NCBI GenBank assembly: GCA_963719225.1 | Contig: CAVRAY010000001.1 | Coordinates: 800,001-864,000 of the forward strand | DNA from: Thermoanaerobaculia bacterium | GTDB taxonomy: Bacteria > Acidobacteriota > Thermoanaerobaculia > UBA5066 | Length of the DNA: 64,000 nucleotides | Direction of reading: 5' to 3' | Shown: positions 1 through 64,000 of the stretch, one piece after another | Numbering within the stretch: the first letter of the stretch is position 1 | Layout of the letters: each line of letters opens with the position of its first letter | The notes under the pieces: model-generated | Told to the model about the DNA's origin: nothing | The model's input: only the letters and a program-made list of their open reading frames with translations | Database searches by the model: none | Translations under genes and position numbers: made by a program

Positions 1-2610
1 CGCGCCCGCCGACACGAGGTTTACGAAGAAGCGGTACGCGCCGGGGACGCCGGCCGGCAGCTGCCGGAAGAACGCGTATCCGGTGTAGACGAACGCGCCC
101 TTTCCGTGCCGCGCGAAGAGGAGGCCGCCGGGTTTCGCGCCCTCGCCGGGATCGTGCGTCTCGATCGTCGTCTCGTAGCGGGGGTCCCACGTTCCCGGGA
201 AGTAGAGGCCGCGCTCCTGCACCCACCCGTCGAAATCGGCCGGCGTCAGCCTGTTCGGAAAGTTGAGAAGCGAGCTCCCGGGGTTCAGGAATTTCACCGG
301 GGCTTCCTCGACGGTGACGCGATCCCGGGAGATCTTGAAGGGGTACGGCCCGATCTGTTCCGTGACGAGGTCTCCCGTCGTGTTGTACTGCGCCACGAGC
401 GTGCCGCCTTTCTCGACGTAATCCTCGAGCCGCGCCTGGGCGAGCTTCAGACGCGGGCGCGTGTTGTAGGCGCGAATTCCGGTCACGATCGCGGCATAGC
501 GCGACAGATCGCCGTTCTCGAGCTCGTCGTCGGCGAGGAGGGTCACGGTGTAGCCCATCTGACGCAGCGCGTCGGGGACCTCATCGCCGGAGCCCATGAC
601 GTAGCCGACGGGCGCCTGCGGCGCTTTCACGTCGAGACGCAGGACTTTCGCCTCGGCGGGAGGAAACAGCGTCCGAGGGGAGATGTGCGGATAGTCGACG
701 CGCACGAGACCGCGCGCATGCACTTTTCCGCTCACGACCGCTTCGGCCGTGAGCGTCGCCACGGAAGATCCGGCAGGCGGCGTCACGGTGAACGTCACCG
801 CCTTCTCCTCGCCGCGCGCCGTGAACGCGAACGGCACCTCGGCCGGCGACGCGGCGAACCCGGACGCCGTCTTCAACCGCAGCACTCCCGAGACGGCGGC
901 GCCGGCCGTCAGCGTGACCCGCACCTTCTTCGGCTTCTCGGTCTCGAACGCGTAGACCTTCTCGTCGAACGTCGCCGTCACGGGCGGCGTGATGACGAAC
1001 GGGCGGTACATCTCGCCCTTGACGGGGTCCGTGCGGCGGAAGACGACGGGCGCCTCGAGCGGGATCGGGACTCCGTCGACTCGGACCGTGAAGCGCGCGA
1101 CGAGAGGCGGCGGGTTCTCGGGGAGGCCGATGAGGGCCGGGTCGGTCACGGTGAATAGTCCCTTTCCAGGCCGGTCCCTCAACCAGTAGGGTTGCGTCGT
1201 CTCGACGTCTCCGGGCAGGGTCAGCGAGATCTCCCGCCGCAGCGGCTCGTTCTGCGCGAGGGCGCCGCCCTCTCCGGGCGCGCCCGCGTACGTCACCGAG
1301 ACCGTCTCGAGCGTCGCCGGTCGGGGCGAGCGGTTCAGGATCATCGTCGCGACCTTCACGCTCGCGCCGGGCGCGGCGGAAGGCTCGCTCGCGACCGCCT
1401 CGACCCAGACGCCGAGACAGGCGCGGATCGCGTCGGCGATGTCGTGGCGCTTGCGCGCGAGGAGGGGGTCCATTTGCTTCGGACCCTCTCCGCGCTTGCT
1501 GCCTTCTCGCGAGGTCGTTTCGGGGATCTGCTTAGAAGGTGAATTGGGCGGCGTGCTCGCCGATTCGGTCACTCGCCCGAGGAGCGTCCATGCTTCGACC
1601 AGCTGGGGAACCGAGGCCGCCGGATCCGTTGGGCGAAATGCCTCCTCCACCTTTCTAAGAATTCTTCCGACTTCCTCTCCCTTCGGCCCATACCGCCCCC
1701 ACGACAGGTCGATTCCCTCGAAGAGGTCCTTCTCCGCCGGCGCGCCCGCGATGTTCTTGAAGTCGTTGAGCCACGTGCCGCGCCGCTCGGCGGAGCCGAA
1801 ACCCTGGCTCTTGTGCATGGACCGGCTGAGCGCCGCGATCTCGGTGTACGAGCGGCCCAGGAGCGCGTTGTAGGCACCGAGGTCCGCCGTGACCTGTCCG
1901 GGCACGTCCTTGCGCGGCGCGTCGCCGCCGAAGCGGAAGACGTTCCAGACAAGCCGTTTCGGCTGCCACGGCGTGAGGACGTCGAGCTGGTCGGGAAACC
2001 GCGACGGGTCGCCCGCGGCCTTGAACGCCTCCTCCGCGAGAATCGCCGAGGCGGTGTGGTGGCCGTGGCCGCCTTCGCCGGTCGTCGGGAAGCGCGTGAC
2101 GATCACGTCCGGCCGGAACGTGCGGATGACGCGCACGGTGTCCGCGAGCACCTGCTCCTTCCCCCAGATCCGGAGCGTTTCCTCGGGGGTCTTCGAATAG
2201 CCGAAGTCGACCGCGCGGGAGAAGAACTGCTTCGCCCCGTCGAGGCGGCGCGCCGCGAGAAGCTCCTGCGTCCTGAGGACGCCGATGAGCTCGCCTGACT
2301 CGGTGCCGATGAGATTCTGGCCTCCGTCGCCGCGCGTCATCGACAGGTACCCCGCGTCCACGAGCCTCTCGCGGGAGGCCCATGCGAGGAACGCCGTGTT
2401 CTCGTCATCGGGGTGGGCCGCGACGTAGAGGACGCCGCCGACGACGTTCAGCTTCGCGAGCGCGAGCCGGATCTCGGCTGCATTCGGTGCCTCGGCGGGA
2501 GCCGCGGCGAGCAGGACGGGCGAGTCCGCCACGGAAACCGCGAACGCCGCGAAGAGCGCGAGGACGAGGAGGACGGCCGCCGGCCGGCGGGAAGAGAGGC
2601 GTCGCGTCAT
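1..2610 (-). CDS. PIG-L/LmbE family deacetylase, secreted multi-domain protein (3' end runs off the window edge)
   Basis: Manual translation, absent from the ORF track because no stop lies in the window: signal peptide MTRRLSSRRPAAVLLVLALFAAFAVS, motifs AAHPDDE, TRGDGGQN, DFGYSKT and GHGHH, and C-terminal GYVMGSGD...GIRAYN...QERGLYF...FFRQLPAGVPGAYR. Confidence 0.9.
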   Translation of the reverse strand, partial: MTRRLSSRRPAAVLLVLALFAAFAVSVADSPVLLAAAPAEAPNAAEIRLALAKLNVVGGVLYVAAHPDDENTAFLAWASRERLVDAGYLSMTRGDGGQNLIGTESGELIGVLRTQELLAARRLDGAKQFFSRAVDFGYSKTPEETLRIWGKEQVLADTVRVIRTFRPDVIVTRFPTTGEGGHGHHTASAILAEEAFKAAGDPSRFPDQLDVLTPWQPKRLVWNVFRFGGDAPRKDVPGQVTADLGAYNALLGRSYTEIAALSRSMHKSQGFGSAERRGTWLNDFKNIAGAPAEKDLFEGIDLSWGRYGPKGEEVGRILRKVEEAFRPTDPAASVPQLVEAWTLLGRVTESASTPPNSPSKQIPETTSREGSKRGEGPKQMDPLLARKRHDIADAIRACLGVWVEAVASEPSAAPGASVKVATMILNRSPRPATLETVSVTYAGAPGEGGALAQNEPLRREISLTLPGDVETTQPYWLRDRPGKGLFTVTDPALIGLPENPPPLVARFTVRVDGVPIPLEAPVVFRRTDPVKGEMYRPFVITPPVTATFDEKVYAFETEKPKKVRVTLTAGAAVSGVLRLKTASGFAASPAEVPFAFTARGEEKAVTFTVTPPAGSSVATLTAEAVVSGKVHARGLVRVDYPHISPRTLFPPAEAKVLRLDVKAPQAPVGYVMGSGDEVPDALRQMGYTVTLLADDELENGDLSRYAAIVTGIRAYNTRPRLKLAQARLEDYVEKGGTLVAQYNTTGDLVTEQIGPYPFKISRDRVTVEEAPVKFLNPGSSLLNFPNRLTPADFDGWVQERGLYFPGTWDPRYETTIETHDPGEGAKPGGLLFARHGKGAFVYTGYAFFRQLPAGVPGAYRFFVNLVSAGA
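1531..1661. repeat. Convergent pair of the dispersed TTCTTAGAAGGT motif
   Basis: CTTAGAAGGTGAA at 1531-1543 and inverted CTCCACCTTTCTAAGAA at 1645-1661. Confidence 0.7.
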
Positions 2611-2644
2611 GCGGGGATTCTAGGGGCAGGGGCTCGCGATCGGC

Positions 2645-3925
2645 TCAGTCCGGCGCGGGCTTCCCGAAGGTCTCCGTGATCGCGAACGTGAGGAGGCAAG
2701 CAAGGAGCAGCATGCCGAGGTTCGTGAGAAACGCGGCGCGATAGCCCGCGACGGGATAGCGTCGCGCGCCGCCTTCGAGGACGCCGAGCCAGTGCGCATC
2801 GAGGATCCGGCCGAGAACGTTCTGTGTCACCGCCGCGCCCAGGAAGCCGCCCGCATTCACCGTGGCCGTCGCGATGCCGCTGAACCGTGGCGGATTTACG
2901 TCGCGTGCGAGGGCCCATGTGAGCGTGAAGCAGCTCGTCGCGAGACCCAGCAGGAAGCAGAGAGGCCCGAGAAGGGCGCGCGGCGGTCCCGCGGAAGGGA
3001 CGCAGACGCAGGCCCAGACGGCCGCGTAGGCGAGCGTGAACAGAATGTAGGGAAGGCGCCGCGCCCGGAAGACCTTGTCGGAGAGGAAGCCGGCCGTCGG
3101 CGCTCCGAGGATGACGCCGATGCTGACGAGGGACACGATCCCCGCGGCCTCCTTCGCCGTCATCCCGTAGACGTCCCGCATCCACGGGACCGCCCAGAGG
3201 CCGGAGAACGAGAGATACGTCCCGTACTGGAAGAAGAAGACGGCGAACATCGGCCACGTCCTCCGGTTTCCGAACACCGTCCGATAGCCCTCGGCCACCG
3301 AGACGCGAGGGACCGCTCCGCGCGCCAAGGGCGGCGGAAGGCCTGCGTCCTCGGGCCGGTCGCGTACGACGGCGAGGCAGAGGCCCGCGAGGGCGAGCGA
3401 AAGCACCGCCACGCCGCCGAACGTCGCGCGCCAGCCGAGGGCGGCGACAACGAGCGCCAGTGGGGCCGTCGCGAGGAGGCCCCCGAGGTTTCCGGCGACT
3501 TGCGTGAGGCCCGACCACGTCCCGAACTCGTCCGGCCTCCACCAGGCGCCCACCTGCTTGAGCATTCCGATGAACACGACGGAAGCGCCCGCACCCACGA
3601 CGAGCCGCGCTCCGTACGCGACGGGCAGGACGCGCGCGGCAGCGAAAACCGCTCCGCCCGCCGCCATCATGGCCGCGCCCGCCGCCACGGCGCGCCGCGG
3701 CCCCCACGCATCCACGGCCGCGCCCACGACGAACTGCATCGCGGCGAACGCGTAGAGGTAGAGGGCGGCCATCGTGGCGACCTCGACTCCCGTCGCCGCG
3801 AAGCTCGCCATGAGGTCTTTCGCGAGGACGGCCGGCGCGATCCGGTGGAAATAGGACACGACGTAGACGAGCGCGAGGACGCCCCAGATGCGCAGCCGGA
3901 TGGCGGCGAACGACCCTTCCCTCAC
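2645..3925 (-). CDS. MFS transporter
   Basis: About 12 hydrophobic helices and motif-A-like GAAVDAWGPRR; GTG start overlaps the amidase stop (GTGA). Confidence 0.9.
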   Translation of the reverse strand: MREGSFAAIRLRIWGVLALVYVVSYFHRIAPAVLAKDLMASFAATGVEVATMAALYLYAFAAMQFVVGAAVDAWGPRRAVAAGAAMMAAGGAVFAAARVLPVAYGARLVVGAGASVVFIGMLKQVGAWWRPDEFGTWSGLTQVAGNLGGLLATAPLALVVAALGWRATFGGVAVLSLALAGLCLAVVRDRPEDAGLPPPLARGAVPRVSVAEGYRTVFGNRRTWPMFAVFFFQYGTYLSFSGLWAVPWMRDVYGMTAKEAAGIVSLVSIGVILGAPTAGFLSDKVFRARRLPYILFTLAYAAVWACVCVPSAGPPRALLGPLCFLLGLATSCFTLTWALARDVNPPRFSGIATATVNAGGFLGAAVTQNVLGRILDAHWLGVLEGGARRYPVAGYRAAFLTNLGMLLLACLLTFAITETFGKPAPD

Positions 3926-5340
3926 GCCGGCGGGCGCTTCTTGTGCCACTCCGTGCGCGCCTGGTACGCGGCGCCGAGTGCGACGAGCGTCTCGTCCGAG
4001 AACGCTCGGCCCGTGAGCTGGAACGCCGTGGGGAGGCCTTTCTCGCCGAAGCCGTTCGGCACGGAGAGCGCGGGCTGGCCCACGAGGTTTCCCGCCGGAA
4101 TGACGGCCGGGCCGCCGCCGACGCCGGGATACGCCTTGTCGAAGTCCGGGCCGATCGGGTATGCGACCGTCGCCCTCGTGGGCGAGACGAGCGCGTCGAA
4201 TTTCGCGTAGAGCGCGTCCAGAGCCTTCTTCATCGGCGCGCGCAGGCGCAGCGCCTGGATGTAGTCCACCGCGAGGACCATGGATGCCGCGTAGCCGCCC
4301 CAGCGGTCGTTCGGGACCTTGAGCTCCCGGGTGCGGCCGCTCTCGATGAGATCGCGGAAGGCGCTCGCGCCCTCGGCCGCCACGATCGTCCCGACCGCCG
4401 GCCCGTACGGGAACTCGGGGTACGTCACGTCGGGCACGATCTCGCAAAAGGCTTCGAAGACCTTCAAGGAGGCTTCGAAGTTCTTCCGCACCTCGGGCTG
4501 GACCTTTTCCGTCGTGCCCTTGATGACGCCGATCCGGAAGCGCCGTGGCTTCCCGCCCGCGGAAGGCACGCGCGCCGGCGCGAAGGGACGCGCGAGAGAC
4601 GTCGGGTCCTTCGGGTCGCGCCCCGCGATCGCGGCCATGACGAGACCGCAATCCTCCGCCGAACGGCACATCGGGCCGAGCTTGTCGAGCGTCCAGCAGA
4701 GCGCCATCGCGCCATGCCGGCTCACGCGGCCGTACGTCGGCCTGAGGCCGGTCACGCCCGAGAACGCGGCGGGCGTCAGGATGGAGCCCGAGGTCTCCGA
4801 GCCGATCGAGAACCCCACGAGGCCGGCGGCCATGGCGGCGCCGGGCCCCGAGGACGACCCGCCCGACCAGAAGTCCGTGTTCCACGGCGTGCGGCCGGGT
4901 CCCGTGAACGACGCGTCCGCGTTGTTGTAGCCGAGGCCGCCCGCGAGCTCGACCATCGCGAGCTTCCCGACGAGGACGGCGCCCGCGTCGTGCAGCTTCC
5001 TGACGACTGTCGCGTCCTCGTCGAAGACCTGAGTCCGGTACGGCTCGGCCCCCCACGTCGTGGGGATGCCCTTCGTCGCGAGGAGGTCCTTCACGCCGTA
5101 AGGCACGCCGTGGAGCGGCCCGCGCCATTTTCCGGCCGCGAGCTCGGCCTCCGCCGCCTTCGCCTCCGCGAGCGCGCGGTCTTTCGTGATCGTCACGACG
5201 GCGCCGTACCTCGGACCGAGGCGCTCGAGCCTGTCGAGCGCGCCCTCGGCGAGGGCGACGGGCGAGATTTCCCGCGCCTTGAGCTTCTTCGAGAGCTCGC
5301 TGACGGGAAGAAAGAAGACGTCGTCGCCGGGCGCAGCCAT
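3922..5340 (-). CDS. Amidase-signature family protein (GatA-like)
   Basis: GPLHGVPYGVKD, GGSSSG and IGSETSGSI (Ser-cisSer-Lys triad); start MAAPGDD at 5340. Confidence 0.92.
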   Translation of the reverse strand: MAAPGDDVFFLPVSELSKKLKAREISPVALAEGALDRLERLGPRYGAVVTITKDRALAEAKAAEAELAAGKWRGPLHGVPYGVKDLLATKGIPTTWGAEPYRTQVFDEDATVVRKLHDAGAVLVGKLAMVELAGGLGYNNADASFTGPGRTPWNTDFWSGGSSSGPGAAMAAGLVGFSIGSETSGSILTPAAFSGVTGLRPTYGRVSRHGAMALCWTLDKLGPMCRSAEDCGLVMAAIAGRDPKDPTSLARPFAPARVPSAGGKPRRFRIGVIKGTTEKVQPEVRKNFEASLKVFEAFCEIVPDVTYPEFPYGPAVGTIVAAEGASAFRDLIESGRTRELKVPNDRWGGYAASMVLAVDYIQALRLRAPMKKALDALYAKFDALVSPTRATVAYPIGPDFDKAYPGVGGGPAVIPAGNLVGQPALSVPNGFGEKGLPTAFQLTGRAFSDETLVALGAAYQARTEWHKKRPPA

Positions 5341-5699
5341 CAGGCGCCTCCCGGCAGTTCCGCGAAGAAGACGATGTCCGGCTCGTCGGCGTTCGTGAGA
5401 GGAACCTTCTTCATCGCCTCGGCCCCGCGGAGACGCCCGTCGAGGGCTTTCGCGATCTCCGAGAGCTGCTCGCCGGACAGGTGCCGGCCCCAGCGGATGC
5501 GCACGACCTCCGTGAGCGCCTCGGCGGCCGAGGACGGGGCCTCGGGCGTGGGGACCGGCGTCGGAGACGGTGCGGGAGACGGCGCGGGAGCCGTCTGGCC
5601 GAGGGCGGTCGCCGCGCCCGAAAGGGCCGGCGCGGCCGCAGCGAGCGCGAGGCTCTTCGCGAAGAGACGGCGCGAGGGCGAGAGGTTGGGGTCGGACAT
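5340..5699 (-). CDS. Small Tat-signal protein coupled to the amidase (GatC-like size and position)
   Basis: SRRLFAK twin-arginine motif, Pro/Thr linker, C-terminal PLTNADEPD; stop overlaps the amidase ATG. Confidence 0.75.
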   Translation of the reverse strand: MSDPNLSPSRRLFAKSLALAAAAPALSGAATALGQTAPAPSPAPSPTPVPTPEAPSSAAEALTEVVRIRWGRHLSGEQLSEIAKALDGRLRGAEAMKKVPLTNADEPDIVFFAELPGGA

Positions 5700-5739
5700 T
5701 TGTCGCCTCCGTCAAAGTTCGGGGTGATTCAAATGTATC

Positions 5740-5769
5740 TTGATTCCACCGGCGTCGCTCCGCGATAAT
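5740..5769 (+). promoter_or_regulatory. Sigma70-type promoter for the gltB leader
   Basis: TTGATT (5740-5745), 18-nt spacer, GATAAT (5764-5769), 9 nt before the leader ATG. Confidence 0.65.
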
Positions 5770-5778
5770 TCCCTCGCG

Positions 5779-5889
5779 ATGGCGAAGACCTCGACGGCGA
5801 CTACCAAGACCACGAAGAACGTGGGCGAGGCCGTCATTGGCCTCGTCCTTACGAAGCGTGCTGCGGCGGGGGGCGGGCGAGGGGATTAA
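5779..5889 (+). CDS. Putative attenuator leader peptide, 36 aa
   Basis: MAKTSTATTKTTKNVGEAVIGLVLTKRAAAGGGRGD*; its 3' end is complementary to the 5' arm of the downstream terminator. Confidence 0.75.
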   Translation: MAKTSTATTKTTKNVGEAVIGLVLTKRAAAGGGRGD

Positions 5890-5913
5890 GGTACACGGCG
5901 ACACGGAAATCCC

Positions 5914-5946
5914 AAGGCCCGCTCCCAGGAGGGAGCGGGCCTTTTT
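5914..5946 (+). terminator. Intrinsic terminator (attenuator) upstream of gltB
   Basis: 13-bp stem AAGGCCCGCTCCC/GGGAGCGGGCCTT with AGGA loop, ending in TTTTTCGTT. Confidence 0.85.
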
Positions 5947-5974
5947 CGTTCTGGCGGTAAGAAAGAGGAGAGAC

Positions 5975-8900
5975 GTGGAAAGAGGGAGCGCGCCGCGACG
6001 GTGGACGGACGGGGTCAGCCCCGCGCGAAACCCGTTCCGTGAGCAGGACGCCTGCGGCGTCGGCTTCGTCGCGCACCCGCGCCACTCCTCGCATCGGGTC
6101 CTGAGGCTCGCGCTCGGGGGGCTCGCCCGCGTCGCGCACCGCGGCGCGACGGGCGCGGACCGGACGGGCGACGGCGCCGGGATCCTGACCCGCATTCCCG
6201 AGAAGCTCTTCCGCCGCGAGGCGGAGCGGCTGGGGATTCCTCTTCCCGACGGGGCGCCTTTCGCGATCGGGACGTTCTTCTTTCCGCGCGTGAACGACGC
6301 GCAGCTCTGGTCGATGGAGCTCGTCGAGAAGACGTTCGCCGCCGAGGGGCTGCCGTTCCTCGGATGGCGCACCGTGCCCGTCCGGACCGAGCGGCTGGGC
6401 CCTGCGGCCGAAGAGGCGAGGCCGGCGATCTTCCAGGCCTTCGTCGGTCCTCCGCGTGACCGGGACGCCGCCGAGTGGGAACGAACGCTCTATCTGGCGG
6501 GACGCGTCGCCGCGCGGCGGGCGCGCCAGGCGAGGCTCCACGGCTTCTGGGTCGTGTCTCTCTCGTCGAGGACCATCGTCTACAAGGCGCTCCTGACCGG
6601 GACGGAGCTGAAGCCCTTCTATTCCGACCTCGAGGACTCCGACTACGAGACACCGATCGCCGTCTTCCACCAGAGGTATTCCACGAACACGGTTCCGAGC
6701 TGGAGCCTCGCGCAGCCGTTCCACCTCCTCGCGCACAACGGCGAGATCAACACGTTGTGGGGAAACCGGAACGCGATGCGCGCGCGCGAACCCGAGCTGT
6801 CGTCCCCGGTCTGGAACGGCCGCCTTCCGCGCCTCCTCCCCGTCCTGACCGACGAGGGCAGCGACTCGACGAGCCTCGACGAGGCGCTCGAGCTCCTCGT
6901 GCGATCGGGTCGCGACCCGCTTCACGCGCTCACGATGCTGATTCCCGACGCTCCCCAGGGCGAGGCCGATGACGCCCTGCGTGCGTTCTACGATTTTCAC
7001 GCGGGCCTCGTCGAGCCGTGGGACGGACCCGCGGCCGTCGCCTTCTCGGACGGAATCGTGGCCGGCGCGCACCTCGACCGCAGCGGCCTTCGTCCCCTGC
7101 GCTTCAAGATCGCGCGGGACGGGCTCGTCGTGGCCGCTTCGGAAGCGGGAATCGTCGACCTCGAGCCCGAGGACGTCGTGGAGAGCGGGCGCCTCGGCCC
7201 GGGCGAGACGATCGCGGTCGACACGGCGACGGGAGAGGTGCTCCGCGACGCGGACGTGAAAGCCCGCCTCGCCGCGCGGCGGCCCTGGGGCGCGTGGGTG
7301 AAGCGGCATCTCGTACACGTCACGAAGGTGGAGGTCCCTCTTCCTCCCCCGCCCGACGAGGACCTCGTCAGGTTCCAGAGCGCCCGGGGATGGGGCGTCG
7401 AGGACGTCAAGTACGTCCTGGCCCCGATGGCGGCCGGAATGGAACCGGTCTTCAGCATGGGCGACGACGCTCCGATCCCGCCGCTCGCGAAATCCCTACA
7501 GCCGCTCTACTCGTTCTTCCGCCAGCGCTTCGCCCAGGTCACGAATCCGCCGATCGACTCGCTGCGCGAGACGCTCGTCATGTCGCTTCGCATGGACCTC
7601 GGGAAGGGAGGCTCGCTCCTCCTCGAGGAGCCCGGCGACGCCCACTTCCTGACGCTGGAGCATCCGGTCCTCCTCGAGGACGAGATGGCGGGCGTCTTCG
7701 CCGCGTCGGCGTTCAGGCCCGTGACTCTCGACGCGACGTTCCCCGCCGACGACGGGGAGCGCGCCCTGACCGCCGCGCTCGAGGAGCTGTCGCATCGCGC
7801 CGAGGCGGCGGTGCGCGCGGGTTCGGAGATCCTCGTGATCACCGACCGCGGCGCCACGAAGGAACGCGTTGCGATTCCCTCGCTCCTCGCGCTCGGCGCG
7901 GTCCGCGAGCACCTCCTCCGCACGGGCCTGCGCTACCGCGTCGGCCTCGTCGTGGAGAGCGGCGACGCGCGCGACGTGCATCACTTCGCGGTCCTCTGCG
8001 GGTTCGGGGCCGAGGCGGTCCACCCGTGGCTCGCGCTCGCGTCCGTGCGGGCGCTCGCCGCGCGGGAGGACGTTCCCGGCGACGCCGCAGCCACGTTCCG
8101 GGTCTCGGCCGAGAAGGGGCTCCGCAAGGTCATCGCGAAGATGGGGATCTCCGCGCTGTCTTCGTATTGCGGAGGTCAGGTCTTCGACGCGCTCGGGCTC
8201 GCGCCCGAGGTGATGGAGCGCTGCTTCCGGGGAACCTCCTCGCCGCTCGGCGGCCTCGGATTCGCCGAAATCGCCTCGGACGTCCTCGCGTCCCATCGCG
8301 CGGCGTGGGAAGGCGCTCCGCTGCCCGACCACGGCCGCGTGCGCTATCGCAAGGACACCGAAGAGCACGCGTGGTCGCCGCCGGTCGTCGTCTCCCTCCA
8401 GAAGGCGGCGAAGGGAACGGACGGCGCGTGGGAGGAGTTCCGCGAGAAGGCCGACGCGCGAGGCGCTTCGGTGCCGCGGGACCTGCTCGGCTTCGCTCCG
8501 CGGCAGGCCGTGCAAGTCGAGGAGGTCGAGAGCGCCGAGGAGATCCGCAAGCGCTTCATCGTCTCGGCGATGTCGCTCGGCGCCCTTTCCCCGGAGATGC
8601 ACGAGACGCTCGCGATCGCGATGAACCGGATCGGGGCCCGATCGAATTCCGGCGAGGGCGGCGAGGACCCGGCGACCTGGGAAGACTCCGGCGGCGAACG
8701 CCGGGACAACAAGATCAAGCAGGTCGCCTCCGCGCGCTTCGGCGTCACGGCCCGGTACCTCGTGAGGGCAGACGAGCTCGAGATCAAGATGGCCCAGGGC
8801 GCAAAGCCGGGGGAAGGCGGCCAGCTGCCCGCGCACAAGAACTCGCCGCTCATCGCGCGGCTGAGGCTCACGGTGCCGGGCATTCCACTCATCTCGCCGC

Positions 8901-10471
8901 CGCCGCACCACGACATCTATTCGATCGAGGATCTCGCGCAGCTCATCCACGACCTCAAGGAAGTCAATCCCAATGCCCGCGTCGGCGTGAAGCTCGTGGC
9001 CGAGGCCGGCGTCGGGACCGTCGCCGCGGGCGTCGCGAAGGCTTACGCCGACTACGTGCTCATCGCCGGGCACGCGGGCGGGACGGGCGCCTCTCCGCTC
9101 TCGTCGATCAAGCACGCCGGCGCGCCCTGGGAGCTGGGGCTCGCCGAGGCGCAGCACGCGCTCGTCGAGAACGGCCTCCGCCGCCGCATCGAGGTGCGCG
9201 TGGACGGGGGCCTCAGGACGGCGCGCGACGTCGTCATCGCCGCGTGCCTCGGCGCCGAGTCGTTCGGCTTCGGGACGGCGCCTCTCGTGGCGGCGGGGTG
9301 CTCGATGGCGCGGCAGTGCCACCTGAACACGTGCCCGACGGGCATCGCGACCCAGCGCGAGGACCTCCGCAAGAAGTATCGCGGGACTCCCGAGAAGGTC
9401 ATCGCGTACTTCACGCACCTCGCCGAGGACGTGCGCGAGATCCTCGCTTCGCTCGGCGCGCGCTCCCTGGACGAGATCGTGGGCCGGGCCGACTTCCTCG
9501 CCCGCGTCGACCGCCCGGAATCTCCGCGTGCGGCGCTCCTCGACACGTCCCTCCTTCTCCTTCGCGCCGACGACGGGACGAGCCCGCGCCGACGCATGCA
9601 GCTGCGCAACGACCGGCCGCGCCGGGGTCCGCAGTTCCCGTCGCTCGACAGCGAAGTCCTTCCCGAGGCACTTTCCGCGCTCCGGTCGTCGGGCGCGTAC
9701 TCCGGGACGTTCGAGGTGCGCAACCACAACCTCTCCGTGGGGGCGCACCTTTCCGGCGCGCTCGTGCGCGAGCTCGGCGAGGTCCCTCCCGGCGCCGTGC
9801 GCCTGAAGTTCCGCGGGCCGGCCGGCCAGAGCTTCGGCGCGTTCGCGATCTCGGGCCTCGTCCTCGAGCTCGAGGGCGAGGCGAACGACGGCGCGGGGAA
9901 GGGACTCTGCGGCGCCGAGATCGTCCTGAAGCCGTCCCCCCGTGCCCGCCATGCCGCCTCGGCGGGTCCCCAGGCGATCGTCGGGAATGCGGCGCTCTAC
10001 GGCGCGACGTCCGGCCGCTTCTTCGCCGCGGGCCGCGCCGGCGACCGGTTCGCCGTGCGCAACTCGGGGGCGGTGGCGGTCGTCGAAGGGCTCGGCGTGC
10101 ACGGCTGCGAGTACATGACGGGTGGGATCGTCGTCGTCCTCGGAGAGACGGGGGCGAACTTCGGGGCGGGAATGACGAACGGCGTCGCTTACGTGCTCGA
10201 CGCCGACGGACTCTTCGCGTCGCGGTGCAACACGGAGCTCGTGAACGTCGAGCCGCTGGGCGTCGCCGACGAGGAGATCCTCCTGCCGCTCGTCAGGACG
10301 CATCTCGAGAGGACGGGGAGCGCGGTCGCCCAGCGCATCCTCTCGAGCTGGGACTCCGTGCGCACCCGGATGCGGCGCGTGGCCCCGAAGACGGCGCCGG
10401 CCCTGGCTCCGGCGGTCGCGGATGCGAAGGAAGCGCCCGACGAGAAGCCGAAGCTCGCCCGGACGGCGTAG
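5975..10471 (+). CDS. gltB: Glutamate synthase large subunit
   Basis: DACGVGF (N-terminal nucleophile Cys), HQRYSTNT, AHNGEINT, SNSGEGGE, GAKPGEGGQLP, 3Fe-4S motif CSMARQCHLNTCP and GXGXG domain; GTG at 5975 follows SD GAGGAG. Confidence 0.97.
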   Translation: MERGSAPRRWTDGVSPARNPFREQDACGVGFVAHPRHSSHRVLRLALGGLARVAHRGATGADRTGDGAGILTRIPEKLFRREAERLGIPLPDGAPFAIGTFFFPRVNDAQLWSMELVEKTFAAEGLPFLGWRTVPVRTERLGPAAEEARPAIFQAFVGPPRDRDAAEWERTLYLAGRVAARRARQARLHGFWVVSLSSRTIVYKALLTGTELKPFYSDLEDSDYETPIAVFHQRYSTNTVPSWSLAQPFHLLAHNGEINTLWGNRNAMRAREPELSSPVWNGRLPRLLPVLTDEGSDSTSLDEALELLVRSGRDPLHALTMLIPDAPQGEADDALRAFYDFHAGLVEPWDGPAAVAFSDGIVAGAHLDRSGLRPLRFKIARDGLVVAASEAGIVDLEPEDVVESGRLGPGETIAVDTATGEVLRDADVKARLAARRPWGAWVKRHLVHVTKVEVPLPPPPDEDLVRFQSARGWGVEDVKYVLAPMAAGMEPVFSMGDDAPIPPLAKSLQPLYSFFRQRFAQVTNPPIDSLRETLVMSLRMDLGKGGSLLLEEPGDAHFLTLEHPVLLEDEMAGVFAASAFRPVTLDATFPADDGERALTAALEELSHRAEAAVRAGSEILVITDRGATKERVAIPSLLALGAVREHLLRTGLRYRVGLVVESGDARDVHHFAVLCGFGAEAVHPWLALASVRALAAREDVPGDAAATFRVSAEKGLRKVIAKMGISALSSYCGGQVFDALGLAPEVMERCFRGTSSPLGGLGFAEIASDVLASHRAAWEGAPLPDHGRVRYRKDTEEHAWSPPVVVSLQKAAKGTDGAWEEFREKADARGASVPRDLLGFAPRQAVQVEEVESAEEIRKRFIVSAMSLGALSPEMHETLAIAMNRIGARSNSGEGGEDPATWEDSGGERRDNKIKQVASARFGVTARYLVRADELEIKMAQGAKPGEGGQLPAHKNSPLIARLRLTVPGIPLISPPPHHDIYSIEDLAQLIHDLKEVNPNARVGVKLVAEAGVGTVAAGVAKAYADYVLIAGHAGGTGASPLSSIKHAGAPWELGLAEAQHALVENGLRRRIEVRVDGGLRTARDVVIAACLGAESFGFGTAPLVAAGCSMARQCHLNTCPTGIATQREDLRKKYRGTPEKVIAYFTHLAEDVREILASLGARSLDEIVGRADFLARVDRPESPRAALLDTSLLLLRADDGTSPRRRMQLRNDRPRRGPQFPSLDSEVLPEALSALRSSGAYSGTFEVRNHNLSVGAHLSGALVRELGEVPPGAVRLKFRGPAGQSFGAFAISGLVLELEGEANDGAGKGLCGAEIVLKPSPRARHAASAGPQAIVGNAALYGATSGRFFAAGRAGDRFAVRNSGAVAVVEGLGVHGCEYMTGGIVVVLGETGANFGAGMTNGVAYVLDADGLFASRCNTELVNVEPLGVADEEILLPLVRTHLERTGSAVAQRILSSWDSVRTRMRRVAPKTAPALAPAVADAKEAPDEKPKLARTA

Positions 10472-10529
10472 CTTCCCCGGCGCGCCCGGCCTGCCGACGC
10501 GGCAGGCGGAAGCCTGATAGGTTTCCGCC

Positions 10530-11537
10530 ATGCTTTTCACTCTGCTCCTCTTCCAGGCCGCTGCGGCCGCGCCGTCCGTTCCATCGGCGGCCATCCTCCG
10601 AGTCGTCCCGAAACACGAAGAGCTCGCGTATACGTTCGGCGGTGTCCCCGCGCGCTATCGGATCCGATCCGGCACGCGGGTCGTCGCATGGACGGAAGAC
10701 TGCTTCGACGGCGCCGTGAAGACGACCGCGGACCTGCCGTCGAAGGTCATGGCGCCCGGGCACGACAACCCGCAGACGGGGCCGTTCTTCGTGGAAGGCG
10801 CCGAGCCGGGCGACACCCTCGCGATCCGGATCCTGAAGCTGGAGCCCGCGCGGACGTGGGCCGTCTCCGCGTTCGGGCCGGGTTTCGGCGCGCTCGTCGG
10901 GACGGATCGCACCGCGATCCTGGGTCCCGAGTTCCCTGAGACCGTGTGGCGCTACGGGATCGACGCGAAGAAAGGCGTCGCGCGGACGACGTCCGGCGAC
11001 GGGAAGCAGGCCTGGGAAGTTCCGCTCGCTCCGTTCCTCGGCTGCCTCGGCGTCGCGCCTTCGATGGGCGAAGCGCGCTCCACGATCGTACCGGGCACCT
11101 TCGGCGGGAACATGGACTGCCCCGAGGTGAAGGCGGGAAACACGGTCTATCTCGGCGTGAGCGTCAAGGGCGGGCTCTTGTCGTTCGGCGACGGCCACTA
11201 CGCGATGGGGGACGGCGAAATCATGGGGGCCGCCGTCGAGGGCGCGATGAACGTCGAGCTCGTCGTGGACCTGGTGAAGGGAAAGCCGACTCCCGTGCCG
11301 CGCATCGAGAACGCGGACGAGGTCATGTTCGTGGGCGCGGGCCGTCCCCTCGAGGACGCCGCGCGCGTCGCCTTCAAGGCGATGGTGGGGTGGGTGCGCG
11401 AGGCGACGGGCCTGCCGGAGATCGATGCCTACCAGTTCGTCTCGCAGTTCGCGAAGGCGCCGATCGTCCAGCTCGTGGACCCGGAGTACACCGTCCTCGT
11501 GAAGCTCGAGAAGAAGCGGCTGCCGCAGAAGCGCTGA
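10530..11537 (+). CDS. Acetamidase/formamidase family protein
   Basis: TGPFFVEGAEPGD, GGNMD and GDGHYAMGDGE; N-terminal signal-like segment. Confidence 0.92.
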   Translation: MLFTLLLFQAAAAAPSVPSAAILRVVPKHEELAYTFGGVPARYRIRSGTRVVAWTEDCFDGAVKTTADLPSKVMAPGHDNPQTGPFFVEGAEPGDTLAIRILKLEPARTWAVSAFGPGFGALVGTDRTAILGPEFPETVWRYGIDAKKGVARTTSGDGKQAWEVPLAPFLGCLGVAPSMGEARSTIVPGTFGGNMDCPEVKAGNTVYLGVSVKGGLLSFGDGHYAMGDGEIMGAAVEGAMNVELVVDLVKGKPTPVPRIENADEVMFVGAGRPLEDAARVAFKAMVGWVREATGLPEIDAYQFVSQFAKAPIVQLVDPEYTVLVKLEKKRLPQKR

Positions 11538-11569
11538 GAGGGGGGAAGAAGAGCGGAAGGAAGAGACCC

Positions 11570-12502
11570 TCAGGAAGTAGAGCTCGCGTCGTCCACGACC
11601 CGATTTCGGCCGAGTCTCTTCGCCTCGTACATCCGCGCGTCCGCCCGGGCGACGAGCGAGGCCACGGTGTCGTCCGTCCGCGCCTCGGTCACGCCGACCG
11701 AGACGGTCATCTCGAGGCCGGGGACCGTCGGAACGCTGGAATGTGCGATGAGAGTTCGCAGCCTCTGGCCGGCCTCCGTGAGGTGGTGCGCGTCGAGCCC
11801 TCCGACGAGCACGATGAACTCCTCGCCGCCCCAGCGCCCGAGGAAGTCGCCCACCCTCAGGGCGCCCGAGAGCGTCTTCCCGACGACGCGGAGCGCGTCG
11901 TCTCCCGCTGCGTGTCCGTACCGGTCGTTGACGTTCTTGAACCCGTCCAGGTCCAGGAAAAGGAGTCCGACCGGCAGCCCGTAACGCTGCTTCTCGGCGA
12001 GACGCGAGGAGAGCTGGATCTCCGCGTAGCGGCGGTTTCCGGCGCCGGTGAGGGGGTCGATCAGGGAGAGGGCCTCCAGCTCCCGGATCCGCTCTGCCGC
12101 GAGGACCTGTCCGGAGATGTCGTTGAAGACTTCGACGGCTCCGACGATCTCGCCGGCGGTCCCCCGGATCGGGTACGCGCGCACCGTGATCGGCACGCGA
12201 TGGCCGTTCTTGTGGTGGAGAAACATCTCCTCGGCCCGTTCGAGGCCGTCGACCATCGTGGCCTCCATCGGGCAGCCGTCGTGGCAGAGGAGCCGGCCGT
12301 TCGAATCCATGTGCTGGAGGAGTCCCTCCGCGCAGCACTTGCCGAGCACTTCCTCGGCGGGATAGCCCGTGAGCCGTTCCGCGCCGCGGTTCCAGTACGT
12401 GATGCGGCGCGACCGGTCGAGAAAGTAGACACCTTCCGTGAGGTTGTCGATCAATCCCCTGAAAAAACCGTCATCGTGGGTCGGGTGCACGCTGTCTGCC
12501 AT
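11570..12502 (-). CDS. PAS-domain diguanylate cyclase
   Basis: PAS domain (ITYWNRGAERLTGY), DPLTGAGNRR, DLDGFKNVNDRYGH, RxxD I-site (RVGD) and RWGGEEF. Confidence 0.93.
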   Translation of the reverse strand: MADSVHPTHDDGFFRGLIDNLTEGVYFLDRSRRITYWNRGAERLTGYPAEEVLGKCCAEGLLQHMDSNGRLLCHDGCPMEATMVDGLERAEEMFLHHKNGHRVPITVRAYPIRGTAGEIVGAVEVFNDISGQVLAAERIRELEALSLIDPLTGAGNRRYAEIQLSSRLAEKQRYGLPVGLLFLDLDGFKNVNDRYGHAAGDDALRVVGKTLSGALRVGDFLGRWGGEEFIVLVGGLDAHHLTEAGQRLRTLIAHSSVPTVPGLEMTVSVGVTEARTDDTVASLVARADARMYEAKRLGRNRVVDDASSTS

Positions 12503-12507
12503 CGCGT

Positions 12508-14967
12508 CTAAGGGTACAGCAGGAACGCGGCCCGCCGCCTCTCGGACTCCATCGATCCTGCGGCCCAGGCGCCCGTGATCTCGCCGGCGGTCTCGCCGCG
12601 TGAAAAGCGCGCGAGCGCGGCGCGGCTGACGAGGAGACGGTTCAACTTCTCCCCGTTCCACTCTTTCGCGTGCAGGTCGCGGAGGGCGGTCGCGACGTGG
12701 AAGCCGAGGGCCACCGCGTTCAGAGCATTCCGGTCGACGAGCGTGATCCGGACGCCGGAGCACTCCTCGTCCTTGAAGACCGACGAGAGAGGCTTGAAGC
12801 GCACGGGCGTGAAGCGCACTCCGGCGAGGCCGCGCGCGTTCAAGGTCGCCGCGACGCGCGGGCCGTCCATCCACGGCGCGCCAAAAATCTCGAACGGGGA
12901 GTCGGTCCCGCGCCCGACGGAGAGATTCGTCGTCTCGAGGAGGCCGATCCCCGGATAGAGCGCCGCCTGGGTCACCGAACGGAGGTTCGGCGAAGGGTTC
13001 ACCCAGGCGAGGCCCGTCTCGTCGTACCAGAGGTCCCGCGCGTAGCCCCGCATCTTCACGACCGTCAGGTCCGCACCGAGCTTTTTCTCCGCGTTGTAGA
13101 GAGTCGCCAGCTCGCCGATCGTCATCCCCGTCCGGATCGGCGTCGTGTGATACGCGACGAAGGAGAGCGCGTCGTCGTCGGCCGGCGGGCCCTCCCGCAC
13201 GTCGGCGCGAATCGGGTTCGGCCGATCGAGGACGAAGACTTTCACTTTCGCTTTCGCCGCCTCTTCGAGGACGTAGCCCATCGAGGCGAGATACGTGTAG
13301 AAGCGGCAGCCCGCGTCCTGCAGGTCCACGACGACGGCATCGAGGCCCTTGAGATCCTCGGGCCGCGGCCGGCGCGACTCGGGCGTATCGCCGTAGAGCG
13401 AGCGAACGGGGAGGCCCGTCTTCTCGTCGGTGGAGTCGGAGACCTTCTCGTCGAGCGCCCCGCGGATTCCGTGCTCCGGGGAGAAGAGCTTGGAAAGGGT
13501 CACGCCCGCTGACTTTGCCTTTGCCGAGGAAAGTACGTCGATCGTGGAGCGGCCGTCGCGCGTAAGGCCCGTGTGGTTCGTGAGCAACCCGATGCGCATT
13601 CCAGAAATGAATTTGAACGAAGATTCTTCGAGTGTGTCGATGCCCGGCCGGACCTGCCCCAGAACGCGCGCATGCTCGGCAGCGGCCTCTATACCACTCG
13701 AAGAACGCGCCGCAGGCGCGGGCGCCGAAGGCGCGCTCGTGCTCTTCGAAGCTGCCGTCGCGGCGCCGATGGCGGCAAGGAAGGCAGTCCCCTCCGAAGC
13801 CTTTCTAAGCTCTTCCGGTGTCCTGTCCGTGATTGCGCTCGCGACGATCGTCGCGACCCTGCCGCGCAGCGGGATGACGTTTCCGGACTCGTCGGGATGG
13901 TTGCGGTTCGTGAGGAGGATGACGAACGTCTCCGTCGTCGGATCCAGCCAGAGAGACGTGCCGGTCCAGCCGGTGTGTCCGTAGGATCCGAGCGGAAAGA
14001 GATCCCCGCGGACCGACGAAAAGCGCGTGGCGACGTCCCAGCCGAGGCCGCGAAGATCGTCGTCGCCGTAGGAGCGCGGACGTGTCATCGCGGCGACCGT
14101 CGCGGGCGAGAGCACCCCGCTCCCGCCCGCGAGCATCGCCGCGCAGAACTTCGCCAGGTCGTCCGCGGTCGAAAAAAGTCCCGCGTGGCCCGCGACGCCG
14201 CCGAGCGCCGAGGCGCGCGGGTCGTGGACCGCGCCCCGCCGGATCTCGCCGTTGATCTTCTCGGTGGGGGCGATGCGGGAGAGCGGAGGAGAAAAGAAAG
14301 AAGAAGATTTCTTGGAAGGTGAAGAGGGAGAGAGGGGAAGGAAGCCCGTGTCCTTCATTCCGAGGGGCTCGAAGACGCGTTTCGCCGCGTATTCGTCGAG
14401 TGGAAGAGAAGAGATCCGACGCACCATTTCGCCGAGGACCTCGAATCCCGCATCCGAGTAAAGGAAGCGCGATCCGGGCGCCGCGACGAGCGGCTGCCTG
14501 TATTTCTTTTCGAAGATCTCCTGCGGCGAACCGACATAGAGCGCCATCGGATCGTCGGCGGCCAATCCCGCCCGATGCGTCAGGAGCTGCTCCACGGTGA
14601 CCTGGTCTCGGGCGCCGCCGCCCGACGCGAATTCGGGGATGTGTTTCGCGACGCGGTCCTGGAGGCGGACCTTCCCATCCTCGACGAGCGCCATCACGCT
14701 CGTCGCCGTCGCGACGACCTTCGTGAGGGACGCGAGGTCGAAGACCGTCTCCGGCGTCATCGGCTCGACGGCCGGAAGGACCGCACGGTTGCCGTAGGCT
14801 TTGCGAAAGACGATCTTTCCGTGCCGGCCCACGAGGACGACCGCGCCCGGGCACTCCTTGTTCCGGATCGACTCTTCGACGACGGAATCGATGTGGCTCA
14901 GGCGGCCGGCGGACATTGCCGCCGCGGACGGTTGGACGACCGCGAGCGCCAGGAGCAGAGAGATCAT
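12508..14967 (-). CDS. Serine hydrolase (class C beta-lactamase fold) fused to NamZ/DUF1343 exo-beta-N-acetylmuramidase
   Basis: N-terminal half has SLTK, YSD and HTGWTG; C-terminal half has GLLTNHTG, FSPEHG, DLQDAGCRFYTY, DRPNP and PSPNL; signal peptide. Confidence 0.9.
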   Translation of the reverse strand: MISLLLALAVVQPSAAAMSAGRLSHIDSVVEESIRNKECPGAVVLVGRHGKIVFRKAYGNRAVLPAVEPMTPETVFDLASLTKVVATATSVMALVEDGKVRLQDRVAKHIPEFASGGGARDQVTVEQLLTHRAGLAADDPMALYVGSPQEIFEKKYRQPLVAAPGSRFLYSDAGFEVLGEMVRRISSLPLDEYAAKRVFEPLGMKDTGFLPLSPSSPSKKSSSFFSPPLSRIAPTEKINGEIRRGAVHDPRASALGGVAGHAGLFSTADDLAKFCAAMLAGGSGVLSPATVAAMTRPRSYGDDDLRGLGWDVATRFSSVRGDLFPLGSYGHTGWTGTSLWLDPTTETFVILLTNRNHPDESGNVIPLRGRVATIVASAITDRTPEELRKASEGTAFLAAIGAATAASKSTSAPSAPAPAARSSSGIEAAAEHARVLGQVRPGIDTLEESSFKFISGMRIGLLTNHTGLTRDGRSTIDVLSSAKAKSAGVTLSKLFSPEHGIRGALDEKVSDSTDEKTGLPVRSLYGDTPESRRPRPEDLKGLDAVVVDLQDAGCRFYTYLASMGYVLEEAAKAKVKVFVLDRPNPIRADVREGPPADDDALSFVAYHTTPIRTGMTIGELATLYNAEKKLGADLTVVKMRGYARDLWYDETGLAWVNPSPNLRSVTQAALYPGIGLLETTNLSVGRGTDSPFEIFGAPWMDGPRVAATLNARGLAGVRFTPVRFKPLSSVFKDEECSGVRITLVDRNALNAVALGFHVATALRDLHAKEWNGEKLNRLLVSRAALARFSRGETAGEITGAWAAGSMESERRRAAFLLYP
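14303..14328 (+). repeat. Copy of the dispersed motif inside a Ser-rich in-frame segment
   Basis: GAAGATTTCTTGGAAGGTGAAGAGGG; the last 21 nt are identical to 60989-61009. Confidence 0.8.
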
Positions 14968-16748
14968 TTGCCTTCCGCCGCGACGATGGCGCGGAGATCG
15001 GCCTGGGTCCGGTAGACGCCTCCGCGGACGACGGCTTTCAACTTCCGCACGTTAGCGATGTCGGCCGCGGGATCGGCGCCGAGGACGAGGAAATCGGCGA
15101 GCTTCCCCTTTTCGACCGTGCCGACCTCCCGGTCGCGCCCGAGCGCGAGGCTGCCGCCTCTCGTCGAGGCCACGAGGACTTCCATCGGCGTCATTCCCGC
15201 GGCCTGCATCGCTTCCATCTCCGCGTAGACGGAGACGCCGTGGAGCGTGAGGGGATTCCCGGCATCCGTGCCCATCGCGATCGGGATGCCGGCGTCGCGC
15301 ACGACCTTCAGGTTCGCGGCGGAGACTTTGTTCAGCTCCGCGGTGCGGGCGGCGCGGGTCGCCGCTGCCGCCTGCACGTTCGTCGCCTCGACCCTCGCCG
15401 TTTCGGCAACGTTCTCGCGCGTCGACGGATCGACGCAACCGTTCGGGTCGTCGATCACGGGCGTCTTCTTCGCCAGAGCGGCCTCGAACATCCGGACGTA
15501 GCCGCCGGCCACGACGAGCGTCGGGCAGTAGATCGTGCCGTTCTTCTTCGCGAGGGCGAGGAACTCGTCGTCCACCGGAACGTCCCAGACGCTGTGGACG
15601 AGAAGCTTCGCGCCGGCCTTGAGCGCCACTTTCGCCTCGGCGAGGCCGGTGGAATGGACGATCAGGCGCAGGCCGTTTTTTCTGACCTCCTCGCCCGCCG
15701 CGAGGACAAACGGCGCCGTCGTTTCGATCGGGAGGTCGGGCCGCACGATGTACCAGAGCTTGACGGCGGCCGGGCTCAGCGACTTGAGGTAGGACACGCC
15801 GGTTCGCGCCGACTCGGCGTCTTTCAGGTGGATGAACTGCCGCTCGGCGGGCAGGTTCAGCCAGTGGTCGAGGGTCGAGAGGAGAGGGCCGGCCGCGGCC
15901 ACGCGGGGCGCCAACGTGTCGTTCTCGGCCCGTCGAGGCAGCTCGAGCGTCCACGGATAGCCGCCCACGTCGAAGACGCTCGTCACACCCGAGCAGAGGT
16001 ACGACCGGAAAAAGCGCTCGGGATGCGCTTTGAGGAAGCCCTCGGTCTTCTCGTAGGGGTGCGTCTTCCTCACGTCGAGCGCGTCCGGCCGCCCGTCGGC
16101 CCAGCCCGTCTGCGAAAAGTGGACGTGCGCGTCGATGAGGCCGGGCGTGATCCAGGCGCCGTTCAGGCTTTCGACGGCCACGCCTTCGGGGACGCGGCAG
16201 GACGGTCGGGGTCCGGCGCAGTCGATCCTTCCCGCGCGCACCAGGACGACCGCGTCGGGGACGGGCGGAGCGCCGGTCCCGTCGACGAGCGTCGCCCCGA
16301 CGAAGGCGCGCGGCGGCGGGGGCGTGCCGAGCGGAGCGTCGAACGCGGAGGTGACGGTGATCTTCCAGCCCTTCGGAGTCTTGACGAAGAGCCGCTCGGA
16401 GAGGCCGGCGTGCTCGTCCGCGCCGTAGCGCACCCTGTAGCGATACGTGCCGTAGACGATGCCGGAGGAGACCGGCACGAGCCTCAGGTCGTCCGCGACG
16501 AGTGTGTCCGGCCACTTCGCGCCTGCCTGCTTCGCGAAGTCCTCGTAGCCGAGAGCGGGTCCCTCGGGCGTCGCGCGGACGAGCTGCGCGGAGTCGAGGT
16601 AGCAGGCGAGATACGCCGCCTTGTCGCGCCTGTGGATGGCGGCAATGTTCTTCTCGAAGACGGCGCGTGCTTCGTCTACGTCGGACGCGAAGACGGAGAG
16701 GAACGTACAGGCCGCGCACGCGACCAGAAACCGGCGGATCGTTCTCAT
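14964..16748 (-). CDS. Amidohydrolase with N-terminal SnoaL/NTF2-like domain
   Basis: PGLIDAHVH, GTDAG and GTVEKGKLADF; NTF2-like N-terminal region ending GWKITVT; signal peptide from MRTIRRF. Confidence 0.88.
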   Translation of the reverse strand: MRTIRRFLVACAACTFLSVFASDVDEARAVFEKNIAAIHRRDKAAYLACYLDSAQLVRATPEGPALGYEDFAKQAGAKWPDTLVADDLRLVPVSSGIVYGTYRYRVRYGADEHAGLSERLFVKTPKGWKITVTSAFDAPLGTPPPPRAFVGATLVDGTGAPPVPDAVVLVRAGRIDCAGPRPSCRVPEGVAVESLNGAWITPGLIDAHVHFSQTGWADGRPDALDVRKTHPYEKTEGFLKAHPERFFRSYLCSGVTSVFDVGGYPWTLELPRRAENDTLAPRVAAAGPLLSTLDHWLNLPAERQFIHLKDAESARTGVSYLKSLSPAAVKLWYIVRPDLPIETTAPFVLAAGEEVRKNGLRLIVHSTGLAEAKVALKAGAKLLVHSVWDVPVDDEFLALAKKNGTIYCPTLVVAGGYVRMFEAALAKKTPVIDDPNGCVDPSTRENVAETARVEATNVQAAAATRAARTAELNKVSAANLKVVRDAGIPIAMGTDAGNPLTLHGVSVYAEMEAMQAAGMTPMEVLVASTRGGSLALGRDREVGTVEKGKLADFLVLGADPAADIANVRKLKAVVRGGVYRTQADLRAIVAAEGK

Positions 16749-16771
16749 GCGGGGATTATCCCCGCGATGTG

Positions 16772-18460
16772 TCAGACGCCTCGTTTCAAGAGCGTGAGCG
16801 CCGCCGCCACGAGGGCGAGTCCGAGGAGGGCGAGCATCCCGTCCGACAGCGTCGGGATGTTGCTGGCGGCACCTGGAGGGCCGGTCGTCGGGGTGGGCGT
16901 GACGGTGGGCGTCGTCGTAGGCGTCGCCGTGGCGATCGTCGTCGGCGTGGTCGTGGGCGTGGGCGTGGGCGGCGCGCCTGCCGCGTTCAGGCAAACCGAG
17001 AATTCGGACGTGTTGTTCGCGGGGTCGGTCGCCGTCGCCGTGATGATCGTCTGCCCCCCGGAAATGGCGAAAACGAGCGGCCCGAAGCTCGCGTTACAGG
17101 TCCCATCCGTCGTGACGGTGGCGAACCCGAGAAATGTCCGCCCCTCACCGTTGCCGGAGGCATGGCAGGTGATGTTCGAGAAGAACTCGACGCGGTAAGT
17201 CGTACTGGCCGCGCTGTTGAGCGTCCCGGAGATCGTGACGTTTCCGGCGGCGATGGACGCCGAGGTGAGCACGGGATAGTTCTGCCCGAGATTGCCCGGC
17301 AGGGTGTCGACGTCGCACGCGTCGTTGGCCAGGGGAGCGCCCGAAGAGAGGCTGATCCCTAGAAGTGTATTGGAGAAGATGGAGTTGCCCAAGATGGTGT
17401 GGCCGAAGGCGTTGTTTTGAACACGGACCCCCACGCCGGCATTGAACGCAATCGTATTGCTCTGCCCGAGGCTCGTCCCGCCGATGAGAAAGCCGGTTCC
17501 GTTGAAGTTGATTCCGCCGAAATTGGAGTTCCCCAGGGCGCCGACCCCGTCCCGCTGGGTTCCGACGAGATTCCCCTGGACGGTGCCCCCGCCGAGAAGA
17601 TCGGCGCCGCCGCCGCTGTTTCCCGAGATCAGATTCCCCAGAATGGTCGTGTTCGACGCCGGACTGTGGATGTTGATTCCCCCGGGGGAGTTGAAGGCGC
17701 TTACGTTGAGAGCCAGCGTTCCCGTGACGTCCGTCCCGATGTAGTTGCCCTGAATCAGGGTTCCATTGCCCGAGGTGAGGAAGATCGACACCGGCCCCGT
17801 CGTGTCGCCTGACACGAGGTTTCGGTCCGCGGCGGCGGGACCGCCGAAGACGCAGTTATCCCCCGACGACAGACGGATGCCGACTCCGCTGCCGCCGGTC
17901 GCCACCGTCCCTGCCGGATTCGTTCCGAGAAAGTTGCCCGCGATCGTCACGCTGCCTGCGTTGATCGTGATCTGGTCGCCGAGGAGTCCATGTATGTTCA
18001 GCCCGCGGATGACGGACCCGGCGGCGTTGACGGTCAGCCCTCCGGCCGCGTCGCCGTTCAACTCGATGAGGATGACGGCGTTGATGCCGGCGTTGAACGC
18101 GTTCGTGTTGGGGCTCGACACCCCTTGCGTGTAGCCGTTGATGAAGACCGCCTCGGTGATTGGCGGGAGCGGTGAGGCCGGAGTGATGGTCTTGACTCCG
18201 GCGCCTGGAATGTTGAACGCAATCGTGTCGAGACCCGCGGCGCCGGCCGCGCATTCACCCGCGGCTCCGCCCGAGGCCGTGTTCGTGTTAGCGGCGATGA
18301 TCGCTTCCCGCAGCGTGCAGACGCCGTCGTTGGCGGCCGCGTCGGACGTACCGTTGACCGTGATCGTGGCCGCGCCGGCGGGTGAGGCCGCGAGGAACAG
18401 GACCGCAGCCGCGATCGCGGGGACCCCCCGAACTTCGATCCGGGAACGCAGAGCTGCCAT
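16772..18460 (-). CDS. CSLREA-domain beta-helix surface protein with IPTL-CTERM sorting signal
   Basis: DGVCTLREAIIAAN; Asn/Gly-rich GNxIGT repeats; PT linker; IPTLSDGMLALLGLALVAAALTLLKR tail. Confidence 0.9.
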   Translation of the reverse strand: MAALRSRIEVRGVPAIAAAVLFLAASPAGAATITVNGTSDAAANDGVCTLREAIIAANTNTASGGAAGECAAGAAGLDTIAFNIPGAGVKTITPASPLPPITEAVFINGYTQGVSSPNTNAFNAGINAVILIELNGDAAGGLTVNAAGSVIRGLNIHGLLGDQITINAGSVTIAGNFLGTNPAGTVATGGSGVGIRLSSGDNCVFGGPAAADRNLVSGDTTGPVSIFLTSGNGTLIQGNYIGTDVTGTLALNVSAFNSPGGINIHSPASNTTILGNLISGNSGGGADLLGGGTVQGNLVGTQRDGVGALGNSNFGGINFNGTGFLIGGTSLGQSNTIAFNAGVGVRVQNNAFGHTILGNSIFSNTLLGISLSSGAPLANDACDVDTLPGNLGQNYPVLTSASIAAGNVTISGTLNSAASTTYRVEFFSNITCHASGNGEGRTFLGFATVTTDGTCNASFGPLVFAISGGQTIITATATDPANNTSEFSVCLNAAGAPPTPTPTTTPTTIATATPTTTPTVTPTPTTGPPGAASNIPTLSDGMLALLGLALVAAALTLLKRGV

Positions 18461-18581
18461 GTGTCCTCCTCGAAATTGCGCGAGAACGCAATCTAGGAGA
18501 TCCCCCGCCTCTTCGGCATAGCATGGGGATGCGGTGGATTCGAGGTGTGAGGGTGCTCGAGAGCGGGCCCCCGCCCCCGCC

Positions 18582-19232
18582 TCACTCGATGAGGCGCCGC
18601 CGCAATCCCTTGCTTACCGCTTCCGAGCGAGAATGGACGTGCAGCTTCTCGTAGATCGCGCGCACGTGGTCCCGGACCGTGTTGATCGTGACGTCGAGCT
18701 GGTCGCTCGCGGACTGGTAGCTGTGGCCGTCGGCGAGGAGGCGCAAGAGACGGATCTCCTGGGCGGTGAGGAGAGGCTCGGGCCGCGCCGCGCCGGGCGC
18801 CCGTCGGAAACGCCGCACGATGTGGCCGGCGATCTCCGGCGAGAGGGGCGTGCCGCCGAGCCGCGCCTGCCGGACGGCCTCCACGAGCTGCGCGGGAGGC
18901 GTCTTCTTCAGGAGGTACCCGCTCGCCCCGTTGCAGATCGATTCGAAAACCTTCACCTCGTCCTCGTACACGGTGAGCATGAGAACGCGCATCTCCGGGA
19001 ACTTCTCCGTCAGGACGCGCACGCCCTCGACGCCGGACATGCCCGGCAGGTGGATATCGAGAAGCAAGACGTCGCACGGGGCCGCACCTAGCCCGGCGGC
19101 GGCCCGCTCGACCGACGCGTAGAGGCCGACGCACGTCAGCTCGGCCGAGGAGTCGAGAAGGGCTCCCAACCCCTCGCGCGTGAGCCGCTTGTCCTCGACG
19201 AGAGCCACCCGGATGCGATCGCGACCGTTCAT
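18582..19232 (-). CDS. NarL/LuxR family response regulator
   Basis: Receiver domain (VED...LLDIHLPG...GYLLK) and LuxR HTH (TVRDHVRAIYEKL). Confidence 0.93.
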   Translation of the reverse strand: MNGRDRIRVALVEDKRLTREGLGALLDSSAELTCVGLYASVERAAAGLGAAPCDVLLLDIHLPGMSGVEGVRVLTEKFPEMRVLMLTVYEDEVKVFESICNGASGYLLKKTPPAQLVEAVRQARLGGTPLSPEIAGHIVRRFRRAPGAARPEPLLTAQEIRLLRLLADGHSYQSASDQLDVTINTVRDHVRAIYEKLHVHSRSEAVSKGLRRRLIE

Positions 19233-19281
19233 CGTGCCGTCCGGCGGATCCTCCGCTGCCGGGCGCCTCGACACAACCGCA

Positions 19282-22200
19282 TCACGATGCGGCACGAACG
19301 GGCGCGCGGAGGGGGACGACGAGAGTGATGCGCGTGCCGCCCGCCGGCTGCGAGTCCACGCGGAGGTCCGCGCCGAGGGCGGCGGCGCGCGCGCGCATGC
19401 TCGCGAGCCCGTGGCCGGAGCCCGACGCCTCGGCCCCGACGTCGAAGCCCTTCCCGTCGTCCTCGACGTCGATCGAGATCGCGTGGAGGACGAGCAGGAC
19501 CCGCAGGGACGCACGGGTGCAGCGGGAATGACGCGCGACGTTCGTCACCGCTTCCTTCAGAATGAGGAAGACCTGCCTCCGGCGTTCCGGATCGATCGCG
19601 AGCCCGCCGACCCCGTCCGGGACCTCGAGCGTCCACGCGATGCCCCTGCTCTCGAGGGCGTTCGCGGCGAAGTGGCGGATCCGCTGGACGACGCTTCCGA
19701 GGTCGTCCTTCCCCGGATTCGTGGACCAGACGATGTCGCTGAGGGTGTCGACGAGGCGGCGCGCCGAGGAGCCGATCTCCCCCAGCAGCCGTGTCCGCTC
19801 GAGGGCGTCCCGGCTCGCCGCGAGCTCGCTCAGGATCGCGATCTCCGAGAGGTCGGCGCCGATGTCGTCGTGCAGGTCCGTCGCGACGCGCATGCGGACG
19901 CGCTCGACTGCGAGGGCGCTTCGGAGCCGGTTGCGATGAACCGCGTAGGCGAGCGAGGCCACGGCGACCGCGAGGAAGAGGAGAACGACCGGCCTCTTCC
20001 AGAGGGGCGGGAGCATCGCGAAGCGCACCTCGGCGGCGCTCGTCCCGACCGTGCCGTCGTTCGCGATCGCGCGGACGCGGAACCGGTATGTGCCGCCGGG
20101 CAGCCGCGCGAGAACGACGGAGCGCTGATCCGAGGGCGCGCTCCAGTCGCGGTCGACACCCTCCAGGCGGTGCTGGTAGCGCAGCTTCCCGCCCGCTGCG
20201 AAGTCGATGCCGCCGAAGTCGATCTCGAGCGGCGCGGCTTCGCGACCCGCGTCCAGGAGCGACACGAGGGTCCCGCCGAGCGGCGACAGCGGCTGCCGGA
20301 CGCCGTCCAGCGTAACGCGCGTGATGCGCAGCGTCGGGGGATTCTTCCGTGGCTCGCGGGTGGGATCGAGACGGGAGAGTCCCTCCCCGGATCCGAACCA
20401 CAGGTTGCCGTTCCGGTCGTGGAAGGTGGCCTCCACGATTCCGGGAGCGAGTCCGTCGTCGGCCGTGAAGTGCTGGACGTTTCCGGTCGCAGGATCGATC
20501 CGGTCGAGCCCGCGCTCGGTTCCGACGTAGATGCGGCCCCACCGGTCCTCTGCGAGCGACGCGGCGTTCTCGCTCGCGAGACCATACGCGAGGCCGAGCG
20601 TCACGAACCGCGGCTTTGGAGCGGCCGGCGTGTCGACGCGGGCGACGCCCCCCCGGCTCGTCGCGATCCACAGCCGCCCGGCCGCGTCGAGATGAAGCGC
20701 CCGCACCGAACCTCGAGGGAGACCTTCTCTCTCCGTGAAGAGAGTGGTCCGCCCGTCGCGATATCGCGCGAGGCCGCCCCGCTGGAAGCCGATCCAGACC
20801 TCTCCGCTTCCGTCCTCCGCGAACGCCAGCGGCGGCTCCCTGGGAATGCCATCGGCCTCGGTGAAGACCCGGAAGGAGTCCGTACGACGATCCCAGCGCG
20901 CGAGCCAGCCCTCCGTTTCCAGGAGAGAGATCCAAAGGTCGCCCCGGCTGTCCTCGTAGAGACGGAAAACCTGGTTCGAAGGAAGACCCTCGGCCTTCGT
21001 GTACAGGCGGCTCGGCGGAGTCGACACGAGGCGCTCGAAGGGGACCGATGGAAAACGAAACAGGCCGGAGAAGGTCGGCACCCACCACTCTCCGGCCCGG
21101 TCCCTGAGGGTCACCTCCTGCGAGCCCCACCCGTAGGGAGTGCCTTTCGGAAGACGCGGGCGTCCGGCACGGAAGCGCCTGCCGTCGTAGCACGCGAGAA
21201 AGCCATCTGCGCCGGTGAGCTCTTCGGGCCTTTGTCCCCTGGTGAACGCACAGGGCTCGCCGCCCGGGCCCTCGAAAAGGGAGGCCACTCGGTCGCTCGT
21301 CAGTCCGTCCCGGCGGTCATAGCGGCGGAATCCGTTTCGGGCGAGCTTCATGACGCCGGAGTCGTCGCTTCCGATCCAGAGATTCCCATTCCTGTCCTCG
21401 GCGAGCGACCACATACCGAGCCCGGACAGCCCTTCGGTCCCCGTGTATGTGCGAACCGCCGATCGGTCGGCGGCGACCTCGGTGAGGCCGCCGTAGCATG
21501 CCACCCAGATCTTTCCGTCTGAAGTCTCGAGAAGGGCTGTGACGGGTTCACCCGCGAGCCCGTTCGCACGCGTGTAGGCCTGGCGGACCTCGGAACCCTT
21601 CACCTCGAAGAGGCCCTGAAGACGTGTTCCGGCCCAGACGGAGCCTCCGCGGTCTTGAGTCAGACAACGGACCTCCACGAGAGGAGGGCCTGGCCCGATC
21701 ATGTGATCAAGGACCCCCCCGGCCGAACGACGGAACAAGCCCTCATCGGCTCCGATCCAGAGATTGCCCGCACGATCTTCAACGAGGGCGTTGATCGACT
21801 CCGCTCCCGCTGGCGCGTCTTTTCCCACAGGGACGCGCACCGCCTTCCACCCTATTCCGGCCGGGTCGAGGCGAAAAAGCCCGCTTGCGGTCCCCGCCCA
21901 GAGGATGCCCGCGTGGTCCTCGAGCAGGGCCTGCACGTCGTCGCCGTGCCCGTCGTCTCGAAGCGCGATCCGGAGGAAGGCTGCGCGCGATCGAGTCACC
22001 TCGTGGGCCGCGTCCCAGCGCACGAGGCCTCCGGCCGTCCCGATCCAGTACGCCCCATCGCGCGTCTCGATCAGCGTCTGGACACTCCCGGCCGGCAGTC
22101 CCTCCGCGACGGAGTAGTTCTTGAAGCCGTATCCGTCGAAGAGAGAGATGCCGTCCTCGGTGCCCAGCCAGAGGAATCCGCGCGAGTCGGGGAGGATGCA

Positions 22201-22338
22201 GTGGATTCGGTCGCTCGCGAGCCCGTCGGCGGTCGTGTAGGTCTTGAGAGGGAGCTGTTCCCCGGAAGCCGTGAGAGCTGGAAGGACGAGGAGCAGGAAA
22301 AGAGAGCATCGTTGAGCAGAAGCGTTGCGCCCGATCAT
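19282..22338 (-). CDS. Sensor histidine kinase with beta-propeller/Y_Y_Y periplasmic region (HisKA_3)
   Basis: Repeated D-xx-G-x-LW-x-GT blades, Y_Y_Y region, TM helix, DLHDDIG, EAVTNVARHS, DDGKGF and GHGL; start approximate. Confidence 0.9.
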   Translation of the reverse strand: MIGRNASAQRCSLFLLLVLPALTASGEQLPLKTYTTADGLASDRIHCILPDSRGFLWLGTEDGISLFDGYGFKNYSVAEGLPAGSVQTLIETRDGAYWIGTAGGLVRWDAAHEVTRSRAAFLRIALRDDGHGDDVQALLEDHAGILWAGTASGLFRLDPAGIGWKAVRVPVGKDAPAGAESINALVEDRAGNLWIGADEGLFRRSAGGVLDHMIGPGPPLVEVRCLTQDRGGSVWAGTRLQGLFEVKGSEVRQAYTRANGLAGEPVTALLETSDGKIWVACYGGLTEVAADRSAVRTYTGTEGLSGLGMWSLAEDRNGNLWIGSDDSGVMKLARNGFRRYDRRDGLTSDRVASLFEGPGGEPCAFTRGQRPEELTGADGFLACYDGRRFRAGRPRLPKGTPYGWGSQEVTLRDRAGEWWVPTFSGLFRFPSVPFERLVSTPPSRLYTKAEGLPSNQVFRLYEDSRGDLWISLLETEGWLARWDRRTDSFRVFTEADGIPREPPLAFAEDGSGEVWIGFQRGGLARYRDGRTTLFTEREGLPRGSVRALHLDAAGRLWIATSRGGVARVDTPAAPKPRFVTLGLAYGLASENAASLAEDRWGRIYVGTERGLDRIDPATGNVQHFTADDGLAPGIVEATFHDRNGNLWFGSGEGLSRLDPTREPRKNPPTLRITRVTLDGVRQPLSPLGGTLVSLLDAGREAAPLEIDFGGIDFAAGGKLRYQHRLEGVDRDWSAPSDQRSVVLARLPGGTYRFRVRAIANDGTVGTSAAEVRFAMLPPLWKRPVVLLFLAVAVASLAYAVHRNRLRSALAVERVRMRVATDLHDDIGADLSEIAILSELAASRDALERTRLLGEIGSSARRLVDTLSDIVWSTNPGKDDLGSVVQRIRHFAANALESRGIAWTLEVPDGVGGLAIDPERRRQVFLILKEAVTNVARHSRCTRASLRVLLVLHAISIDVEDDGKGFDVGAEASGSGHGLASMRARAAALGADLRVDSQPAGGTRITLVVPLRAPVRAAS

Positions 22339-22361
22339 TCCGGTCACGTCCGTGGAGAGCT

Positions 22362-24200
22362 CTACGGTCCCGCCGGTGCCGCCGGCTTCTCGATCCCGTC
22401 CCCCCGCTTCGCGAGGCCGGGGATCGTGATGGGGAGCCTGCCGCCGATCGCGGATTCGCCGAACAGCGCCTGAGCGACCGCCACCTGCGCGATGTCCTGG
22501 CCGCCCCACGCGCAGATGTACGTTTGAATGTCGGGGAAATCCCGAAGGAGATAGGGGCTTCCGAAGGAGACGACGACGACGGGCTTCCCGAGCGCGAGGA
22601 GCTGCGGGATCGCGGTTTTCCCGGCCTCCGGCACCGCGATCTTTCCCAGCCCCGAGCGCGTCCTCACGAAGAGCGAAACGAGAATCGCATCGGCGTCCTT
22701 CGCGGCCTCGACGGCGGCTTTCGTCTCCTCCGGCGTCGAACGTGGGTCGAGCGTCGCCGTCCTCGCGGACCGGTTCCGCGCCGCAATCTCGGTCCCGAGC
22801 GTTCCCGCGGGGCCGTTCTTCGTCGCCTCGTCCGCTACGACGAGCGAAAACAGCCTCGCGCCTCTCCTGAGCGGGATCGCCTCGGGCTGCTCGCGCACGA
22901 GCGTGAGCGAGCGCCGTGTGACCTCGGCTTCCAGCGCCTGCACGGCCGGCGTATCGACGACTCTCGCGACCGCGCCCACGAAGGGGATGCGCTTGTCGTA
23001 CAGTTTCAGTCTCTTCTTGCAATCGAGGATCCGCGCCACCGACTCGTCGAGGCGTTTCTCGGAGATCCGGCCCGACCGCACCGCCTCGCGGACGCCGGCG
23101 ATGGCGGCGTCCGTGTCGCTCGAGAGGAGAACCTGGTCCGTCCCGGCGAGGATGGCGCGTACGGCAGCCTCGCCGGCCGTGAAGTGGGAGGTGATGCCGC
23201 CCATCCGCATCGCGTCCGTCACGACGAGTCCCGGGAAAGCGAGCTCCTTGCGGAGGATTCCCGTGACGACGGGCTCGGACAGCGACGCGGGCATCGTGCC
23301 CTTCGTCTCGACTTCGACGTTCTCGCCGATGGCGTCGACGGGCTTCGGAGGGTTCGGGAGGGCCGGCGCGGGCGTGTCGTCGAGTCGGGGGATGGAGACG
23401 TGCGCGACCATGACGGACTCGGCACCGGCCTTGATACCGGCCCGGAACGGGACGAGCTCGACGGATTCGAGGCGCGGGCGGTCCGCGCCCACGATGGAGA
23501 GCTGGCGGTGCGTGTCCGTGGCGGTGTCCCCGTGGCCGGGGAAGTGCTTGAGCGTCGCGAGGACGCCGCCGGCCTGAAGGCCCCTCACCGTCGCCTCGAC
23601 GTACCGCGAAACGTCGGCCGGGTCCTCGCCGAAGCTCCTGACGTTGATGACGGGATTGTCGGGATTCACGTTCACGTCGGCCACGGGCGCGAACACCTGC
23701 CCGATGCCGATCGCGCGGGCTTCCCGGGCCGTGGCGAGAGCGCCGCGCTCGGCGAGCGCCGGGTCGCCGGCCGCCGCGATCGCCATCGCCCATGGGCCGT
23801 ACGTCACGTCCTCGAAACGCATTCCGAGGCCGGCCTCGAGGTCGGCCGAGACGAGGAGCGGAACCCTCGCGAGCTCCTGCAGCTTTCCGATGAGGACGGC
23901 AGCCCCGTAGACGTTCGAGCGGGACAGGATGACGCCGCCCACGTGGTTGTCCACGACATGGCGGCGCAGCGTCTGAAAGTCCTTGGATTCCTCGCTCATG
24001 TAGACGCCGGCCGCGGGGACGACGAAGAGCTGCCCGATCTTCTCGTCGAGCGAAAGCGAGATCGGGCGAGGGGCGTCCGGGGTGAGCTGGCCGAAGTCCA
24101 GCGTCACGGGCGGAAACGGGTTGCCTCCCGCGCACGACACGAGGAGCGACCCCGAAGCGAGGACCGAAAGAATGCGGACGGCCTTGAGCATGAGCGTCAC
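22362..24200 (-). CDS. GH3 beta-N-acetylglucosaminidase (NagZ-like), lipoprotein
   Basis: DLEAG, APVADV, RSFGED, KHFPGHG and TDAM; lipobox LLVSC; GTG 24200 overlaps the lysA stop (ATG 24191 is an alternative). Confidence 0.9.
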   Translation of the reverse strand: MTLMLKAVRILSVLASGSLLVSCAGGNPFPPVTLDFGQLTPDAPRPISLSLDEKIGQLFVVPAAGVYMSEESKDFQTLRRHVVDNHVGGVILSRSNVYGAAVLIGKLQELARVPLLVSADLEAGLGMRFEDVTYGPWAMAIAAAGDPALAERGALATAREARAIGIGQVFAPVADVNVNPDNPVINVRSFGEDPADVSRYVEATVRGLQAGGVLATLKHFPGHGDTATDTHRQLSIVGADRPRLESVELVPFRAGIKAGAESVMVAHVSIPRLDDTPAPALPNPPKPVDAIGENVEVETKGTMPASLSEPVVTGILRKELAFPGLVVTDAMRMGGITSHFTAGEAAVRAILAGTDQVLLSSDTDAAIAGVREAVRSGRISEKRLDESVARILDCKKRLKLYDKRIPFVGAVARVVDTPAVQALEAEVTRRSLTLVREQPEAIPLRRGARLFSLVVADEATKNGPAGTLGTEIAARNRSARTATLDPRSTPEETKAAVEAAKDADAILVSLFVRTRSGLGKIAVPEAGKTAIPQLLALGKPVVVVSFGSPYLLRDFPDIQTYICAWGGQDIAQVAVAQALFGESAIGGRLPITIPGLAKRGDGIEKPAAPAGP

Positions 24201-25507
24201 CTCTCGGGGAGACCGATCTCGTCCCGGAAAAGATCCTCGAACGTCCCCCGGCGGCGAATGAGCGTGGCGTCGTCGCCGTCCACGAGGACCTCCGGCGGAA
24301 GCGGCCGCGCGTTGTAGGTCGACGCCATCGAGAAGCCGTAGGCGCCGGCGTCGAGGAAGACGACGAAATCGCCGGTTTGGGGCCGCGGGAGGAAGCGCTC
24401 GGCGGCGAGGATGTCTCCGGTCTCGCAGACGTCGCCCGCGATGTCGAGGGTCTCGGGCGTCCCTCGGCGGCCGACGACGCGCGCGCGATGGTGCGCTGCG
24501 TACATGGCCGGGCGGAGGAGCGTGTTCGAGCCCGCGTTCACGTTCGCGAAGACCTTGAGCGGAGTCTCCTTCACCGAGTTCACGCGTGTCACGAGGAAGC
24601 CCGCGGGCCCCACGAAGAACCGGCCGGGCTCCATCCACAGCTCGGGCTCGTACCCGGCGTTCGCGGTGAATTTCTTCCAGAGGGGCTCGAGCGCGGACGC
24701 CAGCGCCTCGGGAGTGACACCTTTTTCGCCGTCGTGATACGGCACGCCCAGCCCGCCGCCGAGATTCACGAAGGAAACGCGGATCCCGGGGTCTTTCTCC
24801 AGCTCTTCGACGAAGGAGAGCATCTTCCGGGCGGTCAGGACGTACCCGTCGATCTCGGTGATCTGCGATCCGATGTGGCAATGCACGCCCACGATCCGGA
24901 TCGCGGGAAGCTCCTTCGCCCGCGCGTACCCCGCCCGGGCGAGGCCTCCCTCGAGGTGAAGGCCGAATTTGGACTCGGCGATGCCGGTGTTGATCTGATG
25001 GAGCGTGTGAGGATCCACGCCGGGATTGATCCGGAACGAGATCCTCGCCGTCAGACTCGCGGCCTCCGCGTGCGCGGCGACCTGTTCCAGCTCGTCGCGC
25101 GAGTCGACGTTCACGACGGCGCCGATCGCGACGGCCTTCGCGATCTCCTCGAGCCCCTTCGACGAGCTCGTGAAGAGGATCTCGTCGCCGCGATATCCGG
25201 CTTTCAGCGCCGCGAGGATCTCGCCGAGCGAGACGACCTCCGCGGCGGCGCCTTCCGACCGGAGGAGAGACACGAGAGCACCATTCGTGTTCGCCTTGAG
25301 GGCGTAGTGGATACGGAGCTTCGAAAAGCGGCGCCCAAATGCCGCCCGAAACGCCTGAAACTGACCCGTGATCGTCGCCTTGTCGTAGACGTAGAGAGGG
25401 GTGCCGAACGCGGACGCGAGACGCGCGACGGCGCCGACGGCGGCCGGCTCGGACGCGCGGTCAGCGCGCAGAGCCTCGAGGCCCTCGTGGAGCGTCGGTG
25501 CCGGCAT
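24197..25507 (-). CDS. lysA: Diaminopimelate decarboxylase
   Basis: GTPLYVYD, YALKAN (PLP Lys), SKFG, HIGSQ, EPGR, CETGD and GAYG. Confidence 0.93.
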   Translation of the reverse strand: MPAPTLHEGLEALRADRASEPAAVGAVARLASAFGTPLYVYDKATITGQFQAFRAAFGRRFSKLRIHYALKANTNGALVSLLRSEGAAAEVVSLGEILAALKAGYRGDEILFTSSSKGLEEIAKAVAIGAVVNVDSRDELEQVAAHAEAASLTARISFRINPGVDPHTLHQINTGIAESKFGLHLEGGLARAGYARAKELPAIRIVGVHCHIGSQITEIDGYVLTARKMLSFVEELEKDPGIRVSFVNLGGGLGVPYHDGEKGVTPEALASALEPLWKKFTANAGYEPELWMEPGRFFVGPAGFLVTRVNSVKETPLKVFANVNAGSNTLLRPAMYAAHHRARVVGRRGTPETLDIAGDVCETGDILAAERFLPRPQTGDFVVFLDAGAYGFSMASTYNARPLPPEVLVDGDDATLIRRRGTFEDLFRDEIGLPER

Positions 25508-25555
25508 GAGGCCGCGATTCTGCCAGCTTCGAGGCTTCGCGGTACGATGGTGGAG

Positions 25556-25909
25556 ATGCACGTCGAAGTCCGCAAGACGAAGGACGTCGTGATCGTCGAC
25601 CTCCAGGGCCGCCTCCTCGCGGGGGTCGGCGACGAGATCCTGAGGGGCGTCGTGAACGAGCTTCTCGCCGAGGGCTGGAAGAAGATTCTGCTCAATCTCT
25701 CCGAGGTGACCTCGATCGACAGCGCGGGAACGGGCGAGCTCGTGGCGAGCCACAAGATCTGCGAGCGGTTCGGGGCGAAGCTGAAGCTCCTGAACCTGCA
25801 CGAGCGCGTCCGCAAGAGCCTCCATCTTTCCCAGCTCCTTCCGGTCTTCGAGGTCTACGACGAAGAACGCGTTGCCCTTCGACACTACGAGGAGAAGAAG
25901 GCCCCCTGA
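25556..25909 (+). CDS. STAS-domain anti-sigma factor antagonist
   Basis: ILLNLSEVTSIDSAGTGEL with the phospho-Ser motif; alternative ATG at 25547. Confidence 0.9.
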   Translation: MHVEVRKTKDVVIVDLQGRLLAGVGDEILRGVVNELLAEGWKKILLNLSEVTSIDSAGTGELVASHKICERFGAKLKLLNLHERVRKSLHLSQLLPVFEVYDEERVALRHYEEKKAP

Positions 25910-25931
25910 TCCCGGGCCTTTCGGGAGGGCC

Positions 25932-28517
25932 GTGCCTTCGTCTTTCGCCCGATTCGCCGCTCTCGGCTTCGCGCTCGTCTCCTCGGGCTCGGCGGCGCAG
26001 GGGCTCCCGTGGTCGCGGATCGCTCTCGAGAGGGTCGCGTCGGGCTTCACGAACCCCGTCCACGTCACGCACGCGAACGACGGCAGCGCGCGGCTGTTCG
26101 TCGTGGAGCAGCGGGGACGCGTGCGGATCCTCAAGGACGGCGCGATCCTTCCGACGCCCTTTCTCGACATCTCCTCGCGCGTGAGCTTCGGCTCGGAGCG
26201 CGGCCTCCTCTCGATCGCGTTTCCTCCCGGCCGCGGCAGGAAGAGCGAGTTCTATGCGGACTACACCGACGTCAGGGGCGACACGGTTATCTCGCGCTTC
26301 ACGGTGTCCGGCGATCCGAACGTCGCGGACGCGACATCCGAACAGATTCTCCTCAGCATTGCCCAGCCCTTTGCGAACCACAACGGCGGGCAGCTCGTGT
26401 TCGGGCCGGACGGCTACCTTTACGTCGGCATGGGCGACGGCGGGGACGCGGGCGACCCCAACAACAACGCGCAGAATCTCGGGAGTCTTCTCGGAAAGAT
26501 TCTTCGAATAGATGTGCGGGGCGCGGCTTCGCCATACGGTATTCCGCCCGACAACCCTTTCGCAGGATCTTCCTCTTCGCGTCCCGAGATCTGGGCGTAT
26601 GGGCTGCGAAACCCCTGGCGTTTCTCGTTCGACCGCAAGACGAACGTGCTCTACATCGCCGACGTCGGTCAGGGGGCGTGGGAAGAGGTGGATGTGCAGC
26701 CCGCGGAGAGCACCGGTGGCGAGAACTACGGCTGGCGGCTCACGGAAGGGAACCACTGCTTCACCCCTTCCACCGGCTGCCCGACCGCCGGCATCACGTT
26801 CCCCGTCGCCGAGCACTCGCACGCGGGCGGGAACTGCTCGGTGACGGGCGGCTTCGCCTATCGAGGCCGCGATTTCGACGCCCTGACGGGAATCTACTTC
26901 TACGGCGACTACTGCAGCGGGCGGATCTGGGGCCTTCGCCGCACGGACACCGGGTGGGACGACATCGAGCTCCTGAAGCCCGGCTTCGCGATCTCCACGT
27001 TCGGCGAGGACGAAGCGGGCGAGATCTACGTCGCCGACTACACGGGAGGCGTGATCCATCGCCTGACCGACGCGGACGGAAAGAGCGCGGTGCGGCTCGT
27101 GCCCGTGGTCGTCGACGTCATCGGTCGCACCGGGGCGCGCTTCGTTTCGGAGCTGACGCTGGGAAACCGCGGCACGACGGCCGCTTCGGTCGACCTGACG
27201 TTCACCGCCGCGACGTCGCTGGCGAGCTCGGGAAGCGGCACGGTGACGGAGACGGTGCCCCCGGGACGCCAGCTCGTCTTCGCCGACACCCTCGAATACC
27301 TTCGCGGAAAGAACCTGACGATTCCGGCCGGAAACCAGGGCGGTACGCTTCGCCTCGTCTTCAGGGGGATCTCGTCCGGCGACGCCGCCTTCGCTTCGGT
27401 GCGGACACAGGCCGTGCTGCCCGAGGGCCGCGCGGGCCTCGCGTATCCGGCCCTCTCTCCCGCTGAGACCGCGGAGAAGGGTATCTCGCTCTTCGGACTG
27501 CGCGAGGACGCCGCGTTCCGGAGCAACCTCGCGCTCGTGAACGCCGGCGATCCGGCCGCGAAGACGAGCGTGCTCCTGCAGGTCACGCTCACGAGCGGCG
27601 ACCCGGGTGACGGGCGGCGCTTCGCCCTGGCGCCCGTCAGCCTCCAGGCCGGACAGTGGATGCAGCTCAACCAGGTCCTGCAGCTGGCGGGCATGACGAA
27701 CGGGTGGGCGACCGTCGAGCGCGTGGGAGGCGTCGATCCCTTCTACGCGTACGCCGTCGTCAACGACAACGTCACCGACGACGGCGCGTTCGTCTCGCCC
27801 GTGGCCGCCGGACGGAGATCGGATCGACAGATGCTGCCCGTCGCGGTGGGGACGGGCAGTTTCGTGACCGAGCTCGCGCTGACGAATCCGGGCACCGACG
27901 CGATCAAGTTGACATTCAGGGAGGCAAACGCCAACAAAGACGTCGTCCTACAGCCGCGAGAGCAGCGATTCATTCCCGACGTGCTCTCATTTCTCGGGCT
28001 TGCCTCGTCGGCGACGCCGCTGGAGATTTCTTCGAATGGAGGGGCGACGGCGTTCCATGCGAGCGCGCGCACGTTTTCGTCCGCGCCCGGAGGCGGGACG
28101 TTCGGCGTCGCATACGCCGCGATACCACCGCCTGATGCGGCCTTGTCGGAAGGCTGGGTCTACGGCCTCAAGCAGAACGGGTCTACGCGTTCGAACCTCG
28201 CGCTTGCGACGGCCGATCCGCCTTTTGGCGGGCCCGGGGGCGCGCAATCCCCCTGGTCCCTTTCATTGGATTTCTTCGACGGCGAAACCGGAAACCTGGC
28301 GGGAACACGCGTTGTGTCCCTGATTCGGTCGTTTCCCGACTGGATACAGTTGAATTCCGCGCTTTCTGCGTTCGGCATCCGAAACGGTTATGTTCGCGTG
28401 CGTGCCCCCGCGGGCAACCTCGATCCGTTCATCGTCTACGGCGTCGTGAACGACGGCGCGGTGCCGGGGCAGGGCACGGGAGACGGCAGCTACATGGCGA
28501 TGACGTCGGTCCCCTGA
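25932..28517 (+). CDS. PQQ-dependent sugar dehydrogenase (GSDH propeller) with two tandem uncharacterised C-terminal repeats
   Basis: ERGLL, NHNGG, GDGG, GLRNPWR, DVGQ and SFG-like TFGED; GTG 25932 follows GGGAGG. Confidence 0.88.
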   Translation: MPSSFARFAALGFALVSSGSAAQGLPWSRIALERVASGFTNPVHVTHANDGSARLFVVEQRGRVRILKDGAILPTPFLDISSRVSFGSERGLLSIAFPPGRGRKSEFYADYTDVRGDTVISRFTVSGDPNVADATSEQILLSIAQPFANHNGGQLVFGPDGYLYVGMGDGGDAGDPNNNAQNLGSLLGKILRIDVRGAASPYGIPPDNPFAGSSSSRPEIWAYGLRNPWRFSFDRKTNVLYIADVGQGAWEEVDVQPAESTGGENYGWRLTEGNHCFTPSTGCPTAGITFPVAEHSHAGGNCSVTGGFAYRGRDFDALTGIYFYGDYCSGRIWGLRRTDTGWDDIELLKPGFAISTFGEDEAGEIYVADYTGGVIHRLTDADGKSAVRLVPVVVDVIGRTGARFVSELTLGNRGTTAASVDLTFTAATSLASSGSGTVTETVPPGRQLVFADTLEYLRGKNLTIPAGNQGGTLRLVFRGISSGDAAFASVRTQAVLPEGRAGLAYPALSPAETAEKGISLFGLREDAAFRSNLALVNAGDPAAKTSVLLQVTLTSGDPGDGRRFALAPVSLQAGQWMQLNQVLQLAGMTNGWATVERVGGVDPFYAYAVVNDNVTDDGAFVSPVAAGRRSDRQMLPVAVGTGSFVTELALTNPGTDAIKLTFREANANKDVVLQPREQRFIPDVLSFLGLASSATPLEISSNGGATAFHASARTFSSAPGGGTFGVAYAAIPPPDAALSEGWVYGLKQNGSTRSNLALATADPPFGGPGGAQSPWSLSLDFFDGETGNLAGTRVVSLIRSFPDWIQLNSALSAFGIRNGYVRVRAPAGNLDPFIVYGVVNDGAVPGQGTGDGSYMAMTSVP

Positions 28518-28560
28518 AGCTACCGGCCCGCGGCACGCGGTCTGCTAACGTGACGACGAC

Positions 28561-29720
28561 GTGGATGCGTCTGCGCTGATTCGACGCCTCGGGAGGACGC
28601 TCCTCACGCTGACTCTCGCCGCGGCCGGTCCTGCCGCCGCGCAGACCGACGCGCCCCCCGCGACGCCTACTCCCGCCGCGGCGCCCACCCCCGACATCCC
28701 ACCGCCTCAGGCGGGAAGCGGCGGCAGCCAGACGACGAACTACTTCAATCCCAGCATCTCGGTGATCGGGAACTTCCTCGCCGTCGCCGGCCAGAACCGG
28801 GTGGAGAGCCTGCCCAACGCGAGCCTGCGGGAATCGGAAGTCGGCCTCCAGGCGATCGTCGACCCGTACGGCCGGGCCGATTTCTTCCTCTCCTTCGGAG
28901 AGGAAGGCGTCGAGGTGGAAGAGGGCTTCCTGACGTTTACTTCGCTGCCCGCGGGCCTGCTCGCGAAGGTCGGCCGGATGCGCGTGGCATTCGGCAAGAT
29001 CAACACCCTTCATCTCCACGTCCTCCCGTGGCCCGACGCGCCTCTGCCGATCGTGAACCTCCTGGGAGGCGAGGAGGGGTGGATCGGAACGGGCGTCTCT
29101 CTCGCGAAGCTCCTTCCCCTGCCCGGCGACACCTTCTCGGAGATCACGGCGCAGGTGTTTCGCGGGGATTCGGCTGGTTTGTTCGTCGCCGAGAAGCGGA
29201 GCGATCTGGCCTACAACAGTCACTACCGTGTCTTTCGGGACCTGAGCGATTCCACGAACCTCGATCTCGGCTTCTCGTACGGGCAGGGTCCGAACGGAAC
29301 GGCCGCGGACGCGGTGACGCGCCTCGAGGCGATCGACGCGACGTTTCGTTGGAAACCGCTCGTGCGCGGAAACTACAAGTCCGCCTCTTTGAGGGGGAGC
29401 TCTTTCGCAGCCGGCGCGACCAGCCTGACGGCCCCCGAACCGCATGGGGGTGGTTCGTCTCGGGCGAGTACCAGCTCTCCAAGCGCTGGTTCACCGGGGC
29501 GCGCTTCGAGTCCTCCGACCATGCGGACGACTCTGCCAAGCGCGACACCGGCGTCGCCGTGACCCTGACCTTCTGGCCGAGCGAGTTCTCCCAGGTTCGA
29601 GGAGAGTTCCGGCGCCGCCGCTACGAAGGCTATCCAGGCGCGCCGGAAATCTACACGGCCAACGAGCTCCTTCTCCAGCTGCAATTTGCGATCGGCGCGC
29701 ACGGCGCGCACCCGTTCTAG
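28561..29720 (+). pseudogene. Outer-membrane beta-barrel of a metal-uptake system, frameshifted at a G5 tract (29393-29397)
   Basis: FNPSISVIG...E.EEGF...FGKINTLHLH in one frame continues as ELFRSRR...FWPSEFS...GAHGAHPF in another; one extra G joins them. Confidence 0.75.
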
Positions 29721-29740
29721 TGACGAAAGGCTCGGAGATC

Positions 29741-30766
29741 ATGAAGACGGCGAAAGAAGATTCTCTTAGAAGGGTAAGAGGGCGGCTCGCATCGGCTTCG
29801 GCTGCGCCAGGTGGCATCGCCCGCACCACACGCACCGGCCACCTTCTAAGAAAATCCCCGGTCTCCCTCTCTCTCTTGCTCATCGCGCTTCTCTTCTCTT
29901 CCGCCGCGGAGGCGAAGCTCCGGGTCGTCACGTCCCTCCAGGACCTCGCCTCGATCGCGGACGCGATCGGCGGCAACCGGGTGGAGACGTACGCGCTGGC
30001 GAAGGGATATCAGGACCCGCATTTCGTGGACGCCAAGCCCTCCTTCATCCTGAAGCTCTCCCGCGCCGACGTCCTGATCGTCGCCGGTCTCGAGCTCGAG
30101 GTCGGCTACCTGCCGCCGCTGATCGACCAGAGCCGCAACGACAGGATTCATCCCGGCAGCCCCGGGTATCTCGACGCTTCGAGCGGCTGCGACATCCTCC
30201 AGCGGCCGACCCAGCAGGTCACCCGCGCGATGGGCGACGTGCATCCGTACGGGAACCCGCACTACTGGACCGATCCGGAAAACGGCCGCGTGATCGCGCG
30301 GGCCATCGCCCGGAAGCTGTCGGAGCTCGATCCCTTCGGGAAGGCCGTCTTCGAGAAGAACCTCGCCGCTTTCGAAGGACGTCTGACCGAGAAGGAGAAG
30401 GAATGGAACACGAAGATGGGTTCCTACGCGGGGACGAAGGTCGTGACCTTCCACGACTCCTGGCCGAACTTCGCCAAGTACTTCAAGCTCTCGATCGCAG
30501 GGCACATCGAGCCGAAGCCGGGCATTCCGCCCTCGCCCTCTCACACGCTCGAGATCATCAACCTGATCCGGGCGCAGAAGATCCCGGTGATCCTCATCGA
30601 ACCCTACTTCGACAGCAAGACGCCGAAGTACATCGGAGAGAAGACGGGCGCCGCGGTGGTCACGTTCTACCCGTCGGTCGGCGGGATTCCGGAGATCAAG
30701 GACTACTTCTCGCTCTTCGATCACAACATCGAAGCCTTCGTCTCGGCCAGCAAGGCAAAGAAATAG
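29741..30766 (+). CDS. Metal ABC transporter substrate-binding protein (ZnuA/TroA family)
   Basis: QDPHFV, DVHPYGNPHYW, TFHDSW and IEPKPG. Confidence 0.92.
   Translation: MKTAKEDSLRRVRGRLASASAAPGGIARTTRTGHLLRKSPVSLSLLLIALLFSSAAEAKLRVVTSLQDLASIADAIGGNRVETYALAKGYQDPHFVDAKPSFILKLSRADVLIVAGLELEVGYLPPLIDQSRNDRIHPGSPGYLDASSGCDILQRPTQQVTRAMGDVHPYGNPHYWTDPENGRVIARAIARKLSELDPFGKAVFEKNLAAFEGRLTEKEKEWNTKMGSYAGTKVVTFHDSWPNFAKYFKLSIAGHIEPKPGIPPSPSHTLEIINLIRAQKIPVILIEPYFDSKTPKYIGEKTGAAVVTFYPSVGGIPEIKDYFSLFDHNIEAFVSASKAKK
29756..29856. repeat. Convergent pair of the dispersed motif in the 5' end of the ZnuA-like gene
   Basis: GAAGATTCTCTTAGAAGGGTAAGAGGG (29756-29782) and CACCTTCTAAGAAAATC (29840-29856). 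Confidence 0.8.
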
Positions 30767-30770
30767 ACGA

Positions 30771-31610
30771 ATGACGATCCTTCAGATCCTGCTTCCCGCG
30801 TTCGTCGCGAGCCTCATCCTCACCGGAATCCATGCCTATCTCGGCGTTCACGTGGTCGAACGCGGCGTCATCTTCGTCGACCTTTCCCTTGCGCAAATCG
30901 CGGCTCTGGGTACGACGGTCGCGTATCTCGCCGGATACGACCTCCACTCCACCGCTGCGTACGTCTTCTCCCTCGGCTTCACGTTCCTGGGAGCCGCGAT
31001 CTTCGCGATGTCGCGCGTCCACCGTAAGACGCGCATCCCGCAGGAGGCGATCATCGGCATCGTCTACGCGGTGTCGGCGGCGGTCGCCATCCTCGTGATG
31101 TCGAAGGCGACCCAGGAGACGGAGCACCTCAAGGAAATGCTCGTCGGCAACATCCTCTCGGTGACATGGAGCGAGCTGGCGAAGACCGCGCTCCTCTATT
31201 CGCTCGTGGGCTTGTTTCACTTCTTCTTCCGGAAGCGATTCCTCCTGATCTCGATGAACGAGCCGGAAGCGGAGCGGCAGGGTCTGAACATCCGGTGGTG
31301 GGACTTCCTTTTCTACATGTCCTTCGGATTCGTCGTGACGTCGTCGGTCGCGATCGCCGGCGTGCTCCTCGTCTTCTGCTTCCTCATCGTGCCCTCGGTG
31401 ACCGCGATGCTCTTCGCCGAGCGGCTCGGGCCGAGGCTCGCGATCGGCTGGACGATGGGGGCTGTCGTGTCGGCGCTGGGAGTGTGGTTCTCCTTCCAGT
31501 TCGACCTCCCGACGGGCGCGGCCATCGTCGCCACGTTCGGAGCGGCCCTGTTGATCCTCGCGGCCGTCCGGCGCTTCGTACCGGGGCCCTGGAGGAACGC
31601 GGCAGCCTAG
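30771..31610 (+). CDS. Metal ABC transporter permease (ZnuB-like)
   Basis: Multi-TM; GVHVVERGVIFVDLSLAQIAALG, EAIIG and GVLLVFCFLIVP. Confidence 0.9.
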   Translation: MTILQILLPAFVASLILTGIHAYLGVHVVERGVIFVDLSLAQIAALGTTVAYLAGYDLHSTAAYVFSLGFTFLGAAIFAMSRVHRKTRIPQEAIIGIVYAVSAAVAILVMSKATQETEHLKEMLVGNILSVTWSELAKTALLYSLVGLFHFFFRKRFLLISMNEPEAERQGLNIRWWDFLFYMSFGFVVTSSVAIAGVLLVFCFLIVPSVTAMLFAERLGPRLAIGWTMGAVVSALGVWFSFQFDLPTGAAIVATFGAALLILAAVRRFVPGPWRNAAA

Positions 31611-31620
31611 AATCCGGCCC

Positions 31621-32706
31621 ATGCTGAAAAGCCGACGCGCGTTCCTCGAAGAGATCTCGTTCGCCTCGCTCATCGCCGGTTTCCCGCTGCCGGCCCAGGC
31701 GGCCCTCGCCCGGTACGCGGAGAAGCCGCCGGACCCCGTCACCCCGAAGGCGCTCCGCCCCGGCATGACGGTCGCGCTCGTCTCACCCGCGTCGCCCGCC
31801 TGGAATCCCGACCGGAACGACGTCGCCGTGGAGGTCGTCGAATCGATGGGATTCAAGCCGAAGCTGTTCCCGCACGCCCGAGAAGCGACGAACTACCTCG
31901 CGGGAAGCGACGAGCACCGTGCCGCCGATCTCAACGCCGCGTTCGCGGATCCGTCCGTCGACGCGATCTTCTGCCTGCGCGGCGGCTACGGCGCCTCGCG
32001 CATCCTGCCGCTCCTGGATTACGAGACGATCCGAAGGAACCCGAAGGTCCTCTGCGGGTACAGCGACATCACGGCTCTTCTGAACGCGATCAACCGCCTG
32101 ACCGGCCTCGTGACGTTCCACGGGCCCATCGGGGGCGAGATGCAGAGCGATTACACGCTGGCGGCATTCAAGAAAGTGCTCACGCAGACGGTCGCCGCCG
32201 GGCGCATCGCCGAGCCGCCGCCGTTCAAGCCCTCCGAGGGCCATGTGGACGTCGAGAACCGCATCTACAAGCTGGCCTCGGGGAAGGGGAAGGGCAGGCT
32301 CGTGGGCGGCAACATCAGCGTCTTCTCCACGCTCGTCGGCACGCCGTTCGAGCCGGAGCTCAAGGGCCGCATCCTCTTTCTCGAAGAGGTTGGCGAGGAG
32401 CCGTACCGCATCGACCGCTGGCTCACGCAGTTCCTCCTGACCGGAAAGCTTTCGGGCCTCGCGGGTGTGGCGCTCGGGAAGTTCCACGACTGCGGCCCGA
32501 AGGACTACAAGCCGAGCTTCGCCGGCATGGGCACGTGGACGTGGCAGGAGGTCTGTCAGGACCGCCTCGGCAAGCTCGGCGTCCCCGTCGTCGCGAACCT
32601 CGTCTTCGGACACGTCGCCGACAAGGCGACCCTTCCGCTCGGCGTCCTCGCCGAGCTCGACGGAGGCACGGGCACGCTGACGCTTCTCGAGCCCGCGGTC
32701 CGGTGA
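31621..32706 (+). CDS. LD-carboxypeptidase (peptidase S66), Tat signal
   Basis: RGGYG, GYSDIT, GGN, LFLEEVGE and FGH; SRRAFL signal. Confidence 0.93.
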   Translation: MLKSRRAFLEEISFASLIAGFPLPAQAALARYAEKPPDPVTPKALRPGMTVALVSPASPAWNPDRNDVAVEVVESMGFKPKLFPHAREATNYLAGSDEHRAADLNAAFADPSVDAIFCLRGGYGASRILPLLDYETIRRNPKVLCGYSDITALLNAINRLTGLVTFHGPIGGEMQSDYTLAAFKKVLTQTVAAGRIAEPPPFKPSEGHVDVENRIYKLASGKGKGRLVGGNISVFSTLVGTPFEPELKGRILFLEEVGEEPYRIDRWLTQFLLTGKLSGLAGVALGKFHDCGPKDYKPSFAGMGTWTWQEVCQDRLGKLGVPVVANLVFGHVADKATLPLGVLAELDGGTGTLTLLEPAVR

Positions 32707-32710
32707 CGCC

Positions 32711-33364
32711 GTGGCCGATGCCGACTCCCGCGCCGGCCAGAGGTACACGACTCCCGAGATCCTCGACTGGGTCGCGGCCACGCACGCGCCGCACGACGCG
32801 GCGCTCGCGCGCGCGTTCGACGCCCCGGAAAAGCACGGGATGCCGGCCATCCAGCTCGGACCCTCCGAAGGGAAGGCTCTCGAGCTCCTCCTGAAGCTCG
32901 CCGGCGCGCGCCGGGTCGTGGAGATCGGGACCCTCGCCGGGTACTCGGCGATCCGCGCCGCGCGAGCTCTCCCTCCGGAGGGGCACGTCCACACGATCGA
33001 GCTCGACCCGAAGCACGCGCGCATCGCGCGCGAGAATTTCGCCTCGGCGGGGCTCCAGGAGACGATCACGGTTCACGAAGGCCGGGCTCTCGACGTGCTG
33101 CCCCGGCTCGTCTCGTTCGGCCCCTTCGACGCGGTCTTCATCGACGCGGACAAGGCCAACTACGACCGTTACGGGCGCTGGGCGGCCGAGTACACGCGTC
33201 CGGGCGGCCTGCTCGTCGGCGACAACGCGTTCCTCTTCGGCAGGCTCCTCGAGGACTCGCCGGAGGCCGCCGCGATGCGCCGCTTCCACGAGGAGGCGTG
33301 CGCGCACTACGACACGGTCTGCCTTCCGACGCCAGACGGCATGTTGCTGGGCGTCCGGCTCTGA
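32711..33364 (+). CDS. O-methyltransferase (caffeoyl-CoA OMT/YrrM-like)
   Basis: VEIGTLAGYS, FIDADK and GDN. Confidence 0.92.
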   Translation: MADADSRAGQRYTTPEILDWVAATHAPHDAALARAFDAPEKHGMPAIQLGPSEGKALELLLKLAGARRVVEIGTLAGYSAIRAARALPPEGHVHTIELDPKHARIARENFASAGLQETITVHEGRALDVLPRLVSFGPFDAVFIDADKANYDRYGRWAAEYTRPGGLLVGDNAFLFGRLLEDSPEAAAMRRFHEEACAHYDTVCLPTPDGMLLGVRL

Positions 33365-33435
33365 CGCCGATGTGAAGAGCGCGGCTTCGGCTCCGGTGAA
33401 GCGGTAGCCGGCGGCCGGAATCCGCGTCGGCGACT

Positions 33436-34860
33436 TCAGACGCCGAGGAGCAAAGACACGACGTCCTTCGCGGTGTACGAGGACGCGCCCTCTCTCAGGA
33501 AGCGCCCGATCTCCGTGAGATCGTCGCCGGACGTGAGCAGCGGCTTCTCCTTCAGGGCATCGCTCCTCACCTGCGCGTGGCCGATGTTCGCGAGAAGGGC
33601 GTTGCAGAGGCAGCGCCGCCCTTCCGTGTCGGCCGTGGAGCCCCCCTTCGCCGCAAAGGTCGTGGCCGGCTCGGACGGGCACCGATAGCCGATCGACGCA
33701 TCGTCGCGCCGGTACGCCTCGCGCAGGTAGCCGAGGTCGCAGATGCGCATGCGAAGGAGGTAATCCTCTTCCTCCGAAAGGCTGCCTTCCATGCGGGCGA
33801 CCTTGAACGGGAAGCCGGTCGGAGAGGCGACCGGATGCGTGAAGACGTTCGCGGTGCCGGCCAGAGCCATCTTCAGGATGTGCTCCTTGTAGCGGGCGTC
33901 GAGCCCCGACTCCTCGCAGAAGGCGAACGCCGTCCCGACCTGGATCCCCGCCGCGCCAGCCGCGAGCGCCTCGTCGAGACCCTCTCTCGTGCCGTGTCCC
34001 CCCGCGAGCCAGAACGGAAGACCCAGCTCGCGGACCTTCGCGAGATCGATGGCATCCCGCTCCCCGTAGACCGGCTCGCCGGCGGCCGAGAGCTGCATCC
34101 GCCCGCGGGGCGGGGCGTTGTGGCCTCCCGCCGTCGGTCCCTCCACGATGAAGCCGTCCACGCGGCCGTTCGCCTTCCTCACGAGCGTCAGCGCGAGCGT
34201 GTAGGACGAGATGATCGGGAGGAAAAAGGGACGCTTCAACGGAGGGGGAGGCGCGCCGCCTTCGCTCAATTCCCCGGGCTCGAACCGCAGCAGATGATCG
34301 TCGCCTTCCTGCGAATCCGTCACGTTCAGCGGGTAGGTCGAGGGCTCGTGGTTCACGAAGAGGTCGAGGACGAGCGGCACCTTGAGCGGAATTCCGGCGC
34401 CCATCAGGACGTAATCGACCCCCGCCAGCATCGCGCCGTACAGGGACGGAAGAACCGGGAGCTGGATCTTCTCGAGGAAGTTGATCCCGACGAGTCCTTC
34501 ATGGCCTTCCCGGGCGAGGAACACCTCGGTGAAGGAGCCGGCCACGCACAGCTCCAGGAGCTCCCTCGGACTCGTCATCGAGTGCATCGGTACGGCGCGA
34601 TAAGGCTTGTCCGGCGCCTTGCCGCCCTCCACGAAGTACCGATCGAGGATCCGCGCGGCGGCCCGCGGGAACGGGAAGCGGGAGAGCGCGCGTCGGACGT
34701 GACCTCCCGGATCGCCGTCCTGCAGCCGGCGGGCCAGGACCACGTCGAGCGCCGTTCCCGCGGCGACACCGAGCTGCCCCAGCGACGAGACGGCCTGGGC
34801 CAGCCTCCATCCGGAAACGCCGACCCCCATTCCCCCCTGGATGATTCTCGGGTGTTGCAT
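33436..34860 (-). CDS. Nitronate monooxygenase family FMN oxidoreductase
   Basis: IIQGGMGVGVS, MGAGIP, EGPTAGGH, QVGTAF and SPTGFPF. Confidence 0.88.
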   Translation of the reverse strand: MQHPRIIQGGMGVGVSGWRLAQAVSSLGQLGVAAGTALDVVLARRLQDGDPGGHVRRALSRFPFPRAAARILDRYFVEGGKAPDKPYRAVPMHSMTSPRELLELCVAGSFTEVFLAREGHEGLVGINFLEKIQLPVLPSLYGAMLAGVDYVLMGAGIPLKVPLVLDLFVNHEPSTYPLNVTDSQEGDDHLLRFEPGELSEGGAPPPPLKRPFFLPIISSYTLALTLVRKANGRVDGFIVEGPTAGGHNAPPRGRMQLSAAGEPVYGERDAIDLAKVRELGLPFWLAGGHGTREGLDEALAAGAAGIQVGTAFAFCEESGLDARYKEHILKMALAGTANVFTHPVASPTGFPFKVARMEGSLSEEEDYLLRMRICDLGYLREAYRRDDASIGYRCPSEPATTFAAKGGSTADTEGRRCLCNALLANIGHAQVRSDALKEKPLLTSGDDLTEIGRFLREGASSYTAKDVVSLLLGV

Positions 34861-34923
34861 CGTATTGCTCGCGTTTTCGCCGGGGAACGAGCCACGCACG
34901 CCCCGGCCCCCGCGGCCGGGGAG

Positions 34924-34946
34924 AACCATTTTCCGCCGAATGCGTC
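34924..34946 (+). promoter_or_regulatory. Putative ECF-sigma promoter
   Basis: AACC-N15-CGTC, same spacing as the site upstream of the sigma gene. Confidence 0.55.
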
Positions 34947-34966
34947 TTTCCGCATAGAGGTTCCTC

Positions 34967-35749
34967 ATGAAACACCTCCTTCGCGGAGCCCTGATCCTCC
35001 TCCTCGCGGCTTCTCCGGCCTTCGCCGAGCGCACGGTCTCGAAGACGCTCCCCCTCGCGGCAGACGGCAAGGTCACGATCGACACGTACAAAGGCAGCAT
35101 CCGCGTGACGCCCTGGGACCGCGCCGAAGTCGCCGTCGAGGCGCGGATCGTCCCGGACGACAGCTGCGGGTCGGAGCGGGATCAGAAGAGGTGGATGGAC
35201 GCTACGGAAGTCATCATCGAGCCGAGCGGCCGGAACGTGCGGATCGAGTCCGACCACGACAGGCTCGAGACGACGTGGGGCTTCTTCGGAGGCTGCACGA
35301 GCCGTCCGTTCGTCCACTACAGAGTCAGCCTGCCACGCGCGTCCACGCTCCGAATCCACGACTACAAGTCCGACACGGACGTCAAGGACTTCGCAGGCCA
35401 TCTCTCGCTCGAGACGTACAAGGGAACAGTCTCGCTCGCCGGCCTCTCGGGAGCTCTCGACCTGAAGACGTACAAGGGCGAGGTCCGGGCGGAATTCAAG
35501 CGTCTTTCGGGAGCCGTGCATGCGGAGACCTACAAGGGCGACGTGACCCTGACGTTCCCCGCCCAGGCGGCCTTCGAGCTGAGCGCGGACGCCGGCCGCA
35601 GGGGCGAGATCGTCTCGGACTTCGAGGGAGCGGGCCCGATTCGCTCCTCGCGGCGGTCCGGGCTTCGCTCTTCCGCGACGGTGAACGGGGGCGGCCCGCG
35701 CGTCACGCTGTCTACGGACAAGGGAAGGCTCTCGATCCGCCGGGGTTGA
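34967..35749 (+). CDS. DUF4097 beta-strand-repeat secreted protein
   Basis: Signal peptide; repeated TYKG motifs; ending GGGPRVTLSTDKG. Confidence 0.82.
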   Translation: MKHLLRGALILLLAASPAFAERTVSKTLPLAADGKVTIDTYKGSIRVTPWDRAEVAVEARIVPDDSCGSERDQKRWMDATEVIIEPSGRNVRIESDHDRLETTWGFFGGCTSRPFVHYRVSLPRASTLRIHDYKSDTDVKDFAGHLSLETYKGTVSLAGLSGALDLKTYKGEVRAEFKRLSGAVHAETYKGDVTLTFPAQAAFELSADAGRRGEIVSDFEGAGPIRSSRRSGLRSSATVNGGGPRVTLSTDKGRLSIRRG

Positions 35750-35762
35750 GGCCCCTCGCACC

Positions 35763-35787
35763 GTAACCTTCCGGCCGGCGCACCGTC
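35763..35787 (+). promoter_or_regulatory. Putative autoregulated ECF-sigma promoter
   Basis: GTAACC-N15-CGTC just upstream of the sigma GTG. Confidence 0.6.
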
Positions 35788-35795
35788 ATACTCCC

Positions 35796-36428
35796 GTGAG
35801 TGCTGCCGTTTCGGCCGTTCCGGCCTTGGAGGCGTGCGTGGAAGCTCCCGGCGCGAACCCGGACCTGGAAGCGGATCTCGAGTCGATGGAGCAGGTTCGC
35901 CGCGGCGAGGCCGCGGGAGCGGCACGGCTGTTCCACCGCTATGCGGCGCCTCTCCTGAGGTTCACCGGCCGCATCCTCGGCGACCCGGCGGAGGCCGAGG
36001 AGATCACCCAGGACGTCTTTCTCAAGCTCATGGTGCGTGCCGACCAGTACGACGGACGCGCGCCGGTGGCCTCGTGGCTCTTCGCGATCGCGACGAACGC
36101 GTGCCGCGACCGCCTGCGCCGGACCGTCCGTCGGCCGAGCGTCACCCTCGAGGCCGTCGCCGAGGTGAGAGAGCCCGGGATTCCGGTGGACGAGCGGCTG
36201 GCGGAACGGCAGCGGCGCGAGGCCGTCCGGCGGGCGCTCGCCGAGCTCTCCGACGAACAGCGCGAGGCGCTCGTCCTCGCGCGCTATCACGGGATGCCCT
36301 ACGCGGAGATCGCCCGCACGCTCGACATCAGCGAAGGGGCGGTGAAAACGCGGATCTTCCGGGCCATGGAGACGCTCAAGGCCCATTTCTCCGAAGGAGA
36401 CTCGTCATGGAATGCCGCCAGGCTCTGA
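35796..36428 (+). CDS. ECF RNA polymerase sigma factor
   Basis: Region 2 (AEEITQDVF, WLFAIATN) and region 4 (GMPYAEIA...GAVKTRIFRA). Confidence 0.93.
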   Translation: MSAAVSAVPALEACVEAPGANPDLEADLESMEQVRRGEAAGAARLFHRYAAPLLRFTGRILGDPAEAEEITQDVFLKLMVRADQYDGRAPVASWLFAIATNACRDRLRRTVRRPSVTLEAVAEVREPGIPVDERLAERQRREAVRRALAELSDEQREALVLARYHGMPYAEIARTLDISEGAVKTRIFRAMETLKAHFSEGDSSWNAARL

Positions 36429-37420
36429 AGCTCCGGGACCTCGTCCTCGTCCGCCTCGCTGGATCGCAGGCGTCGCCGGAGGACATGTCGTTCCTCGCCT
36501 CCCACCTCGCGTCATGCGAGACCTGCCGCGCGGAAGCGGCGGGAATCGAGTCCGTGTGGGCGCGGCTCGGGGACGACGACGGGGCCGATCTCGTCCCTTC
36601 GGCAGCGTTCGTCGCGCGCACATCGGCCGCAATCGCCGCCGAGAGCCGCGCGCGACGCGAAAACGTCGTCCCGTTCCGCCCGCGTCGGGCTCTCGACTCT
36701 CTCGCGAAGGCCGCGGCCCTGCTGCTCGCGGGCGGGCTCGGATTCCTCGTCGCCCGGACCGGGAACGGCCCTCGGCTCCCCGTGGGCGTCGCCGCGCTCC
36801 CCACGCCGAACGGGCGCGGCGAGAACGTCTCGCTCGTCGCGAATCGCACGGTGGACGCCTCCCGCGCTTCGCTCGACCTCTCGAGCAAGCCACGCCTCGC
36901 GAACGCGACGTATCGCGCCGCGGAGGAGCCGGGGAAGATCGCCGTCTCGTTCGACGTGACGACCCGCTACACGGTCGTCGGACGTCCGGAAGAAAAGGGC
37001 GTGGCGGATCTTCTCGTCTCGCTGATGTCGGGCGCCGCGGAGACGGAAGGCGCACGGGGCCGGGTTCTCGATTTCGTCTCGGCGACGACGCGCGAGGGCG
37101 CGGCCGTCTCTCCCGAGATCGTGAACCTCCTCCGCCGCACGCTCCAATCGGACAAGAATCCGAGCGTGAGGAAGAAGGCGGCCGAGGCTCTCGTGCAGAT
37201 GCCGCCCACTCCCGAGATCCGCGATGCCCTCGCGCACGCGCTGAAGGCCGACGTGAACCCCGCCGTCCGGATCCTCGCGGTGGAAGGGCTCGCGAAATCC
37301 GCCTCGGTGCTGAAGGACCAGAAGACGATCGAAACCCTGAGACAGAAGGCCGGAGACGACCGCGAGAACGGCTACGTGCGCAGCCAGGCCGCGCTCGCGC
37401 TGAAAGGTCTCGAGATCTGA
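36407..37420 (+). CDS. Zinc-finger (ZAS) transmembrane anti-sigma factor with C-terminal HEAT repeats
   Basis: HLASCETC, TM helix, HEAT-like units D.NPSVRKKAAEAL and NPAVRILAVEGL; SD AGGAG. Confidence 0.87.
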   Translation: MECRQALKLRDLVLVRLAGSQASPEDMSFLASHLASCETCRAEAAGIESVWARLGDDDGADLVPSAAFVARTSAAIAAESRARRENVVPFRPRRALDSLAKAAALLLAGGLGFLVARTGNGPRLPVGVAALPTPNGRGENVSLVANRTVDASRASLDLSSKPRLANATYRAAEEPGKIAVSFDVTTRYTVVGRPEEKGVADLLVSLMSGAAETEGARGRVLDFVSATTREGAAVSPEIVNLLRRTLQSDKNPSVRKKAAEALVQMPPTPEIRDALAHALKADVNPAVRILAVEGLAKSASVLKDQKTIETLRQKAGDDRENGYVRSQAALALKGLEI

Positions 37421-37457
37421 TGCCGATACTTTTCTTCCACGGGAGCGTCTTGTCATC

Positions 37458-39416
37458 ATGAGCACGACCTCTTTCCCCTCCTCTTCGAACGAGGCCCGCA
37501 CGCGCGGCAGAAACCGCGTCGTCGTCTGGGCGCTCCTCATCGCGGCTCTCGTCCTCCTCACGCTCGCGGCCGGCCTCCGCGCCGACGCGAGAGGGGAATC
37601 GTCCGCCCACGCGAGCCGGACTCAGAACTTCGTCGCTTCGGGCAACCTGAAATCCCTCACCGTCGAGAACGTCAACGGCAGCGTCGAGATCCTCGCCGGT
37701 CCGTCGTTCAAGGCCGACGTCGACGTGACCGTCTATGCGCCCACCGAGGAGATCGCCCGAAAGAAGCTCGACGACGTCAAGGTCCGCTTCGACAACGAGA
37801 ACGGTGAGCTCGCGCTCTACACGGAAGAGCCCGGCGTCATCGTGCGGCGGCGCGGGCGGGGCTGGAACGTTCACAGCGACCACGACGACGACACGTGGCG
37901 GACCGAAGTGAAGTACCGAATCACGTCGCCTCCGGGTCTCGCGCTCAGCGTCTCGACCGTGAACGGTGCCGTGAGCGTCCTGGACGCGGCCGCGCCCGTG
38001 GATCTGTCCACGGTGAACGGCAAGATCGACGTCAACCGTGCGCGCCGCGAAGCGAAGCTCAATACCGTGAACGGGGCGATTCACGCCACGTTCGCCGAGC
38101 TCCCGAGGGGCGCGAGCGTGGACGTCCGTACCGTCAACGGCGGCATCGAGCTCGTGCTTCCCGCGAAGGCCGGCTTCCACTTCGAGGGCCACACGATGAG
38201 CGGCGAGATCCTCTCGTCGTTCGCCCTTCCCGCGGCCCCCGAGGATGACGAAGTGTCGCGCGCACGCGACGAGTCGAGGGCCGCGCGCGACAAGATCAAG
38301 GCCGAGCGCGCCAAGATCAAGGCCGAGATCAAGGAGAAGAGGCACAAGGCCAGGAAGAGCGACGAAGGCGACGACGGCCTCATCGACCTCAACGAGCTGA
38401 ACGAGGCGCTCCAGGACTTGAACCGCGAGATGCAGGAGATGAGCCGCGAGATCTCCCGGTCGGTCACCGTCCGCATGAACCGCGCGTACGAAGGCACCGT
38501 GGGCGGCGGCGGCGCGAACGTGCGCTGCTCGAACCTGAACGGCCGAATCCTCCTCCTGGCGGAGGGCACGACGGAAGCCCAGGCCAAGAGACTCACGTCG
38601 GGGCGCGGGCCGATCATCGTGTCCGTGACGTCGCCCGCTCGGGCGCCCCGGGCCGTGATCCCGCCCGTCCCTCCGGCACCTCACCCGGCCCCGGCGCCTC
38701 GTGCCGCGGCCGCACCGCCGGTGCCGCCGGTGCCGGATCCCTGGGGGCGCTCGATCTCGAAGGGCGACTTGGAAGGCGACCTCCTCCTCTCTCACGCGCC
38801 GGGCGACGTCACGGCCGGCCAGGTCGGAGGCCGCGTGAAGATCTCGACGCAGTCCGGCCAGATCCACGTGAAATCCGCCGGCAAGGGCGCGGAGCTCTCG
38901 TCCGCGGGCGGCGACATCCGCATCGAGAGCGTGATGGGCGACCTCAAGGCGACGACTTCGGGGGGCGACATCCGCGCCGGCGCCGTCAGCGGCGATGCGC
39001 GGCTCGAGACGGCCGGAGGCGACCTCACCGTCCGTTCGGCGGGGGGGTCGGTGGCGGCCCGGACGGGCGGGGGCGACATCACGTTGAGGAAGGTCCATGG
39101 TCCGGTCGTGGCGCGGACGTCCGGGGGCACGATCGTCTGCGAGATCTCGAGCGCGGCGGCGCCGGGCGGAGAGCTCGTGACGAACGGGGGCGACGTGACG
39201 ATCACGCTTCCGTCCAACTACCGCGCCGACATCGACGTCCGCGTCTCCGGCGCGGAGATGGAAGCGGATGCCATCTCGTCGCAGTTTCCGGACGTCGTCA
39301 TCACGCGCCGGCCGGGCTCGATCTCGGGCGAAGGAAAGCTCAACGGAGGCGGCCCGAAGCTGATCATCCGCTCGACGTCCGGCTCGGTATTGCTCCGCAA
39401 GGGACCTTCGGCCTGA
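37458..39416 (+). CDS. Large DUF4097 beta-strand-repeat protein
   Basis: TVNG repeats, charged coiled coil, Pro-rich linker, then TSGGDI repeats. Confidence 0.82.
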   Translation: MSTTSFPSSSNEARTRGRNRVVVWALLIAALVLLTLAAGLRADARGESSAHASRTQNFVASGNLKSLTVENVNGSVEILAGPSFKADVDVTVYAPTEEIARKKLDDVKVRFDNENGELALYTEEPGVIVRRRGRGWNVHSDHDDDTWRTEVKYRITSPPGLALSVSTVNGAVSVLDAAAPVDLSTVNGKIDVNRARREAKLNTVNGAIHATFAELPRGASVDVRTVNGGIELVLPAKAGFHFEGHTMSGEILSSFALPAAPEDDEVSRARDESRAARDKIKAERAKIKAEIKEKRHKARKSDEGDDGLIDLNELNEALQDLNREMQEMSREISRSVTVRMNRAYEGTVGGGGANVRCSNLNGRILLLAEGTTEAQAKRLTSGRGPIIVSVTSPARAPRAVIPPVPPAPHPAPAPRAAAAPPVPPVPDPWGRSISKGDLEGDLLLSHAPGDVTAGQVGGRVKISTQSGQIHVKSAGKGAELSSAGGDIRIESVMGDLKATTSGGDIRAGAVSGDARLETAGGDLTVRSAGGSVAARTGGGDITLRKVHGPVVARTSGGTIVCEISSAAAPGGELVTNGGDVTITLPSNYRADIDVRVSGAEMEADAISSQFPDVVITRRPGSISGEGKLNGGGPKLIIRSTSGSVLLRKGPSA

Positions 39417-39467
39417 CGGCGCGCCGTCCGCCCTCCGGCGGCGCTCTCCGTTACAATGGGTCCAGAC

Positions 39468-40076
39468 ATGGGCTCGGCTTCACCTCCTCCGACTTCGCGT
39501 CCGCCTGGCGCCCGTCCGGCGTCGGGCGGCGAGGGAGTCCCGCAGGCTGCGGTTTCCTCGCGCTATCACTTCGACGATCGCAAGGTCTCGATGGGCCCCT
39601 CTGGGACCACGATCCTGCTCGCGATCGCCGCCATCGGAATCGGGCTGTGGATCTACTACAAGCCGCCGGGCGAGGTCGGGCCCCAAGCTCTTCAGAAGTA
39701 CAGCGGCTTCGAATCGAACATGGAGACCGTCGTCCTGCGCAACTGCTCGCCGCCGGGCTGCGCGGCCGTCTATCTGACGCCGACGGTCGGCGGCAAGTAC
39801 AAGGAAACGTTGCCCCAGGCCGTCACGGTAGCCGGGCAGCTCGAGCAGCAGGGCATCGAATGCTTCATCGTGTTCGGCGAAGAGCCCGTGAAGGAGGCGG
39901 TCAAGCGCGCGCGCGGAGTGCGCCGGCCGGTCGTCATCGATCCCCACGGCGATTGGGCGAGGGAGTCGGGCATCGAGAAGGCGCCCTACTGGATCGCGTG
40001 GCGCACGGGGGGGAAGATACGCCTGAGAAGCCAGGAACCGGTCACGGCCGCAGACATCGCAGCCGCCATCCGCTGA
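39468..40076 (+). CDS. Hypothetical membrane-anchored protein (possibly thioredoxin-like fold)
   Basis: TM helix, CSPPGC and VIDPHGDWARESGI..PY; start uncertain (39456, 39468 or later). Confidence 0.55.
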   Translation: MGSASPPPTSRPPGARPASGGEGVPQAAVSSRYHFDDRKVSMGPSGTTILLAIAAIGIGLWIYYKPPGEVGPQALQKYSGFESNMETVVLRNCSPPGCAAVYLTPTVGGKYKETLPQAVTVAGQLEQQGIECFIVFGEEPVKEAVKRARGVRRPVVIDPHGDWARESGIEKAPYWIAWRTGGKIRLRSQEPVTAADIAAAIR

Positions 40077-40084
40077 GAGGTCCA

Positions 40085-40672
40085 TTGGCTTCCCGAGGTC
40101 CCGGACCCGTCGTCGAGGCCAGTTATGCCGCAGCTCTCGGCGACGACGATCCGGTGTCCGTCATGGCCGAGACGCCCGACCTCGTCCGGAAGCTGATCCG
40201 GGGCCTGACCGAGAGGCAGCTCGAAACGAAACCGGCTCCGGGCAAGTGGTGCATCAAGGAGATCGTCGCGCACCTCGCCGACACCGAAGTCATCGTCGGG
40301 AGCCGGTATCGCTTCATCGGCGCGCACGACCGCCCGCCGCTCCCCGTCACGGACCAGGACGCATTCGTGGAACGGCTCGGATCCATGAACGCGAGAGCCG
40401 TCGACCTCGCGGACGACTTCGCGATGGCGCGGGCCGTGAACCTCGGTCTCCTCGAGCGCCTTCCCGAAGAGGCGTGGGACCGCATCGGCGTGCACGAAGA
40501 GCGGGGCGACGAGTCGATCCGGTCGATGGTGGCGACCTACGCGGGACACGACCGAATCCACCTCGGCCAGATCGAGACGATCAGGACAGGACTCTTTCCG
40601 AAGGCCCGAAAGAAGCGGGCGAGACGAAAGCTCCCGAGGCCGGCCTCCGGGAAGAAGGCCAAACGGCGCTGA
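40085..40672 (+). CDS. DinB family protein with basic C-terminal tail
   Basis: PAPGKWCIKEIVAHLAD and GHDRIHLGQI; TTG start after GAGAGG. Confidence 0.85.
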   Translation: MASRGPGPVVEASYAAALGDDDPVSVMAETPDLVRKLIRGLTERQLETKPAPGKWCIKEIVAHLADTEVIVGSRYRFIGAHDRPPLPVTDQDAFVERLGSMNARAVDLADDFAMARAVNLGLLERLPEEAWDRIGVHEERGDESIRSMVATYAGHDRIHLGQIETIRTGLFPKARKKRARRKLPRPASGKKAKRR

Positions 40673-41791
40673 TCACTCCCGGGTGGCGCGCGCCGCCCAC
40701 CGTGCGATCGGCGCTCCCGCCGGAGTGACGAGGCGAGACGCGACGCCGCCGGAGAAAAATGGGCGGAACAGTCGCGAGAGGAGAAACCGCTTGCCCGCGA
40801 TTTCGCGGTGCCGGCGAAAGTGGGCGCGGCGAAGACCTTCGGCGTCGAGTCGCTCCGCGATGAAATCGGCGAGCGGCGCGGCCACGGCCTCTCCGAAGAG
40901 CAACGCGAGCGACATTCCCGTGCCGGTGTACGGGTCGATCACGCCCGCGGCGTCGCCGACGCAGAGGACGTCTCCCGCCACGGCCCCATGGCGGCCGAGG
41001 TAAAGGGGCTCCGAGATCAGCGGGGGACCCGACACGGGCGTAAGCCCCTCGAGATCGGCGGCGAGTGCGTGGCTCTTGCGGGAGGCCTCCGAAAGAAGCT
41101 CGTCGAGGGAAGCGTGAGCCTTCTTCGCGACTGCCGCCGTCACGAGGCCTGCGAGATTGACGCGGCCGTCCTCGATGCGCGAGAGGCCGAGATAGCCCCC
41201 TTCTAAGAAATGCAGGACCGCGCGGCTGGAAAGCCGTTCGCCGATTCCAGTGAACTGCTTTCCAAAGCCGAACAAGCAAGATTTTCTTCGAATGAACGTG
41301 CGGCCGAGGCGTCCGTCCAAAGGGCTGTAGCGTCCCCACGCGCCCACGGCCGCGCGCGCTCTCAGCTCAAACCCCGGTCCCTTGATGAGGAAGCCTTCCT
41401 GAAGATCGCCTTCCAGCGACAGAACGGTGGCGCCGAATCGCATTTCGGCGCCCGCTCGCTCGGCGGCATCGGCCGCGAGGGAATCCAGACATTTCCGTGA
41501 AATCGACATCACGGGTCTTGGAAGCTGGGCCTCCACGGAGGTGCCATCGCGCCGAACGAGTCGGAAATGCGTGATCGTTTCCGCTCCCTTCTTTCCAAGC
41601 TCTTCTCCGAATCCCATCCTGGCGAGCACCGGGAGAGCCTCGTGCGAGAGGAAGCAACCACAGACCTTCTCGCGCGGAAAGCGCGCTTTCTCGAGGACGA
41701 CGACGCGCGCGCCGGCGCGCGCGAGGGCGCATGCGGCGGCAGAGCCCGCAAGGCTGCCGCCGATGACGGCGACGTCGCACGCGTCCTTCAG
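40673..41791 (-). CDS. FAD-dependent oxidoreductase (geranylgeranyl reductase-like), probable CTG start
   Basis: DVAVIGGSLAG...LEKARFPREKVCG lies in frame upstream of the ORF-track start; also GDAAGVIDPYTGTGM. Confidence 0.85.
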   Translation of the reverse strand: MKDACDVAVIGGSLAGSAAACALARAGARVVVLEKARFPREKVCGCFLSHEALPVLARMGFGEELGKKGAETITHFRLVRRDGTSVEAQLPRPVMSISRKCLDSLAADAAERAGAEMRFGATVLSLEGDLQEGFLIKGPGFELRARAAVGAWGRYSPLDGRLGRTFIRRKSCLFGFGKQFTGIGERLSSRAVLHFLEGGYLGLSRIEDGRVNLAGLVTAAVAKKAHASLDELLSEASRKSHALAADLEGLTPVSGPPLISEPLYLGRHGAVAGDVLCVGDAAGVIDPYTGTGMSLALLFGEAVAAPLADFIAERLDAEGLRRAHFRRHREIAGKRFLLSRLFRPFFSGGVASRLVTPAGAPIARWAARATRE

Positions 41792-42480
41792 GGGCGCTTC
41801 CAGACGAGCTCCCAGAGGAAGAGCGAGGCCATCGTGACACGGGCGCCCGGAAGGACGGGTGCCGCGATCTCGGCGATCTCCTCGGACGTGTAGGCCTGCC
41901 TCACGGACGTCTTCCCGTCGGCGACGGAAAGCCGGCTCCGAAAGGCGACGGGCCCCAGGAGGGAGATCGCGGCGAGCGCGAGGCGGTTGCGCGTGAGGTC
42001 GAGCGCGAAGACGGCCGAGCCTGCGACCCGCCGCGCCTCCGCGAAGAGCGCCGCCGCTTCCGCCGGAGAGAAGTGATGCAGGAAGAGAGTCGACAGGACG
42101 ACGTCCACGCTCCGGTCGCCGAAGGGAAGCCGGAACGTGTCTCCGACGACGGCGGTTCCGCGCGCCGCGAGCCGCGCGTGCGACGTCTTGAGATCGAGGC
42201 CGATGACGCGGACCCTCGTTCCCTCATCGGCGGCCGCCGCGAGGAGGTCGCGCCCCACGTGCCCCGAGCCGCAGCCGAGGTCGAGGACGAGGGGCGTCTT
42301 CTTGCGCCCCGCCAGCGCCGCGAGGAGCGGCCGGAAGAGGCGGCGGACGAGGGGGCGGCCGCCGAGCCTCCGATGCACCCACTCGATGTCGGCGAGGCTC
42401 GCCTCGGCCTCGCCGGCCGGGACGTCCGCGCCGTCGAGGAGCTCGGGCTCGGGGCGACGGCGGGGAACCCAGAAGCTCAT
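41788..42480 (-). CDS. Class I SAM-dependent methyltransferase
   Basis: PELLD, VLDLGCGSG, LFLHHF and DGKTSVRQAY. Confidence 0.9.
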   Translation of the reverse strand: MSFWVPRRRPEPELLDGADVPAGEAEASLADIEWVHRRLGGRPLVRRLFRPLLAALAGRKKTPLVLDLGCGSGHVGRDLLAAAADEGTRVRVIGLDLKTSHARLAARGTAVVGDTFRLPFGDRSVDVVLSTLFLHHFSPAEAAALFAEARRVAGSAVFALDLTRNRLALAAISLLGPVAFRSRLSVADGKTSVRQAYTSEEIAEIAAPVLPGARVTMASLFLWELVWKRP

Positions 42481-42487
42481 CCCCGCC

Positions 42488-43747
42488 TCAGAGCGAGCGG
42501 CCGTTGCGGAGGACGAGCGCGGAGTTCTTCGAGCCGAACGCGATCCCGTTGCAAAGCGCGAACTCGACCTGGGCGGGCCGCGCCGCGTTCGGAACGTAAT
42601 CGAGGTCGCAGTCCGGGTCGGCGGTCTCGAGATTGAGCGTCGGCGGAAGGAATCCGCACTGCATGCCGAGCAACGTCGCGGCGAAGCCGGCCGCTCCCGA
42701 GGCGCCCTGCGGATGGCCGATCTGGCTCTTCACGCTGCTGCCGGGAATGCGCGCCGCCGCGTCGCCGAGCGCGATCTTCGTCGCACGGGTCTCGATGCGG
42801 TCGTTGAGCAGCGTGGACGTCCCGTGGTACTGCACGTAGCCGAGGTCGGCGGCGGCGAGGCCGGCGTCCGCGAGCGCCTCGCGCATCGCTCGCGCAGGCT
42901 CCTCGCCGGACTCGTCGAGGCGCACGCGGTGGTACGCGTCGCAGCTCGTACCGTACCCGCAGATCTCGGCGAGCACCCGCGCGCCGCGGGCGCGTGCCCG
43001 TTCGAGAGGCTCGAGAACGAACATCCACGCGCCCTCTCCGAGGACGAACCCGTCACGCCCCGCGTCGAACGGGCGGCTCGCCGCGGGCGGGGTGTCGTTG
43101 CGGGCCGTGGAAAGGATCTGCATGATCGTGAACCCCGTCATGATGCCGGGGGTGATCACGGCGTCGGCGCCGCCCGTGAGGACGAGGTCCTCGTCGCCCC
43201 AGGCGACCAGGCGAGACGCATAGGCGAGGGCATCGGCCGAGGACGTGCAACCCGTCGTGATCACGTGGGAGCGCCCCTTGAGGCCGAAGCGCATCGAGAT
43301 CTCGGAGGAGAGTGTGCCCATCGTGCCGGTCGGGATCGCGTAGACGGACGCCTTCTTCACGTCTCCGCGGTACCAGTGACCGTACATGCGCTCGAAGAAA
43401 TCCACGGCGCCGCCGCCCGAGCCGAAGACGACCGCGATCCTCCGCCTCTCCTCGAGGGAGAGCTTTTCGGTGTCGATCCCCGCGCTGGTGAACGCCTCGC
43501 CGGCCGCCGCGAGCGAGAGCGGGACGACGCGCCCGACGTGGCGAAGCTCTTTCGCGCTCATCGCGGATTCGGGGTCGAAGCCCTTCACCTCGGCCGCGAT
43601 CGACACGTCGAGAGCGGCCGGATCGAAAAGCGTGATCCTCGAGACGCCGGACCGTCCGGACCGGAGCCCTTCGGTGAACGCGGGGACACCGTTTCCGATC
43701 GGGGTGAGGCAGCCGAGACCCGTGACGCCGACGCGTCGACCCTTCAA
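42488..43747 (-). CDS. Beta-ketoacyl synthase (FabF/KAS II family)
   Basis: GVTGLG, catalytic TGCTSS, HGTST and KSQIGH, plus GFVLGEG. Confidence 0.92.
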   Translation of the reverse strand: MKGRRVGVTGLGCLTPIGNGVPAFTEGLRSGRSGVSRITLFDPAALDVSIAAEVKGFDPESAMSAKELRHVGRVVPLSLAAAGEAFTSAGIDTEKLSLEERRRIAVVFGSGGGAVDFFERMYGHWYRGDVKKASVYAIPTGTMGTLSSEISMRFGLKGRSHVITTGCTSSADALAYASRLVAWGDEDLVLTGGADAVITPGIMTGFTIMQILSTARNDTPPAASRPFDAGRDGFVLGEGAWMFVLEPLERARARGARVLAEICGYGTSCDAYHRVRLDESGEEPARAMREALADAGLAAADLGYVQYHGTSTLLNDRIETRATKIALGDAAARIPGSSVKSQIGHPQGASGAAGFAATLLGMQCGFLPPTLNLETADPDCDLDYVPNAARPAQVEFALCNGIAFGSKNSALVLRNGRSL

Positions 43748-44955
43748 AACGTGCTCTCCGGCGAGCCGCGGTGGGTGGCGACGAGATCGCCCGCCGCAAA
43801 GGAGGACCCGGGCGGAAGCTCGAGAAAGGCGTTCGCCCGCGCGTGCGCGAGAACGTCGTGACTGCCCTTCGTCGCGATGGGCTCGACGATCTCCTCACCG
43901 TCCCTGAGCGAGAGCGACGCCGGGTGAAAGGCGAGGCGCGGCCCCTTGTTGCGGACCGGCCCGGCAAGGCGGGCGGGCAGGGCGGGAGGAAGGGGAGGCA
44001 CGCTCCCCGCCGCAAACCTGAGGGCGGGCCTCACGAAGAAGTCGAAGCCCACGGCGGCCGAAACCGGATTTCCGGGCAGGCCGAACACGAGCGTCGCCCC
44101 CTTCGTCGCGAAGAGCACGGGCTTTGCGGGGCGAATCGCGACCTTGTGAAAACGGATCGACGCGCCCGCGGACTGGAGGGCCGCCGCGACGTAGTCGTAG
44201 TCGCCGGCCGAGACGCCGCCGGTCGTCAGGACGAGATCCTCGCCGCGCTCCAGAGCGCCGCGCAGGATCCTCACGAGCGATTCCTTCGTGTCGCGCGCGA
44301 CCCCGAGGTCCGTGACCTGGGCCCCGGCCCGGCGCAGCGCGGAGACGAGAAGCGGACCGTTCGTGTTCCTCACCTGCGCGGGACCGGGCGTCGTCCCCGG
44401 AGCGACGATCTCGTCCCCGGTCACGAGGACCAGGGCGCGGATGGGACGCGCCACGCGCAGCGTCGCGCGACCGGCAGCCGCGGCGAGCACGAGGTCCGCG
44501 GGCGTGAGGCGGCGGCCGGCGGGCAGGAGGAGCGCGCCCTTCTGGAAGACTTCTCCCTGATGGCGGACGTGCGCGCCGGGGCGCGGCGCGACGTCGAGCC
44601 GCACCGTCTTCTGGTCGATCTCGGCGGCGTCCTCGACGGGGACGACCGCGTCGCTGCCGGGCGGCATCGGCGCGCCCGTCATCACCTTCCACGCGGCTCC
44701 CGCGAAGAGCGGTCCCGTGACGCGGCCCGCACCTGCGGTTCCCGCGCGCGCGAAGAGAGAAGGCGTCTTGGCGACCTCCTGGGCGAGTACGGCCCAGCCG
44801 TCCATCGCCGTCATGTCGAATGCCGGAAAAGGCAGGTCGGCGGAGACGTCTTCGGCGAGGACGCGTCCCTGGGCCTCTCCGAGCGGGACCGCGACGGCCG
44901 TGAGCGGCGTGGCGGCCCCCAGCACGTTCGCGAGGGCTTCCTCGAACGCGATCAC
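43744..44955 (-). CDS. moeA: Molybdopterin molybdotransferase
   Basis: AMDGWA, MTGAPMP, TGDE, TTGGVSAGDYD and GLPGNPVS. Confidence 0.95.
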   Translation of the reverse strand: MIAFEEALANVLGAATPLTAVAVPLGEAQGRVLAEDVSADLPFPAFDMTAMDGWAVLAQEVAKTPSLFARAGTAGAGRVTGPLFAGAAWKVMTGAPMPPGSDAVVPVEDAAEIDQKTVRLDVAPRPGAHVRHQGEVFQKGALLLPAGRRLTPADLVLAAAAGRATLRVARPIRALVLVTGDEIVAPGTTPGPAQVRNTNGPLLVSALRRAGAQVTDLGVARDTKESLVRILRGALERGEDLVLTTGGVSAGDYDYVAAALQSAGASIRFHKVAIRPAKPVLFATKGATLVFGLPGNPVSAAVGFDFFVRPALRFAAGSVPPLPPALPARLAGPVRNKGPRLAFHPASLSLRDGEEIVEPIATKGSHDVLAHARANAFLELPPGSSFAAGDLVATHRGSPESTF

Positions 44956-45007
44956 GGAGGGATCCTAGCAAGGCGCGGAACCCTCTTCCGTGAGTAGAAT
45001 CGCCAAA

Positions 45008-45811
45008 ATGTTGGAATCCCCGTTTCAATACACGGGTGAGCTCGCAGAAGAGCCCCTTCCGGAGATCCTCCGGACGATCCACCACCATCGCGTGCCCGGG
45101 GTCGTCACCGCTACGTCGGGGGACGTGGTCAAGAAGATCTATCTGATGGGCGGGAACGTGATCTTCGCGACGTCGTCGGACCTCCATGACTCGCTGGGCG
45201 CTTACCTGAAGAAGAGCGCCCTCATCTCCTCCGGCGAGCTGCGCGTCTCCACCAGCCGGATCGACGCCGCTCACGGCAAGCGTCACGGGGAGCTGCTCGT
45301 GGAAATGGGCGTCCTCACGCCGGACCATCTGCGGCAGATCGTCACCGAGCAGGTGAAAGCCATCCTCTACTCGATCTTTTCGTGGGAGAAAGGGACGGTG
45401 ACGTTCGAAGTGGGGAAGTTCCGGACGGAGGAGCTCATCCAGCTCAACGTCTCCACGCCGCAGGCCATCGCAGACGGCATCCGGCTTCTTCCGGACCCCC
45501 GGCGCGTCGTGTCACGACTCGGCCCCTCCTGGACGATCTTCGAGCAGGGCGAGGTCGCCGCCGGGGCCTCCGGGGTTTCCTGGGCCGAGGGCGAGCTCAA
45601 GCTCCTCTCCCTCGTGGACGGCCGGCGCAGCCTGCGCGACCTGATCACCGCGGGTCCCGGGGACGTTTCGACGAACGCGAGGCTCGTCTATGCTTTCTGG
45701 GTGCTGCATCTCGTGACGCGCCGCGAAATCCTGACGAGCGGAATCAAGAAGATCCAGTGGAAGACGGGGTCCGGCAACATCCCGGCGGCCGGCGGCGGCG
45801 CCGCAGGCTGA
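45008..45811 (+). CDS. DUF4388-domain protein with MshEN-like repeats
   Basis: GEL...LPEIL...G.V...GNVIFATS; SLGAYL and RHGELLVEMG; FSWEKGTVTF. Confidence 0.75.
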   Translation: MLESPFQYTGELAEEPLPEILRTIHHHRVPGVVTATSGDVVKKIYLMGGNVIFATSSDLHDSLGAYLKKSALISSGELRVSTSRIDAAHGKRHGELLVEMGVLTPDHLRQIVTEQVKAILYSIFSWEKGTVTFEVGKFRTEELIQLNVSTPQAIADGIRLLPDPRRVVSRLGPSWTIFEQGEVAAGASGVSWAEGELKLLSLVDGRRSLRDLITAGPGDVSTNARLVYAFWVLHLVTRREILTSGIKKIQWKTGSGNIPAAGGGAAG

Positions 45812-45815
45812 CGGC

Positions 45816-46247
45816 ATGGCACTCTACGAATTTCAGTGCACGAGCTGCGGACGGAAAACCGAGGTCATCCAGCGCTTCTCGGACCCGCCGCCGAAGAAAT
45901 GCCCTCATTGCGGCGGCAAGCTCGTGAAGCTCCTCTCGACTCCGGCGTTCCAGTTCAAGGGCTCGGGGTTCTATGCGACGGACTACGCGAAAGCCGGGGG
46001 GAAGCCGGAGGATTCTTCGAAAGAGAAAGAGGGAGATTCGGCGAAGAAAGAGGGAGATTCTTCGAAAGGGAAAGAAGGGGAGGCCGGCAAACCGAGCGGC
46101 GCCGGGGCCGAGGCCAGCGGCGGTTCGCCGGGGGACTCTTCGAAAGAGAAGAAAGACTCTGGTCCGGCCGCGGCTTCGGAGGGGTCATCCGCGAAAACCT
46201 CGGCCGCGCCCTCTTCACCTTCTAAGAAAGACAGCAAAAGGAAATAG
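45816..46247 (+). CDS. FmdB family zinc-ribbon protein with low-complexity tail
   Basis: YEFQCTSC...CPHCGG...FKGSGFYATDY. Confidence 0.92.
   Translation: MALYEFQCTSCGRKTEVIQRFSDPPPKKCPHCGGKLVKLLSTPAFQFKGSGFYATDYAKAGGKPEDSSKEKEGDSAKKEGDSSKGKEGEAGKPSGAGAEASGGSPGDSSKEKKDSGPAAASEGSSAKTSAAPSSPSKKDSKRK
46209..46231 (-). repeat. Copy of the dispersed motif
   Basis: CCCTCTTCACCTTCTAAGAAA; its reverse complement is 20/21 identical to 14308-14328. Confidence 0.8.
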
Positions 46248-46319
46248 TCGGGAGGCTGCAGCAGAAGCTCCAGATATCAGCAGAAATCTCGTTCCTTCTC
46301 TAAACCGTTAAACTTGGGC

Positions 46320-48110
46320 ATGCGCTTCCGGTTCGCAGGCTCCATCTGCGCGCTCCTCGTGTCGCTCCCGCTCGCGGGCGAGCCGCCGCGCGGCACGCCG
46401 GGCGCGTGGTACCGGTATCCGCTTCCGGGCGCGGAGGTGAAGTCGCTCGCCGCGGACCCGGTCCTCGCGGGCGTCTTCTGGGCAGGCACGGCGCAGGGCG
46501 GCATCTACCGCTCCGGCGACGGCGGCGTCTCGTGGACGTCGCCGCCCGGCGGCGCGCCTTTCCCGGGCTACGCCGTGACCTCGCTCGCCGTCGATCCCGC
46601 CCGTCCCGGTGCCGTCTGGGCCGGTCTCACGGGCGTCGTCAAGGGAGGCCTCCTCGTCCGGTCGACGGATCTCGGACGTTCGTTCCAGGTCGTCAAGCGC
46701 TGGGAAGACCGCGCGGGCGCGCGCGTCGTCGCGGTCATGTCGCGGTCCGGCAGGAAGGTGGTCGGCGTCGGGGGCGATTGGGGGCTCGAGATTTCCGAGG
46801 ACGACGGCCTGACGTGGCGAACCTCCGCGCCGGCGCTCGACGCGGGGAGCGGCGTGTCTTTCATGGCGTTCGACCCCATCAGGCCGGGGGTCCTCTATTG
46901 CGGGTCGTTCCGCCATCCCTTCCGCTCCCTGGACGGCGGCCTGACCTGGGCGCGCATCGCGAACGGGATGGTCGAGGACACCGAGGTCTTCGGGATCGAT
47001 TTCTCGGCGGACGACCCGAACGACTTCTGGGCCGCAACGTGCGGCTGGGTTTACCGCACGACGGACGGCGGCGCGAATTGGACGCGCTATCGCGAAGGGC
47101 TCACGGACCGGCGCACGCACGTCGTTCGTGTGGATCCGCGGGATCCGAATCGCATTCTCGCGGGCACGACGGGCGGCTTGTTCGAGAGCCGCGACCGGGG
47201 AAAGACGTTTCGGCGCATCTCGGCGGAGCTCGTGGTCACCGCGCTCGTCTTCGATCCGCGCGATCCGTCCCGTCTCCTCGTCGGCACCGAAGCGGAAGGG
47301 ATCTTCCGGTCCGAGGATGGCGGGCTGACGCTCGGGGAGTCGAATCGCGGTCTCTCGGAGGCGCGCGTCTCGGCTGTCGCGGTGCTCCAGTCGGGTCGCG
47401 TCGTCGTCGCGCGTGCCGCGGACGGAAGAAGCGGCGGCCTGTGGAGCGTGGACGCGACCACGGGAGACGTCGAGCGCCTCGCGGCGTCTCCTCCGTCGAC
47501 GGTGCTTTCCCTCGTCTCCTCCGGGAGCGCGCTGCTCGCGGGCGCGCCGGACGGGATCTACCGCGCCCCGCGCGCGGGCGCGCCGTTCGCGAAGGTGCTG
47601 GGCGCCGGAACGCGCGCATTCGCTTCCGACGGCGAAGGGCGATTCCTCGCCGCGACGAACGAAGGCGTCTTCGAGTCGTCGAACGGCGGAAGCGCGTGGC
47701 GGCGTCTCGGCTCACTGAAATCGCGGGTCGAGGACGTCCGCCGCGCCCGCCTTCCGGAGAGCGGCCTGAAGACCTGGTCGGCCGACGCGGAGGGCTTCAC
47801 CCTGTGGTGGGACGGCGCCGAGTGGGCCCGGCGGCCGCTTCCCGGCGGCGGCCGGATCCTGACCGGCGGTTTCGGACGCCCGCGGGCAGCTGTCCACTTC
47901 GTCCCCGAGCCCATCGGCGTCGCCCTCTCGACCGAGCGCCCGGTCCTGTTCTTTCGGCCCGAGGACGACGCCGGCGGAAGCCTCTCCGTCGCGCTGCCCG
48001 AATCCGGCCTCGTCGTCGCGGGATGGGCCGGCGACCCGCGCAGCGCCTCGGGCCTCTACCTCGCCACGATCGGCCGCGGCCTCTTCCGGTTCGTGCCCGG
48101 CGGATTGTAG
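46320..48110 (+). CDS. Secreted BNR/Asp-box beta-propeller protein (Ycf48/sortilin-like)
   Basis: Repeated S-x-D-G-G-x-x-W Asp boxes; signal peptide. Confidence 0.82.
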   Translation: MRFRFAGSICALLVSLPLAGEPPRGTPGAWYRYPLPGAEVKSLAADPVLAGVFWAGTAQGGIYRSGDGGVSWTSPPGGAPFPGYAVTSLAVDPARPGAVWAGLTGVVKGGLLVRSTDLGRSFQVVKRWEDRAGARVVAVMSRSGRKVVGVGGDWGLEISEDDGLTWRTSAPALDAGSGVSFMAFDPIRPGVLYCGSFRHPFRSLDGGLTWARIANGMVEDTEVFGIDFSADDPNDFWAATCGWVYRTTDGGANWTRYREGLTDRRTHVVRVDPRDPNRILAGTTGGLFESRDRGKTFRRISAELVVTALVFDPRDPSRLLVGTEAEGIFRSEDGGLTLGESNRGLSEARVSAVAVLQSGRVVVARAADGRSGGLWSVDATTGDVERLAASPPSTVLSLVSSGSALLAGAPDGIYRAPRAGAPFAKVLGAGTRAFASDGEGRFLAATNEGVFESSNGGSAWRRLGSLKSRVEDVRRARLPESGLKTWSADAEGFTLWWDGAEWARRPLPGGGRILTGGFGRPRAAVHFVPEPIGVALSTERPVLFFRPEDDAGGSLSVALPESGLVVAGWAGDPRSASGLYLATIGRGLFRFVPGGL

Positions 48111-48142
48111 GAGTCGGGATGTCCCTCTCCGCCTGATCGCGC

Positions 48143-48577
48143 ATGAGCCCGGAGGATCACTTCAGGAAGCTCGAGCGCATGTACGCGACGGCGCCCATCA
48201 ACGCCTTCTTCGCGCCGCGTCTGCTCGTCGGCGAGGGGCGCGCGGAGGTTGCGATCACCGTTCGTCCCGATTTCTTCCACGCCGCGAACGCCGTCCACGG
48301 CTCGGTCTACTTCAAGGTTCTCGACGACGCCGCGTTCTTCGCCGTGAACTCCCTCGTGACGGACGTCTTCGTCCTGACCGTGACGTACAACGTCTACCTC
48401 ACGCGCCCGGTGACAGAAGGCGTCATGACGGCGACGGGACGCGTCGTGAGCCGGTCGAAGAACCTCTTCGTCGCGGAAGCGGAGATCGTCGACGATCGGG
48501 GCCGGAGCGTCGGGCGGGGGAGCGGTTCGTTCATGCGAAGCGCGATTTCCCTGTCCCCCGCAGTCGGCTACGCCTGA
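48143..48577 (+). CDS. PaaI family thioesterase (hotdog fold)
   Basis: FHAANAVHGSVYFKVLDDAAFFA. Confidence 0.9.
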   Translation: MSPEDHFRKLERMYATAPINAFFAPRLLVGEGRAEVAITVRPDFFHAANAVHGSVYFKVLDDAAFFAVNSLVTDVFVLTVTYNVYLTRPVTEGVMTATGRVVSRSKNLFVAEAEIVDDRGRSVGRGSGSFMRSAISLSPAVGYA

Positions 48578-48974
48578 GCGGACCGGGCTGCGGTCGGTCC
48601 TTCTTCTTCGAAAGAAAAACGACGCCGGGGAGACCCTCGAGATCGGCGTCGGTCGTGACGAGCTCGGCGCCGCGCGATCGCGCGGTCGCATAGACGATCG
48701 CGTCCGCCATCGCGAGCGAATTCTCGAGACTCGTGTCCGCCGCCTCGAGGGCGAGCGTTTCGCTCAAGGGGACGACGTTCGTCCTGAGCATCTGGGCGAC
48801 GGCCAGGAGCGCGTCCTCCTCGGACGCGTCGCGTTTGAGAACCTTGTAAACCTCGTAGAGCGCGATCGTCGGCGTCAGGATCTCGTCGGGATCGGCCAGC
48901 AGGCGGGCCACGCGATCGGCATGAGGCCCTCCCCGAAAGACCTCGAGCCAGCCCGAAGAGTCGATCAGCCTCAG
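48531..48974 (-). CDS. vapC: PIN-domain toxin (VapC family), probable CTG start
   Basis: (L)RLIDSSGWLE, LYEVYK, LAMADAIVYATA and TTD; the first PIN Asp lies upstream of the ORF-track start. Confidence 0.85.
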   Translation of the reverse strand: MRLIDSSGWLEVFRGGPHADRVARLLADPDEILTPTIALYEVYKVLKRDASEEDALLAVAQMLRTNVVPLSETLALEAADTSLENSLAMADAIVYATARSRGAELVTTDADLEGLPGVVFLSKKKDRPQPGPLRRSRLRGTGKSRFA

Positions 48975-49180
48975 AGCCGGTCCCGCTTCTCGCGGAATCC
49001 CGCCGACCGGGCGCTCCGGGCGAATCCCTTCAGCTCCGTGAGCGGGCGCTCGGGCACGAGTGAGATGACGCCACCCTTGCTGATGACCTGGAAGGTTTGC
49101 CCCTTTCGGAGGCCGGTCTCCTCACGGATGTCCTTCGGAATCACGACCTGGAACTTCGTCGAGACGACGGTGCGCGCCAC
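48971..49180 (-). CDS. AbrB/MazE-type antitoxin
   Basis: VSTKFQVVIPKDIRE..GLRKG. Confidence 0.9.
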   Translation of the reverse strand: MARTVVSTKFQVVIPKDIREETGLRKGQTFQVISKGGVISLVPERPLTELKGFARSARSAGFREKRDRL

Positions 49181-49186
49181 GCCGCA

Positions 49187-49215
49187 ATTGTCCTACGAAA
49201 TCATCATCGATACAA
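49187..49215 (-). promoter_or_regulatory. Sigma70 promoter of the TA operon (leaderless type)
   Basis: TTGTAT-N17-GACAAT-N6-GTG; palindrome CCTAC-aatg-GTAGG just upstream. Confidence 0.6.
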
Positions 49216-49235
49216 GATCCGACCTACAATGGTAG

Positions 49236-49573
49236 GGCCGCACGACGGCGATGCCCGACGTCACGTGGCCTTTCATGATCTCGAACTCTGCGGGCGTGAA
49301 GACTCCCTGTTTGAGGAGGATGTGATCCGGGATCGCCACCTTGCCGATGTCGTGCGCCGGCGCGAGGGCGAAAAGATCGTCGATGAACTCCTCGTCCAGC
49401 CCTTCGGCAGATGGAAGGGTCCGGGCGATGAGTTGCGCGTAATGCGAGACGCGCTCGAGGTGCATCCCCGTTTCGGCGTCGCGGAAGCGCGTCAGCTCGG
49501 CGGCCAGACTCACGGCCGAGCGGAGAAGGCTCGAAGGGTCGTACACCGGAAATGAACGCAGATGCGGTTCCAC
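49236..49573 (-). pseudogene. Truncated HD-GYP phosphodiesterase fragment
   Basis: RDAETGMHLERV, HDIGKVAIPD.IL.K and EFEIMKGH present; HHE and GYP motifs absent. Confidence 0.8.
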
Positions 49574-49616
49574 GGCTTTTTCAAAGCGTACCAGAGAGGC
49601 CCGAAGGGCACGACCG

Positions 49617-49680
49617 GAGATTTCTTAGAGGGTACGAGAGCTGGTCGCTCCTATTTACCTTCTAAGAAGATCTCTCTTCT
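49617..49680. repeat. Intergenic hairpin formed by two inverted copies of the dispersed motif
   Basis: GAGATTTCTTAGAGGGTA (49617-49634) and TACCTTCTAAGAAGATCTC (49656-49674), then a pyrimidine tract. Confidence 0.8.
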
Positions 49681-49684
49681 TTCT

Positions 49685-50185
49685 CTATCTTCCCGGGATT
49701 CCGATCCATTTCAGCTTTGCGCCCTTGACGACACCGTTCTCGCCCGCGACCCCCGCGTTCACCTCGAGGACGGTGTCGGCTTTCGCCGCCGGCACGACGC
49801 TCACGCAGGGCGCCGGGTCGGGCGGACACGGCGGAACGTCCTTCAGCACGTCCATGACGGTTCCGTCCTTCGTCGCGTAGATCAGGTCGAGCGGAAAATG
49901 GCAGTTCTTCATCCAGAAGGGCCGGATCTCGAGACCGTCGAAGAGAAAGACCATCCCGGCGGCGCGTGGCATCGACTCGCGAAACATGAGGCCCTGACCG
50001 CGCTCCTGGTCGTTGACGGCGACCTCGACCGCGATCGCCACGCCGGACGGGAGGACGACGCGCGGGCCCGCAGCGGCAGCCGGCGCCGACGACCCTGCCG
50101 GCGCCGCGGGCGAGGTCGCGGGGCGCGAGCAGGCGGCGACGCCGAGGAGAGCCGCGAAGGAAGCGGCCGCTTGACGCCGGATCAC
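49685..50185 (-). CDS. DUF192 family lipoprotein
   Basis: Lipobox VAAC, GLMFRES, GMVF, FWMKN and VLEVNAG. Confidence 0.9.
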   Translation of the reverse strand: MIRRQAAASFAALLGVAACSRPATSPAAPAGSSAPAAAAGPRVVLPSGVAIAVEVAVNDQERGQGLMFRESMPRAAGMVFLFDGLEIRPFWMKNCHFPLDLIYATKDGTVMDVLKDVPPCPPDPAPCVSVVPAAKADTVLEVNAGVAGENGVVKGAKLKWIGIPGR

Positions 50186-51630
50186 GACTCCTCGACGGGC
50201 GGCGGAAGGACGGCGCGCTCGTCGGACGTCTCCTCGCCGTCGCGGCGGATGCCGTACTTCTTGGCGTAGTAGCGGAACGAGCGCTCCGACATCCGGAGAA
50301 GCTCGGCGGCGCGGATCTGCACGCCTCCCGTCCTCTCGAGTGCCTGCTGCATGAGGCGCTTGCCGAGCCATTCCAGGTAGGCCTCGAGGTCGAGGCCGTC
50401 GGTCGGAAGGTCGAACCCCTCGAGGGAAGACGCGGGCGGCAGGCCGGCCGGATGCAGGAAGGTGTCCGGAAGGGAAGCCGTCGTGATGACGTCGGTCGGC
50501 TCGAGCGCGATCGTGCGCTCGATCAGATTCTCGAGCTCTCGCACGTTGCCGGGCCACGCGTAAGCCTCGAGGAGCCGCAACGCCTCGGTCGTGATCCTCT
50601 TTTCATCGATGCCCTGCTCCAGCGAGACTTTCTGCAGGAAGTGCCGGACGAGGTGGGGAATGTCGTCGCGGCGCTCGCGCAGCGGAGGGAGTGCGACGGG
50701 AATGACGTTGATGCGGTAATAGAGGTCCTCGCGGAACGTCCCGTCCGCCACTTTCTTCTGCAGGTCCTTGTTGGTCGCGCAGATGATCCGCACGTCGATC
50801 GGCTCTTCGGTGTTGCCGCCGACGCGGCGCACGACCCGCTCCTGCAACGCGCGCAGGAGCTTCACCTGCATCGTGACGGAGGTCTCGCCGATCTCGTCGA
50901 GGAAGACGGTTCCGCCCTCGGCCTCTTGAAAGAGGCCTTTCTTCTCCTTGACGGCGCCCGTGAACGCGCCACGTTCGTGGCCGAAGAGCTCCGACTCGAG
51001 GAGGTTCTCGGGCATCGCGCCGCAATTGATCGAGATGAAGGGCTTCGCCGCGCGGGATGAGGCCTGGTGGATCGCACGGGCGACGAGCTCCTTGCCGGTG
51101 CCCGACTCACCCGCGATGAGGACCGTCGACGTCGTCTTGCCGATGCGCGAGATGAGATCGAAGAGGGCGCGCATCTTGCGCGAGATGCCCACGACTCCGG
51201 CGGCGGAGCGCCCCTCGGCGCGCTCCTTGAGCGCGACGTTCTCGTCGACGAGGCGTTTCTTCTCGAGAGCGCGCCCGACGACGTGCTTGAGCTCCTCGAC
51301 GTCGAATGGCTTCGCAATGTAGTCGTAGGCTCCGGCTTTGAGCGCCTCGACGGCCGTCTTCGTGGACGAGTACGCCGTGATCATGACGACGGGCAGATCG
51401 GGGTTCGACTCGTGTGACTTCCTGAGGATGTCGAGGCCGCTTCCATCCGGCATCTTGAGATCCGTCATCACGAGGTCGGGCGGCGCGGCGGCGAGGGCCG
51501 CGAGGCCCTCGACGCAGCCGGCCGCCGACGTGACGCGGTAGCCCGCCTTCTGGAAAAGGATCGTGAGCATCTCCCGGATGCCGGCCTCGTCGTCGATGAC
51601 GAGGAGGTGCGGGCCGTTTTCGGCCGTCAT
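50182..51630 (-). CDS. pilR: Sigma54-dependent response regulator (PilR-like)
   Basis: Receiver domain, GESGTGKE, GAFTGA, FLDEI, FREDLYYR and WPGNVREL; follows pilS. Confidence 0.88.
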   Translation of the reverse strand: MTAENGPHLLVIDDEAGIREMLTILFQKAGYRVTSAAGCVEGLAALAAAPPDLVMTDLKMPDGSGLDILRKSHESNPDLPVVMITAYSSTKTAVEALKAGAYDYIAKPFDVEELKHVVGRALEKKRLVDENVALKERAEGRSAAGVVGISRKMRALFDLISRIGKTTSTVLIAGESGTGKELVARAIHQASSRAAKPFISINCGAMPENLLESELFGHERGAFTGAVKEKKGLFQEAEGGTVFLDEIGETSVTMQVKLLRALQERVVRRVGGNTEEPIDVRIICATNKDLQKKVADGTFREDLYYRINVIPVALPPLRERRDDIPHLVRHFLQKVSLEQGIDEKRITTEALRLLEAYAWPGNVRELENLIERTIALEPTDVITTASLPDTFLHPAGLPPASSLEGFDLPTDGLDLEAYLEWLGKRLMQQALERTGGVQIRAAELLRMSERSFRYYAKKYGIRRDGEETSDERAVLPPPVEES

Positions 51631-53324
51631 GAAACCTCCGTCGTGGCGCGTTCGGACGCCGCCGGAACGCCGCCCTCCTCCGCGGAAGCCGCGAGGGGAA
51701 GAGAGATGGAAACCGTCGTGCCCCGTCCCGGCGTCGTATCGACGCGAATTGCTCCGCCGTGCTCCTCGACGATCCGATGGACGATCGCGAGACCGAGGCC
51801 GGTGCCGCCGGGAAAGCTGTGCGCGAAGGGCGTGAAGAGGCGGTCCCGCTCGTCGGCCGTCATTCCGTGGCCTTCGTCCGCAAACGACACGTTCCACTGG
51901 TTTCCCCGAAGGTGGGCCGAAACCGAGAGCGTCCCGCCGCCGGGCATCGCCGCGAGCGCGTTGCGCGCGACGTTCCAGAAGATCTGCCGGAGCTGACCAG
52001 GGTCCGCCTGGACCACGACCGAGGGCGGGTCGAACTCCTGCACGACGCGGTGGCGCGAGGAGATCTCGTCTCCGTGCGCGAGAAGCGTCAGCACGTCGTC
52101 GAGGGCCGCGGGCGCGTCCACCGGCTCGATGGCGCGCTCTTTCGGCCGGACGTACCTCAGGAAGTCCTCGAGGATCGAGGAGAGGCGTTGAGACTCGGCG
52201 ACGACGATCTCCATGAGCTTCTGCTCGGGCGACCCGGGCGAGGACGAGTCCTTGAGGACCTGCACCGAACCGGAGATCGAAGCGAGAGGGTTGCGGATCT
52301 CGTGCGCGATCCCGGCGGCGAGCTCACCGACGGCCGCGAGCTTGTCCTTGAGGCGCACTTCGCCCTCGAGCCGCTTGAGCTCGGTGAGATTCTGGAAGAT
52401 GAGGATGCGCCCGATCGTGTAGCCCGAGCCGTCCCTCAGGGCCGTCGCCGAGATTCCGAAGTACTCCTCACCCTCCTGCGATCGGCGGGTGTTCTCGAAG
52501 CGGAGGATCTCGGAGCCCGAAGCGGCGATTTTCTTCCAGTCCGCGTCGCCGACGAGCCCGAGTCCGAGGAGCGGGCGGCCCACGAGATCGACCGACGGCG
52601 TGCCGAGCAGCTCCTGCGCGGCGCGGTTCGCATATGTGACGCCTCCGTCGAGGTCCGTCGTGAGGACACCCGAGGACATCGACATCAGGACCGAGCCGTG
52701 AAGAGCCTGGAGCCGGGCGATCTCGGCCTTGCGGCGCTCCACGTCGGCGCGCGCCTCGCGCAGCTTGTCCGACGCGATCGAGACGAGTAGCGCCGTCGCG
52801 ACGAAAGCGGCGATGTTGAGCGCGACGTTTCCGACGAGCGTGGGAAGGCTCCAGAAGTGTCGCGTGCGCTCGCCCGTCTCGAGGGGCCCGACGACCTCGA
52901 GGTACATGAGGTCGACGAGGACGGCGTAGAAGACCGCCGCGAGCCCCGCCGTCGCGAGGCCGCCTCGCCGGCCGAGCAGGATCGATCCCGCCGTGACCGT
53001 GCTCAGGTAGAGGAATGTGAAGCCCGAATCCGGGCCTCCCGAGACGTAGACGAGGCCGGTGATGACGACGAGGTCGCCGAGGAGCTGCACGCCGGCGTTC
53101 GTTTCGGCCGGAATCCGGTCGAGCGACAGGATCGCCACGATCGAGATCGAGTAGGCGAACGCGGCCAGGTAGTAGATGAAATTGAGAGGCAGGGACGTCG
53201 AGAACGTGAACTGGATGAGGAAAGCCGAGAGGAGAAGCGTCGAGACGATGACGACGCGCAGGACGACGAACGCCCGCAGCATCGAGTGCAGCGGCTCGAA
53301 AGCCCGCATCCGCCCTGAACTCAC
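51627..53324 (-). CDS. pilS: PAS sensor histidine kinase (PilS-like)
   Basis: Multi-TM N-terminus, PAS domain, AHEIRNPL and GTGLGL; alternative ATG at 53309. Confidence 0.85.
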   Translation of the reverse strand: MSSGRMRAFEPLHSMLRAFVVLRVVIVSTLLLSAFLIQFTFSTSLPLNFIYYLAAFAYSISIVAILSLDRIPAETNAGVQLLGDLVVITGLVYVSGGPDSGFTFLYLSTVTAGSILLGRRGGLATAGLAAVFYAVLVDLMYLEVVGPLETGERTRHFWSLPTLVGNVALNIAAFVATALLVSIASDKLREARADVERRKAEIARLQALHGSVLMSMSSGVLTTDLDGGVTYANRAAQELLGTPSVDLVGRPLLGLGLVGDADWKKIAASGSEILRFENTRRSQEGEEYFGISATALRDGSGYTIGRILIFQNLTELKRLEGEVRLKDKLAAVGELAAGIAHEIRNPLASISGSVQVLKDSSSPGSPEQKLMEIVVAESQRLSSILEDFLRYVRPKERAIEPVDAPAALDDVLTLLAHGDEISSRHRVVQEFDPPSVVVQADPGQLRQIFWNVARNALAAMPGGGTLSVSAHLRGNQWNVSFADEGHGMTADERDRLFTPFAHSFPGGTGLGLAIVHRIVEEHGGAIRVDTTPGRGTTVSISLPLAASAEEGGVPAASERATTEVS

Positions 53325-53351
53325 CCGGAGATATTAGTTCTAATTGCTCTT

Positions 53352-54557
53352 CTAGTTGATCTTGCTGATGAGGTCGAACATCGGCATGTACATCGCGACG
53401 ACGATCGTGCCGATGACGACGCCGAGGATCGCGATCATGATGGGCTCCATGAGCTTCATGAGGCCGGCGACCGCATTGTCGACCTCTTCCTCGTAGAACT
53501 CCGCGATCTTGTTCAGCATCGCGTCGAGGGCGCCCGTCTGCTCGCCGACTCCGATCATCTGCACGACCATGGACGGGAAAACCTTCGTTTCGCCGAGCGG
53601 TTCGGCGATCGTGCGCCCGGCTTCGACGGACTTCCGGACCCCCATGATCGCGTCCTCGACGATCGCGTTTCCGGCGGTCTTGGCGGTGATCTCGAGGCCG
53701 TCGAGGATCGGTACGCCCGAAGAGGTCAGCGTGGCGAGCGTGCGGCAGAAACGCGCGACGGCGATCTTCCTCATGATGTCGCCGAGGACCGGCATCTTCA
53801 GGACGATGCCGTCGATGACGCGCCTGCCCCGGTACGTCGCGTAGTAGCGCTTCAGGAAGTAGCCGAGCGCGACAATTCCCGCGATGATGAAGAGGAGGTA
53901 GCTCGCGACGAAGTTCGAGGCCTTGATGACGAGCCGCGTGGGGAGCGGCAGCTCGGCGCCGAGAGCCGCGAAAAGCGAAGCGAACGTCGGAATGACCTTC
54001 CACAGGATGATGAAGACGACGATGGCCGCGACCGTGAGGACGGCGACGGGGTAGATGAGAGCCGTCTTGACCTGGCTCTTCAGCTTGACGGCCTTCTCGA
54101 TGTAGGTCGAGAGGCGGCGCAGGATCGTGTCGAGGATACCGCCCGCCTCGCCGGCCGCCACCATGTTCACGAAGAGGTCGTCGAACGCCTTCGGGTGCTT
54201 GCGCATCGCCTCGGCGAGCGACGAGCCCGCTTCGACGTCCTGCCGCACGGCCAGGATGATCTTCTGGAAAAGACGGCTGTCCTGCTGGCTGCCCAGGATC
54301 TCGAGGCACTGGACGAGCGGAAGACCGGCGTCGATCATGACCGAGAACTGGCGCGTGAAGATCGCGAGGCGCCGTGCGTTGACGCTGCCGCCGCCGAGCT
54401 TCGGGACGGCCAGCTCCTTGCCCTTCTCCTTGACCGTCGTGACGTCGATCTGCCGGCGCCTGAGATCGGCGATCGCGAGGTCCTTCGAGTCCGCGACGAG
54501 GACTCCACCCGTCGTGCCACCCTGCCGCGTGCGGCCTTTCCAGACGAACTGCGCCAT
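53352..54557 (-). CDS. pilC: Type IV pilus inner-membrane platform protein
   Basis: FTRQFSVMIDAGLPL, AGEAGG, ALIYP, GEQTG and EPIMI. Confidence 0.95.
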   Translation of the reverse strand: MAQFVWKGRTRQGGTTGGVLVADSKDLAIADLRRRQIDVTTVKEKGKELAVPKLGGGSVNARRLAIFTRQFSVMIDAGLPLVQCLEILGSQQDSRLFQKIILAVRQDVEAGSSLAEAMRKHPKAFDDLFVNMVAAGEAGGILDTILRRLSTYIEKAVKLKSQVKTALIYPVAVLTVAAIVVFIILWKVIPTFASLFAALGAELPLPTRLVIKASNFVASYLLFIIAGIVALGYFLKRYYATYRGRRVIDGIVLKMPVLGDIMRKIAVARFCRTLATLTSSGVPILDGLEITAKTAGNAIVEDAIMGVRKSVEAGRTIAEPLGETKVFPSMVVQMIGVGEQTGALDAMLNKIAEFYEEEVDNAVAGLMKLMEPIMIAILGVVIGTIVVAMYMPMFDLISKIN

Positions 54558-54576
54558 GGATCCTCCGAGAGCTTTT

Positions 54577-55722
54577 CTATCCGCGCCGTGTCACGTTCGC
54601 CGGCGCTCCGGGGACGGCAGCGGTGCCGCCGGCCGCCGTCGAAGTGACGACGCCCGCGCCGCGCGCGATCATCTCGGCGAGCTCGTCCGGGAGAGACGAG
54701 ACCGACATCGCGAGCTCCTGCGAGATGACGCGGCGGTGAACGAGCGTCGCGAGCGATTGGTTGAACGTCTGCATGCCGTACTTGTTCTGGCCGGTCTGCA
54801 TCATCGAGTAGATCTGGTGGAGCTTGTCCTCGCGGATGAGGTTCCGAATCGCGGGAGTCGGGATGAGGATCTCCATGGCCATGCAGCGGCCTTTTCCGGA
54901 GGCGCGGGGCAGGAGGCTTTGACAGAGGATCCCCTCGAGCACGAACGACAGCTGCGCGCGCACCTGGGGCTGCTGGTTCGCGGGAAACGCGTCGATGATG
55001 CGGTTCATCGTCTGCACGGCGCTGTTCGTGTGGAGCGTCGCGAGGGTGAGGTGGCCCGTCTCGGCGATCCTGAGCGCGCACTCCATCGTCTCGAGGTCGC
55101 GCATCTCGCCGACGAGGACGATGTCCGGGTCTTCGCGGAGGACGGCCCTCAGGGCGTTCGGAAAGGAATGCGTGTCGGCGTGCAGCTCGCGCTGGTTCAC
55201 GATGCAGCGCTTGTGCGTGTGGAGGAACTCGATCGGATCCTCGATCGTGACGATGTGCTTCGGATGCTCCCGGTTGATCTTGTCCAGCATCGTCGCCAGG
55301 GTCGTGGACTTGCCCGAGCCGGTCGGGCCCGTGACGAGGACGAGGCCGCGCGGCTTGTTGCAGAGGCCCTCGACCACGTTCGGAACGCCCAGCTCGCGGA
55401 AGCCGAGGATCTCGTACGGGATCTGCCGGAAGACCGCCGACACGGCGCCCCGCTGCAGGAAGCAGTTTCCGCGGAAACGCGCGAGTCCCTTCACGCCGAA
55501 GGACAGGTCCAGCTCGAGCTGCTCCTCGAACCGGTGCTTCTGCACGTCGGTCAGGATCGAATAGGCGAGCTGCTTCGTCTCGGGAACCGCGAGAGGCGGG
55601 TAGTCGAGAGGAATGAGATCCCCATCCACCCGGATCATCGGGGGCGAGTTCGTCGTGAGGTGAAGGTCGGATCCTCCGCGCTCGACGAGCGTCTTGAGAA
55701 GCTGATGGAGCGTAACCCCCAT
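54577..55722 (-). CDS. pilT: Type IV pilus retraction ATPase
   Basis: GSDLHL, GPTGSGKSTT, EDPIE, GEMRD, ETGHL, AIRNLIRE and GMQT. Confidence 0.96.
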   Translation of the reverse strand: MGVTLHQLLKTLVERGGSDLHLTTNSPPMIRVDGDLIPLDYPPLAVPETKQLAYSILTDVQKHRFEEQLELDLSFGVKGLARFRGNCFLQRGAVSAVFRQIPYEILGFRELGVPNVVEGLCNKPRGLVLVTGPTGSGKSTTLATMLDKINREHPKHIVTIEDPIEFLHTHKRCIVNQRELHADTHSFPNALRAVLREDPDIVLVGEMRDLETMECALRIAETGHLTLATLHTNSAVQTMNRIIDAFPANQQPQVRAQLSFVLEGILCQSLLPRASGKGRCMAMEILIPTPAIRNLIREDKLHQIYSMMQTGQNKYGMQTFNQSLATLVHRRVISQELAMSVSSLPDELAEMIARGAGVVTSTAAGGTAAVPGAPANVTRRG

Positions 55723-55733
55723 TTCGCTGTCCC

Positions 55734-55749
55734 TCCTGAGTACTCAGGA
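55734..55749. promoter_or_regulatory. Perfect 16-bp palindrome between the pilT -10 box and SD
   Basis: TCCTGAGTACTCAGGA; TATGAT lies immediately upstream on the minus strand and AGGAGG overlaps one arm. Confidence 0.55.
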
Positions 55750-55797
55750 ATCATACGCGGGGGAAGCCCCGGAGGCCAGAGGGCCGTCGCAACCCCT

Positions 55798-56196
55798 TCA
55801 AACCCAGGAATGGACGGAAAGCAACCCGCTCCCGAGGATGAGGCGCAGGTCGCGATCCCGGGCCAGGACGGCACAGCCGTTCTCGTCGGCCAGGACGGCG
55901 ACCAGGCAGTCGATCGTCGAGCGCACGGTCACACCACGCCGGCGAAGCGAACGGTAGAGCTCGGCAGCCTTGAGATAGGCCGAGAGGCCGGAGGCCTCGA
56001 GGAGCGTCATCTTCCGGAAGAACTCCTCCAGCGCCTCGCGCTCGCGCCGGATCCCCTGGAAGACCTCGGCGACGACGATTCCACAGGTGCAGACGTCGTC
56101 CTCGCCCGCGAGGAGGCGGTCCACGGCGACGGCCTCCGGAGACTTCGTCCCGTTCAGGAACTCGACCCACGCCGATGTGTCGACGAGCACCCTCAC
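55798..56196 (-). CDS. vapC: PIN-domain toxin (VapC family)
   Basis: VLVDTSAWVE, AEVFQG, STIDCLVA and DRD. Confidence 0.92.
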   Translation of the reverse strand: MRVLVDTSAWVEFLNGTKSPEAVAVDRLLAGEDDVCTCGIVVAEVFQGIRREREALEEFFRKMTLLEASGLSAYLKAAELYRSLRRRGVTVRSTIDCLVAVLADENGCAVLARDRDLRLILGSGLLSVHSWV

Positions 56197-56399
56197 GACG
56201 GCCGGGGCCGCCTCTTGCGGAGCGCGTCGAGGTCGCCCTGCCAGCCGACCTTGCCCGCGAGCTTCCGCAGGCCGCGCAGCGCGCGCCGGCGCGCGTAATC
56301 TCGTAGCGCGTCATTGATCACGGCCGTCTTCGTCTTTCCAGGGTCGGCTTCCAGCGCCGCCGCGAGCGCCTCGTCGTCGATGTTCAAGGTCGTCCGCAT
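56193..56399 (-). CDS. vapB: VapB-type antitoxin (DUF2191/RHH-like)
   Basis: MRTTLNIDDE...TKTAVINDALR...W.GDLDALR; overlaps the vapC start. Confidence 0.88.
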   Translation of the reverse strand: MRTTLNIDDEALAAALEADPGKTKTAVINDALRDYARRRALRGLRKLAGKVGWQGDLDALRKRRPRPS

Positions 56400-56400
56400 G

Positions 56401-56424
56401 ATCTGCCTCGTGATGCAGATTCTA
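56401..56424 (-). promoter_or_regulatory. vapBC -10 box with putative autorepression operator
   Basis: TAGAAT (56424-56419) overlapping the inverted repeat ATCTGC-N8-GCAGAT. Confidence 0.55.
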
Positions 56425-56690
56425 CTACGACTGGATCTGTATATAGATGGTCTGGTTGCAAGCCGGCGTGAGGATAAGATCGCACCCCGTGAATAGTGAG
56501 AGATCCGGCGCCCGCCAGCTCCTCGCTAGGAGGAAGGCGTTTTCCAAGAAGAAGTTCCGTAACCTCGGGGCGAAGCTGAATAGGCTCGGCGCCTCACCAC
56601 GGTTTGATTCAGTCCCGAGCTCAGGGAAGCTGACACTGGCCCTGTGCGCTCCAGCAGTGACTGAGGCTCTACCGCGACTCGGGCCCGTGC

Positions 56691-58418
56691 TTACAGCACC
56701 GTCTCGCGGACGACTTCCTCGATCGAGGTCATGCCGTCCTTGATCTTCTGGAGGCCCGAGCGCCTGAGGGAGACCATGCCCTCCTCCAGGCCCTTCCGCT
56801 TGATCTCGATGGAGGACGCGCCGGAAAGGATGAGCTCCCGGATCTCCTCCGAGATCTCCAGCACCTCGACGAGGGCGACGCGGCCCTTGTAGCCGGTGTT
56901 GTTGCACTTCTCGCAGCCCTTGCCCTTCATGACCTGGATGGCTTTCGCGTCCTCGGCCGTGAAGCCGAGCGACACGAGGACCTGCGGGGCGACTTCCGTG
57001 GGCGCCTTGCAGGCCGCGCACACGCGCCGGATGAGGCGCTGCGCCGCGATGAGGACGACGGACGTCGCGACGAGGTACGGCTCGATCCCCATGTTCATGA
57101 GGCGGTTGATCGTGGAGGGCGCGTCGTTCGTATGAAGGGTCGACAGGACGAGGTGGCCCGTCAAGGCCGCCTTGACGGCGATCTCGGCTGTCTCGAAGTC
57201 CCGGATCTCGCCGACGAGGATGATGTTCGGGTCCTGCCTCAGGAACGACCGCAGCGCGGCCGCGAAGTTCAGCCCGATCTGGTCCTTCATCTGGACCTGG
57301 TTGATCCCCGGCAGGTTGAACTCGACGGGATCCTCGGCCGTGATGATGTTCGTCTCGGGCGTGTTGATCCGAGAGAGGGCGGAGTAGAGGGTGTTCGTCT
57401 TGCCCGAGCCCGTGGGCCCCGTCACGAGGACCATTCCCCACGGGCGCAGAATGGCCTTCTCGAACTTGAGGAGGCTGTCCTTCTCGAACCCCAGCTTCGT
57501 CATGTCGAGCATGAGGTTGTCCTTGTCGAGGAGGCGGCAGACGATCTTCTCGCCGAAGAGAGTCGGAAGGACCGAAACGCGGTAGTCGAGCTCCTTCACC
57601 TTGCCCGTGAGCTTCATCTTGATCTTGATGCGCCCGTCCTGCGGGAGGCGCTTCTCGGCGATGTCGAGCTTCGCGAGGATCTTGATACGCGAGGCGATGG
57701 CCTCCTTGAGCTTCGGAGGCGGGTTCATGACCTCGTACAGGATTCCGTCGATGCGGTAACGCACGCGGTATTCGCGCTCGTAGGGCTCGATGTGGATGTC
57801 CGAAGCCCCCCGCTTGATGGCGTCCGTGAGGATGATGTTCACGAGCCGGATGACGGGGGCTTCCTCGCCCTCGTCGACGAGCTTCTCGAGGTCGATCGTC
57901 TCTTGCTCGGACTCCTCGACGACCTCGAGGGAGGTGTCGGCAGTATCCGTGACCGACATCTCCTCCATGACCTTCTTCAGCTCGAGGGCATGGGTCGCGC
58001 CGTAATGCTTGTCGATCGCGAGCGAGAGCGCCGCCTCGGACGCCACGACAGGCTCGACGTTGTATCCCGTCATGAACTTGATGTCGTCCATGGCGAAGAC
58101 GTTCGTCGGGTCGGCCATCGCGATCGTGATCGTCGCGCCGGTCTTGTTGACGGGAAGGATGTTGTACTTGCGTGCGACATCGGCGGCGACGAGCTTGAGG
58201 ACGGCGGGGTCGATCTCGAAATGCGAGAGGTTGATCGAGGGAACGCCGAACTGGGCCGAGAGCGTCTCCGTGATGTCGTCTTCCGTGATGTAGCCGAGCT
58301 TGACGAGGGCCTCTCCGAGCTTCATCCCCGAGGACTGAACCTCCTTGAGCGCTTCCTGGAGCTGCTCGTTCGAGATGAGCTTCGACTTGACGAGGAGGTC
58401 CCCGAGCTTGACGGCCAT
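56691..58418 (-). CDS. pilB: Type IV pilus assembly ATPase
   Basis: MshEN-like N-terminus, ASDIHIEP, RLPQDGR, GPTGSGKT, LRQDPN, TGHLVLSTLHTN and a CxxC pair. Confidence 0.96.
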   Translation of the reverse strand: MAVKLGDLLVKSKLISNEQLQEALKEVQSSGMKLGEALVKLGYITEDDITETLSAQFGVPSINLSHFEIDPAVLKLVAADVARKYNILPVNKTGATITIAMADPTNVFAMDDIKFMTGYNVEPVVASEAALSLAIDKHYGATHALELKKVMEEMSVTDTADTSLEVVEESEQETIDLEKLVDEGEEAPVIRLVNIILTDAIKRGASDIHIEPYEREYRVRYRIDGILYEVMNPPPKLKEAIASRIKILAKLDIAEKRLPQDGRIKIKMKLTGKVKELDYRVSVLPTLFGEKIVCRLLDKDNLMLDMTKLGFEKDSLLKFEKAILRPWGMVLVTGPTGSGKTNTLYSALSRINTPETNIITAEDPVEFNLPGINQVQMKDQIGLNFAAALRSFLRQDPNIILVGEIRDFETAEIAVKAALTGHLVLSTLHTNDAPSTINRLMNMGIEPYLVATSVVLIAAQRLIRRVCAACKAPTEVAPQVLVSLGFTAEDAKAIQVMKGKGCEKCNNTGYKGRVALVEVLEISEEIRELILSGASSIEIKRKGLEEGMVSLRRSGLQKIKDGMTSIEEVVRETVL

Positions 58419-58435
58419 GCAGCGATTCTAGCTTT

Positions 58436-59317
58436 TCAGGGCGCGGCCGGCCGATCGCGATGTGGTTTTGCGCCGCCCACGATCTTCCGGAGGCGCGCCG
58501 TAACCGAGCCGATCGGCATCACCGTCTTGGCCATGACGGGGAGGCGCCGCTCGTCGGCCGAGAACCAGAGAAAGAGCTTTCCGCGGTTGCGGTCCTCGGC
58601 CGTCTCGTTTTCCCGGAGCTGGGGCTGCACCTTGAACGCTTCGAACGTGCCGGCCTCGGTCTCGACTCTCTCTTTCTCGAGGATCGAGGCCTTGAGCTTG
58701 TAGATTTTCCCACGCGAGAACATGTCGAGGCGGACGTCCTGACCCACGGCGAGCGGCTGCGTACGCAGGAAGTAGAAGGAGGAAATGATGTCCTGGACCC
58801 GCTCGGGCAACGGGGTCCGGTCCTCCCGCCAGCTGCCGATCCGACGCGTGAGGTCGAACTCCTCGACCTCGTCGGACTCGTAGCGCCCTTCACGCGCGTG
58901 CTTCTCGAAGCGAAGGGGCTGGAAGTCGCGCGCATCCACCCACGTCTCGTAGAGGTCGCGCACGGGGTAGAACTTCGAGACGTAGTCGTTCGAGGTGGCG
59001 ACGAGGGCGATCCGGTGAACGGGCACGCCGTCCGTCGAGGTCTCGCGCGAAGTCCTGAGCGTCATCTCGCCGCCCTCGATCTTCAGCCACGCGATCGTAT
59101 AGACGAGGGTCTCGCCGTCGCCGAAGGGCACGGGATAAAGCCGGTCCCTCGAGAGCGACTCGCGCGCCGCGGAGATCGCGGGGCTTTTCTCGACGGTCCC
59201 GGAGGCGCGGCCGCCCAGGAGGACGGCGACCGCCCAGGCGGCCGCGAGAACGGCGGCCGCGCTGCGCGCGCGCGCGGTCTTACGCGCGGAGACGGCGGGT
59301 GGCTTCATGAACGGCAT
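58436..59317 (-). CDS. DUF3108-like exported protein
   Basis: GETLVY.I.W...G, DIISSFYFLR, ETEAGTF, LWFSADERRLPV and IGSV. Confidence 0.75.
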   Translation of the reverse strand: MPFMKPPAVSARKTARARSAAAVLAAAWAVAVLLGGRASGTVEKSPAISAARESLSRDRLYPVPFGDGETLVYTIAWLKIEGGEMTLRTSRETSTDGVPVHRIALVATSNDYVSKFYPVRDLYETWVDARDFQPLRFEKHAREGRYESDEVEEFDLTRRIGSWREDRTPLPERVQDIISSFYFLRTQPLAVGQDVRLDMFSRGKIYKLKASILEKERVETEAGTFEAFKVQPQLRENETAEDRNRGKLFLWFSADERRLPVMAKTVMPIGSVTARLRKIVGGAKPHRDRPAAP

Positions 59318-60323
59318 CGGCAGGCCATCCCGGCCTGGAACGATTGTAGTCCGCGGGAGATTCCCGGAGCGTCGCCGCCCGGGGCCCGATCGGGCCGAAG
59401 CGTTCGACGGACGTCGGGCCGAAGAGGACGAGCGTCGGCGTGCCCGACGCGGCCGCGAGGTGCGTCGGTCCCGTATCGGCGCCGACGAAAAGCGCCGCGC
59501 GCGACGCGAGTCGGGCGGTGGAGGCGGGGGTCGTGGCGGGGGCGAGGAGAAGAGGAAGACTTGAGGAAGAGGGAGAGGAAGAGAAGATTTTCTTAGAAAG
59601 GGTAAGAAGCGAATCTGCCCGGCCCTTTTCTTCCGGCCCCCAGCGGAGCACGGGCTGGATGCCTTCGGAGGAGAGCCGCTCGGAAAACGCCACGACGTCA
59701 GCCGCTGCCCATTCCTTGTTACCCTTCGAAGAAAAAGGCTGTAACACCGCGAACCTGCGCTCGCCCATCTGCTCCAGCCAGGAATCGACCGCGGGATCTT
59801 CTCTCTCGACCAGATGCTTCACGTCCGGCGTCCTCTCGAATCCCGTCTTTCCCGTCACGTGCTCGGCGAGCGCGAGCATCCGGTCGGCGACGTGCGGGCG
59901 TGAGGTGCGGTCGACGTCGATGTGCTCGTCCGTGAAAAGACAGTTGATCCGCTCGGTCGCCGTCTTCCACCCGAAGCCGACCTTGCGCGGCGCGCCCCGC
60001 GCCGCCAGCGTCACGAGCGCCGATTTGAACAGGCCCTGCGCATCGACGACGAGATCGAACGGGGTCTTTTCCCCTCTTACCCTTCTCAGAAATTCCGAAA
60101 TCCCCTCTCTCGTCTTCGTGGCGCGCCAGGCGCGCCGCCACCCGCGCGTGTCGACGGGCAGAACGTCGTCCACGTACGGTGCGCCGGTCACGAGTTGCGC
60201 CAGCGGTGGCTCGATCGCCCACGTGAGTTGCGCGCCGGAGAGAGCGGTCTCGAGCGCCTTCGCCGCGGGAAGCGCGAAGACGACGTCGCCGAAGGACGAG
60301 AGGCGCACGAAGAGGATCCGCAT
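59280..60323 (-). CDS. waaC: Lipopolysaccharide heptosyltransferase I (GT9)
   Basis: VRLSSFGDV, DAQGLFKSA, ADTGPTHLAAA and LFGPT. Confidence 0.9.
   Translation of the reverse strand: MRILFVRLSSFGDVVFALPAAKALETALSGAQLTWAIEPPLAQLVTGAPYVDDVLPVDTRGWRRAWRATKTREGISEFLRRVRGEKTPFDLVVDAQGLFKSALVTLAARGAPRKVGFGWKTATERINCLFTDEHIDVDRTSRPHVADRMLALAEHVTGKTGFERTPDVKHLVEREDPAVDSWLEQMGERRFAVLQPFSSKGNKEWAAADVVAFSERLSSEGIQPVLRWGPEEKGRADSLLTLSKKIFSSSPSSSSLPLLLAPATTPASTARLASRAALFVGADTGPTHLAAASGTPTLVLFGPTSVERFGPIGPRAATLRESPADYNRSRPGWPADAVHEATRRLRA
59581..60093. repeat. Three copies of the dispersed motif inside waaC
   Basis: GAGAAGATTTTCTTAGAAAGGGTAAGAAG (59581-59609); inverted TTACCCTTCGAAGAAAAA (59719-59736) and CCCTCTTACCCTTCTCAGAAAT (60072-60093). 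Confidence 0.75.
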
Positions 60324-60366
60324 CCGGCTGGCGCAACCTTAGCAGCCGTTGGGCTATCCTTGGATC

Positions 60367-60948
60367 GTGCTCGAGTCTCCGGTGCTCGTTCTGAATCGCG
60401 GTTTCGCCGCCCTGACGCTGACGGACGTCAAGCGGACGTTCACGCTGTTCTACAAGGGGCACGTGCGCGCCGTGCTGCCCGACTACACGACCTACGCCTG
60501 GAACGAGTGGCAGGACATTCCGGTTCAGCCCGAGGACGACGTCGTCACCACTCCGAACCTCGTCATCCGGGTGCCGCGCGTGATCCAGCTTCTCTCCTGC
60601 GAGCGCTCCCCCCGCAACGAGGTGAAATTCTCGCGGCACAACATCTACATGCGCGACGGCAACCGATGCCAGTACTGCGGCAAGCGGTATTCCACGTCGG
60701 ATCTCTCGCTCGATCACGTGATTCCGCTGTCGCGCGGGGGCCCCTCCAACTGGGACAACATCGTCTGCGCCTGCCTTCCGTGCAACGTCAAGAAGGGCAA
60801 TCGCCTGCCCGAGGAGGCCGGCATGAAGCTGAGGCGCGTCCCGGGCAAGCCGCGGGGCACGCCGCTCGGCCTCCTGTCGCCGCACCGGATACACCCGACC
60901 TGGAAGAACTTCTTGGACGTGGCGTACTGGAACGTCGAGCTGAAATAG
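60367..60948 (+). CDS. HNH endonuclease (McrA-like)
   Basis: VLVLN, PRVI, RDGNRCQYCG, DHVIPLSRGG and CLPCN..KG; GTG 60367 preferred over TTG 60349. Confidence 0.92.
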   Translation: MLESPVLVLNRGFAALTLTDVKRTFTLFYKGHVRAVLPDYTTYAWNEWQDIPVQPEDDVVTTPNLVIRVPRVIQLLSCERSPRNEVKFSRHNIYMRDGNRCQYCGKRYSTSDLSLDHVIPLSRGGPSNWDNIVCACLPCNVKKGNRLPEEAGMKLRRVPGKPRGTPLGLLSPHRIHPTWKNFLDVAYWNVELK

Positions 60949-60986
60949 GGCGCGTTTCCGGTGATGTCTGGGTTTGGGTCAGGCCG

Positions 60987-61114
60987 TTTTTCTTGGAAGG
61001 TGAAGAGGGCGGGACCCACGCTTCCGGGATTGCCGGTGCACGGAAAGGTGCAGACTCGCCCGGGAACGAATGTGCGGCTCGAGCGCGAATCATCCCTTAA
61101 ACCATTCTAAGAAA
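60987..61114. repeat. Intergenic convergent pair of the dispersed motif
   Basis: TTTTTCTTGGAAGGTGAAGAGGG (60987-61009) and ACCATTCTAAGAAA (61101-61114). Confidence 0.7.
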
Positions 61115-61226
61115 GCAAGTTATCGTGCTGCGAAGGCTATCGTCGTTGGGTGGCAGGCGGGTTGCGCTATCCGTCCCGTCGGTAGCCCCCGAACCGGCCA
61201 CAGAAACAGGGGAATGGAGAAAAAAG

Positions 61227-61517
61227 ATGAAGAAGACCCTTTCCGCTCTCGTTGCTGTCGCCGTTCTTTCGCTGGGCGTTGCCTTCGCTGACGAGACGAA
61301 GGCCACGACGAAGTCCGAGGCCAAGACGACGACGAACGCCATCACGGGCGCCACGACCGAGAAGTCCTCGACAGAGGCCTCGACGGCTACGACGATGGGC
61401 AAGAAGACCGTGAAGAAGACCCACAAGAAGACCACCAAGAAGAGCGGCGCCACCAAGGAAAAGACGAAGACCGAGACGACCACGGCGACGACGCCCACCG
61501 CGCCCGCCACGAAGTAA
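61227..61517 (+). CDS. Small secreted Thr/Lys-rich low-complexity protein
   Basis: SD GGAG, signal peptide MKKTLSALVAVAVLSLGVAFA, own terminator. Confidence 0.85.
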   Translation: MKKTLSALVAVAVLSLGVAFADETKATTKSEAKTTTNAITGATTEKSSTEASTATTMGKKTVKKTHKKTTKKSGATKEKTKTETTTATTPTAPATK

Positions 61518-61543
61518 GCTTCAAAAAAACAGCTTCGAGCTTC

Positions 61544-61577
61544 AACGCCCGGGCCTCGTGCCCGGGCGTTTTTTTTT
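61544..61577 (+). terminator. Intrinsic terminator
   Basis: AACGCCCGGGC-ctcgt-GCCCGGGCGTT running into a T9 tract. Confidence 0.9.
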
Positions 61578-61579
61578 CG

Positions 61580-61700
61580 CTCAGTCGACTCTCCATCGGT
61601 TGTGAAGCCACAGCCGCTCTCCGGGGGCAGGCTCCGCGTGCCCCCGGACCCCCTGAGTTACGGCCTCAGTCGACTCTCCATCGGTTGTGAAGCCACAGCC
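61580..61700. repeat. 36-bp perfect direct repeat (lpxL 3' end) flanking a 49-bp hairpin-containing insert
   Basis: CTCAGTCGACTCTCCATCGGTTGTGAAGCCACAGCC at 61580-61615 and 61665-61700. Confidence 0.92.
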
Positions 61701-62559
61701 ACTGTTCCGGGTTACGGCGGATCATCTGTTCCAGAATCCCGTTGAGGCGGGCGGTGAGCTTTTCCACTCCGCGTTCCGATTCGGGGAGCGTGCGGACGTC
61801 CAATGCAGGTTCGTAGGTCAGACGCCAGCGTGCCGGCGCGATGCGGATCGCCGCCGTCGGGACGACGAGGGCCTCCGTGCGGTCCACGAGCTTCGCGAGC
61901 GCCGAAGAGGTCGCCGCCGGCTGGCCGAAGAACGGCGCCGTGACGGCATCCGGCGGGCGCGCGTGCTGATCGTTGAGGATGCCGATCGCGGCGCCCGCGC
62001 GGAGGGAACGCAGCATTTCCCGCGCCGCGTCCCGCTTTCCGATGACGGAGTTCCCGTTGGACGTGCGCAGTCGCGTGAGCCGGGCATCGAGCAGCGGGTT
62101 GTCGAGCGGGCGGGCGATGACGCGCACAGGGATGCCGAGGGCGCCGGTGCCGAGAGCGGCCCACTCCCAATTTCCGAGGTGCGCGGTGAGGAGGAAGACC
62201 CCGCGCCCGCTGGCAAAAGCCTCGCGCGCGTACTCGGCCCCCTGCGTCTCGATGCGCGCGAGAGCGTCCTCGGGCCCGTGGCCGCTGGAGTGGAGGAGCT
62301 CGGCCGCGACGCCTCCGAAGTGCTCGAAAACGCGCACCGCGAGGGCCTCGATCCCGGCTGCGGGAAGCTCGGGAAAGGCGCGCGCGAGGTTTGCACGAGC
62401 GAGCGCGCGGCGCTTGACGTCGAGCCTGAGGTAGAGGCGGCCGAGAGCACGGCCGAATCCCTCCGCCGCCTCGGGTGTCATTCTTGCCAACAGGGCGCCC
62501 GCGGCGCCCGCGGCGAGCGCCTCGAGTCGATTCCGGGCCGCCGTGCGCTGTTTCGGCAT
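61666..62559 (-). CDS. lpxL: Lipid A late acyltransferase (LpxL/HtrB family)
   Basis: TAHLGNWE, RPLDNP, LNDQ, FFG and PEQWLWLHNRW. Confidence 0.9.
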   Translation of the reverse strand: MPKQRTAARNRLEALAAGAAGALLARMTPEAAEGFGRALGRLYLRLDVKRRALARANLARAFPELPAAGIEALAVRVFEHFGGVAAELLHSSGHGPEDALARIETQGAEYAREAFASGRGVFLLTAHLGNWEWAALGTGALGIPVRVIARPLDNPLLDARLTRLRTSNGNSVIGKRDAAREMLRSLRAGAAIGILNDQHARPPDAVTAPFFGQPAATSSALAKLVDRTEALVVPTAAIRIAPARWRLTYEPALDVRTLPESERGVEKLTARLNGILEQMIRRNPEQWLWLHNRWRVD

Positions 62560-62564
62560 CGGAC

Positions 62565-63587
62565 TCAGGAGGGCGGCCGTGCGAGACGCGTGAGCGCGTC
62601 CGAGACGAAACCGGGTTCCGTGACCGCCATCTCGACGGCGACGCGGTAGAGAGGAAGCCTCAGGCGTCCCTCCAGCTTGACGGCGTCCTTCTCGGTCGTG
62701 ATGACGGCGGTCGCCCCGGATTCCTCGGCCGCGCGCTCGATCCTTCCGAGAGCGAAGGGCGCATACGGGTCGTGGTCTCGAAACGTCTCGATGCCGGCGG
62801 GGGCGATGCCGAGCGAAGCCAGCGTCTCGAAGAACGCGTTCGGGCGCGCGAGGCCCGCGACGGCGACGAGAGTCTCACCCGGAAGGTCCTCGGGGCGGAC
62901 TTCTTCTCCGGCGTCGTCGTGAATGCCGAGGACGCGGGTCGTCGCGTGGTAGACGGGTGCGCCGGGCGCCCATCGCGCCGCAAGACCGCGTGCGCGGGCG
63001 GAATCCGCCTGTTCGCACTTCGTGACGACGACGAGGTCCGCTCTCTCGAGGGACGACAGCGGTTCGCGCAGGCCTCCTCGGGGCAGGAGCGCGCCTCCCG
63101 CGTCGGGCGCCGTCGCGTCGAGGAGCACGACGTCGAGGTCGCGCGCGAGGGCGACGTGGGAGAAGCCGTCGTCGAGGAGATGAAGGGCGACGTCGGGCAC
63201 GAGCGCCTCGACGCGCCGCGCGGCGGCGATGCGGTTGCGGTCAGCCACGATGGGGACGCGTGGAAGAGCGCGGGCGAGGACCGCCGCTTCATCTCCGGAA
63301 TCGCGAACCGAGGCGACGAGGCCGGCGCCGTCCGAGACGACGACCGCCCGGCGCGTCGCCCGGCCGTAGCCGCGCGTGAGAACGGAGGGGCGGATCTCGC
63401 GGCCGAGAAGCTCCCCGGCGAGCCACCGCACGAATGGAGTCTTCCCCGTACCTCCGGCAGCGAGGTTCCCGACGGAGAGAACCGGACGTCCGGCGCGGCG
63501 AACGCGAAAAAGGCCGCGACGATATGCGGCGAGGCGCGCGGACACGGCGGTTCCGTAGAGAGCCGCGAGCGGCGAGAGGAAGCTCAC
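62565..63587 (-). CDS. lpxK: Tetraacyldisaccharide 4'-kinase
   Basis: SVGNLAAGGTGKTP, TRGYG, GDE, LDDGFSH and LPRGGLRE. Confidence 0.95.
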   Translation of the reverse strand: MSFLSPLAALYGTAVSARLAAYRRGLFRVRRAGRPVLSVGNLAAGGTGKTPFVRWLAGELLGREIRPSVLTRGYGRATRRAVVVSDGAGLVASVRDSGDEAAVLARALPRVPIVADRNRIAAARRVEALVPDVALHLLDDGFSHVALARDLDVVLLDATAPDAGGALLPRGGLREPLSSLERADLVVVTKCEQADSARARGLAARWAPGAPVYHATTRVLGIHDDAGEEVRPEDLPGETLVAVAGLARPNAFFETLASLGIAPAGIETFRDHDPYAPFALGRIERAAEESGATAVITTEKDAVKLEGRLRLPLYRVAVEMAVTEPGFVSDALTRLARPPS

Positions 63588-64000
63588 GCGCCCGGCGCCC
63601 CGGCGGAGGCGAGTTGGAGGGCGGCCTCGGCGGCCGTCCGCGCGGCGCCGGCGTGGCCCGCGAAAAGCTCTCGCGTGATGGCGGATGCTCGGGCGCGCGC
63701 CGCCTTGTCCATCAGCAGCGGCCGGAGCGCGTCGGCGGCCGAGCGCGCATCCGCCGCGGCGAAGACGGCTCCTTCGGCGGCCTCGAGCGCGGACCTGATG
63801 TTCCCGGTGGACGGCCCGTGCACGACCGGGGCGCCGGCTCGGAGAGGCTCGAGGACGTTGTGTCCGCCTTTCGGCGCGAACGATCCGCCGAGGAGCGCCG
63901 CCTCGGCGAGCGCATACGTTCCGGCGAGCTCGCCGACCGAATCGAGGAGGAAGAGGTCCGCTCGCTCACTTTCCGTGCCTTCGGGGCTCGAGCGCCGGGT
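63584..64000 (-). CDS. waaA: Kdo transferase, 3' part (partial)
   Basis: LLDSVGELAGTYA...GGSFAPKGGHNVLEP...VVHGP. Confidence 0.9.
   Translation of the reverse strand, partial: TRRSSPEGTESERADLFLLDSVGELAGTYALAEAALLGGSFAPKGGHNVLEPLRAGAPVVHGPSTGNIRSALEAAEGAVFAAADARSAADALRPLLMDKAARARASAITRELFAGHAGAARTAAEAALQLASAGAPGA

Follow-up and report, generated by a model that had tools for sequence, protein, structure and literature searches.

The window, the whole 64-kb stretch of Thermoanaerobaculia (Acidobacteriota) DNA analysed here, carries repeated copies of a motif with a quasi-palindromic core, TTTCTT-A/C-GAA-D-G, embedded in a purine-rich strand. One arm of the motif spans about 45 bp and consists of a purine-rich strand interrupted by TTTCTT. 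Copies lie in genes and between them, and their scores come from a matrix trained on the same genome that it scored, with 18 bits as the cut-off for strong sites:

1529-1537 (forward) and 1653-1661 (reverse): convergent pair, 124 bp centre to centre; 31.3 and 25.8 bits
14309..14317, plus strand: single strong arm in a beta-lactamase/NamZ gene (12508-14967, minus strand; Pfam); 26.1 bits
26500..26508, plus strand: weaker arm in a GSDH-family gene; 14.9 bits
28028..28036, plus strand: single arm in the same GSDH-family gene (25932-28517); 20.7 bits
29763..29852: convergent pair with a spacing of 81 bp, within what is predicted to be the N-terminal part of a ZnuA-like gene; 30.9 and 21.4 bits
41201-41209 (reverse) and 41284-41292 (forward): divergent pair in a gene for an FAD-binding protein; 20.1 and 18.5 bits
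46013, 46058 and 46136 (forward), facing 46220-46228 (reverse): three tandem arms and their reverse arm; 21.2, 23.4, 16.8 and 24.2 bits
49622..49668: short intergenic convergent pair, 38 bp; 25.3 and 33.9 bits
59590..59733: convergent pair, 135 bp, in a glycosyltransferase-9 gene (59280-60323, minus strand); 33.8 and 20.1 bits
60083..60091, minus strand: single arm in the glycosyltransferase-9 gene (EFLRRVRG); 28.0 bits
60990..61113: intergenic convergent pair, 115 bp, after an HNH gene; 21.9 and 24.7 bits

The first pair sits in a gene on the minus strand whose end is close to the start of the window, and encodes ...PPNSPSKQIP... and ...GRILRKVEE.... The flanks of the arm at 14309 form a Ser-rich loop insertion (SPSPSKKSSSFFSP) that is missing in the sister genera according to the orthologue alignment. 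The start codon of the ZnuA-like gene is uncertain; its pair (locus L012) is retained in a relative at 72% identity. The reverse arm at 46220-46228 lies 84 bp from the nearest forward arm. The gene model makes 46013..46228 intergenic, yet a zinc-ribbon-matching (Pfam) open reading frame at 45816-46247 would span the region. The pair at 49622..49668 (locus L074) recurs in a relative with its arms 89 bp apart rather than 38 bp, and the DNA inside thus differs by an indel. In the glycosyltransferase-9 gene, the outer flank of the pair at 59590..59733 is a species-variable loop insertion of 0-22 codons (23 orthologues aligned). The arm at 60083..60091 is present in 12 of 12 genus orthologues and, in genome G179, has a facing partner at 67 bp, inside an insertion of about 20 codons.

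Abundance of the motif and its sites in genes

The genome of the window contains 689 sites of at least 18 bits (0.15 per kb), as against 20, 27 and 21 in three codon-preserving shuffles, in which synonymous codons were permuted per predicted gene and bases per intergenic segment. The word TTCTTAGAA occurs 273 times, compared with 0, 5 and 1 times in the shuffles. Copy number is therefore far above the codon-aware null, which supports the main claim of the original prediction, a genome-wide cis signal at the DNA level. The letters quoted there are present at all 20 positions, and 17 of these copies score at least 18 bits; the weak copies at 13480, 13801 and 41591 reach only -2.1, 1.6 and 1.2 bits and are excluded from motif membership. 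Additional copies lie at 46013, 46136 and 26500. Positions 14308-14328 and 60989-61009 are identical, and 46209-46229, reverse-complemented, is one base off this shared sequence. The 18-mer at 13480 recurs in inverse orientation at 41591, and these are its two copies in the genome. The peptides SPSKK, FLEG, LRRVRG, TLSKK and ILRK are encoded as described. Of the 246 TTA codons in the genome, 74 stand no more than 12 bases from the centre of a site. No earlier description of the motif was found in the literature searched, and none of the public sequencing runs covers half of the 64-kb stretch. Viral contigs hold no locus with the strict paired pattern; seven loci with a relaxed pattern, all of 35-42% GC, were judged to be chance matches.

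About two-thirds of the sites are genic and spread over all six frames. Intergenic density is 37-44 sites per 100 kb in all classes of gap, with no preference for promoter or terminator gaps. In alignments of orthologues the cores prove to have arisen by substitution, and indels account only for the flanks and for some whole arms. The flanks contribute Ser-rich or Glu/Lys/Arg-rich loop insertions of low complexity and variable length, and at least three inserted residues are found at 42% of coding sites and at 12% of controls. Protein sequence yields to the motif, which accounts for otherwise puzzling loops of both types in the genus; few bacterial signals strong enough to rewrite proteins genome-wide are known. 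Conserved genes carry few sites: density is 1.4 per 100 kb at 80% protein identity or above and 25.6 at 45-60%. Genes without a match in the sample of sister genome G052, which represents 55% of that genome, carry 10.4 sites per 100 kb, compared with 19.0 for the others.

Rickettsia palindromic elements and REPINs also bring repeat-related sequence into reading frames, where it lands in protein loops, and the motif resembles them in both respects. A selfish or mutational product of this kind, generated by recombination, slippage or a mobile-element enzyme and devoid of host function, would fit the low-complexity flanks of varying length, the excess of inserted residues and the gain or loss of arms as 30-45 bp indels, which leaves 8 of 39 orthologous pairs one-armed. 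It is nevertheless improbable, since all 18 alignable sites of the sister genus fall at a site of genome G000, cores originate through substitution and persist longer than the sequence around them, and the insides of pairs are unrelated host sequence instead of the homologous 100-150 bp insert of the known elements. The reading as a Rickettsia-like coding repeat, one of the candidates first proposed, fails because ordinary host sequence lies between the arms and the core is built by substitution.

Geometry and inheritance of pairs

Among neighbouring sites no more than 300 bp apart, 206 of 253 are convergent and 8 are divergent. The window's 41.2 kb cluster departs from the forward-then-reverse rule first proposed. 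That divergent pair is one of the eight close reverse-before-forward pairs of the genome. Spacing has a mode of about 75 bp and falls mostly between 65 and 200 bp, with few pairs below 65 bp, including a few short ones of 28-58 bp. For exact pairs from other genomes, 55 of 112 are 74-76 bp apart (allowed range 59-89), and a further peak at 93 bp in the spacing distribution comes mainly from one kinase paralogue family. Helical phasing was not convincingly detected (best Rayleigh p 0.046 among 11 periods tried); a rigid loop would tend to show it.

The DNA between arms is free in sequence and, above the floor, in length. Conservation is 0.88 in cores, 0.60-0.65 inside pairs and 0.78-0.83 in distant flanks, and no conserved centre appears in the pairs of 66-90 bp. 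Partner arms are no more similar to each other outside the core than random partners, and their strengths show no correlation.

These properties bear on the possibility that the pairs are RNA or single-strand hairpins, terminators, invertible switches or ordinary transcription-factor sites. Facing arms are able to pair, at about -30 kcal/mol, and intergenic pairs do slightly better than their permuted counterparts (-31.7 vs -30.1, sd 0.8, n=52), which, with the few 28-58 bp pairs, would suit a hairpin. However, 144 coding pairs fold no better in native than in permuted form (-30.54 vs -30.51), changes tolerated by G-U pairing are not favoured (659 vs 617), the Rfam scan of the window gives no match, and no inversion of the inside is seen in 39 orthologous pairs. 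The placement of 404 of the 453 coding sites in gene interiors also counts against this group of readings. The lack of covariation between partner arms makes a hairpin, an inverton or a Rickettsia-type insertion unlikely, and explanations of the hairpin, switch or transcription-factor type are, overall, highly improbable and, as regards coding pairs, mostly refuted. Dissimilar partner arms without better RNA pairing are as expected for protein sites.

The motif occurs in 29 of 29 genomes of this uncultured genus and is lacking in other relatives, with counts of 0-2. In the sister genus copies are fewer, from 2 to 60, and stand at orthologous places; site positions are conserved across the two genera. 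The sister genome G052 has 11 sites of at least 18 bits in 2.3 Mb and keeps a few strong pairs, so that a dense field is unnecessary in close kin; a de novo word search of 1.06 Mb of this genome found no replacement dialect. In four contig sets, no strand-changing joint was found at a pair among 15 listed of 354 joints, an uninformative result.

Distribution along the chromosome

On a map anchored by dnaA, parS and dif, with two contigs joined in coordinates by assumption, density by distance from the origin is 6.6, 8.8, 7.1, 12.6, 17.9, 18.5, 20.2 and 24.4 sites per 100 kb, an almost fourfold origin-to-terminus rise that is alike in coding and intergenic DNA. The origin-most octile still holds 39 sites, and the motif is not confined to a terminus domain. 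There is no strand bias (329 leading and 360 lagging sites). Sites are clumped, with a coefficient of variation of 1.43, and of 1.17 near dif. Within orthologous genes, 19.9 sites per 100 kb close to dif drop to 10.2 farther out, with mean protein identity steady at 66-71%. In genome G000 dif is flanked by two pairs, and at 16 of 19 loci of the genus a site lies no more than 500 bp from the dif-adjacent gene end. Exact matches in genome G177 number 66 of 119 in the 1.5 Mb around dif and 53 in the remaining 2.6 Mb. Genome G173 reproduces the gradient only in part: between dif and dnaA, which lie only 0.73 Mb apart on that contig, density stays at 53 and 43 sites per Mb as far as dnaA, and past dnaA it is 13 per Mb. 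Sites are inherited, so the genomes do not each count as separate support for the gradient. The gradient without strand bias and the pairs around dif are new beyond the first reading.

Uptake sequences were among the candidates first proposed. According to PMC2817400, DUS (Neisseriaceae) and USS (Pasteurellaceae) are more evenly spread than random, at 0.8-0.9 per kb, and are avoided in conserved and accessory genes, as the motif is in conserved genes and in genes without a G052 match. In a third uptake (or packaging) family, a symmetric receptor would favour two facing arms, and biased uptake with recombination would spread the motif into tolerant genes. The effect on proteins agrees with this, as do the restriction to a lineage, equal strands, intragenic copies in six frames and cores made by mutation, features that DUS and USS share. 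The window also carries pilB/T/C/S/R and the genome comEC, although neither the type IV pilus genes nor comEC are specific to the motif. This reading is nonetheless unlikely: the motif is 5-6 times sparser, clumped and graded towards the terminus, and comEC is also present in motif-free relatives. Inverted DUS pairs are mostly terminators according to bioRxiv 10.1101/2025.10.24.684340, unlike the widely spaced motif pairs, which lie 65-200 bp apart within genes (158 of 270 pairs in a single gene) with frequent loop insertions. If true, uptake sequences would gain a third family, and with it a two-site geometry that is new.

Chi, KOPS and Ter show replichore bias. A cue for late-cycle replication, repair or topology enzymes could take the form of a two-way Chi- or Ter-like stop, of paired helicase or translocase loading in head-to-head arrangement, or of preferred gyrase, topoisomerase IV or SMC-unloading sites. 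Asymmetric arms, fixed orientation, the spacing floor and the rise toward dif are in line with such a cue, and the gene content includes SMC, ScpAB, FtsK, XerC/D-like proteins and two type II topoisomerase pairs. It appears quite unlikely, however, given the lack of replichore bias and of a conserved centre in 66-90 bp pairs, and since separate skewed G-rich words in the genome already resemble its KOPS/AIMS. AIMS are leading-strand-biased 8-mers whose abundance, like that of KOPS and of the motif, climbs toward the terminus (PMC5993296); the motif differs in being paired and without strand bias.

A putative reader and known organising systems

Noc and SlmA sites are excluded from the terminus region. 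The motif is densest near dif, which argues against Noc- or SlmA-like sites as originally suggested; the broader proposal of a chromosome organiser gains from the gradient and the pairs around dif, although no protein was found. Our preferred reading, to which we give a probability of roughly 45%, is that the motif forms paired sites for a putative two-fold symmetric, terminus-biased chromosome-organising protein. Such a protein would grip a short DNA bend at its two arms, and the lower spacing limit near 65 bp could reflect the space for two complexes or a U-turn. Its architectural role would likely be compaction, anchoring or segregation of the terminus half of the chromosome.

According to PMC7858052, the 13-mer matS is restricted to 800 kb, and MatP is described as bridging two sites as a dimer of dimers; matS-MatP of E. 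coli and ZapT of Caulobacter share with the motif terminus-biased sites placed regardless of genes. The putative organiser might bridge as MatP does, but through hundreds of local loops of graded density in place of a few dozen single sites. Unlike matS, the motif comprises hundreds of asymmetric 45-bp arms in close convergent pairs, follows a chromosome-wide ramp and reshapes proteins. Systems that organise the terminus have been described in very few lineages, and an architectural role would point to a new organiser outside Proteobacteria.

Other hyper-abundant motifs offer partial parallels. The highly repetitive motif of Lactococcus lactis, which may be the nearest precedent, reportedly also shows preferred pair distances. 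Like the present motif it is hyper-abundant and rare in mobile genes (as cited in PMC2526093). HIP1 of cyanobacteria (PMC5861425) is a single 8-bp perfect palindrome, hyper-abundant like the motif, with a reader not established and a proposed chromosome role.

The search for a reader covered part of the proteome and found none. Besides the proteins named above, the gene set includes ZapA, a ZapB-like coiled coil and a ZapT-like MerR protein. Several candidates were rejected: a dif-linked second ParB is present in 10 of 10 genera, motif-free ones included; the helix-turn-helix of the ZapT-like MerR protein is the same in the nearly motif-free G052; an 86-aa basic protein occurs in only 4 of 63 genomes; and neither comEC nor FtsK, both found in 5 of 5 test genomes, tracks the motif. 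Subtraction of G052 (2.3 of 4.2 Mb) left 118 genes missing in syntenic blocks and 145 small basic orthologues, with no obvious new nucleoid protein by eye in either set. As G052 retains a few strong pairs, this subtraction may be the wrong filter.

In the motif, a paired geometry comes together with a gradient toward the terminus and with inserted peptides. It is conceivable, if doubtful, that it represents a new class of chromosome code, in which convergent pairs would nucleate fixed small loops or wraps through a lineage-specific machine along an origin-to-terminus gradient, with selection or drive inserting peptide loops in a tenth of the core proteome, an origin before the split of the two genera and an expansion of about 30-fold in one. 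Close relatives supply high, low and zero motif doses, and the motif is a sharp marker for binning this genus.

Paired motif arms in the genome

The genome containing the window (G000; 4.75 Mb, GC 68%, contigs C1 and C2) carries a purine-rich directional motif, words of which are among its most over-represented 9- to 12-mers. Using a self-built gene model (3835 genes, 88% coding) and defining a site as at least 18 bits on an iterated matrix, 689 sites are found, whereas three codon-preserving shuffles give 20, 27 and 21. This clear excess bears out the original prediction of a genome-wide signal, as do the 273 copies of TTCTTAGAA (0, 5 and 1 in three such shuffles). The prediction had listed 20 copies in the window, with identities and encoded peptides, and letters, identities and peptides are all confirmed; 17 reach the threshold, and those at 13480, 13801 and 41591, already called the weakest, fall below it.

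Each arm spans about 45 bp and runs from an outer purine tract through a near-palindromic core, W-T-TTC-TT(A>C>T,G)-GAA-D-G, to an inner G-K-R-A-A-R-R-G-G-G stretch, its direction being given by the flanks. Purine/pyrimidine runs of at least 18 lie at a site in 173 of 295 cases in G000, 172 of these on the motif strand. The convergent pairing seen in the window extends to the whole genome: neighbouring sites no more than 300 bp apart (n=253) are convergent in 206 cases, tandem in 39 and divergent in 8, and a facing partner (at least 8 bits, within 250 bp) accompanies 458 of 615 strong sites, an outward one 9. Spacing falls below 65 bp in only 17 of 270 G000 pairs and has its mode at 75-76 bp; in other genomes, 55 of the 112 exact pairs are spaced 74-76 bp. 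No convincing helical phase was seen in the spacing, and no conserved centre was found between the paired arms. Predicted genes contain 453 of the 689 sites (229 sense, 224 antisense; all six frames are used), and sites between genes favour neither divergent nor convergent gaps. In tandem Ser/Thr kinase paralogues (C1:2.295-2.320 Mb), a pair lies exactly 93 bp apart in each kinase domain.

Partner arms resemble each other as much as random partners do outside the core (z -0.5 to 0.7); in the core, similarity is 0.862 versus 0.851 (z 3.2). For coding pairs an RNA hairpin is largely rejected: in 144 of them duplex energy is the same as for permuted partners and G-U-tolerant changes show no excess. 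Intergenic pairs have marginally better duplex energy than permuted partners, and RNA or regulatory roles seem highly improbable overall. Among the 112 loci, 39 can be aligned to G000 across both arms (mean identity 80%; several represent one locus in different species): both arms are kept in 31, one in 8 and neither in 0. Inversion occurs in 0 of the 39, which speaks against an invertible switch. Identity is 0.88 in cores, 0.60-0.65 in pair interiors and 0.78-0.83 in distant flanks, although the cores may gain from serving as anchors in local alignment. The pairs are unlikely to be a hairpin, a switch or an insert, and it is improbable that a selfish process lies behind them.

The directional arms, facing orientation, spacing floor, free interior and conserved cores are the expected trace of either of two protein arrangements: two complexes might bind one duplex, or a single symmetric complex might grip both legs of a tight bend.

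Terminus gradient and candidate roles

In G000, dnaA and parS map near 326-334 kb of C2, and the terminus site dif maps at C1:2,037,570, in agreement with GC skew. Mapped onto this axis, as the original prediction had proposed, motif density climbs toward dif, without strand bias (329 leading, 360 lagging sites). With the C2 end assumed to join the C1 start and the chromosome divided into eight classes by distance, the class nearest the origin holds 6.6 sites per 100 kb and the one nearest the terminus 24.4; the rise is seen in genic and intergenic DNA alike. In orthologous genes of similar protein identity, a control resting on C1 only, density decreases from 19.9 to 10.2 with growing distance from dif. 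Long motif-free stretches at C2:473-623 kb and C2:746-872 kb, with segments of 71% and 65% GC nearby, may be acquired DNA or bin contamination (contamination 6.2%), and C2 contamination could steepen the gradient. Two motif pairs flank dif. In G177, another motif-bearing genome, density around dif is about twofold. In G173 (3.9 Mb), dnaA and dif are only 0.73 Mb apart on its C2, and density is high from dif up to dnaA and low beyond; this ambiguous pattern counts against a simple distance-from-dif rule, and the layout may reflect rearrangement or misassembly.

A terminus ramp without strand bias suggests a part in organising or segregating the chromosome instead of a role in uptake. The motif is a real, well-conserved paired cis signal with a strong proteome footprint and a terminus gradient. 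As to its function, we infer, tentatively (probability roughly 0.45), that it marks the sites of a putative terminus-biased chromosome organiser, the favoured one of the originally proposed candidates. The motif shares its terminus bias with matS and AIMS; it is not confined to a terminus domain like matS (PMC7858052) and lacks the strand bias of AIMS (PMC5993296). HIP1 is a further comparison system (PMC5861425). An uptake-type drive spreading the motif, another of the original candidates, ranks lower and is doubtful: some features of DUS/USS are present, but the motif lacks their even spread (PMC2817400), and its pairs are not mainly terminators as inverted DUS pairs are (bioRxiv 10.1101/2025.10.24.684340). 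The ramp might also be read as marking a replication, repair or topology cue, which is unlikely. The nearest precedent may be the highly repetitive motif of L. lactis, which is cited in PMC2526093. No description of the motif was found in the literature covered, a set with few subscription papers.

For the putative organiser, no protein recognising the motif was found in the part of the proteome searched. Three candidates were rejected: the second ParB, beside dif (operon in 10 of 10 genera, same recognition helix); a ZapT-like protein, whose helix-turn-helix is identical in the nearly motif-free sister genome G052; and an 86-aa protein present in only 4 of 63 genomes.

A ParAB system linked to the terminus is unusual. 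Of the 63 family genomes, 56 encode the terminus ParB, which adjoins dif in at least 31 listed loci (L218-L248, L265-L268) from four genera and the own genus. Features at dif in G000, with further copies elsewhere on C1, are:

C1:2037570-2039524, second parA-parB operon, adjoining dif
C1:2037610, 15-bp palindrome (CCTWAT-N3-ATWAGG-like) some 15 bp away from dif, shared by nearly all loci of the different genera; probably an SOS box
C1:1590215 and 1590266, the same palindrome, twice upstream of a LexA-like gene (labelled by eye)
C1:2033909 and 2504818, two copies of a transposase-like gene, of which one lies 2.6 kb away from dif

Range among relatives and effect on proteins

The exact paired pattern was found at 112 loci in 185,579 species genomes; 110 align to G000, and all 80 of the 112 that are listed have titles naming Acidobacteriota or Thermoanaerobaculia. 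The motif is abundant in its own genus, sparse in the sister genus and nearly absent elsewhere in the family: a 13-base pattern gives 116-519 matches in G000 and 28/28 genus genomes, 2-60 in 8/8 sister-genus genomes and 0-2 in the remaining 26. Across 140 genomes of the class but outside the genus, an 11-mer reaches at most 10 copies. None of 119 such phylum genomes comes close to the genus level; the greatest excess, in 8.4 Mb, is 59 versus 11 control matches. The unpublished genomes G004 (class and phylum sets) and G242 (phylum set) are counted among negatives only. Sister-genus sites (n=29) have 12 inward and 0 outward partners, and all 18 of 30 loci that align coincide with a G000 site; the motif is therefore older than the genus split and later either expanded in one genus or decayed outside it. 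G052 retains 11 sites in 2.3 Mb, including a few strong pairs.

Orthologue alignments separate two origins. In glycosyltransferase-9 and NamZ the core arises by substitution: where distant genera read RAFLSSLRAF, for example, the genus reads SDFLRRVRG. The flanks are loop insertions of 0-22 codons. In G179, another motif-bearing genome, a lone arm gains a facing partner 67 bp away inside an insertion of about 20 codons. Compared with G052, at least three inserted residues lie within 15 positions of 77 of 185 coding sites; for control positions the share is 12%. Core codons show an identity of 0.27-0.51, versus 0.65. Sites occur in 122 of 1180 orthologues, at 1.4 per 100 kb in genes at least 80% identical and 25.6 in genes 45-60% identical.

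Other repeats and gene clusters

A second enriched word of G000 stems from attC-like arrays, which are integron cassette arrays. The repeats in the DUF4097 gene and the Pro/Thr-type repeat are ordinary coding repeats.

C1:1.103-1.114 Mb and 2.197-2.208 Mb, arrayed attC-like repeats with a terminal GTTAG
C1:1115037, integrase gene accompanying these arrays
window 35390-35544, DUF4097 gene with three repeats of 54-60 nt
window 16882-16972, 12-nt Pro/Thr-type repeat
window 50182-58418, type IV pilus cluster (pilB, pilT, pilC, pilS, pilR), interrupted by a PIN-domain gene that is missing at the same place in G052
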